Part shown: in pieces, positions 1 to 39,763 of the stretch
How the letters are laid out: every line of letters begins with the position of its first letter
Numbering within the stretch: the stretch's first letter is position 1
From: Chiloscyllium plagiosum
Lineage: Eukaryota
Reading direction: 5' to 3'
DNA: 39,763 nucleotides
Assembly: GCF_004010195.1 (NCBI RefSeq)
Contig: NC_057717.1
Coordinates: 107,124,062 to 107,163,824 of the forward strand
Translations under genes and position numbers: made by a program
The notes under the pieces: model-generated
The model's database searches: none
What the model was told of the DNA's origin: nothing
Seen by the model: the letters and a program-made list of their open reading frames with translations, nothing else

Positions 1-737
1 ACAGTGCCCCCAGTGTGTGCAGTGTGATGGACAGACAGTGCCCGCGCTGTGTGACAGACAGTGCCCACACTGTGCGCTATGTGACAGTGTCCACACTGTA
101 CTCTGTGTGACAGATAGTGCCCACACTGTACGCTGTATGACAATCAGTGCCCACACTGTGCGCTGTGTGACAGACAGTGCCCCCAGTGTGTGCAGTGTGA
201 TGGACAGACAGTGCCCGCGCTGTGTGACAGACAGTGCCCACACTGTGCGCAGTGTGACATACAGTGCCCCCAGTGTGTGCAGTGTGATGGACAGACAGTG
301 CCCGCGCTGTGTGACAGACAGTGCCCACACTGTGCGCAGTGTGACATACAGTGCCCCCAGTGTGTGCAGTGTGATGGACAGACAGTGCCCGCGCTGTGTG
401 ACAGACAGTGCCCACACTGTGCGCTATGTGACAGTGTCCACACTGTACTCTGTGTGACAGACAGTGCCCACACTATGCGCAGTGTGACATACAGTGCCCC
501 CAGTGTGTGCAGTGTGATGGACAGACAGTGCCCACACTGTGTGACAGACAGTGCCCACACTGTGTGCTGTGTGACAGACAGTGCCCGCAGTGTGTGCAGT
601 GTGATGGACAGACAGTGCCCACACTGTGTGACAGACAGTGCCCACACTGTGCGCAGTGTGACATACAGTGCCCCCAGTGTGTGCAGTGTGATGGACAGAC
701 AGTGCCCACACTGTGTGCTGTGTGACAGACAGACAGT
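1..737. repeat. Tandem minisatellite with about 25-32 bp subunits (core gacagacagtgcccacactgtg) arranged in an approximately 87-bp higher-order unit; runs off the window start
   Basis: Direct repetition in the sequence. The ORF track repeats a 29-aa unit (QCDGQTVPALCDRQCPHCAQCDIQCPQCV), i.e. 87 bp. Confidence 0.95.
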
Positions 738-1019
738 GGTGAATAGAATGAATGTTAGGGATGCTGGATGTAATACCAGTCAAGTGGTCTGCTTTGTCCT
801 GGATGATGTTATACTTCTTGAGAATTGTTGGAGCGCCATCATCCAGGGAATTGGAGATTATTCCATCACATTCCTGACCTGTTGTTTGTAGATAATGGAC
901 ACGCTGTGGTGAATCAGGAAGTCAATATTTGCAGCTTCTGACCTGACCTGATAGCCACTGTATTTATTTACCTGGTCCAGTTCAGTTTCTGGTCAATGGT
1001 TAATCTTCTCTCGATTTTG

Positions 1020-2375
1020 GGGTGGTGCCAGAGGACTGGAGTTTTACAAACATTAAGTTGTTCAGAAATGATTGAAAAGATCAACCCAGCAATGTAAGAC
1101 CAATCGCTTTAACTTTGGTCATGAGGAAATTTCTAGAAAGAATTATTTGGGAGGATTAATAGTGATGTGAAAACTGCGTGTCAATTTGGAAGAGTCAGCA
1201 TGAATTTGGGATGATTTTATTGAACGACTGGAATGTTTTGTAGAGATAACAAAGTTGATGAGAGTCCAGGCTGTTGATATGGACTTCAGAAGGTGTTGAT
1301 GCAGTGCCATACAACAGACTTGTGAGGGAAGTTCAAGGTCAAAATATAACACAGCCAGTAGCAATGTAGATGCAGAATTGACAGAATGAGAGGAATCAGA
1401 GAGCAAGGGGTCAATGGTCATTCTTCAAGCTGAGAAAGCTCTTTCGTGCAGCTACCCTGGGGTCGGTATTGAAACCTGTGCTTTTCGTGACATTTTACAC
1501 ATATATATAAACTCGAAGACTTGATGTGCAAGGGACACTTTCAGAATTTGTAGATGACACAGCACTTGTCAAAATTGTAAAGCCTGGGGAGGACAGTGTA
1601 GAACTTCAAAAAGACTTTGCCAGATTGGCAGAGTGAGTGGATAGGTAGCAGATGATGTTGAATGTGGGGAAGTAAGAGGTGTTGCACTTTGATACAAAGA
1701 ATATCGAGGGGCAGTACAAAATAAAGGTTCCTGTTCTAAAGGATATGCAGACCCGGTCTATATGTCCATAAGTAACTGACAGTGGAAAGGCAGGTACAGT
1801 ACAATATTCTAGGTTCATTAATAGATCACAAGACCAGGGAGGTAATACTGAACTTCTCTAGATCACTCTTTAGACCTCAGCTGTGTGCAGTTCTGGGCCG
1901 TGCACTGTAGGAAGGATGTGTATGTCTTGGAAAGTGCAGAAGAGGTTGATGAGAATATTTTGAGGGATAAGAAATGTCAATATCAGAACAGATTGGAGAG
2001 ATTAGGACTGCTTCATTAGGGAGGAGAATGTGATGGGGAGGTCTGATGAGGGGCATGTGCAATGAATAGGGAAAACCTGTTCCCATAAGTAAAAGCATCA
2101 AGAACCAAAATGGCACAGATTGAAAATGATTTCAAAAGCAGCAAACATGAGGTGAGAAAAACGTTCGCACACGTCTGGTTGGCACCTGGAATGCACTGAC
2201 TGGAAGTGTGGAGGAAGCAGTTTCAATCGAGACATTCAGGAGAGCATTGGGTGAAAATTTAAATAGAGACAATGCCAAGCTCGTGATTGGCTTTTGAGTC
2301 AGATTGCTCAGGCAACCAGTGCTGATATGATGGGCTGAATGGCCTCCTTTGCACTGAAACAATTCTGTGATTGTA
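1020..2375 (+). mobile_element. Degenerate CR1-clade LINE fragment (RT region to 3' tail)
   Basis: Decayed CR1 RT motifs (ttgatatggacttcagaagg, approximately MDFQK; tttgtagatgacac, approximately F-DD) and the typical tail atgggctgaatggcctcct. Boundaries approximate. Confidence 0.75.
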
Positions 2376-2785
2376 TAAACAGTCGCCCCATCCATTGTGA
2401 ATGTTGATAGCAGTGGGCAGCCAGGATATTTGCTCAGAATGCTTCTTGGTGAGTCTTGTATCTCATCAGGTACCAGCAGCCTGGTGAACAATTGGCATAA
2501 ACTGGGAACCACATTTCGATGCAGCTCCAGGTCTGGTCCCAGTTTCTGAAATCTGAAAGCGAGGGTGTTTGTACGGTGATTGTTTTCAGAAACTGGGTGA
2601 ACTGTCAGTCTTATCTTCCACCTGAACTGCCTGTGAGTTGAACTCGAGAAATCAGTCTTCAGATTCTTTGACCACACCCAGACACTGTCCTGAGATTAAG
2701 ATTATCCAAACTCAGTGTACAGTCCGAATTGTCTCTTTTCCAACTGTCCAGGAATTACATGAAGAGCGAGTCAACAGTACTGACT

Positions 2786-2964
2786 CTGGATTAGTGGTGC
2801 TGGAAGAGCACAGCAGTTCAGGCAGCATCCAAGGAGATTTTGCCCGAAACGTCGATTTCGAAGCTCCTTGGATGCTGCCTGAACTGCTGTGCTCTTCCAG
2901 TGTGCTCTTCCAGCACCACAAATCCAGAATCTGGTTTCCAGCATCTGCAGTCATTGTTTTTACC
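2786..2964. mobile_element. Miniature palindromic Penelope-derived insert (family B terminal repeat) with 11-bp TSD
   Basis: Inverted arms ctggattagtggtgctggaagagcacagcagttcaggcagcatccaagga and its reverse complement. Flanked by cagtactgact at 2775-2785 and 2965-2975. Same sequence as 17160-17270 and 39627-39740. Confidence 0.85.
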
Positions 2965-3122
2965 CAGTACTGACTGTCTGTCTGTCAATTCCTGAAGAAA
3001 AGGAAGTTAGAAAGCAGGTTAATACACTCAGAACAGGAGTAGAACTGGATCTAAAAATTCTTTTGGGAAGATAAAAAAGAAAAAAAAATGTGTTTCTGTT
3101 CGCCGAGCTGGGAATTTGTGTT

Positions 3123-3162
3123 TCAGATGTTTCGTCCCCTGTCTAGGTGACATCCTCAGTGC
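3123..3162 (-). ncRNA. Minimal hammerhead ribozyme motif, family C
   Basis: Minus strand reads gca CTGAGGA tGTCaCCTagacAGGgGAC GAAAC ATC tg: core boxes plus stem II, with an AUC triplet instead of GUC. Confidence 0.65.
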
Positions 3163-3792
3163 TTGGGAGCCTCCTGTGAAGCGCTTCTGTGATGTTTCCT
3201 CCGGCATTTATAGTGGTTTGTATCTGCCACTTCCGGTTGTCAGTTCCAGCTGTCCATTGCAGTGGTCGGTATATTGGGTCCAGGTCAATGTGCTTATTGA
3301 TTGAATCTGTGGATGAGTGCCATGCCTCTAAGAATTCCCTGGCTGTCCTCTGTGTGGCTTGTCCTATAATAGTAGTGTTGTCTCAGTCGAACTCATGTTG
3401 CTTGTCATCTGCGTGTGTGGCTACTAAGGATAGCTGGTCATGTCGTTTCGTGGGACAAATAGGAAGACAGCTAACGGTCTGCATCCATGAACACCAACTA
3501 GCCACGAAACGACATGACCAGCTATCCTTAGTAGCCACACACTCAGATGACAAGCAACATGAGTTCGACTGAGACAACACTACTATTATAGGACAAGCCA
3601 CACAGAGAACAGCCAGGGAATTCCTAGAGGCATGGCACTCATCCACAGATTCAATCAATAAGCACATCGACCTGGACCCAATATACCGGCCACTGCAGCG
3701 GACAACTGGAACTGACAACCGGAAGCGGCAGATACAAACCACTATAAATGCCGGAGGAAACATCACAGAAGCACTTCACAGGAGGCTCCCAA

Positions 3793-3826
3793 GCACTGAG
3801 GATGTCACCTAGACAGGGGACGAAAC
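3793..3826 (+). ncRNA. Minimal hammerhead ribozyme motif, family C (cut by gap)
   Basis: gca CTGAGGA tGTCaCCTagacAGGgGAC GAAAC, then Ns. Confidence 0.65.
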
Positions 3827-4060
3827 NNNNNNNNNNNNNNNNNNNNNNNNNNNNNNNNNNNNNNNNNNNNNNNNNNNNNNNNNNNNNNNNNNNNNNNNNN
3901 NNNNNNNNNNNNNNNNNNNNNNNNNNNNNNNNNNNNNNNNNNNNNNNNNNNNNNNNNNNNNNNNNNNNNNNNNNNNNNNNNNNNNNNNNNNNNNNNNNNN
4001 NNNNNNNNNNNNNNNNNNNNNNNNNNNNNNNNNNNNNNNNNNNNNNNNNNNNNNNNNNNN

Positions 4061-4802
4061 GAGGGTCAGTGCTGTGGGAGTGCCACACTGTTGGAGGGTC
4101 AGTGCTGAGGGAGTGCCGCACTGTTGGAGGGTCAGTGCTGAGGGAGTGCCGCACTGTTGGAGGGTCAGTGCTGAGGGAGTGCCGCACTGTTGGAGGGTCA
4201 GTGCTGAGGGAGTGCCGCACTGTTGGAGGGTCAGTGCTGAGGGAGTGCCGCACTGTTGGAGGGTCAGTGCTGAGGGAGTGCCGCACTGTTGGAGGGTCAG
4301 TGCTGAGGGAGTGCCGCACTGTTGGAGGGTCAGTGCTGAGGGAGTGCCGCACTGTTGGAGGGTCAGTGCTGAGGGAGTGCCGCACTGTTGGAGGGTCAGT
4401 GCTGAGGGAGTGCCGCACTGTTGGAGGGTCAGTGCTGAGGGAGTGCCGCACTGTTGGAGGGTCAGTGCTGAGGGAGTGCCGCACTGTTGGAGGGTCAGTG
4501 CTGAGGGAGTGCCGCACTGTTGGAGGGTCAGTGCTGAGGGAGTGCCGCACTGTTGGAGGGTCAGTGCTGAGGGAGTGCCGCACTGTTGGAGGGTCAGTGC
4601 TGAGGGAGTGCCGCACTGTTGGAGGGTCAGTGCTGAGGGAGTGCCGCACTGTCGGAGGGTCAGTGCTGTGGGAGTGCCACACTGTCCGAGAGTCAGTGCT
4701 GAGGGAGTGCCGCACTGTCGGAGGGTCAGTGCTGTGGGAGTGCCACAATGTCCGAGAGTCAGTGCTGAGGGAGTGCCGCACTGTCGGAGGGTCGGTGCTG
4801 AG
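4061..4802. repeat. 33-bp minisatellite (gagggtcagtgctgagggagtgccgcactgttg)n, about 22 visible copies
   Basis: Near-perfect tandem copies; 11-aa periodicity (GSVLRECRTVG) in the ORF track. Confidence 0.97.
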
Positions 4803-4960
4803 ATATGAGATGGAAACGAAAAGCCTATTGATAACTCCCCGGTGGAGGTTTATAAACACAGGAGCTCCATTTGAAGAAGAGCAGTGGTATTTTCTCTCTG
4901 ATCTTGAGGTAATATTTCTCTCTCAGTCAGTATCATTGAACACTATATTATGATTGTCTT
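4803..4960 (+). mobile_element. Degenerate Deu-domain SINE body following the 33-bp array
   Basis: atgagatggaaacg...ggtggagg...atttgaagaagagcag...ttctc...aatattt resembles the DeuSINE (SacSINE1/AmnSINE) core as I recall it, and the copy at 38281-38600. Confidence 0.55.
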
Positions 4961-5249
4961 ACTCTTAATATTAATGTGGCGAGTGTCTTATCACATGTCA
5001 CAACAGGAACTAAACTTCAAAGGTATTCTGGATACCCAGAGAGTGAAAAAGGCAATGTAAATGAAGGCTTTCTTTTAAGTCAAATAAAATTAATATACTT
5101 ATCAAAAAGATTAAATTTTTAAGCCAGATGCAACAATGAAAGAGAGTAGTGGGGATTTGGAGACTGAAAACTTCATGAAAGTTCCCTCCTAAAATGTACA
5201 CAGTCTAACAAGTCACATCTTGTGTGTTTATGTGTTTCTGTGCCCTACA

Positions 5250-5620
5250 GACACCAGATTCACTCCATCTTTAGATTACTAGCTATTCCTTAACAGTCAA
5301 CACCATCTACAAGATGCAATGCAGCAACTCACCAAGGCTCCTCACACAGCACCTCCCAAATTCATGACCACTTTCATTGAGAAGGGCGAGAGCAGCAGGT
5401 ACATGGGAACACCGCCCCCTGTAAGCTTCCCCCCGTCCCCTCACTATCCCGTCAGTGTCATTAAACTCCATCCCTAACAGCTTTGAGAGTGTCCCTGCAC
5501 CACATGGACTGCAGTGGTTGAAGAAGGAGCACACCATCACATTATCCAGGGGAATAAAGGATGGACAATGAATGCAGCCCAGCCAATGATGCCCACCTGC
5601 CCTGAACAGATAAAGAATTA
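5250..5620 (+). mobile_element. LINE 3' end fragment (CR1/L2-group, common shark repeat)
   Basis: catctacaagatgca..gcagcaactcaccaaggctcct...ggactgcagtggttgaagaagg...cagccaatgatgccca recognised as a shark LINE 3' region. Confidence 0.6.
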
Positions 5621-5736
5621 GAGAGAGTCCTGCCACCCCACTGAGACAGAAAAGAAAGTCTCATTAATGTCTTAGTTGTTTTCCTGAAGCCAGCAGTCTG
5701 CTTCCACTTTGCCTATTTGCACATACACAGTCCCCC

Positions 5737-5744
5737 TGACGTCA
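5737..5744. promoter_or_regulatory. Perfect palindromic cAMP response element TGACGTCA in a putative intronic PDE4 promoter
   Basis: Exact 8-mer in non-repetitive sequence 370 bp upstream of the FKRMLNREL exon. Mammalian PDE4 short isoforms are known to use cAMP-inducible intronic promoters. Confidence 0.55.
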
Positions 5745-5969
5745 TCATTACAATTGCAGAGTGAAACCTGCACACTGTGTACCTGACTGGCACACTCGCG
5801 GGATGGAGGCAGTGGGGGGATTGAGTGAGACAGTTAGTAAGCTATAATTGCAGGATTTGCATTGGTAGGAATCATTTGCCAAAACAGATTTTCTTGATGT
5901 TGCGCCTGTTAAAATACATTGCGTTGTTTGATGGTTCGGGTGCTGAGGATTCTTTGGTGCAAGAAGCTA

Positions 5970-6017
5970 ATGGCAGCGTCTCTGATGCCAGAGACTGTGA
6001 CAGTCTGGCTGGGAAGG
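5970..6017 (+). CDS. Candidate isoform-specific first coding exon of a super-short PDE4 (MAASLMPETVTVWLGR)
   Basis: In-frame ATGs at 5970 and 5985. A phase-0 donor AGG|GTGACA at 6018 would join FKRML in frame over a 96-nt intron. The donor is weak; inference only. Confidence 0.3.
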
Positions 6018-6110
6018 GTGACAGCAGACACTGCCTCAAAACATTTGGGGATGAAAGAGGTGCTGAGCTGTTTGGGGTTAATGTTCATACCTTGCTCTTG
6101 TTCTCTATAA

Positions 6111-6212
<102 letters not shown>

Positions 6213-6257
6213 TGAGAACACAATCCAGAGAAAGACCCCCATTGAAAGGGTCAACTA

Positions 6258-6480
6258 GGGAGACAGAAGGAGAGAGGAGTCACCCTGGGGAGACAGAGTG
6301 AGGAGCCACCCCAGAGAGATAGAGGGAGAAGAGTCACCCCAGGGAGAGAGGAACCACCCCAGGGAGACAGAGAGAGAGGGAGACAGAGAGAGAGGGAGAC
6401 AGAGAGAGAGGGAGACAGAGAGAGACAGAGAGAGAGGGAGACAGAGGGAGAGAGGGACTTCCTGAGGAGACAGACAGGAA
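6258..6480. repeat. GA-rich low-complexity / (GAGAGAGGGAGACA)n repeat
   Basis: Direct inspection. Confidence 0.85.
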
Positions 6481-6674
6481 GCTGACACCAAAGGGAGATG
6501 AAGACAACAACAGCCTGGGAAACAGGGGAAGATGAGGTTAGGAAGAGAAAGTCAGATAGAAATGGGAGAATGAGGGAAAGGGTTAGAGATGTAATTTCCT
6601 AAGAGGAAGGCTTGCTACAATTTCCAGGAGGGATCTGAGGGATGGCTGGACAAGAGCAGTTGCTGAACCTATTC

Positions 6675-6940
6675 TGTGTTTCTGTATGTGTATATTTTTA
6701 AAAGGGCACCTGTAACTTTAAATGCATTGGTATATTTGTTTCTCTGTATATTTGTGTCTATATTTTTGCATGTCCTTATATATTTGTGCCTGTATATTTG
6801 TATCTATATTTTTGCATGTCCTTATATATTTGTGCCTGTATATTTGTGGGCAGTCTGGGTACTGCCTTTGTAATTGTGGCACGCGCTGTGTTTGTGTCTG
6901 TATTTATGTGGGTGTCTGTGTATTTGGATATTTGTGTGAA
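6675..6940. repeat. TG/TA-rich low-complexity tract including a tandem duplicate of tatatttttgcatgtccttatatatttgtgcctgtatatttgt
   Basis: Direct inspection. Confidence 0.75.
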
Positions 6941-7019
6941 TCTAGATCTTTCTGCTGGAATGATGACATGATAATTCACCATTACATTTGACTCTGTCCA
7001 TCTGCCACTTTTTTTGCAG

Positions 7020-7201
7020 ACAAGCAGAATGAAGTGGAGATCCCACCTCCCACCCAGAAAGACCGAGAGAAGAAGAACAAACAGCCCATGTGTCACATCA
7101 GTGGAGTGAAGAAACTGACCCACAGCTCAAGCCTCAACCTGAGTAACTCAAGCATCCCCAGGTTTGGAGTAAAGACTCATCAGGAAGAAGCACTAACAAA
7201 G
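7020..7201 (+). CDS. PDE4A: PDE4 (PDE4A-like) exon, LR2 linker into start of catalytic region: (D)[60 protein letters not shown]
   Basis: Acceptor tttttttgcag, donor AAG|gtaaca, 182 nt, phase compatible with the previous exon (G+AC = Asp). DKQNEVEIP and [12 protein letters not shown] are closest to PDE4A. Confidence 0.92.
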
Positions 7202-7607
7202 GTAACATTGGGTTGTTGGTCCCCAGGGCACAAATACCAGCCAACTGCTCCAGGCTTGAAGTGGAAACTCTGTGAAAACCCCAGGGAATTGTCAAGCTGG
7301 CTCTGGGTTTAGCACTTTATGGAGCAGAAGCTTCCAGTTTCCACTTCCTTCCGTCTACACCAAATCACCTCCACCCACCTCCAACCTGCCTGTTTTTAGT
7401 AGATCTCAATTAGTGTAGCTGACCTCAGTACTCCAGCTAAACGCATCGCTCAGTGACTTCTTCAGTGTATGGGTGTCAGACAATACCATGGGAGCACATC
7501 ATTGAAAAGAGCAGTGATGTGCTCAAAGATCCAGTCACGCCTGGAGGGGGAGCATCCAGCAGCCCAGATAATTGAACTGTCTCACTGGGAAGCTCCTGAA
7601 AGATAAG

Positions 7608-8111
7608 AAAACTGTACCCCAGTCACACTCAGCACCTTCAGGAGAGGGGAAACTGTACCCCAGCGAGAGGCTGCACCTTCAGGAGAGGGGGAAGTGTACC
7701 CTGGGGAGAGTCAGCATCTTCAGGAGAGGGGGAACTGTACCCTGGGGAGAGTCAGCATCTTCAGGAGAGGGGGAACTGCACCCTGGGGAGACTCAGCATC
7801 TTCAGGACAGGGGGAACTGTACCCTGGGGAGAGTCAGCACCTTCTGGAGAGAAGGGAACAATACCGGGGGGAGAGTCAGCACCTTCAGGAGAGGGGGAAC
7901 AATACCGGGGGGAGAGTTAGCACCTTCAGGAGGGGGGGAACTGCACCCCAGTCAGAGTCAACACCTTCAGGAGAGAGGGAACTGTACCCTGGGGAGAGTT
8001 AGCACCTTCAGGAGGGGGGGGAACTGTACCCCAGGCGGAGTCAGCACCTTCAGGAGAGGGGGGATTGTACCCTGGGGATAGTCAGCACCTTCTGGACAGG
8101 GGGAACTGTAC
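7608..8111. repeat. About 41-bp G-rich minisatellite (cagcaccttcaggagagggggaactgtaccctggggagagt)n, running into a gap
   Basis: About 12 diverged tandem copies visible. Confidence 0.92.
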
Positions 8112-9139
8112 NNNNNNNNNNNNNNNNNNNNNNNNNNNNNNNNNNNNNNNNNNNNNNNNNNNNNNNNNNNNNNNNNNNNNNNNNNNNNNNNNNNNNNNNN
8201 NNNNNNNNNNNNNNNNNNNNNNNNNNNNNNNNNNNNNNNNNNNNNNNNNNNNNNNNNNNNNNNNNNNNNNNNNNNNNNNNNNNNNNNNNNNNNNNNNNNN
8301 NNNNNNNNNNNNNNNNNNNNNNNNNNNNNNNNNNNNNNNNNNNNNNNNNNNNNNNNNNNNNNNNNNNNNNNNNNNNNNNNNNNNNNNNNNNNNNNNNNNN
8401 NNNNNNNNNNNNNNNNNNNNNNNNNNNNNNNNNNNNNNNNNNNNNNNNNNNNNNNNNNNNNNNNNNNNNNNNNNNNNNNNNNNNNNNNNNNNNNNNNNNN
8501 NNNNNNNNNNNNNNNNNNNNNNNNNNNNNNNNNNNNNNNNNNNNNNNNNNNNNNNNNNNNNNNNNNNNNNNNNNNNNNNNNNNNNNNNNNNNNNNNNNNN
8601 NNNNNNNNNNNGATGCTGCCTGTGTTTTACCAGGACCCAATCAATACCTAAAACATGTTTGACCTGTGCCGGGTCTTCCCATCGTCAGGAATAGCAGCTA
8701 TCATCAGAGTCACTGCTCAGGAATCCACAACTGCCTCATTGCGGGTTTCATTGGCAAGTGGAGAGACAGCCATGATTGCAGCGGTGACCACAACTGGGGA
8801 CATGCTGGGTGGCAGAGGCCTATGCTGGATATTGCTGCAGGAATTGGCAGGCGGGTGACGATGGATGTCCAGCTCATGGCCAATGCCATCTTTTGCCTGA
8901 AACTGGTGGTGCTCGGACCTGACACTGTGCACAAGTTCGAGGATGCTACAGTGAATGATGGAATCCCGTTTGTGTGTATCCCTGCTTGGATGGAATTTCA
9001 CATCAGCCACAGGCTCCTGAACTTCCCTCAAGAGACTGCGCCCACAACCTGAGGCACTTGATGGGAATGCCCTCTGTGTCCTTCTTCCTGGCATGGATGT
9101 GATCGTTATACGGGCTGCTGCTGCACACCATTCACTTTG

Positions 9140-9580
9140 ACTCCTTTATCAGCCGTTTGGACACCCCTTGACATGGTAGGATCCTCTGTGAAAAGCCCTT
9201 CTACTTTCCATCTGGGACCTGTGGTCAAGGATGTTGCATGTCCTGTGTAAGTGCAGATTGTGGTGGTCATGGACTCCCAGCCCAACTGTTGATTTTGTGG
9301 CGCTGTGGAGTCTGTGGGTCACGTTTGGCGAGTTTTGGCGAGTGCACCTCCTTTACCGATATTTGAAAAATCTTTGTTGCGCTTTTGGTTGCTCTTCAGA
9401 ACTGCACTCTGGATCTCTGGGTATCCACTGAGGAGGCATGTGGGCAAATCAGAGGACCTCCTCATGGATCTGCTCCTGGGCCTAGCCAAGCAGGCTATTA
9501 ACAGGCCCAGGCAGTGGGTTGTGGAGGGGGTCATATCTGCTAACTGTCTGCCCCTCCACCACAGCTGTATTCATGCCCGG
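9140..9580 (+). mobile_element. Tx1/L1-clade LINE ORF2 C-terminal fragment (zinc-knuckle region)
   Basis: Translation FCGAVESVGHV...LLRFWL...EDLLMDLLLGLAKQAINR resembles the Tx1-type ORF2 C-terminus. Confidence 0.6.
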
Positions 9581-9581
9581 T

Positions 9582-9720
9582 ATCATCGAGTCATACAACA
9601 TGGAAACAGACCCTTCGGTCCAACAAATCCATGCCGACCATAGTCCCAAATTTAACTAGTTCCACCTGGCTGCAGTTGGTCTATATCCCTCCAAACATTT
9701 CTTATTCATGTACTTAGCTG
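9582..9720 (-). mobile_element. CR1 3' tail fragment
   Basis: catggaaacagacccttcggtccaac is the reverse complement of the tail at 18720-18745. Confidence 0.75.
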
Positions 9721-10384
9721 TCTTATATTCTGTTCTTGGAGTGGGAGTAGTATTCTCAATGCCTTTACAGAGTGATGGGCACTGCAGGGGTTTCAGTGTT
9801 TTCTATCTCCTTCCAACTCCATTTTGATTTAACCCCCTCCCCCTGCTCCCTACCTCTGCCTTACCTTTGATGGTTTGTACTGCTCTTAATAGGCTTTATG
9901 TGCAATGTATTCAATTGGAAACACATTGACTGACTGGTTGTGATGATTAATCAAAAAGAAAAAGTGCACAGTGATTTGGTGATGAAAAGAAATTCAGTTG
10001 TGTGTGATAGGCACCTCTGGATAAATTAAAAAAGTATGGATCTGTAGAACAGTTTGTCCCAGAGTGGGATTAACCTGAGTAGTGGCTCTATTTTGGTGTT
10101 CAACAATAACTGATGTTCCTTTCCTGAGTTATTAACTGTCTCAACTCATTTGCTGTTGAAGCTCTCATCCACAGCACTGTTAGCTTTTAACTCGAGTATT
10201 CCATTGCATCTCTGGATGCTCTCCCACATTGTACACTCCATAAACTTGAAGTTATTCAAAACTCTGCTGCCTATCTTTGAAATCTGTGAGATTTATCTCC
10301 CTACCACCTGATGCACATTAGCTCCTAATCAAACAACACCATGATTGAGGTCATAGATTCATTCGCTGAGCTGATGTGTTTTTC

Positions 10385-10425
10385 TGCAGACGTTTCGTCA
10401 CCTCGCTAGGTGCATCGTCAATGCA
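10385..10425 (-). ncRNA. Minimal hammerhead-like motif, family D (UUGACGA variant)
   Basis: Minus strand: TGCA TTGACGA tg CACCTagcgAGGTG ac GAAAC GTC TGCA, with stem I TGCA/TGCA. Confidence 0.55.
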
Positions 10426-10766
10426 CTTCCTGTGAAGTGTTGGTGGTCTGTCCTACCTGGTATTTATGTGTCGCTGTTTTCTGGTAATTCTGTTCTGTAT
10501 CTAAGTGGTTTGTATATGGGGTCCAGTTCAATATGTTTATTGATTGAGTCCCAGTTGAATTTATGTTCTATATTGTAACCATCCTAACACAGGCAAAACA
10601 GACACACACAAGAGAATTCCTTGAAGCCTGGCACTCCAATCAGAACTCAATCAATAAACATGGAACTGGACCCCATGTATAAACCACTCAGATACAGAAC
10701 AGGATCACTAGAAAACAGCGACACATAAATACCTGGTGGGACAGATCACAAACGCTTCACTGGAGG

Positions 10767-10808
10767 CGCATTGACGAGGCCACCTCGTGAGTTGACGAAA
10801 CGTCTGCA
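10767..10808 (+). ncRNA. Minimal hammerhead-like motif, family D, decayed stem II
   Basis: cGCA TTGACGA ggccacctcgtgagttgac GAAAC GTC TGCa. Confidence 0.5.
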
Positions 10809-13800
10809 GAAAAACACATCAACTCGGCAAACAAATCTACGACCTCACCCACAACCCGAGTTACAATTCTTTTCAAAACCTCTAACATCATGATTTTAAA
10901 ATTCTCATTCTTGTTTTTGAAGACCTTCACAGCCTAGCTCTCTCCTTCCTCCAACCTCCAACCTCTTCATGTATCTGACAATTCTGAAAACACTTCAGAA
11001 AAGCTTTTGGTCATCTGACCTAATATTTTCTGATGTGACTTAGAGTCATTCTTCAATTGATGCTCCTGAAAACTGCCTTGGGACATTCCATTATGTAAAA
11101 TGTGCTACATAAATATAAGTTGTTGTTATACTTAATGTCTAGACAAGTCTTGAGTGGAGAAGCACTTTTGTAAATTTGTTCATGGAATATGATATTACTG
11201 GTCAACACTTAGTGCCAAATGCGAATTGACCTGGAGAAGGTGATGGCCAGGCACAATGACCTGGATGTTCTTGTTATGGACAATGGCTTAGATAATTCTG
11301 TGGATCTCACTGGAAAGTGTAGGTGTTAGGTAAGGACAGGAACAGGATCAGCAACAACACCTCTCTCCGTACAGCCAGACAGAATTTTATTCCTTCACAA
11401 TTTAGGTGAATGGAGCCATACCTCAGCAGACTTCAGGAAAGGAGGAAGAAGCATCAGTAGCAGGCTAAAACAATGAGAGGGTTAATGCTTCAGAGTCTGT
11501 GCCTTATTCCCCAAGCGAGTGCTCAATGCTGGAACACCATGACACAAAATCCTGTCTCTGATTAATTTCCTTGCTCTCGACATCTCTTCTGATTTATGGA
11601 AGCTGGGGCTGCTCAATAATAACTTTGATTCGTTTTTATTTTGCAATTTGTCAAAATGCATCACACAGATCTAAAAACAGCCTGAAACTAATCCCTGAAC
11701 AAGAGGCACTTTCGAAATTTCCTCAGCTGCAATTACCCGGAAACCTTTTAACTTATTTCCACAAAACTTGACAACGCAACTTGGATCAGACAGAATAACA
11801 GGACCACAATATCAAGTTCAATTCTTCCTGGTCCAGTTTGCATTCGAAAAGTTACTCCTTAACAAACTCCCTTGTTATCTGACAGAAACATTAAATCAAA
11901 ATCATGGAGATGTTGGAGAAGGTGTGCAGGGAGTCAGAAAACACCCAAAGACTGAGTTCACCAGAGACCCACTTGAGAACCAGATGTGTAAAGTGGGTGT
12001 TGTGGATAGTGCAGGTCAAATAGAAACCGAGAGACCATAAGGAAAAGGAGCAGGTGTTGACCATATGGGTGCTTAAGCCTACTCTGTCATTCAGTATAAT
12101 TGTGGCAGATCCCCTATCTCAACTCCACTTTCTCGCAAACTCTCCAAAATCCTCAATTCCCTGAGAAACAAAATATCTGTCTGTCCTCAGCCTTCAATGT
12201 ATTCAACAATGGAACATGAACAATCCTCTGGAAAAAGAGAAACCAAACACCTGCAACTCTTTGAGGGAAGTTATTTATCCTTATCTTAGTCTTAGTTCAA
12301 TTGTCCCTTATCCTGAGACTATTTCTTGTGTTCCAGCCATCCCAGCTAATGAAAACAATCTGTGTCTAACCTGTCAATCTCTCAGTATTTGGCTTGTCAA
12401 TCTTAGTGTTTACTCTGACGATTTCTCAGTGTCTTCTCTGTCTCTCAGTATCTACCCCATCAACTTCTGTGCCTACCCTGTCAGTCTCCCACGATACTCC
12501 CTGTCAGTCTCCGTGTTTACCTGTCCGTCTCTTAGTTTCTGTAAGACCATAAGGTATAGACCAGAAGACCCGAAGTGCCTGTTCCTGTGCTGTAAGGTTC
12601 TTTGTCCTTTGTATCTCGAAGCAGAATTAGGTGATCTGGCCCATCAAGCCTGCTCTGCCAATCCACTTCTGGCTGATATGTTTTTCAACCCCATTCTCCT
12701 GCCTTCTCCTCATAATGTTGAATCCCTTACTAATTAAGAATCTATCTATCTCTGCCTTAAATACACTCAATGACTTGGCCTCCACAGCCCTCCACATGAA
12801 CATCCATACAGTCACTATTCTTTGGCTGAGTAAATTCATTCTCATCTCAGTTCTAAAGGGTCATCCCTTCATTCTAAGGCTATGCCTTCTGGTCCGAGTC
12901 TCTCCCACGAGTGGAAATATCTTCTCCACATCCACTCTATCCAGGCCTCTCAATATTCTGTAAGTTTCAATGAGATTTTCCCCTCATCCTTCTAAACTCA
13001 ATCAAGTACAGACCCAGAGTCCTCAACTGCTCCTCATAAGACAGCCCTTCATTGCCAGGATCATTCTTGTGAATCCCCTCTAGATCCCCTCCAAGGCCAG
13101 CACATCCTTCCTTAGATACAGGCTCATAGTATTCCATATGTGAACTGACCAAAGCATTATTCAGCCTCAGCAGTAGATCTCTGCTCTTGTACTCTCACTC
13201 CCTCAAAATGAATGTTAACATTGCATTTACCTTCCTGACTGCCAATTGAACCTGCATGTTAACATTAAAAAGAATCCTGAACTCGGACTCCCAAATCACT
13301 TTCCAAAGCCTTTCCCCATTTAGAAAATAGTCTACACCCCTCTTCTTCCTGCCAAAGTGCATAACCTCTCACTTTATCACATTGTATTCCATCTGCACTT
13401 CTTTGCCCACTCTCCTGGCCTGTCCAGGTCCTTCTGCCGCCTCCTTGCCTCCTCAACACTACTTGTCCTTTAACCTATTTTTGTTAAGCTTAACAACAAT
13501 GCCTTCACTTCCCTTATTGAGGTCATTAATGCATAACATGAATAGCTGTGGTCCCAACATGGACCCTTGCGGAACTCCACTAGTCACCAGCTGTCATCCT
13601 GAAAAGACCCCTTTATCGCCACTCTCTGTCTTCTGCCAATCAGCCAATCCTCCATCCATACCAGTAGCTTGCCTCTAACACCATGGGCTCTTATTGTATT
13701 TAGCAGCCTCTTGTGCAGCACCTTGTCAAAGGCCTTCAGGAAATCCAACTAGATCATATCCACTGGATCTCCTTTGTCAAACTCACATGTTACTTCCTCA

Positions 13801-13872
13801 AAGACTTTTAACAAATTTGTCAGGGATGACCTCCCCTTGACAAAGCCATGCTGACTCAGTCCTATTTTACCA

Positions 13873-14213
13873 TGATTTGGAGATGCCGGTGTTGGACTGG
13901 GGTGTACAAGGTTAAAAATCACACAACACCAGGTTATAGTCCAACAGGTTTAATTGGGAGCACACTAGCTTTCGGAGCGACACTCCTTCATCAGGTGATA
14001 GTGGAGGACACAATTCTAAGGCACAGAATTTATAGCAAAAATTTACAGTGTGATGTAACTGAAATTATACATTGAAAAATACCTTGATTGTCTGTTGAGT
14101 CTTCATCTGTTCGAATACCATGATAGTTTCACTTCTTTCATGTGTAAATCACAAAACCCTTCTTTTTTAAAAGATGCATTCTCAGGTTAGCTGTAACAAT
14201 GAGTGTTAGCTAG
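13873..14213 (-). mobile_element. Penelope-like terminal repeat (family A)
   Basis: tgatttggagatgccggtgttggactgggg... shared with 16036-16330, 16417-16633 and 18779-18998. Confidence 0.8.
13963..13997 (-). ncRNA. Minimal hammerhead ribozyme, family A, intact core
   Basis: Minus strand: CAC CTGATGA a GGAGtgtcgCTCC GAAA GC TA GTG. Stem I CAC/GTG, palindromic AGCT stem III, CUA triplet. Confidence 0.75.
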
Positions 14214-14558
14214 GCAAGTACTCTGCAATCTCATCCTTAATAATGGGCTCTAAGATCTTAGGAACAACTAAGATTTCTGTTTTCTGTCTCCCTCGCTTCT
14301 TAAACAGGGGTTAGGATTATACTACCATAATATCTACCCTGTCAGTCTCCCTGTATCTACCTCATTAATCTCTCAGTATTTGCCCTGTCAGTCTCTCAGA
14401 ATCTACACGACCAAACCCCTTCTGAATCTTGAATGCTTTTAGACTTATTGAATTTACTCAGCTTCTTTTCTAAGAACAATATTTCTGGCCAAGGAACAAT
14501 TTCGTGAACAAGAATGACAGAGACAGATATAGAGTCAGCAATGGGGAGACATAGCAAA

Positions 14559-14586
14559 AGAGAGAGAGAGAGAGAGAGAGAGAGAT
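14559..14586. repeat. (AG)n microsatellite
   Basis: Direct inspection. Confidence 0.9.
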
Positions 14587-15349
14587 AAAACAAGTTAACA
14601 GTTCCACTACAAAGAGAGATAAGAATGGGGGGAGAATAATTCAACAGTAAGACATTGCATCAGATTACAGAGAACATGAGAAACTGCCAAAGAAGTTGAG
14701 CATCAACCCTACTGAGAGAGAGGATAGTCATACCGTAGAAGGTGAGAAAAATGGATGTTTGTCTGTGTTAAACTTGTATTCTTATAATGCTAGATTCAGC
14801 ATGTAAAGGGTTAGTTGCTGAGGCTGTACAGAGAAATCTATCATTCTGAACTATACTGTTTGTCTATTAGATCTACCTGGCAATGTAAGTTTATTGATGC
14901 TCACAGAATAGTGATTCTGAGATATCGATTTAGTTATCCCGAGGGATGTTGTTATTTACGATCTGAAACATCTCATAATGTTCCTGAAGATGGTTTCATT
15001 GACCTGAAAAATACAATTACAATACCCACCAGAGCCTCTGTCTTCATTCACTCTTCTCTGTCTCTGTGGTGGGATGCTGAGCAGTCTCCTCACCCTCTGA
15101 TTCTCTCTTGGATTTGACACATAACTGTTCTCTTTCTGTACCTCTCCCTCTCTCTGGTGGGACAGCAGATTTGTTTGTCCACTGCACTCCCCTCCTCCGC
15201 CCCCCCCCCCCCCCCGCCCCCCCAGCCTCTATCTGTACTGATTGTCTACAGTTTTCTTCTTTTTGAACTTTGTAAGGGAGAGTGGAGCCAGTCCGTCACA
15301 TCAAAGATCAGATCTTTTATCCAGAATAAGTGACTGGTTGACGGATAAT

Positions 15350-16035
15350 CATAGAACAAACAGAGAACAGTACAGCCCAGAACAGGCCCTTCCACCCTCC
15401 ATATCTGTGCTGACCATAAAGTTATTTTAAACGAATCCCATCTGATTGAAAACAGTCTCTACCTCGTTATTCTCTGTCTGTCTCAATGCCTCTTACACTT
15501 CACTATCATATCTGCTTCTACTGCCTTCCCCGACAGTGCATTCCACTTCCTTCTGTATAAAATAAAAGCCCTCACATTGTTTTTAAACTTTCCTCCTGTC
15601 ACCTTAAACTTATGTCCCAAAGATTTGACATTGCCACCCTGGGGAAGAGATTCCAATTATCCAACCTATCCATGTCTCTCAATTTTATAAATTTCTTTCA
15701 GGTCATCCCCTCAGCCTCCCACGCTCTAGCGAAAGCAATCCAAGTTTGCCCAGCCTCCCATTAGAACTAATACAGTCCAATCCAAGCAACATCCTGCTAA
15801 ATCTTTTCTGCACCCTCTCCAAAGTCTCCGCAACCTTCCTATAGTACGACAATCAGAACTGTGCATAGTACTCCAAACTCAACAACTTTTATACTCAGTG
15901 TCTTAAACAGTACAGACAAGCATGCCTAATGCCTTCTTTACCACTTTATCCACTTGTGTGCCACTTTCAGGGAGCTATGGACTTTGGCCCCAAGATCCTT
16001 CTGTATATCACTGCTCCATTTATTGTATACTTTCT
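15350..16035 (-). mobile_element. CR1 LINE 3' part; continues at about 19000-19340 after a Penelope insertion
   Basis: Tail catagaac..agaacagtacagc; collinear CR1 RT sequence resumes at 19000 (ISKFADD in ORF 19042..19305). Confidence 0.8.
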
Positions 16036-16470
16036 TGATTTGGAGATGCTGGTGTTGGACTGGGGAGGACAAAGTTAAAAATTACACAACACCAGGTTAT
16101 AGTCCAACAGGATTATTTGGAAGCTCCAGTTTTTGGAGCCCTGCTTCTTCATCAGGTGGTTGTGGAGAATAAGATTGTAAGACACAGAATTTATAGCAAA
16201 AGGTTAACAGAGTGATGTAACTGAAATGATATGTTGAAAAAGACCTGGATTGTTTGTCAAGTCTCTCATCTTTTAGAATGAACATGTTGGTTTCACTTCT
16301 TTCATATGTAAATTGCAGAACGTTTTTAAAGTGAACTTTAACTTTGGTGTCATGTCAGCCCAGATAATGCACTGAAGGTGTGAGGTGCCCTGTGTGAGAC
16401 TGTGTCATAATGTTCAAAGTTAAAAATCACACAACACCAGGTTACAGTCCAACAGGTTTAATTGGAAGCA

Positions 16471-16505
16471 CACTAGTTTTCGGAGCAACGCTCCTTCATC
16501 AGGTG
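16471..16505 (-). ncRNA. Minimal hammerhead ribozyme, family A
   Basis: Minus strand: CAC CTGATGA a GGAGCgttGCTCC GAAA AC TA GTG. Confidence 0.65.
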
Positions 16506-16507
16506 AT

Positions 16508-16543
16508 CACCTGATGAAAGGACCGTTGCTCCGAAAGCTAGTG
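16508..16543 (+). ncRNA. Minimal hammerhead ribozyme, family A
   Basis: CAC CTGATGA aa GGAcCgttGcTCC GAAA GC TA GTG. Confidence 0.65.
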
Positions 16544-17060
16544 TGCTTCCAATTAAACCTGTTGGACTGTAACCTGGTGTTGTGTGATTTTTAACTTTGT
16601 ACACCCCAGTCCAACACCGGCATCTCCAAATCATAATGTTCAGGCTGATTCTAATCTAAAAGATGGATTTACAGAACCTTACATGGATTTATGCAGTTTT
16701 TGAGCAAAATAAAATTTAATTCTGCAAACATAGATTCACCCCACAAACTTGTGTGTTTGTGTGTGTGTGTGTGTGTTGATGAGTGTCTGTATGTGTGTAA
16801 GTATGAGTGTAAAGGGGTATAAGTCTGTAAGAGGGTGTGTGGGAGTGTATGTGTGAGCATATGGGAGACAGTTTGTGCATGAGAGACGGTCTGCATAAGT
16901 GTCTGTGTCTGTAGGAGTATGTGTGCGTAGGAGTGCCTGTGTGTGTGTGTGCGTGCAGTACAGTGGGGTCACCTGTAGTGTGACATGAACCCAAGGTCCT
17001 GGTTGAGGCCATCCCCATGGGTACCGAACTTAGCTATCAGCCTCTGCTTGGCCACTTTGC

Positions 17061-17270
17061 ATTCCCCATTGTACTCTATGCTACTTTCTCCCCACCCCCA
17101 CCCTCTTCTCACTTATCTCTCCACGCTCCAGGCTCACTGCCTTTATTTTTGATGAAGGGCTTTTGCCCGAAACGTCGATTTCGAACCCTTGGATGCTGCC
17201 TGAACTGCTGTGCTCTTCCAGCACCACTAATCCAGAATCTGGTTTCCAGCATCTGCAGTCATTGTTTTTA
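17061..17270 (+). mobile_element. Solo family-B Penelope-like terminal repeat with hammerhead-like motif (17149-17176) and 9-bp TSD
   Basis: TTGATGA aGGGCttttGCCC GAAAC GTC; TSD ccactttgc at 17052-17060 and 17271-17279. Confidence 0.8.
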
Positions 17271-18030
17271 CCACTTTGCGTTGTTGCCTGACCCAAAGTC
17301 TGCCTTGGAGGATGGTCACCCGAAAGTCCGAGGTCGAATTTCCTGGACAGCTGAAGTGTTCTCCGACTGGGAGGAAGCACTCCAGTCTGTTGATTGTTGT
17401 GCGGTGCGCATTCATCTGTTGCCGTAGCCTCTGCTCTGTCTCGCCAATGTGCTATACCTCGGGGCATCCTTGCCTCCAGCTTTTGAGATAGACAATGTTG
17501 GCTGAGTCGCATGAGTACCTGCCATGTACACGGTGGGAGGTGTCCTCACGCGTAATGGTGGTATCCGTGTTGACACTCTGAGACATCTTGTAACGTCTAC
17601 TGTGACACGGTTGTATGGTGTTGTCCTGAGATTCGTAGCAAACTGCCCGGCTTTTAGGACAATACCACGTGTCATGTTAGATGTTGCAAGATGTGTCAGA
17701 TTGTTGACACGGTTACCACAAGTAAGCATGGGGACACCTCCCACCATCTACATGGCAGGTACTCATGTGACTCAGCCAACGTTGTCTATCTCATACATTG
17801 CAGGCAAGGATGCCCTGAGGTATGGTACATTGGTGAGACCAAGGAGAAGCTACCTCAACGGATGAATGGACACCTCACAACAATCAACAGACAGAAGTGC
17901 TCCCTCCTAGTCAGAGAACACTTCAGCGGTCTGGGAAATTCGACCTCGGACCTTCGGGTGACTGTCCTCCAAGGCGGACTTTGGGACAGGCAACAACGCA
18001 AAGTGACCGAGCAGAAGCTGATAGCCAAGT

Positions 18031-18776
18031 ACCAAAATTGGAGGTGTAGTGGACAGCGAAGAGGGTTACCTCAGATTACAACAGGATCTGGACCAGATGG
18101 GCCAGTGGGCTGAGAAGTGGCAGATGGAGTTTAATTCAGATAAATGCGAGGTGCTGCATTTTGGGAAAGCAAATATGAGCAGGACTTATACACTTAATAG
18201 TAAGGTCCTAGGGAGTGTTGCTGAANNNNNNNNNNNNNNNNNNNNNNNNNNNNNNNNNNNNNNNNNNNNNNNNNNNNNNNNNNNNNNNNNNNNNNNNNNN
18301 NNNNNNNNNNNNNNNNNNNNNNNNNNNNNNNNNNNNNNNNNNNNNNNNNNNNNNNNNNNNNNNNNNNNNNNNNNNNNNNNNNNNNNNNNNNNNNNNNNNN
18401 NNNNNNNNNNNNNNNNNNNNNNNNNNNNNNNNNNNNNNNNNNNNNNNNNNNNNNNNNNNNNNNNNNNNNNNNNNNNNNNNNNNNNNNNNNNNNNNNNNNN
18501 NNNNNNNNNNNNNNNNNNNNNNNNNNNNNNNNNNNNNNNNNNNNNNNNNNNNNNNNNNNNNNNNNNNNNNNNNNNNNNNNNNNNNNNNNNNNNNNNNNNN
18601 NNNNNNNNNNNNNNNNNNNNNNNNNGATGGATATATGAATAGGAAGGGTTTGGAGGGATATGGGCCGGGTGCTGGCAGGTGGGACTAGATTGGGTTGGGA
18701 TATCTGGTCAGCATGGATGGGTTGGACCGAAGGGTCTGTTTCCATGCTGTACATCTCTATGACTCTATGACTCTAT
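18031..18776 (+). mobile_element. 5'-truncated CR1 LINE spanning a gap, with (GACTCTAT)n tail
   Basis: Translation DSEEGYLRLQQDLDQMGQWAEKWQMEFNSDKCEVLHFG; tail ctctatgactctatgactctat. Confidence 0.9.
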
Positions 18777-18913
18777 AACTGAAACCAACATGTTCATTCT
18801 AAAAGATGAGAGACTTAACAAACAATCCAGGTCTTTTTCAATATAATATTTCAGTTACATCACACTGTAAACTTTTGCTATAAATTCTGTCTTACGATCT
18901 TATATTCCACAAC

Positions 18914-18948
18914 CACCTGATGAAGGAGCAGCGCTCCAAAAGCTAGTG
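18914..18948 (+). ncRNA. Hammerhead motif, family A, core GAAA mutated to AAAA
   Basis: CAC CTGATGA a GGAGCagcGCTCC aAAA GC TA GTG. Confidence 0.55.
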
Positions 18949-18999
18949 CTTCCAAATAAACCTGTTGGACTATAACCTGGGGCTGTGTGATTTGTAACT

Positions 19000-19340
19000 G
19001 TAAACATTCCTGTTGCCTTCTATCTCCCTAAACGTATCACCTCACACTTTATGTGTAATCCCCCCCATCTGCCATTTCTTCGTCCACCCTTCCAACTGAT
19101 CTATATCCAGCTGCATCCTTCGATAACCTTCCTCACTATCTACAGCTCCACTAATTTTCTTGTCGTCTGCAAACTTACTAATCAGATCAGCTACGTTTTC
19201 ATCCAAATCATTTATATATATATCATAGACAACATAGGTCCGAGCACTGATCTTTGCTGAACACCACTGGTCACAGACCACCAGCCAGAAAGCACCCCTC
19301 CACAATTACCTTCTGTCTTCTAAGGCCAAGGCAATTTTGA
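19000..19340 (-). mobile_element. CR1 LINE RT fragment
   Basis: ORF 19042..19305 IYINDLDENVADLISKFADD. Confidence 0.85.
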
Positions 19341-19714
19341 GTCTTGAGCCTTTTATGATTTTGATAGGCTGGAATCTTAGGTGATTCAATGTTTGTTGGG
19401 GAGAGACTCCGTCTCACAAACTTATGTTGGTAGGTCATTTAAGAATAATGAACTAACAGAATAAACTGGAACAATAGGTGAATGAACTTTCAATAGCCTG
19501 ACAGAACATAATCAATGTGTGAGTAGGTTAGCCTCCAATTGGGTTGCCTGTTCTAGAGTTCATTAAGTTGACTACTCCCTGAATCATACTATCATTTATT
19601 TAGATATTAGGCAGAAAAGAGTGCATTCTGGATCAATGTTTGGCCTAAAATTTTCTATCCACGTGAAAAATATTCTGGCGCTCATATAACAAGCAACATG
19701 CACCACCCGTAAGA

Positions 19715-20170
19715 ATATCAGAAACAGAAACAGGATTGTGCCACTCGGCCCCTTGAGCCTGCCCTGCCATTAAACAAGATCAGGGTTGATCTGTTCCAGG
19801 GCTCCATTCCTTTTGCTCACCAGCTCTCCATAGCCCTCAACTCCTCAATAAATCAAAAATTCACCCGTCTTTAAATACTTTCAGTGATCTAACCTCCTCA
19901 ACTCTCTGTGCTAGAGAATCCCAGGTTTTCACGATGTTCTGACAGAAGGCATTCCTTCACATCTCGGTTTTAAATGAGCACTCCTTTATTCTGTAACTCG
20001 GTCCCCTAGCTTCAGATTCCTGCACCCGATCAAGCTCCCTCAGAATCATGTATATTTCAATAAGATCACTTCTCATTCTTCTTAACTCAAAGGAATAAAA
20101 CACCTAACCTGTTTAATCCTTCATGATAAGTCAATTCTTTCCTCCTAGGTATCAGCCTAATGGAATTCTT
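19715..20170 (-). mobile_element. Old CR1-type 3' fragment
   Basis: taagaatatcagaaacag...gccactcggccccttgagcctg reversed tail signature. Confidence 0.6.
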
Positions 20171-20894
20171 TTCAGATTATATACACGTAAAATATATTTT
20201 TACATGAAAAATAAGGAAAGAATCTCACCCCAAGCTATTGGCACAGTAACATGCTAATCCACAATTTATAAGGCTTATGAATTTAATTTTAAATTTACCT
20301 TTGTGGCAGTTGAACTCATGACCTTTCTGTTTTAAGCTCTGTACTATAACCACTGCTAGCTATTACTATGCATGTGAAAGGTATTAGTTGTCGTAGTTGT
20401 GGGTATATTTGCTGAGCTGGTGAGTTTTTATATTGCAGCTTGTATTTTAGCATATCTTATATTTTTTAATTCTTTCATGAGATGTATATGTCACTGGCAA
20501 GCCTCGTACTTGCTGCCCAACCTCAATTGCAATGGAACAGAATGACTTGTTAGAATATTTCAGAGGGCAGGACGGAATCAACCATATTGCTGTGGGCTTG
20601 GAATCGCATGTAGGCCAGATCAAGTAAAGATTTCAGATTTCAGTTCTTGTCACCCTGCTATAGGAAGATTGCTATTAAATTCGGAAAGGGTGCAGAAAAG
20701 CTTTGTAAGGGTGTTAATGGGATTGGAGGATTTGAGCTGTGAGGAGAGGATGGATAGGCTGGGACTTATTTCTCTGGAGCCTGGGTTGAGGGGTAACTTG
20801 CGAGTCATACTGCTATACAGCATGGAAACAGTGCCTTCGGTCCAACTCACCCATGCCGACTAGATATCCTAACTAAATCTCGCCCCATTTAACA

Positions 20895-22630
20895 CAGAGC
20901 ATAAAACATTATAGCGAATGGCAGGCCTTTTGACCCTCATGTTGCATTGACCTGTGAAACCAATCTGAAGCCAATGTAACCTATGCTATTCCATTTTCAA
21001 CCATAGGCCTATTCAATGACCATTTAAATGCCCTTAACTTGGCAAGTCCAATACTGTTGCAGACAGGGCATTGTACACCCCTACGACTCTGAGTAAAGAA
21101 ACTACCTCTGACATCTTTCTTATATCTATCACCCGTCAATTTAAAGCTATGTCCCCTTGTGCTAGCCATCACCATCCGAGGAAAAAGACTCTCACTGTCC
21201 ACCCTACCTAACCCTCTAATTATCTTGTATGTCTCAATTAAGTCACCTCTCATCTTTCTTCTCTCTAACGAAAACAGCCTCAAGCCCATCAGCCTTTCCT
21301 CATAAGACCTTCCCTCCATACCAGGTAACATCCTGGTAACTCTCCTTTGAACCCTTTCCAAAGCTTCCACATTCTTCTGATAATGTGGTGATCAAAATTG
21401 TACACAATACTCCAACTGCGGCCGCACCAGTGTTTTGTACAGCTGCAACATGACCTCGCGGCTCCGAAACTCAATCCCTCCACCAATAAAAGCTAACACA
21501 TCATACGCCTTCTTAACAACCCTATCAACCTGGGGGGCAACTTTCAGGGATCTATGTACCTGGTCACCGAAATCTCTCTGTTCATCTACACTACCAAGAT
21601 TCTTACCATTAGCCCAGTACTCTGCATTCCTGTTGTTCTTTCCAAAGTGAATCACCTCACACTTTTCTGCATTAAACACCATTTGCCACCTCTCAGCCCA
21701 GCTCTGCGTTTTATCTATGTCCCTCTGTAAACTACAACATCCTTTGGCACTATCGACAACTCCACCAACCAAATTTATTAACCCATCTTTCAATGCCCTC
21801 ATCCAGGTAATTTATAAAAATGACAAACAGCAATGGCCCCAAAACAGATCCTTGCGGTACACCACGAGTAACTGAACTCCAGGATAAACATTTCCCATCA
21901 GCCACCACCCTCTGTATTCTTACAGCTAACCAATTTCTGATCCAAATTGCTAAATCACCCTCAATCCCATGCCTCTGCATTTTCAACATTAGCCGACCGT
22001 GGGGAACCTTATCAAATGCCTTGCTGAAATCCATATACACCACATCAACCGCTTTACCCTCATCCACCTGTTTGGTCACCTTCTCAAAGAACTCAATAAG
22101 GTTTGTGAGGCATGGCCTACCCTTCACAAAACCATGTTGACTATCCCTAATCAAATTATTCCTTTCTAGATGATTATAAATCCTATCTCTTATAATCTTT
22201 TCCAACACTTTACCCACAACCGAAGTAAGGGTCACTGGTCGATAATTATCAAGGTTGTCTCTACTCCCCTTCTTGAACAAGGGGACAACATTTGCTTTCC
22301 TCCAGTCTTCCTACATTATTCTTGCAGACAATGATGGCATAAAGATCAAAGCCAAAGGCTCTGCAATCTCCTCCCCAGCTTCCCAGAGAATCCTGGGATA
22401 AATCCCACCTGGCCCAGAATTGCTAACACCTCCTCCTTGTGAACCTCAATCCCGTCCAGTAGCCTGTATCTCAGTATTCTCCTTGACAAGATTGTCTTTT
22501 TCTAGTGTGAATACTAGCGAAAAGCATTCATTTAGCACTTCTCCTACCTTCTTGGACTCCATGTACAACTTCCCACTACTATCCTTAATTGGCCCTAATC
22601 TTACTGTAGTCATTCTTTTATTCCTGACAG
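20895..22630 (-). mobile_element. CR1 LINE, frameshifted reverse transcriptase remnant
   Basis: ORFs contain NYRPVTLTSVVGKVLE, YMDFSKAFDKVPH, GVPQGSVLGPLLF and LYKTLVRPQLEYCVQF. Confidence 0.93.
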
Positions 22631-22822
22631 CACTTGGCCCATATCTCTCTAAACCCTTCCTACTCATATACTCATCTGGTTGCTTTTTAAATGTTGTAAT
22701 TATACCAGGCTTTACCACTTCCTCTAGGAGAAAGTGAGGACTGCAGATGCTGGAGATCAGAACTGAAAATATGTTGCTGGAAAAGCGCAGCAGGTCAGGC
22801 AGCATCCAAGGAGCAGGAGAAA

Positions 22823-22855
22823 TCGACGTTTTGGGCATGAGCCCTTCTTCAGGAA
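22823..22855 (-). ncRNA. Hammerhead motif, family B, GAAA mutated to AAAA
   Basis: Minus strand: ttc CTGAAGA aGGGCtcatGCCC aAAAC GTC ga. Confidence 0.5.
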
Positions 22856-24214
22856 TGAGGAAAGTGTGCCAAGCAGGCTAAGATAAAAGGTAGGGAGGAG
22901 GGACTTGGAGGAGGGGCATTGGAAATGTGATAGGTGGAAGGAGGTTAAGGTGAGGGTGATAGGCCGGAGTGGGGTGGGGGCGGAGAGATCAGGAAGAAGA
23001 TTGCAGTTTAGGAATGTGGTGCTGAGTTCAAGGGTTGGGACTGAGACAAGGTGGGGGAGGGGAAATGAGGAAACTGGAGAAATCTGAGTTCATCCCTTGT
23101 GGTTGGAGGGTTCCTAGCCGGAAGATGAGGCGCCCTTCCTCCAGCCGTCATGTTGCTATGGTCTGGCGATGGAGGAGTCCAAGGACCTGCATGTCCTTGG
23201 TGGAGTGGGAGGGGGAGTTGAAGTGTTGAGCCACGGGGTGGTTGGGTTGGTTGGTCCGGGTGTCCCAGAGGTGTTCTCTGAAACATTCNNNNNNNNNNNN
23301 NNNNNNNNNNNNNNNNNNNNNNNNNNNNNNNNNNNNNNNNNNNNNNNNNNNNNNNNNNNNNNNNNNNNNNNNNNNNNNNNNNNNNNNNNNNNNNNNNNNN
23401 NNNNNNNNNNNNNNNNNNNNNNNNNNNNNNNNNNNNNNNNNNNNNNNNNNNNNNNNNNNNNNNNNNNNNNNNNNNNNNNNNNNNNNNNNNNNNNNNNNNN
23501 NNNNNNNNNNNNNNNNNNNNNNNNNNNNNNNNNNNNNNNNNNNNNNNNNNNNNNNNNNNNNNNNNNNNNNNNNNNNNNNNNNNNNNNNNNNNNNNNNNNN
23601 NNNNNNNNNNNNNNNNNNNNNNNNNNNNNNNNNNNNNNNNNNNNNNNNNNNNNNNNNNNNNNNNNNNNNNNNNNNNNNNNNNNNNNNNNNNNNNNNNNNN
23701 NNNNNNNNNNNNNNNNNNNNNNNNNNNNNNNNNNNNNNNNNNNNNNNNNNNNNNNNNNNNNNNNNNNNNNNNNNNNNNNNNNNNNNNNNNNNNNNNNNNN
23801 NNNNNNNNNNNNNNNNNNNNNNNNNNNNNNNNNNNNNNNNNNNNNNNNNNNNNNNNNNNNNNNNNNNNNNNNNNNNNNNNNNNNNNNNNNNNNNNNNNNN
23901 NNNNNNNNNNNNNNNNNNNNNNNNNNNNNNNNNNNNNNNNNNNNNNNNNNNNNNNNNNNNNNNNNNNNNNNNNNNNNNNNNNNNNNNNNNNNNNNNNNNN
24001 NNNNTCCCCTCCCCCCACCTTGTCTCAGTCAAATCCCTCGAACTCAGCACTGCCTTCCTAACCTGCAATCTTCTTCTTGATCTCTCCGCCCCCACCCCCA
24101 CTCCGGCCTATCACCCTCACCTTAACCTCCTTCCACCTATTGTATTTCCAACGCTCCTCCCCCAAGTCTCTCCTCCCTACCTTTTATCTTAGCCTGCTTG
24201 GCACACTCTCCTCA

Positions 24215-24248
24215 TTCCTGAAGAAGGGCTTATGCCTGAAACGTCGAT
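24215..24248 (+). ncRNA. Minimal hammerhead ribozyme, family B, intact core
   Basis: ttc CTGAAGA aGGGCttatGCCT GAAAC GTC ga; predicted cleavage after C24245. Confidence 0.7.
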
Positions 24249-24384
24249 TCTTCTGCTCCCTGGATGCTGCCTGACCTGCTGCGCTTTTCCAGCAACACAT
24301 TTTCAGCTTTACCACTTCCTCTGACAGCTCATTCCATACATGCACCACCCTCTGCATGGAAAATGTTGCCCATTCGGTCCCTTT

Positions 24385-24752
24385 TAAATCTTATAGAGGT
24401 ATATAAAATTGTGAGGGGCATAAATAAGGTGAATAGCAAAGGTCTGTTCCCAGTGATAGGGGAATTCAAAACTTGTGCGCATAGTGTAAGGTGAGAGGGG
24501 AAAGATTTAAAAGGGATCTGAGGGGCAACATTTTCATGCAGAAGGCGGTGCATATATGGAATGAGCTGCCAGAGGAGGTGGTAGATGCAGGTACAATGAC
24601 AACATTTAAAAGACATTTGGACAGGAACATAGATAGCAAAGGGTTAGACGGATATGGGCCAAATGAAGACTAATAGTTCATTTTGGGAAAACTGGTTGAC
24701 TTGGATGAGTTGGAACAAAGGTTCTGTTTCTGTGCTGCATGACTACGACTCT
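24385..24752 (+). mobile_element. CR1 3' fragment
   Basis: LIEVYKIVRGINKV...RGERFKRDLRGNIF...WNELPEEVV translation and tail. Confidence 0.85.
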
Positions 24753-26613
24753 AAGGACATTAGTAAATCAGTTGGGTTTTTACAACAATTGATAATAATG
24801 TCATGGTCACCATCATTGAAACAACTTTCAATTCCAGATTTATGAAGTGACTTTAAATTCTATGGCGGCCATGGTGGTACTTGAATCCAGAGCATTAGCC
24901 TGGGTCTCTGGATTATGAGTTCAGTGACAAGCTTAAAAGGCTTGTCTTTTGAATTGAATGGAAATGTGGAAATGGCAACTTTTATTTTCTCAGTTTATTG
25001 AGTGTTTTCTTTACTTAACATTTCCGAGGTAAAAAGCTTGAGTCATTTCATCATATCAACAAACATAATCATGCAGCAGTAAAGTGTCTCTGCGAATTTG
25101 GAGAGAGGTTAGCTCTTGTGAACTGGAGAGTGAAGGTCAGAGAGACACTGTCTCCATAAATTACGTGAATATTGAAGGGGGAAGACTGCATCTGGGGCTG
25201 AGGTCGAAAGCACTGTGGTAAAGAGTGAATTGAATCCCAGGAAGAAGAATATTGCTGAGGGTGGCTTTAGGGAAGTAGTGACATTTAAACCACCTTCAGT
25301 TCTTTTAGATTAATAATAAATAGTTCACTATTTTTAAATCAAAGTGTCTCTTACAATGCATACAAACATGAATAGAGAGAAGTAGTATTTGGAAGGATGA
25401 ACAGTTTAAAATGTCCCATGAGATATTATCACAAGGAAGTTTCATTGTTATTTAAAGATTTGGGCAAAGAATCAGAAAGTTTATATAAACTCTGTAGAAA
25501 TGCTGCTATGTTGTTATACTTTTAATGTGTTAAATGTCTTTGAGATCAATTTTTTCTTTAATAATTCTACAAACCAGATATAGCAGAATAACAAATTGGT
25601 GCCCAATTCTCTTACTCCAACTCAATAACTTAAAAACTCTTAATAACTTACAAACTCCTAATGCTGAGTTTTCCAAAGTGTGGGTTGGGACCCCAAGTGG
25701 AGTTGCAGGTTGAAATGTTGGTAGTAGTGGCAGCCGCAGAGCTCTGACCAAGTTATAACATCTATACTCATGCATTGGCATTTCTCACTTGAGTGTCATA
25801 ATAATTTTCAAGTCCTGAAATGGTGTCACAGAGGGAAAATGTTTAGGAAGCACTCTCTTAATCAAAAATGTATACATTAAGGTGTTTTAAATGCTGTTCT
25901 GTAGTTTTTTTTTACTGTAATCCCAAGGTCCCTTTGTTCGCTGCTTCCTCAACATCAACTGTCAACTTGATCGATCTCTCAGATTTTGAGCCTTTCGGCT
26001 AAATATTAGGCTTTAGGCTACTTCCTGACCTGTCACCTTGGCCTCCCCACTGCTAGCCACCTCCCTCTTGACTCTCTGCCTCCCTATCAGTTGTCCCCCT
26101 CTCTCCCTCCCAACTCACTGTTGACCCATGTCACATCCCCTCCATTCCCACTCATCTTGCTATTTCCCTCCTGAGTCAGTTCCTTCATGTTTGTTGCTTT
26201 CCCTCCTGACCCTTGACACCATTTCTCCCTGTCCTGAGCAGTCATTCTGAGCAGTGACAAGGCCAGGCAGAGGGAGGAAATGAATGAGGAAGTAAATGGA
26301 ATGGCGAGCAGGAAGGTTGGGGAGAAAAGTGACGCATGTAAGGAATTTCGTTTGTTAATCCCATCTGATTAATCATGGCAGGCTTGAATCTCATTTATAA
26401 ATTTCCTGTTGTGGGACGGTCAACCAGTCCTTTTACGAAAATGGCAGGAAGTCTTAGTTAACCAAAGTAACACAGCAACAGTAATTAAATGTATGACATT
26501 TGATGCACTGTTACATAGTCACACAGCATGGAGGGAATGCTGGTCGAGATCAACAGGAACACAAGGTTTACTTACAGGAGTGACTGCTGGTGTTGAAAGG
26601 AAATAATATTTAC

Positions 26614-27879
26614 ATAGAACATAGAACAATAGAACATAGAACAATACAGCACAGAACAGGCCCTTCGGCCCACAATGTTGTGCCGAACATTTGTCCTAGC
26701 TTAAGCACCCATCCATGTACCTATCCAATTGCCGCTTAAAGGTCACCAAAGATTCTGACTCTACCACTCCCACAGGCAGCGCATTCCATGCCCCACCACT
26801 CTCTGGGTAAAGAACCCACCCCTAACATCTCCCCNNNNNNNNNNNNNNNNNNNNNNNNNNNNNNNNNNNNNNNNNNNNNNNNNNNNNNNNNNNNNNNNNN
26901 NNNNNNNNNNNNNNNNNNNNNNNNNNNNNNNNNNNNNNNNNNNNNNNNNNNNNNNNNNNNNNNNNNNNNNNNNNNNNNNNNNNNNNNNNNNNNNNNNNNN
27001 NNNNNNNNNNNNNNNNNNNNNNNNNNNNNNNNNNNNNNNNNNNNNNNNNNNNNNNNNNNNNNNNNNNNNNNNNNNNNNNNNNNNNNNNNNNNNNNNNNNN
27101 NNNNNNNNNNNNNNNNNNNNNNNNNNNNNNNNNNNNNNNNNNNNNNNNNNNNNNNNNNNNNNNNNNNNNNNNNNNNNNNNNNNNNNNNNNNNNNNNNNNN
27201 NNNNNNNNNNNNNNNNNNNNNNNNNNNNNNNNNNNNNNNNNNNNNNNNNNNNNNNNNNNNNNNNNNNNNNNNNNNNNNNNNNNNNNNNNNNNNNNNNNNN
27301 NNNNNNNNNNNNNNNNNNNNNNNNNNNNNNNNNNNNNNNNNNNNNNNNNNNNNNNNNNNNNNNNNNNNNNNNNNNNNNNNNNNNNNNNNNNNNNNNNNNN
27401 NNNNNNNNNNNNNNNNNNNNNNNNNNNNNNNNNNNNNNNNNNNNNNNNNNNNNNNNNNNNNNNNNNNNNNNNNNNNNNNNNNNNNNNNNNNNNNNNNNNN
27501 NNNNNNNNNNNNNNNNNNNNNNNNNNNNNNNNNNNNNNNNNNNNNNNNNNNNNNNNNNNNNNNNNNNNNNNNNNNNNNNNNNNNNNNNNNNNNNNNNNNN
27601 NNNNNNNNNNNNNNNNNNNNNNNNNNGTCACTTCCTCAAAGAATTCAATAAGACTTGTAAGGCAAGAACTACCCTTCACAAATCTGTGCTGGCTGTCCCT
27701 AATCAAGCAGTGTCTTTCCAGGTACTCATAAATCCTATCCCTCAGTACCCTTTCCATTACTTTGCCTACCACCGAAGTAAGACTAACTGGCCTGTAATTC
27801 CCGGGGTTATCCCTATTCCCTTTTTTGAACAGGGGCACAACATTCGCCACTCTCCAGTCCCCTGGTACCACCCCCGTTG
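26614..27879 (-). mobile_element. 5'-truncated CR1 LINE spanning a gap; tandem catagaa tail at left
   Basis: Translation TGVVPGDWRVANVVPLFKKGNRDNPGNYRPVSLTSVVGK; tail catagaacatagaacaatagaacatagaac. Confidence 0.9.
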
Positions 27880-28019
27880 AGCCTAAAGGCTCAAAATCTG
27901 AGAGATCGATCAAGTTGACAGTTGATGTTGAGGAAGCAGCGAACAAAGGGACCTTGGGGTTACAGTAAAAAAAACTATAGAACAGCATTTAAAACACCTT
28001 AATGTATACATTTTTGATT
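27880..28019 (-). repeat. Inverted duplicate of 25860-26000
   Basis: Reverse-complement match with 3 substitutions and 1 homopolymer indel by my manual count. Confidence 0.93.
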
Positions 28020-29856
28020 CAATCAGTGAGAATGTGAGCGCGAATGAAGCCTTCAGCTGATATGTACAGGTTCCTTTGACAGGAAATCTCTCTGATATGA
28101 TACCTTCAATACGCAAGAATACTCAATATAGTAAAATAGACCTAAATCCTACTCCAATTGAGTGAAAAGGATAGGTCTATCATCTGGGATTGGAAGGGCA
28201 ACACAATGGAAGAACTATGACAGAGCTGTCAGCATTAGACAAGTTCCATGGACATGATTTTTAGCAGTGAGCTATATAACTGAGAGACGTTCACCATTGT
28301 GGTTGCACAGTCACAAAAGCTACAAGTATTAACGTATTAACTTCTCTCCTTTTTCTGTTTATGTCTCTTTACTCTCTTCACAGTTTATCTAGGAATTCTA
28401 TTCCTGCAGTCACTGGTGCTGAAAGACTTTTTTAACACAGCAATTCAAGAAAACTCTCTTAAAAAGATAGAGGAATGATTATCATTCCCAGCGTTGTCCT
28501 GTGCTCATGGCTAACAGAAATGCAGAGAAAAAGGTTTTTAAGTAATAATGAGCATGTAACTAATTTTTTTAAAAATGCCTGATGGATTGTCACATTTGAA
28601 GCCTCAGTTTAGATGAATGAACACAGCTATGGTGAAGTGCTACATATAAATGTATAAGTAGGTTTTGTTAATTCTTTTTTGTTATTTCTTTCAAAATTGT
28701 CGTGTTTAGTTCTGCAGATGCACTCTGTGTAGGTTGTCAGTGTGGTCTATTAATTGACCATTTTTTGGAGATGTTCTTGCTTGATATTGAGGATGCTGAG
28801 TTTAGATATTTTCCTCTTGGCATTAACCCAAATCTAGGTTGTTGCACCTCCTACTGTTGGTGTGAGAAGGGAGTGTGACTTCACTTGAAGTGACAGCCAC
28901 AACATTCACCCTGGGTGACTATACAAGTTGTGTCTCACAGTGTTGATTTGGACCATAGCTCACTTCACAGTATAATTCTGTTCTGGGAACCTTTTATAAA
29001 AATTGCAATATTAAGTGCTTAAGAATAATCTGCAGCCATCTCACATACTGTTTGAACACGATGTAGAAGTGTGCCAGAATTATCAAATAATTATATGGCA
29101 CCTTCCACCTTCTCAAGAAATCCCAAAGCATTCAACACCATCTGGTTACTTTGATAGTGTTGTCACATTGTAATTTAGGGAACTGAGTAAGCAATTTGCA
29201 AACAGCAAGATGGTGAAAACAGCAGTGAGATGAATAAGCAGTTAATCTGACAGTTAAGGTGGAGTTTCCCATGACCACACATCGTACCCTCAGATCATCT
29301 ATGAACATATTGAACGTTAAATCACAATTTTTTTTTAAAAGAAGATAGAAATGAAAAAAGAGACTGCAAATGTAAATTCAGAGCAAGGTAATTTAATAAT
29401 GGTCTGAATGGCCTGAACTTTCTCAGCCTTGAGGAAGTTCAGGATTGTCACACTTAATTGGTGTTAAGGAAACTTTAAAGATAAAGACATCGAAAGGTGA
29501 AAAGCTCTGCAAACTGAACTGTAGTCCCCTGTGAGTTATCTGAGATTCTGAACGTGGTGGGGAAGAAACACAACAGTATGGGTGAGAGCCCTAATTGTAT
29601 TTGCCCCGTTTGAGAATAGACAAGAAGTTGGATTAAAAGCAAATTTCATATATGGTCTATGTCTGCTAGTGGGTGAAGGTATGTGTTTTGAGGGTCACAA
29701 CTGAGAAACCCTAGTCATTCCTGCGTTGCAGGTAAACAGATGGGAAGTCTCTCTCTCTCTGCTAAAGCCAGAAAGTGAAGCCACAGTCGAAAAGAAACAG
29801 ATCTTTCAGCTAACCAGCAAAGCTAAGCATCTCAAAATCAACTGCTCATCTATCAA

Positions 29857-30850
29857 CATTGATTGATTGATTGATTTATTGTCACGTGTATTGAGGTACA
29901 GTGAAAAGCTTTGTTTACGAGCAGTACAAGCAGATCATAGTAAGCAAGGATGTGCAGATCAAAAAGACTTAGACAGAGGCATATACAGGTTACACTGCAC
30001 AGGGTGTGCGCTAGGTGAGATCATTAGCACGATCAGCTTTAATTGAGGCTAGATAGTCCATTCATCAGTCTAATAACTGGTGGGGAGAAGCTGTTCCTGA
30101 ACATGCTGGTGCATTTGTTCAGGCTTCTGTGACTTCTGCCTGACAGAAGAGGTTGGAGAAGATCATTATCAGAATATGATGGGATTTTGATGATATTGGC
30201 AGCAAGCCATGTAAATGGAGTCCATGGATGGAAAGTTGGCTTCTGCGATGGTCTAGGCTATGCAAACCACCTTCTGTAGTTTCTTACAGACCTGGACAGA
30301 GCAGTTGCCATTCCAGGCCGTTATGTACCTGGTCAGTTTACTCTCAATGGTGCATCTGTAGAAGTTGGTGATGGTCCTTATGGACATGACAAATTTCCAG
30401 AGCTGCCTGAGGAAAAAGAGGTGTTGTTGTGTTTTCTTGACCGTCGCATCTATGTGGAAAGTCCAGGACAGGTTGTTGGCTATCATCACTCCGAAGAACT
30501 TGATACTCTCAACCATTTCAACCTCAGCTCCATTGATGTAGATGGGGGCGTGTTCTTCTCCCTTTTTCCTAAAGTCAATAATCATTTCTTTAGTTTTGCC
30601 AACATTGAGAGAGAGGTTGTTATCATTGCACCACATCACCAAGCCCTTTATTTTCCTTCTGTATTTTGACTCATCATTGTTAGATATTGTACAACTACAG
30701 TGGTGTCATCAGTGAACTTGTAGATGGCGTTCTTTTGGAATTTAGCAACACAGTTTTGGGTGTACAGGGAGTACAGGGGGCTGAGGACATATCCTTGGGG
30801 ACTCCAGTGTTGAGTATTATTGTGGAGGAAGTGCAGTTACCTATCTTCAT
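29857..30850 (-). mobile_element. Rex1/Babar-type LINE 3' fragment with (ATTG)n tail
   Basis: ORF WCNDNNLSLNVGKTKEMIIDFRK...FYRCTIES (DUF1891-like region); attgattgattgattg at the 3' end. Confidence 0.85.
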
Positions 30851-31089
30851 CAGTGCTCCCCATCACTAAAAGCAAAGGCCTCAACCTCCCATCATCTACT
30901 TTTCGTAGAGACTGATCATTTATTTTCTAATTTTTGCTTGGGTTCACCTCTCATTTCTAGTCTGTGTGTTGCATTATTTCTTCTCATGTTTCGTAACAAA
31001 TGAACTTATTCTTTCATCAGCTCAAGGCAGCCTGGTCAAACTGGTTGGGAGAAAGACATCCACAAAAGAAGGAATCCTTTCTAAACTAA

Positions 31090-32250
31090 GCTTCTTGTGA
31101 CCAACCAAGGGGGCACATATGAATAATGAAAGAGAGCCAGTTTATCCTTCCTCACTAGGGGCTTGATAATTTGGGGTGTCTGACACTTTAACAGACCTGC
31201 CTACCTTTAAATGTTATGATTTTTCATGCTGTCAAAGTGGGGTCTCTGAATTCCTCCCCCCACCAGCAACCACTGGAAATAGTTTGCGTCCTCTGGGCCT
31301 GGATCCCACCCACCATTTTGAAAGTCTGAGAACTAGGAAGAGCCTTAAAAATCTAATCCCTGGTAGAGGGCTTTGAAGCAGGAAGGGTATAAGGTGGGAT
31401 GCTCAACTACCTGAACCACGGCCACCTTCCCACCTTGACTAGAATGAAGTGCAAGACAGACGGGACACAGTCACCCTTTCTGCCTTGCTGCATAATGAGA
31501 CTTTTCATGGTACAATTAATGGCCAATGAAAGACTACATCTTGTTGCTGCTGGGATGATCCTAGTTGCAGTCAGGCCTGTCACCATGCTGCATGGACAGT
31601 AGCTGAAAACGTATGGCAAGCTTGTTGCCTCTGGGAGGTGAGGATACCTTGAGCAAAGGCACTCAGTGTCTGATTGAGGAACTAGATATTAGGACCATAA
31701 GGTCCATTGAGAATTATTCCTTCCCTTTGCTATTACTCTTCCTCTGTTTGCAACCTCCTCTCTTCAAAGCTCCTTCTCCCAACAATAATTACTTGCTTCC
31801 TGGATTGCTCTCCAATCTTGGGACTCCTTCCAGTAGTGGTCACATCCTCCCAGGAGAAGCATTCACTGATGGGACAGAGCGAAGTCTTACAGTGGAGGTA
31901 GACTTCCAGTCCAATTACTAGATTCAAATGTCAGGTGGGGGGTGTTCTCTATATGTTACAGCAGTGGTTTTCAACCAAAGTACTGCAGGTCTGACAAGGC
32001 AAGAAGTGTACCAGGAAATTTTCATGCCCATGCTTCCAATCTCTTCTGGAGCCTGGATGCACATTATTGAAGGTAATATCTACTGACATTCATCACCCCA
32101 CGTATGCAGGAGAAGGGTAATCTGCTCAGCTCTGGAGCCTGCGTGCCTTGATAATGGAAAGGCTGGGAATCACTGTGATAGAGTACGTGCTGCGCAGTGA
32201 AATAGTGTTAGTCAATACTTCTTTTGGTTTCCTTGTTACAGTTAAAACAT
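31090..32250 (-). mobile_element. Possible highly decayed L1-clade LINE (ORF1 end / endonuclease start)
   Basis: Only weak, frameshifted resemblance on the minus strand; not verifiable by eye. Confidence 0.25.
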
Positions 32251-34415
32251 CACACCTTGTTGTGCAATCCTTTCAGCCATTCACTGGAAGCTCAAATTTC
32301 TTCTTAACATTGTTGGTTTCCATGGAAACCATAACGTCCTCCATTTTGAAACAAGCACTCCCTTAATTACCTGCCATCAAAAGCTACTGTTACTTGTTTC
32401 AGAGCCCACATCCTGACCTTAACTGGATGGAAACCTCACATTCCGGCCATCAGTTGATCATTCACAGTGAGGTCACAAGAATAACTGTTTTCCAAGTTCA
32501 CAGGGAAAGTCTTGGGGACACAAAGAATATAGGCTCACGTGGCCATTACAGAACTACAGCCCAGCAAGAGCTAATAGATGGGGGTGGAATTGGAATTTTA
32601 GAAAAAGTGTCAATCTGGTAAAATAGCAATGCATCCCTAATGCTGTCATGGGTCAGGTCAGTTAGGTGTATATGGAACCCACCTACCCTCACCAGAAGCA
32701 AGCCTTGAAGAAGACCTCGCTCATTACTGCATTTCTTGCCTATTTGTTGGAAGTGGTCAGATTATGAATTTGATGTCAAAAATGCATTTTTTAAAATCTT
32801 AGTTGAACAGGTGCCAATCATCTAGATCTCGTTCAATGCTCTAAATCCTAATCGATATCACGATTTAGCTTCTTGTGACTACTTCTTTGAGCTGTCAAAT
32901 ATTGAGTTTAAGGACTGAGGATTTGAAAGTCACAACTGGTTGCAGCTTTGACCTTCAATTACAGTGAGAGCTCAGTATTTCAGGATGGGAAATTGCCTAG
33001 GAGGAAAGTAATTAAATGGTGCTAACTTAATCATGCAATTTTCTGATGATAATCAATATTTGCTAACAAGTACACATGAAACTAACAGATTGGTACAACC
33101 CCTACTTGTCATGGGGATGACACTGTAATGCTTGGATATAGCTCAAGCCTGTGCAAATAGGCAAAAAAAAGCACTGGGTAAATTAAGGATCCAGTATTTG
33201 GAGGAGTCCATTCAGCCCTCAAGCCTGTTTCACCATTCAGTTAGATCATGGCTGATCTGTAGCGATTGATCAACCTTGGTTTTGTAATCCTTTGCTCCTT
33301 CACTCAATGAAAATGCATGAATCTCAATTTTTGAAAAATGTTAAATGTCTCTCAGGGTCTAAAGCCTTTGTGCAGAACTGCTTTCTGATATCATCTCTCA
33401 ACTAATTAGCTCTAATTTTATGTGTTTTACTTTCCTTTTTTCGGATTCTCCCACCAGAGAAAGTTATTTCTCCTTTTTTAATCACCTTAAATACCACAGT
33501 TAGATAGCCCCTTAATCTTCTATGCAATTACTTTAAAAATGGACTCCCAGACTGTAGATACTTGAAGGAGTTCTGCATGCAGACTCAGTGAATGGTGCTG
33601 GTTTTGCACTGGGAATGGGTCATTTTAAGATACTGCTTGTTCTGTTGAAAATATCAAACCTAACAACTTGTTAGAAAGAAATCAATAAGTCTTCAACTCA
33701 GTCACCTTCTCTAATGACTTTTAACATCTCGATTGTGCCATAAGTATGAGAGCAAAATGATTTCACTAACCATTAATTTTGTGACAAATTTAACCCTGGG
33801 GGTTTTCTATAACAACAATTCTAATAAAATCTTGATAAAAATGCCAGCCTCGTGACTTGTCAATGTGAAAAAAAAAAATCAAATAACAACAGTTGAATTG
33901 TGTATCTCCAATTTTCCTTGTCAGCCACACACAACCCGGGAAAACAATCTTAGAGGGTAGTAGGAGGTTGCATCGGGATAGCTCGCTAAAGAATTTCTAC
34001 CTCTCCACAACTTCCAGGGGTCACCCGAGAATAGAGACAGCTCCATGGAAAGACAGTCAGCCTGGGATCACTGCAGGTCTGCAGCATCAGAAGCCCATGT
34101 GCCAGCCCAATGGGTCAGTGAGTGCTGAGGAGACCATTCAGAAAGGACACTGATGTCAAGGATAGGCTTAGGACTCCAATACAGCCCTATTTCTGAGTCG
34201 ATATGTCTACTAGAAAATCCAGCTTACTGTTTTTTTCAGCAGATTTCAAAGGACTCTGATCATGTTCAGAAAACTTGCTTGCTTTACCATTACAGGACAC
34301 TTCAGGCGAATTCCAATGGTCTGACTATTACTGCCCCTGAGATTATTGCTTTCTCTGGGGTTAGTTACTGGGATGCTCAGGAGTCTGATTCATCCAGTTC
34401 TCTTCGAATCAAACT

Positions 34416-34762
34416 GGGGCGACACGGTGGCTCAGTGGTTAGCACTGCTGCCTCATAGTTGTACAGACCCAGGTTAGATCCCGATCTTGGGCGACTGTCT
34501 GTGTAGAGTTTGCAGTTCTCCCCGTGTCTGTATGGGTTTCCACCTGGTGCTCTGGTTTCCTCCCACAATCCAAAGATGTGGAGGTTAGGTGAACTGGCTG
34601 TGCTAAATTGTCCATAGTGTTCAGGGACTTGTAGGTCAAGTGCATTAGTCAGGAGTAAATATAAGGTAGGGAAATGGATCTGGGTGGGTTTTACATCGGA
34701 TGGTCAGTGTGGACTTGTTGGGTCAAAGGGCCTTGTTTCCATACTGTAGGGATTCTATTCCA
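34416..34762 (+). mobile_element. tRNA-derived V-SINE (HE1-like) with CR1-like tail
   Basis: A box ggtggctcagtggttagc, B-box-like ggttagatcc, V-domain gagtttgca.ttctccccgtgtctg. Confidence 0.9.
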
Positions 34763-35004
34763 TCATTCTAATCTTATTTAAAATGACCAATAATTCTTCA
34801 TCTCCTTCTCCAGTTTTATGGTTTAGTTTGAGAGACCGTAATATAATGAGACTATATATGTGCTTCAGGGTCTTATTGTCCAATGGTTCTAATGGAAGTA
34901 CATGGCAATTAATGTCCTGGAAATGAATTTAAAAATGTGCACTGAAGACGAGATCAAATCTGTGCAAGTGCATTGTGTGCCATTATTCTGGTCATAGCCA
35001 GACA

Positions 35005-36686
35005 ATGTACAGAGTCCCAAAGCCCAGCATGTACAAAGTCCCAAAGCCCAGTGTGTACACGGCCCCAAAGCCCAGCATGAACACAGCCCCAAAGCCCAGC
35101 GTGTACACTGCCCCAAAGCCCAGTGTGTACGCAGCCCCAGAGCCCAGTGTGTACACAGCCCCAAAGCCCAGCATGTACACAGCCTCAAAAGCCCAGCATG
35201 TACACAGCCCCAAAAGCCCAGAGTGTACACAGCCCCAAAGCCCAGTGTATACACAGCCCCAAAGCCCAGTGTGTACACAGCCCCGAAGCCCAGTGTGTAC
35301 ACAGCCCTGAAGCCCAGTATGTACACAACCCCAAAGCCAGAGCGTACACAGCCCCAAAGGCCAGTGTATACCCGGCCCCAAAGCCCAGCGTGTACACAGC
35401 CCCAAAGCCCAGTATGTACACTGCCCCAAAGTCCAGCATGTACACAGCCCCAAAGCTCAGTGTGTACACAGCCCCAAAGCCCAGTGTGTACACTGCCCCA
35501 AAGCCCAGAGTGTACACAGCTCCAAAGCCCAGTGTGTACACAGCCCCAAAGCCCATGTGTACACAGCCCTGAAGTCCAGCGTGTACACAGCCCCAAAGCC
35601 CAGTATGTACACTGCCCCAAAGTCTAGCATGTACACAGCCCCAAAGCCCAGTGGGTATACAGCCCCAAAGCCCAGTGTGTACATAGCCCCCAAGCCCAGT
35701 GTTTACACGGCCCCAAAGCCCAGCATGTACACAGCCCCAAAGCCCAGCGTGTACACAGCCCCAAAGCCCAGTGTGTACATGGCCCCAACGCCCAGCATGT
35801 ACACAACCCCAAAGCCCAGCGTGTACATGGCCCCAAAGCCCAGTGTGTACACAGCCCCAAAGCCCAGTGTGTACACTGCCCCAAAACCCAGCGTGTACAC
35901 AGCCCCAAAGCCCAGTGTGTACACTGCCCCAAAACCCAGTGTGTACATAGCCCCAAAGCTGTGTGTACACTGCCCCAAAGCCCAGTGTGTACACTGCCCC
36001 AAAGCCCAGCGTGTACACAGCCCCAAAGCCCAGTGTGTACACAGTCCCAGAGCCCAGCGTGTACATGGCCCCAAAGCCCAGTGTGTACATGGCCCCAAAG
36101 CCCAGCGTGTACATGGCCCCAACGCCCAGCATGTACACAACCCCAAAGCCCAGCGTGTACATGGCCCCAAAGCCCAGTGTGTACACAGCCCCAAAACCCA
36201 GTGTGTACACAGCCCCAAAGCCCAGCGTGTACACTGCCCCAAAGCCCAGCGTGTACACAGCCCCAAAGCCCAGTGTGTACACTGCCCCAAAGCTCAGTGT
36301 GTACACTGCCCCAAAACCCAGCATGTACAAGCCCCAAAGCCCAGTGTGTACACTGCCCCAAAGCCCAGCGTGTACACAGCCCCAAAGCCCAGTGTGTACA
36401 CAGCCCCAAAGCCCAGCATGTACATAGCTCCAAAATCCAGCGTGTACACAGCCCCAAAGCCCAGTGTGTACACTGCCCCAAAGCCCAGTGTGTACACAGC
36501 CCCAAAGCCCAGTGTGTACACTGCCCCAAAGCCCAGTGTGTACACTGCCCCAAAACCCAGCATGTACACAGCCCCAAAGCCCAGTGTGTACACTGCCCCA
36601 AAGCCCAGCATGTACATAGCTCCAAAATCCAGCGTGTACACAGCCCCAAAGCCCAGTGTGTACACAGCCCCAAAGCCCAGTGTGTA
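35005..36686. repeat. 24-bp minisatellite (agccccaaagcccagtgtgtacac)n, about 70 copies
   Basis: Tandem copies; 8-aa periodicity YTAPKPSV in the ORF track. Confidence 0.97.
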
Positions 36687-37256
36687 TCAATTAAACACTT
36701 AATGCCAAAGTTTGCAAAAAGATGGTAAAATGATAATATAAAAGGCCTGTATCTGACAAAGCACACTATTTGTGACAAGGTCAACAAATGAGTGACATCT
36801 CCACCGATAAAAATCAATGTGTATGATAGGGACATCATTGCTGGGTAACCAGATTTGTGAACTGAATATTGACTCCTTGATAAGATAGGAAGCTACAAAA
36901 CTGGTGGGGTAGCTTTGTAAATTAAGGATATAGTACAATAGTGAGAGGCAACTGTTTCCTAACAGTAGTTAACTGCAGGACATGGTATAAAGGGAAAAAT
37001 GAAGAGGGCACATACAAACAATACCTCAATACAGTAATCAGGATGACTTTAGTCTACATGTGGATGGGAAAATCAGATAAAGCTCGTGGAGTGTATTTGG
37101 GACACTTTCTTTGCGGAATGGGCAAAAGAAAGTAAGAAAATGATGGAGGGAAAAAAAAGATATTTTGTGCCAGTCCTCACTGGTAGATTTTTGACAAAAA
37201 CTCTCAAAATTACTCAAAATTCAAGAGGTGAGTCAGAACTTAATAGAATAACCATC

Positions 37257-37605
37257 ACCATAGAATTTGTACAATGTGGAAGGAGGCCATTTAGCCCATC
37301 GAGTCCACATCAACTTTCCGAAGAGCAACCCACCTAGATCCCCACCATATCCCATAACCCCACATCTCCCATGACTAATCCACCTAGCCTGCAAACCCCT
37401 GAACACAATGGGCAATTTAACGTGACCAATCCACCAACCTGCACATATTTGGAATGTGGCAGGAAACCGAGCATCCAGAGGAAACCCACACAGACACAGG
37501 GAGAACATGCAAATTCCACACAGACAGTCGGCTGAGGGTGGAATCAAACCCAGGTCCCTGGTGCTGAGAGGCAGCAGTGCTAATCGCTGAACCATCACAC
37601 CACCC
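37257..37605 (-). mobile_element. tRNA-derived V-SINE (HE1-like)
   Basis: Reverse complement resembles 34416-34762 (gaggaaacccacacagacacagggagaacatgcaaattccacacagacag). Confidence 0.88.
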
Positions 37606-37689
37606 ACCAGGGAAAAGGCTAAACCGTAAACAAATCCCAGAAACAGTTGCCTGCACCCTGTTGTCTTAAAAGAAATGAATGCAAAGATG

Positions 37690-38120
37690 GGGGACAGACT
37701 GTAACCTTCCAAAATTCCTTAGGTTCGGGAAGGGTCCCAGCTGCTTTGGACAACAGTTAATGTATCAATTCCAGTGAAAAAAGGAGAGAGAGACACCAAG
37801 CAAGAAACTATATCCAGTTAGTTTAACATCAGTCATGGGGAAACTGCTAGGATCCATTACTGAGTTTACTTCAAAAACTTTGTGAAATGTAAATTATTAA
37901 TCAATTTATTAGAGGTAAGGAAATAACAAACAAGGTGGATAAAGGGTAATCTGTAGATTTGTTGTTCTTGGATTTTTAAAAGGCAAGAGTCCTGAGTTTA
38001 TAGAGGGGAGGACTGGAAAGTAGAGTTGAGAGTACAATCAGAATAACCTTGATCTTATTGGTTAGTAGCATAGGTTCAAAGGGTCGAATGGCCTACTTCT
38101 GCTCCTAATTTTTATGTTTA
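37690..38120 (+). mobile_element. Decayed, internally deleted CR1 fragment
   Basis: NY.PV.LTSV.GKLL and FLDF*KA-like remnants plus tail gggtcgaatggcctacttctgctcctaat. Confidence 0.6.
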
Positions 38121-38280
38121 CATAGCTCCGATGCTGAAATGTCCACAACACTGAACTCAAGTTTGTAACACTTCCCCTGCTCCACTAATATAGGCGCAAT
38201 ATATATTTGTTCATTTACCTAGAAACACTAACAAACAGTTAAACAAATGGACAGCAGCTACAACACAGAAACAGCCAATT

Positions 38281-38600
38281 TGGCTGACACTCCAGTACAA
38301 TAGTAAGGGAGTGCTGTACCTCTGGAGGTATTGTCTTTCAGTCAGGTCCCGACTGCATAGTAGCTCCCTCGGGCGAACGCAAGAAATCCCACGGTGCTAT
38401 TTCTTAAAGAGCAGGAGAGTTCTCCGCAGGTTTCAATATCTATCCTTCAATCCACACTGGAGCAGATTTATCATATTGGTCGTTAGTGCACTGTTGCTTG
38501 TGGGATCTTACTATGCACAAAATGACTTGTGTGCTTTATGCACCACAACAGCAACCACACTTTAAGCAGGATTTTTTTGAGTGTAAATTACTCTGAGACC
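38281..38600 (+). mobile_element. Deu-domain SINE (SacSINE1/AmnSINE-like), degenerate
   Basis: gctgacactccagt...agggagtgctg...gtcttt...aatcccacgg.gctatt..aagagcaggagagttctcc...ttgcttgtgggatctt.ct.tgcacaa. Confidence 0.7.
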
Positions 38601-38819
38601 GAGACAAATTAATATCTCTGACACACATCGAGTGCGGCTCTGTGTTAGCCTTGTGTTCCTTGTGATAGGATTCATATACTTTGTCGCTTGCTGCATGTTG
38701 TCACTGAGTACAGCTGTTACACCTCAACAATCACACCACAATAACAATCTCTGGTGTTTCCATCCCATATTCATCGCATTAGCTCTCATATGAGGGAAAC
38801 TCATATGACAGCTTGACTG

Positions 38820-38953
38820 TCAAGGGGATCAAGGATTATGGGGAGAAAGCGGGACAATGGGGTTGAGAAACTTATCAGCCATGATTGAATGGCGGAGCTG
38901 ACTCAATGGGCTGAATGGCCTAATTTCTGCTCCTATGTCTTATGGTCTTATGG
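38820..38953 (+). mobile_element. CR1 3' tail
   Basis: atgggctgaatggcctaatttctgctcctatgtcttatggtcttatgg. Confidence 0.8.
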
Positions 38954-39626
38954 CTCACTTGGATGAAGAGTCACAGCATTAACTATTTATGCAATCTGTC
39001 CCTAGTGGAGTTAGCATCTTCTGAAGGAAGGGGAGATCATGAGAGAAAGAAACGTTCATATAAGAAAGATAGCTAAACCTGGAATGCTAAGTGATTAAAG
39101 TTACCAGGAGTTACTTAGGTGTGAAGGATGATACAGACATTGATACCCAAGATCAGTACTCATCTGCTTTACAGAACTGCTGCTAAACCGGCTGTATATG
39201 CAACACACCTACCATTGCACTTTAACATGTTACCCAATCCCTATCACCAAACAGGATGTCATCAACAAATGACTTCAACATTAAGCTATTTTTGCCTGAC
39301 ATTTGTCAGCCCCAAACAAACAACCTTTCTATTTCTGGGCCTATAGTTAACGAATGTGAGGATTTAATTCTGAGTAAACGAGTTGACTGAAACATGTTTA
39401 AAGCTAAGGCTAGAAACTGAACACAACACAGAACTTCAACAAAGAGTGCCATTAATGGAGATGACAAAACTAGTTGCACAGAAAGCTGGAAGCTTTCTCA
39501 GATTGAAACACAACAGGTCTGATTTCCACATGGCAGGCATGTTATTTGAAGATGGAGGAATTCCAGACACTATGTGTGTTACTGCATATTTCTGAAACCT
39601 TGTGTCACTCTCAAGGTGCCACTCAG

Positions 39627-39763
39627 GTAAAAACAATGACTGCAGATGCTGGAAACCAGACTCTGGAGTAGAGTGGTGCTGGAAAAGCACAGCAGTTCAG
39701 GCAGCATCCGAGGAGCAGGAAAATCGACGTTTCAGGCAAAAGCCCTTCATCAGGAATACAGGC
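39627..39763 (-). mobile_element. Family-B Penelope-like terminal repeat with intact hammerhead core at 39724-39756; runs off the window end
   Basis: Minus strand: ttc CTGATGA aGGGCttttGCCT GAAAC GTC ga; homologous to 17140-17270. Confidence 0.82.

Follow-up and report, generated by a model that had tools for sequence, protein, structure and literature searches.

The 14 hammerhead motifs of the window (the whole 39,763-nt stretch of DNA analysed here) are very probably minimal type I hammerhead ribozymes (min-HHRs), located in the 3′ untranslated / pseudo-LTR region of canonical endonuclease-positive (EN+) Penelope-like retroelements (PLEs), a kind of element that is already known. The initial annotation had proposed about 14 such motifs in a PDE4 locus and assigned them to Penelope-like elements of four families (A–D); self-BLAST and reading of the sequence recovered all of them in place (14/14), and the locus does contain a PDE4 UCR2 exon (Table 1). 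From sequence comparison, each family copy in the window appears to be the 3′ end of a 5′-truncated PLE. Families A–D themselves were not found in the published literature.

Table 1. Family A–D copies, related coding pieces and the host exon, in window coordinates (HHR, hammerhead; EN, endonuclease)
Feature	Position	Strand	Details
B1, family B inverted pair joined inside HHR	2782..2964	.	Motif 3′ half only, 2838-2853 (+)
C1, family C arm	3085..3477	-	HHR 3126-3159: intact core, 16.2 G>A (ACAU), palindrome lost; EN C-terminus coding remnant 3269-3451
C2, family C arm, head-to-head with C1	3478..3826	+	HHR begins 3796, broken off after GAAAC by N run 3827-4060; EN remnant 3447-3686
PDE4 UCR2 exon (PDE4_UCR)	6113..6207	+	AG acceptor, GTAAGT donor; 31 protein letters
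D1, family D arm	10346..10549	-	HHR 10389-10421 with C3>U
D2, family D arm	10645..10847	+	HHR 10771-10804 with C3>U and altered helix II; EN remnant 10557-10661
A1, putative family A PLE 3′ fragment	13872..14149	-	HHR 13966-13994, all features intact
A2, family A fragment	16036..16313	-	HHR 16127-16155 decayed: G12>A and other changes
A3, family A arm of head-to-head pair	16411..16507	-	HHR 16474-16502: core intact, 15.2 G>A, palindrome lost; no tail extension
A4, family A arm	16508..16634	+	HHR 16511-16540: intact core, helix II with two unpaired A and a C.C mismatch; ~30-nt tail extension present
B2, family B fragment	17139..17272	+	HHR 17149-17176 with C3>U; inserted into older EN-coding inverted pair
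GIY-YIG EN coding pieces, family-A-related, head-to-head pair	17266..18044	.	Self-BLAST and protein comparison; C-terminus of ORF continues at 16972-17058 (-)
A5, family A fragment	18777..18999	+	HHR 18917-18945 with G12>A; AATAAA at 18954-18959; ends of poly(A)-tailed reads at 18972/18975
B3, family B copy	22739..23288	-	HHR 22825-22852 with G12>A; GIY-YIG ORF remnant 23187-23288; ends in N run 23289-24004
B4, family B copy	24005..24306	+	HHR 24218-24245: intact core, C11.1>U (G.U at 10.1-11.1); head-to-head with B3 across N run
B5, family B fragment at window end	39626..39763	-	HHR 39726-39753: intact core, C11.1>U (G.U)

Chance is excluded as the source of the window motifs. The loose pattern CTGANGA-N8-30-GAAA has 14 matches in the window against 3.26 expected, a number reached by none of 100 shuffles; eight of these matches (at 7 sites) fall inside the copies of Table 1, and the other six (2043, 2992, 14984, 30989, 33043 and 34125) lie outside all self-BLAST repeat families and amount to roughly the chance number. 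A strict min-HHR descriptor made for this analysis (core, helix II of at least 3 bp with 0-1 unpaired base, complementary 15.2/16.2, U16.1 and H17) gave three window hits, against an average of 0.01 per window across 200 random ones, and four when relaxed to 2 unpaired bases. The whole conserved core is retained in 6/14 window copies and every feature in only one, A1; the defects of the others are C3>U or G12>A, loss of the helix III palindrome, or truncation. CpG transitions make up five of the changes, and the G.U pairs of B4 and B5 arose through CpG transition. Most window copies are mutated and probably inert.

The core boxes CUGANGA and GAAA are those of the Rfam hammerheads (types I, II, III, HH9 and HH10); however, the covariance search suggested in the initial annotation found no hammerhead family in the window at the gathering threshold, nor among the 11 matches obtained at E up to 10. 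Rfam hammerhead models include helix III and loop contacts that min-HHRs do not have, and the missing helix III would account for the lack of a match. In the same search at E up to 10, a hairpin at 16458-16556 was scored as miRNA-like.

The four published hallmarks of PLE min-HHRs (Cervera and de la Pena 2014, PMC4209133) are all present at the family level, as read from copies sampled genome-wide (30 loci per family, taken as the best BLAST matches to the window copies and hence not a random sample). The conserved core (C3 U4 G5 A6 N7 G8 A9, G12 A13 A14, A15.1, U16.1, H17) is found in this form; A9 is followed by an extra base, an A in families A (34/35 copies) and B (35/35) and a U in family C (23/23); and the G10.1-C11.1 pair occurs in 27/35 (A), 35/35 (B) and 22/23 (C). 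Helix III is replaced by a palindromic tetramer, as had been proposed, with AGCU in 35/35 copies of family A, ACGU in 35/35 of B and 23/23 of C, positions 15.2-16.2 being GC, CG and CG, respectively.

The suggested grouping into four families stands in part. Families A and B are separate, whereas C and D are 37/41 identical across the hammerhead segment (20/38 upstream, 23/36 downstream) and appear, on this comparison, to form one related lineage, which reduces the four families to three lineages. In family D, position 3 is C in 17 of the 20 genome copies and the extra base after A9 is U. The claim that helix II differs in sequence between families yet keeps its pairing is borne out, and helix I behaves likewise, with 22/24 family-by-pair cells paired between the three lineages. 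Between the lineages 6/8 pair positions changed on both sides; within families, stems are fixed or carry uncompensated mismatches and helix II changes are not compensatory. These mismatches comprise C.C at 10.4-11.4 in 15/35 family A copies (a biased sample), A.G at the same position in 23/23 family C copies, and U.U at 2.3-1.3 in family B. The pairing counts do not draw on the MAFFT alignment A1, which was inconsistent with the structure.

Intact family cores are abundant: the exact family C motif has 3,987 genome copies, and the patterns for families B and A have 87,506 and 17,503, respectively, with no match to any of the reversed-pattern controls. Combined, these three narrow patterns give at least 108,996 core-intact copies in the 3.56 Gb genome, more than 10x the ~9,000 of Xenopus or ~4,000 of coelacanth given in PMC4209133, with descriptors that differ between the counts.

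The genomic context of the motifs is that of PLEs. Each family is a dispersed repeat with a sharp 3′ boundary and graded 5′ truncation; across 30 genome copies per family, coverage declines steadily 5′ of the motif, and most sampled copies are shorter than 300 nt. An extension of ~35 nt at the 3′ end is present in about 16/30 family A copies. Single arms are more common than pairs; an inverted partner lies no more than 130 nt away in at least 11/30 family A loci and upstream in 7/30 family B and 10/30 family C loci, and the first 100 listed exact C motifs include 12 minus-then-plus pairs within 1 kb and not a single plus-then-minus pair.

Upstream, the longer copies extend into an ORF for reverse transcriptase (RT) and GIY-YIG endonuclease, all reading frames of which are broken; the motif sits on the same strand as this ORF, ~100-450 nt 3′ of where the endonuclease part ends. 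Pfam detected RVT_1 in three family C copies, L079, L072 and L085 (E 2.8e-8, 1.6e-6 and 2e-3), each of which continues into a VVYKIPC..C...YIGQTGR segment, and GIY-YIG in the family B copies L055 and L032 (E 4.1e-5 and 4.1e-3), the former at 24.2 bits compared with the Pfam cut-off of 22.6. At E < 0.01, Pfam called no GIY-YIG in the ORFs of family A or C. In L022 and L010, where an ORF adjoins the family A tail, that ORF matches the endonuclease ORFs of B and C (E 9e-11 to 3e-6), and the L022 ORF shares 68% amino-acid identity with the endonuclease domain at 17266..18044. Within the window, endonuclease remnants are found upstream of B3, C1/C2 and D2 (E 5e-18, 1e-40, 1e-32 and 1e-7).

These features resemble those described for other metazoan PLE min-HHRs in PMC4209133, which are likewise type I, lack helix III and loop 3, have a palindromic 15.2-16.2, a single unpaired base between A9 and 10.1, a G10.1-C11.1 pair and a short helix I, form several sequence families per genome next to an RT-EN ORF, and occur mainly as single truncated copies and as opposite-strand pairs, there 100-700 bp apart. 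Helix I is 2-3 bp here, compared with the 4-5 bp reported in that account for Schistosoma. The order of RT followed by a C-terminal GIY-YIG is that of canonical EN+ PLEs (Penelope/Poseidon, Neptune; Arkhipova 2006; Craig et al. 2021, PMC8557442), whose insertions are described in PMC8557442 as showing 5′ truncation, an adjacent inverted 5′-truncated copy, a tail of 30-40 bp and problems in assembly; heavy 5′ truncation, inverted adjacent copies, a tail at one end and difficulties for the assembler are all found here. A CxxC-type cysteine cluster precedes GIY-YIG in families A and B (by eye), as described for Neptune and Nematis, and is absent in C. Unlike canonical EN+ PLEs, the window contains no direct pseudo-LTR tandem and no full-length element or ORF.

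The initial annotation also suggested that sense copies (hammerheads beginning at 16511, 24218 and perhaps 3796) could cut the intron of the PDE4 pre-mRNA; that they are active ribozymes doing so, alone or paired with same-family copies, we consider very unlikely. The UCR2 exon identifies the + strand as the sense strand of the host gene and lies upstream of A4 and B4, both of which have the palindromic tetramer and no change at any conserved core base; same-family + strand copies are nearby (A5 at 2.4 kb, B2 at 7 kb) and family transcripts are present in one poly(A) single-cell library. However, A4, besides its helix II mismatch, is predicted to pair over 96 bp with its inverted partner A3 and to be sequestered in the resulting hairpin (-162 kcal/mol, z -25.9), B4 has a G.U at a conserved pair and faces the complementary antisense B3 1.4 kb upstream, and the C2 cleavage site is unreadable because the motif runs into Ns. 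Of the potential partners, A5 has G12>A and B2 has C3>U; the remaining + strand copies have C3>U (D2) or lack the 5′ half (B1). The RNA ends sought at A16540 and C24245 did not appear: no read starts or ends piled up at cut sites (including 16540/16541 and 24245/24246) in this library, which is poorly suited to show them, whilst more than 300 reads cross the family A motif uncut (place 16507) and no read covers the unique stretches of the intron in the run examined. Since further downstream PDE4 exons are absent from this contig, the PDE4 intron is itself not fully established. In the assays described in PMC4209133, single min-HHRs gave no detectable cleavage in vitro and dimers cleaved at low levels; PMC11167929 likewise reports, for a lizard PLE, that cleavage did not occur when the element's protein was absent and that RNA-seq data contained no ends at the cut site. 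The window copies most probably do not act on the PDE4 transcript as ribozymes.

It is also unlikely that the short copies, chiefly those of family A, are non-autonomous hammerhead retroposons (retrozyme-like or SINE-like) moved in trans by PLE proteins and not truncated autonomous PLEs. Cervera and de la Pena (2020) reportedly described non-LTR retrozymes of animals. As such retrozymes are described, they resemble the present motifs in that their hammerheads are of type I, have a weak, palindromic helix III and depend on a second copy, and a 2026 preprint (Li, Clavereau and Pollet) describes animal non-LTR retrozymes as deriving from PLE pseudo-LTRs and reports them in its one sampled chondrichthyan; the small size of most copies and the joining of the family A tail to an ORF in only 2/30 loci would fit this. 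Retrozymes are nevertheless described as head-to-tail tandem arrays yielding small circular RNAs, whereas the copies here lie dispersed or inverted and show colinearity with elements that bear ORFs: their 5′ ends are graded and not fixed, the window B, C and D copies continue directly into endonuclease coding sequence, and L022 and L012 are colinear over 380 nt upstream of the family A motif. The window has no head-to-tail arrays of hammerhead units, and its tandem arrays (1-740, 4061-4802, 7609-8111 and 34998-36690) contain no motif match. That the palindromic units are fold-back DNA transposons, MITEs or assembly artefacts with a centre resembling a hammerhead is extremely unlikely, as single arms outnumber pairs, arms of differing length have a fixed outer (3′) end, paired units are found at many loci and always 5′ end to 5′ end, the arms code for RT/EN remnants, and the motif architecture is common to three unrelated lineages. 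These observations outweigh the near-perfect palindromes themselves (16411-16603, 3129-3826 and 17272-18005), the N runs adjoining two of the units (3827 and 23289) and the miRNA-like score of the 16458-16556 hairpin.

Lunse, Weinberg and Breaker (RNA Biol 2017) are said to have described dimer cleavage by min-HHRs. If the motifs are PLE min-HHRs, as we favour, the palindromic tetramers of two of them would pair to give a double hammerhead, in which each core would cut the other strand after H17; this structure was not returned when two copies were cofolded to minimum energy. The dimer idea raised in the initial annotation is the one published in PMC4209133. Cutting of this kind, as the literature suggests, would process multimeric or read-through element transcripts, probably with help from the element's protein or host factors. 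The window copies themselves would be dead-on-arrival fragments under neutral decay, some of it at the motif's own two CpGs (C11.1-G12 and C15.2-G16.2).

Self-BLAST of the window groups the motif-bearing DNA into the four repeat families, A to D, of the initial annotation, with at least one head-to-head inverted pair in each. The grouping stands for the repeats but not for their descent: the majority states of C and D agree at 37/41 positions over the hammerhead, as compared with 20/38 upstream of it and 23/36 downstream. The four positions that differ are N7, two in the loop and one in a stem; C and D thus form one related lineage, and there are three lineages rather than four independent ones. 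Family D is old, the 20 genome copies fetched being 77–86% identical to the window copy; 17 of these 20 carry C at position 3, and the T shared by the two window copies is thus private to their inverted pair. No hammerhead motif lies within the four tandem arrays of the window.

Features of the window, with the state of each of the 14 hammerhead copies (A1–A5, B1–B5, C1–C2, D1–D2)
Feature	Position	Strand	State or source
Copy A1	13966–13994	-	all features kept; only such copy of the 14
Copy A2			decayed
Copy A3			core kept; palindrome lost, 15.2 G>A
Copy A4	16511–16540	+	core kept; two unpaired A, C.C mismatch
Copy A5			G12>A
Copy B1			3′ half only
Copy B2			C3>U
Copy B3			G12>A
Copy B4	24218–24245	+	core kept, C11.1>U
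Copy B5	39726–39753	-	core kept, C11.1>U
Copy C1			core kept; palindrome lost, 16.2 G>A
Copy C2			runs into Ns
Copies D1, D2			C3>U
Family A	13872–14149	-	self-BLAST
Family A	16036–16313	-	self-BLAST
Family A pair	16411–16507 vs 16508–16634	- vs +	self-BLAST
Family A	18777–18999	+	self-BLAST
Family B	2782–2964		self-BLAST
Family B	17139–17272	+	self-BLAST
Family B	22739–23288	-	self-BLAST
Family B	24005–24306	+	self-BLAST
Family B	39626–39763	-	self-BLAST
Family C pair	3085–3477 vs 3478–3826	- vs +	self-BLAST
Family D pair	10346–10549 vs 10645–10847	- vs +	self-BLAST
Poly(A) read ends, family A	18954–18975	+	RNA reads
Poly(A) read ends, family A	16446–16468	-	RNA reads
LINE RT fragment	21753–22310 (within 20984–22310)	-	RVT_1
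LINE RT fragment	30651–30836 (within 30256–30836)	-	Pfam
ALKBH8_N-like tail	30256–30705	-	Pfam, E 1.2e-10
PDE4_UCR match	6099–6206		E 1.1e-14
PDE4 exon	6113–6207	+	direct reading; AG acceptor, GTAAGT donor
Tandem array	1–740
Tandem array	4061–4802		self-match offset ~33 bp
Tandem array	7609–8111		self-match offset ~41 bp
Tandem array	34998–36690		self-match offset ~24 bp

The presence of the motifs is confirmed by these repeat families and by comparison of pattern matches with chance. A loose pattern (CTGANGA-N8–30-GAAA) matches 14 times in the window against 3.26 expected, with none of 100 shuffles reaching 14; eight of the matches, at seven sites, fall inside copies named in the initial annotation, and the remaining six lie outside every self-BLAST repeat family, in a number near chance level. 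A strict descriptor (core, helix II of at least 3 bp, complementary 15.2/16.2, U16.1 and H17) gives three hits in the window, where the mean over 200 random windows is 0.01, and four if two unpaired bases are tolerated before helix II. The covariance-type search proposed at the outset did not find the motifs, an Rfam scan of the window at the gathering threshold and at E up to 10 returning no hammerhead family. Its top weak hits, MIR845_1 and mir-3118 at 16458–16556, were rejected as a microRNA, Rfam merely scoring the inverted repeat of the A3/A4 pair.

The kind of motif, the minimal hammerhead ribozyme (min-HHR), has been known since 2014. The passages of Cervera and de la Pena 2014 (PMC4209133) that describe the class give four features emerging beyond the search descriptor, among them covariation-rich families, a conserved G10.1–C11.1 pair and a palindromic 15.2–16.2. 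We counted such features over all core-intact copies, from the window and the fetched loci, using a script anchored on the core, since a MAFFT alignment of 50 unique motifs misaligned families of differing helix II length. The extra unpaired base between A9 and 10.1 is A in 34 of 35 family A copies and in all 35 of family B, and U in all 23 of family C; G10.1–C11.1 is kept in 27/35, 35/35 and 22/23, respectively. The palindromic tetramer had been described as AGCT or ACGT, and is indeed AGCU in family A and ACGU in both B and C. The claim that stem II differs between families yet keeps pairing likewise holds. Over the eight pair positions counted, 22 of the 24 family-by-pair cells are paired, and at six positions both sides have changed between lineages. 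Within families the stems display no covariation, being fixed or carrying uncompensated mismatches. Cofolding of two copies did not give a double hammerhead, the 4-bp intermolecular helix exceeding what nearest-neighbour energies favour.

Majority base pairs of helices II and I in the three lineages
Pair	A	B	C
10.2–11.2	GC	GC	UA
10.3–11.3	AU	GC	CG
10.4–11.4	GC or C.C	CG	A.G
2.1–1.1	CG	CG	AU
2.2–1.2	AU	UA	CG
2.3–1.3	CG	U.U	GC

Two CpGs are built into the motif at functionally critical places, C11.1–G12 and C15.2–G16.2, and five of the window changes that disable or weaken a copy are CpG transitions there (A5, B3, B4, B5 and C1); in a methylated vertebrate genome, dispersed copies may thus lose activity fast.

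The published hallmarks, together with coding pieces upstream, bear out the assignment of these motifs to Penelope-like elements (PLEs), retroelements with a reverse transcriptase (RT) and a GIY-YIG endonuclease. For each of the families A, B and C, 30 copies with 1.5 kb flanks were fetched from the 3.56 Gb assembly. In every family the 3′ end is sharp and coverage of the fetched copies declines steadily toward the 5′ side, a pattern characteristic of target-primed reverse transcription and 5′ truncation, read with the hammerhead on the sense strand. Open reading frame (ORF) pieces upstream of the longer family C copies match RVT_1 (L079, E 2.8e-8; L072, 1.6e-6; L085, 2e-3), with a GIY-YIG-like segment after them, and GIY-YIG is matched in two family B copies (L055, E 4.1e-5, above the Pfam cut-off; L032, E 4.1e-3). 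The family A tail is joined in two copies (L022 and L010) to an ORF in which Pfam names no domain, and for which tblastn gives matches to the endonuclease ORFs of families B and C (E 9e-11 to 3e-6). Within the window, remnants of endonuclease coding sequence lie directly upstream of B3 (23187–23288, E 5e-18), C1 (E 1e-32), C2 (E 1e-40) and D2 (E 1e-7). A palindrome at 17266–18044 consists of head-to-head endonuclease pieces related to family A (E 3e-56 and 3e-48; 68% amino-acid identity), for which Pfam gives no domain call; the segment at 16972–17058 (- strand) belongs with this GIY-YIG pair, and the B2 insertion interrupts its minus arm.

The arrangement of the copies also matches that of canonical PLE insertions. 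In the sections of Craig et al. 2021 (PMC8557442) concerned with insertions, these are described as strongly 5′-truncated, adjoined at the 5′ end by an inverted 5′-truncated copy, bearing a tail of 30–40 bp that is often at one end only, and causing assembly trouble, and the first three traits recur here. At least 11 of the 30 family A loci have an abutting inverted partner no more than 130 nt away, 7/30 B and 10/30 C loci have an inverted partner upstream, and the first 100 exact family C motifs listed include 12 minus-then-plus pairs less than 1 kb apart, with no pair in the opposite order. Roughly 16 of the 30 family A copies extend about 35 nt further at the 3′ end; of the A3/A4 pair in the window, only A4 has this extension. 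Runs of N at 3827–4060 (beside C2) and 23289–24004 (between B3 and B4) adjoin inverted PLE arms, and fit the published assembly trouble of inverted or tandem PLE insertions; the Ns may alternatively be withheld sequence.

Among the 209 ORFs of 55 aa or more in the window, Pfam analysis identified RT pieces of LINE-like type only. These fragments are frame-shifted (RVT_1 match, E 5.4e-27), are presumably CR1/L2-type, judging from their motifs, and are unrelated to the hammerhead elements; the RT just downstream of B3 was accordingly rejected as part of B3, being LINE-like rather than PLE.

Whole-genome counts with three narrow exact or IUPAC patterns (loop free in that for family B) give 3,987 exact family C, 87,506 family B and 17,503 family A motifs, a total of 108,996 with intact cores; the reversed-pattern controls gave 0 each. 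This far exceeds the counts in the relevant part of PMC4209133, about 9,000 min-HHRs in Xenopus tropicalis and about 4,000 in the coelacanth, although the descriptors differ. An earlier density estimate drawn from the flanks of the loci, with 11 strict cross-family hits over 166,896 bp, suffered from clustering bias and was replaced by these counts. The idea that GGACC, the youngest form, with a mismatched helix II, is the dominant family A subfamily came from BLAST-selected loci and was dropped; of the first 100 family A matches listed genome-wide, almost all have the paired GGAGC.

Reads from a same-species poly(A) single-cell run (about 2% of its reads) and three other runs were mapped to 16300–24400. 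Both strands of the PLE pieces have coverage, at mean depths up to about 200, and unique intron stretches (19281–20635) have depth at or near 0. No site of many molecule starts or ends was seen across the region, in a type of library, poly(A) single-cell, that cannot capture cut products. At the loose end at 16507, 312 reads extend from the family A tail across the entire motif and on into the upstream sequence usual for it; uncut molecules thus exist. Untemplated A runs follow 18972/18975 in 451 reads (188 + 263), mirrored by 217 at 16446; they begin 13–16 nt past AATAAA (18954–18959; ATTAAA in A3/A4) and about 30 nt past the predicted cut. A poly(A) site directly behind the hammerhead is thus in use in family A, the reads possibly deriving from any genome copy.

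The PDE4 exon in the window encodes 31 residues. The neighbouring PDE4_UCR exon on the contig (106986444–106986566, - strand) lies in opposite orientation at a distance of 144 kb, and a genome search with PDEase_I found no catalytic exon on this contig, which suggests that the gene is mis-oriented or fragmented in the assembly; the extent of the PDE4 intron around the copies is assumed. Three catalytic-domain hits lie on a small contig, C99572.

That sense copies with intact cores would cut the PDE4 pre-mRNA, as had been proposed, is unsupported and unlikely. On the + strand, A4 and its inverted partner are predicted to fold into a 96-bp hairpin of -162.1 kcal/mol (shuffles -49.3, z -25.9), and the junction pair of B4 is weakened, with a complementary antisense copy lying 1.4 kb upstream of it. 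The cleavage experiments of PMC4209133 include single min-HHRs without detectable cleavage and dimers that cleave at a low level. For a lizard Poseidon element, the portions of PMC11167929 on its ribozyme report cleavage only with the element's protein, core mutants without effect on insertion, and an absence of RNA-seq ends at the cut site; in Xenopus, according to a 2026 preprint, introns are depleted of tandem hammerhead retrozymes. Two further roles, that intronic copies such as A4 and B4 are cut in trans as diffuse RNA processing or that a family A cassette truncates host pre-mRNAs, we regard as highly improbable. Under the former, the min-HHRs with intact cores (at least 10^5, many genic and on the sense strand) would form a diffuse RNA-processing layer, in which such copies would pair through the palindromic tetramer with abundant same-family transcripts and be cut. 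Under the latter, the family A module, in the order hammerhead, ATTAAA/AATAAA and poly(A) site about 30 nt past the predicted cut site, would be a compact transcript-ending cassette shortening host pre-mRNAs such as that of PDE4.

A search for a published paper on these particular families found none, and existing species lists may include cartilaginous fish families. The importance of the copies as PLE min-HHRs is small beyond annotation. The number of core-intact min-HHRs and their two built-in CpGs may be of specialist interest, and for annotators the abundant short, often hairpin-shaped repeats are the tail ends of PLEs, and not microRNA precursors, SINEs or MITEs.

Follow-up and report, generated by a model that had tools for sequence, protein, structure and literature searches.

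The DNA analysed here, referred to as the window, is a stretch of 39,763 nucleotides of Chiloscyllium plagiosum contig NC_057717.1, and all positions are those of the window. It contains an insert of 214 bp enclosed by a 12-mer direct repeat that is identical at 16405-16416 and 16631-16642 and cannot be extended. The insert lies within an older head-to-head insertion of its own Penelope-like element (PLE) family, here called family A (Table 1). The original prediction for this locus was of a 12-bp target site duplication (TSD) around 214 bp, with inverted arms of about 90 bp and an axis at gtgatcac, and each of these was found where it had been placed. The axis falls between 16506 and 16507, where the spacer-less GTGATCAC spans 16503-16510, and the arms (16417-16506 and 16507-16597, 90 and 91 nt) are two substitutions and one extra A apart. 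The insert had been described as a palindrome over its entire 214 bp; this holds for the arms, but 16598-16634 is a one-sided tail of 37 nt outside the palindrome. The chance of a 12-mer repeat within 10 nt of both insert ends is about 3e-5, and the predicted hairpin fold has an energy of -156 kcal/mol (z -26), which 0 of 200 shuffles reach.

Table 1. Features of the insert, its host element and its closest relative in the window.
Feature	Position	Strand	Remarks
Close relative with tail and intact hammerhead; template proxy	13872..14157	-	94.5% to right arm
Host: older head-to-head family-A PLE insertion	16036..18999	.	3' end of RT-thumb / Cys-linker / GIY-YIG gene in arms
Left TSD copy	16405..16416	+	First 4 nt are the family tail end; last 6 nt pair with the inner-end template, 5/6
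Left arm: inverted tail-less family-A pseudo-LTR end, C3-5 to C3+86	16417..16506	-	Sequence comparison; unique-flank loose ends at 16416-16419
ATTAAA poly(A) signal, left arm	16457..16462	-	Family poly(A) 11-15 nt downstream (16446, 16442), then GU-rich stretch
Minimal type I hammerhead, left arm	16471..16505	-	Stem III tetramer AACU, not palindromic AGCU; private change at 16477
Axis GTGA|TCAC	16503-16510	.	Arms have 2-nt self-complementary AT in common, 16506-16507
Right arm: sense pseudo-LTR end, starting at C3-5	16507..16597	+	Sequence comparison
Minimal type I hammerhead, right arm	16508..16543	+	AGCU kept; predicted cut between 16540 and 16541
ATTAAA poly(A) signal, right arm	16552..16557	+	Motif search
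37-nt PLE tail, right arm only; last 4 nt overlap TSD	16598..16634	+	Sequence comparison; loose-end peak at 16634
Right TSD copy	16631..16642	+	12/12 match to left copy

Matches to the arm lie at four other places in the window: the relative at 13872 (94.5%), the two arms of the host (~85%) and the insert's own left arm. That the insert would sit inside a larger element of its own family had also been predicted, and the host bears this out by carrying the same end. The host's left arm is on the minus strand with its tail at 16036, its right arm is tail-less, and a 28-nt spacer is found near 17628-17655. Its TSD is decayed, with 11/14 matches over 14 bp (16024-16037 and 18999-19012) against 6 at the next best offset. 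For the 13872 relative, a 9-mer repeat at 13868/14116 was considered as a TSD and discarded, as the element continues beyond the repeat.

Upstream of the family end, the host retains the end of an ORF (VVYLI-C...WYIGET) in which a GIY-YIG-type motif was read by eye and a Cys-rich linker motif is present. A Pfam search of this ORF end returned no meaningful domain (one match, E 0.1) and did not detect GIY-YIG. Homologues of the ORF end numbered 15 among 29 candidate longer proteins, the named ones all being from sharks and the best 73% identical; RVT_1 was found in one homologue, and Pfam gave nothing meaningful in 2/3 homologues. The terminal repeat is linked to an ORF with reverse transcriptase (RT) and GIY-YIG endonuclease for the family, and the insert itself carries no ORF. 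An ORF start within the hammerhead is excluded by an in-frame stop codon. A Cys-rich linker between RT and endonuclease is given for Neptune and Nematis in the available text of Craig (2021, PMC8557442), and from its sequence the family's linker appears to be of this type. The host's endonuclease gene end is split by a non-inverted family-B insertion with a 9-bp TSD (17039-17279), so that, as with the insert, one PLE is nested in another. In the host's right arm, a LINE-like fragment with an N gap (~18030-18776) stands where about 800 bp of mirror sequence is missing, and it has RT words that we take to be of CR1 type. Proteins P0010-P0013 have the endonuclease end fused to cytochrome P450 or 7TM domains; these fusions are probably gene-model artefacts, and possibly exonised PLE sequence.

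Hammerhead motifs and family transcripts

Each strand of the insert has one minimal hammerhead ribozyme (HHR) core, with C3 at 16511 (+) and 16502 (-), the cores being 9 nt apart; stem I is 3 bp long and begins 3 nt ahead of C3, which places it 1 nt from the axis. The two back-to-back hammerheads originally proposed are thus present as one motif per strand at the axis, but neither ribozyme is intact, with private lesions in both. In the right arm, a private G>C at 16523 and one extra A leave stem II with 3 bp instead of 5, and the family G at 16523 makes up ~98-99% of contig depth. At the left arm's private change, 16477, the family base accounts for 91-93% of contig depth and for 941/962 first-mate-plus RNA reads, and judging by its letters the left hammerhead is without the AGCU palindrome that dimer formation would need. 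The 13872 relative has everything by which a minimal HHR is defined, namely the core CUGANGA/GAAA/UH, stems I and II and a palindromic stem III tetramer. MFE cofolding did not return an active hammerhead dimer, even for this intact copy.

A search of Rfam at E<=1 gave four matches and no hammerhead family, and the hammerhead call therefore rests on the descriptor test; two of these matches on the insert are to generic miRNA hairpins (40 and 31 bits, against gathering cut-offs of 81 and 89). Fold prediction pairs the ribozyme with the antisense arm in transcripts of either strand at a mean probability of 0.94, and it would be buried because the antisense arm is transcribed first on either strand. 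The RNA run described below lists no pile of RNA ends at the predicted hammerhead cut or elsewhere, 30-nt products being of a size that would escape such data, and the available text of Frangieh (2024, PMC11167929) gives no RNA ends at the cut site either. The insert is best seen as inert.

In the RNA run (X21), poly(T) loose ends were found before 16446 (406 reads) and before 16442 (294 reads), where no run of A is templated. The family's transcripts receive their poly(A) at C3+57/+61, 11-15 nt past ATTAAA/AATAAA. Each mini palindrome carries the family poly(A) signal on both strands. This poly(A) site is upstream of both ends that would serve for priming; therefore the template for priming cannot be a polyadenylated 3' end, and would have to be the 5' repeat of a tandem transcript or else read-through RNA.

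Upstream of the hammerhead, the 13872 relative has a TATAAAT at C3-40 and an initiator-like motif with its A at C3-8. A TATAAAT 30-32 nt before the initiator-like A is found in 3/3 family-A arms with upstream sequence, which represent two independent insertions, and the arrangement occurs by chance at 54 of 74,122 window anchors. In families C and D, a TATA-like box precedes the core by 48-53 nt, and a TATA box was found in 0/4 of the family-B copies examined, one of which has only 10 nt upstream. The TATA, initiator and poly(A) consensus motifs used here are those that we assume to be standard, and the initiator pattern is a loose one. Both insert arms are cut off from the TATA/initiator-like motifs. 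The RNA run lists no pile of RNA 5' ends at C3-8, as a 3'-type library that is little informative on 5' ends. In ordinary element sequence 814 RNA reads run upstream past the axis position, and RNA depth at 16517 is 15. A 3'-type library should yield such reads from the 3' repeat of long transcripts, but they give the predicted start no support.

Related insertions and sequencing runs

With the insert and its host counted, the window holds six head-to-head insertions from four hammerhead-bearing families, and these have six different centres. The insert's centre is at C3-5 without a spacer, while spacers measure 28 nt in the host, 48 nt in the family-C insertion and 95 nt in that of family D. 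A family-B mini insertion (2775-2975) has an 11-bp TSD, an asymmetric centre at ~C3+35 / C3+12 and a 13-bp tandem duplication in its right arm, and a long head-to-head insertion of the same family (22709-24322) is centred on an N gap, with a TSD of 17 bp. The head-to-head insertions of families C and D are at 3129-3826 and 10336-10895; the arms of the former are 325 nt long and 97% alike, and the latter has 205-nt arms and a near-TSD of 10/11. TSDs of the related window insertions measure 9, 11, 12 and 17 bp. Families A and B have alike end geometry (C3+86 and ~C3+123) although their sequences are unrelated. At the inner end the family-B mini insertion matches the template at 4-5/6 nt, and the long family-B insertion at about 1 nt. 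No copy in the window other than the insert ends near C3-5 to -8. Two further inverted repeats have no hammerhead core by pattern search: one with LINE-like arms of 83-100 nt (24310-24665), and one with arms of ~150 nt around an N gap (25851-28028).

Four of 24 listed sequencing runs were aligned to 16250-16750 at 88% likeness. Three of these are DNA contig sets under two species labels (70,140, 53,171 and 65,028 records aligned), and the fourth is a raw single-cell poly(A) RNA run with the same species label (2,436 reads aligned, ~2% of the run sampled), whose reads are assigned to the family and not to the insert's locus. Loose ends at the right unique flank lie at 16631-16636 with a peak at 16634 (1219, 644 and 1176 contigs in the three DNA runs), and those at the left unique flank at 16416-16419 (123 and 133 in run X1, 91 in run X6). 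Both ends of the insert fall on these family-wide pile-ups and therefore are the family's standard ends. A joint 16403->16635 is present in 4/4 runs (5, 2 and 6 contigs, and 2 reads) and is the empty target in other host copies; the empty site is absent from the host's own right arm.

Of 664 joints, the 15 that are listed comprise four of the empty-site type and eleven that cross the centre, and 11/11 of the centre-crossing ones differ from one another. Depth at 16517 served as a proxy for the centre, as any contig through the axis should cover this position. It was 4713, 889 and 3527, against 728,038, 873,606 and 547,747 on the left-arm core, or 0.1-0.65%; this is soft evidence because assemblers and Illumina libraries under-report hairpins. 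Two contigs per DNA run align across 16517 in family spelling, at a depth of 19-88, equal to a few single-copy equivalents, so a handful of other loci may have the insert's centre. No axis-crossing piece is among the 24 listed of more than 191,000. We note that an identical junction makes no joint row, and that contigs break at hairpins and drop rare forms. In five of the eleven listed centre-crossing joints both ends lie within 10 nt of the predicted hammerhead cut, near 16466-16475 / 16540-16550. A second joint cluster near the cut (C3+28 to +39), such as cleaved RNA might leave, was not accepted, because alignments break there at a 2-nt indel of a sister subfamily.

Mode of insertion and alternative explanations

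We consider, with a probability of about 90%, that the insert arose de novo as a PLE insertion and follows the known pattern. Its source would be an autonomous Penelope-like retrotransposon with a Neptune-type linker, and the insert itself a one-off product, formed where it lies in a trans-less way and dead on arrival. Of the two options in the original prediction, the first, an extremely truncated PLE insertion with 5' inversion, is the one we retain, since an inverted end, a one-sided tail and a TSD are the published PLE pattern. Typical PLE insertions are described with 9-10 bp TSDs, a 31-bp tail and junction palindromes (Arkhipova 2013, PMC3846280), and a 34-37-bp repeat and inverted repeats of varying size are given by Schostak (2008, PMC2377424), in the portions of these sources available. 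The combination of inverted end, tail and TSD is also described by Craig (2021, PMC8557442). In the available text of Frangieh (2024, PMC11167929), a PLE protein cuts and extends both strands in vitro from two internal start sites that bracket the tail, and priming there proceeds without homology between target and RNA, contrary to the microhomology of the insert.

Target and template share microhomology at both insert ends, 4/4 nt at the tail end and 5/6 nt at the inner end, with a joint chance of about 2e-5, or about 5e-4 when 25 offsets are allowed. The insert's anatomy and family identity, its standard ends, the empty site, the microhomologies, the family's poly(A) site and the motif spacing were observed; both-strand priming, a transcription start and run-off we infer. 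The GIY-YIG endonuclease would nick both strands 12 nt apart, at a site that resembles the element's own end. The freed 3' ends would pair with element RNA at two internal start sites 37 nt apart and prime reverse transcription, the minus-strand target end pairing with the tail end and the plus-strand end with the inner site. A cDNA primed on the 5' repeat would run off within 90-130 nt, and both cDNAs would stop at C3-5, 3 nt short of the predicted start at C3-8, by run-off at the RNA 5' end. The cDNA 3' ends would then anneal through the self-complementary AT and be filled in to give a spacer-less head-to-head repeat. The end product would have a tail on one side only and a 12-bp TSD, with the hammerheads as passengers. 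We favour this full mechanism with modest confidence; against it count the letters common to both arms, which fold-back explains equally well, the inner end of the long family-B insertion with its match of only ~1 nt, the family-B copies without a TATA box, the RNA run in which no 5' ends are listed at C3-8, and the homology-free priming in vitro.

A wider reading, which we offer tentatively and regard as somewhat doubtful, is that the pseudo-LTR acts like a true LTR. It would have a TATA promoter, a start at C3-8, a redundant segment of ~65 nt that runs to the poly(A) site and includes the whole hammerhead, and then the two priming sites. Both-strand priming on the 5' copy would give run-off cDNAs of 90-130 nt as a PLE counterpart of strong-stop DNA; long insertions would jump to the 3' copy, and mini palindromes would arise where both cDNAs failed to jump. 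If true, one RNA would carry two hammerheads through terminal redundancy, which is what the dimer model calls for. Our literature search, which covered few subscription papers, brought up no text that states the run-off reading for PLEs; early papers of Arkhipova and Evgen'ev may contain the idea.

In place of a second priming event, the 3' end of a tail-primed cDNA may have folded back, or an antisense RNA primed itself, with the second arm joined by microhomology or endonuclease trimming; we consider such fold-back self-priming unlikely. Both arms carry two minority letters (~9% and 7-20% of depth) and therefore come from one source, which would follow automatically from fold-back, and the spacers of 28, 48 and 95 nt in other window insertions are such as a loop would leave. 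Hairpin loops have a minimum of 3 nt, however, and this counts against fold-back at the spacer-less centre of the insert; moreover, the arm finds no complement in the family's upstream sequence. In the available text of the respective sources, junction palindromes are read as self-priming (Arkhipova 2013, PMC3846280) and the tail is attributed to endonuclease resolution (Craig 2021, PMC8557442), whereas the tail-less end of the insert falls on a family-wide pile-up that corresponds to the second in vitro RT start site (Frangieh 2024, PMC11167929). Fold-back fits the spacer-less centre less well than run-off does.

The same chemistry could also have been ended by random 5' truncation, the stop at C3-5 being due to chance or to RT drop-off unrelated to the start. 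Centres and 5' ends in the window do vary widely (~+35/+12 in the family-B mini insertion, hundreds of nt upstream in others), and the listed joints spread from C3-5 to +103. However, both arms stop at the same nucleotide, and the TATA/initiator spacing points to a site 3 nt away. In four of the listed centre-crossing joints one arm reaches the edge at C3-3 to -5 with 0-10 extra letters, an edge at which the reference also ends. We therefore regard random truncation as improbable, more so than fold-back.

The second option of the original prediction was a non-autonomous hairpin mini-element, MITE- or retrozyme-like, which would be transcribed and re-inserted as a whole. The insert is compact, TSD-bounded and has standard ends; the two contigs per DNA run across 16517 may be other loci with the same centre, and hairpin under-reporting softens the low centre depth. 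Nevertheless, we find this option very unlikely, given the six differing centres in the window, the absence of an axis-crossing piece among those listed, the low centre depth relative to the core and the listed centre-crossing joints that all differ. The ribozymes are inverted instead of tandem, each is damaged and predicted to be ~94% sequestered, and with the promoter-like motifs cut off no promoter is left. TSD lengths also vary, unlike those made by a transposase. The run data argue against an amplified hairpin family, and leave room for a small one. The junction pattern in metagenome contigs and the family patterns in metagenome, viral and prokaryote collections gave 0 matches each, which says nothing on this point, as shark DNA is not expected there. 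It had further been proposed that a fixed centre would indicate a mobile family and random inversion points ordinary truncation. Centres do vary, but this dichotomy is too simple, as a centre need not be random: the insert's centre is 3 nt short of the predicted start, and the same centre may therefore be re-made repeatedly without being copied. An assembly or library artefact (a fold-back chimera) is hardly credible, for although assembly N gaps lie beside or inside other inverted repeats and no listed contig spans the locus, there are 3 differences between the arms, each of which has private changes, only one side bears a tail, and the two TSD copies match exactly. In addition, all four runs contain the empty site, with the flanks rejoined, from other copies of the host.

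Taken by itself, the insert is of little importance: dead Penelope stumps of its kind abound in this shark-like genome, and its pattern has already been described. A hint of something new on PLE copying comes only from where the centre lies, beside a likely transcription start. The steps after priming in PLE transposition are given as unresolved in the available portions of PMC8557442, PMC11167929 and PMC3846280. Where a minimal insertion has kept its TSD intact, both priming sites and the join can be read from it. If the arm ends mark the RNA start, thousands of stumps would serve as a genomic read-out of both-strand priming versus fold-back, and the origin of the inverted ends of PLEs would be explained. 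Stumps of this kind also spread perfect hairpins and two-way poly(A) signals across the genome.

Comparison with known systems

L1 twin priming uses two target ends as primers on element RNA, with microhomology joining the cDNAs; it gives an inversion without duplication and starts at poly(A). Retroviral minus-strand strong-stop DNA is a short cDNA that runs off the RNA 5' end; it is tRNA-primed and not integrated. The insert is proposed to work like both and is a member of neither class. MITEs have terminal inverted repeats at both ends and the fixed-length TSD of a DNA transposase. The ends of the insert are asymmetric, with a tail, and retroelement-derived, and TSDs among its relatives are 9-17 bp, and we do not place it among the MITEs.

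Similar to the non-LTR retrozymes of Li, Clavereau and Pollet (2026, 10.64898/2026.07.22.740005), the insert is non-coding, derived from a pseudo-LTR and equipped with a type I hammerhead. As far as the available text of that source defines them, these retrozymes consist of units in direct tandem, with two or more complete HHRs following each other on one strand, whereas the insert has one HHR per strand, in inverted arrangement. We do not count it as a retrozyme, which takes at least two direct-repeat units with an HHR on one strand. Dual minimal HHRs on opposite strands, 100-700 bp apart, are described by Cervera and De la Pena (2014, PMC4209133). The insert is like the metazoan PLE minimal HHRs of this source, in the portion available, in its type I core, a bulged base 5' of stem II, a G-C closing pair and the family's AGCU in place of stem III. 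It differs from them in that its cores, at 9 nt apart, are below the reported range, stem I has 3 bp, and both hammerheads are damaged.

With PAc, a Poseidon element of the anole (Frangieh 2024, PMC11167929, available text), the insert has in common two family-wide ends that lie 37 nt apart within an AC-rich stretch 3' of the hammerhead, and the apparent use of both target strands. Unlike PAc, its target ends show microhomology to the template, and its family has an ORF start outside the hammerhead and a linker of apparent Neptune/Nematis type. Compared with the EN+ PLE insertion pattern, as given in the available portions of PMC3846280, PMC2377424 and PMC8557442, the insert has no ORF or direct pseudo-LTR between its inverted ends, and its spacer-less centre lies just before stem I. 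It agrees with this pattern in its head-to-head ends, its 37-nt one-sided tail, its short TSD, the palindrome at its junction and its position as a PLE within a PLE.
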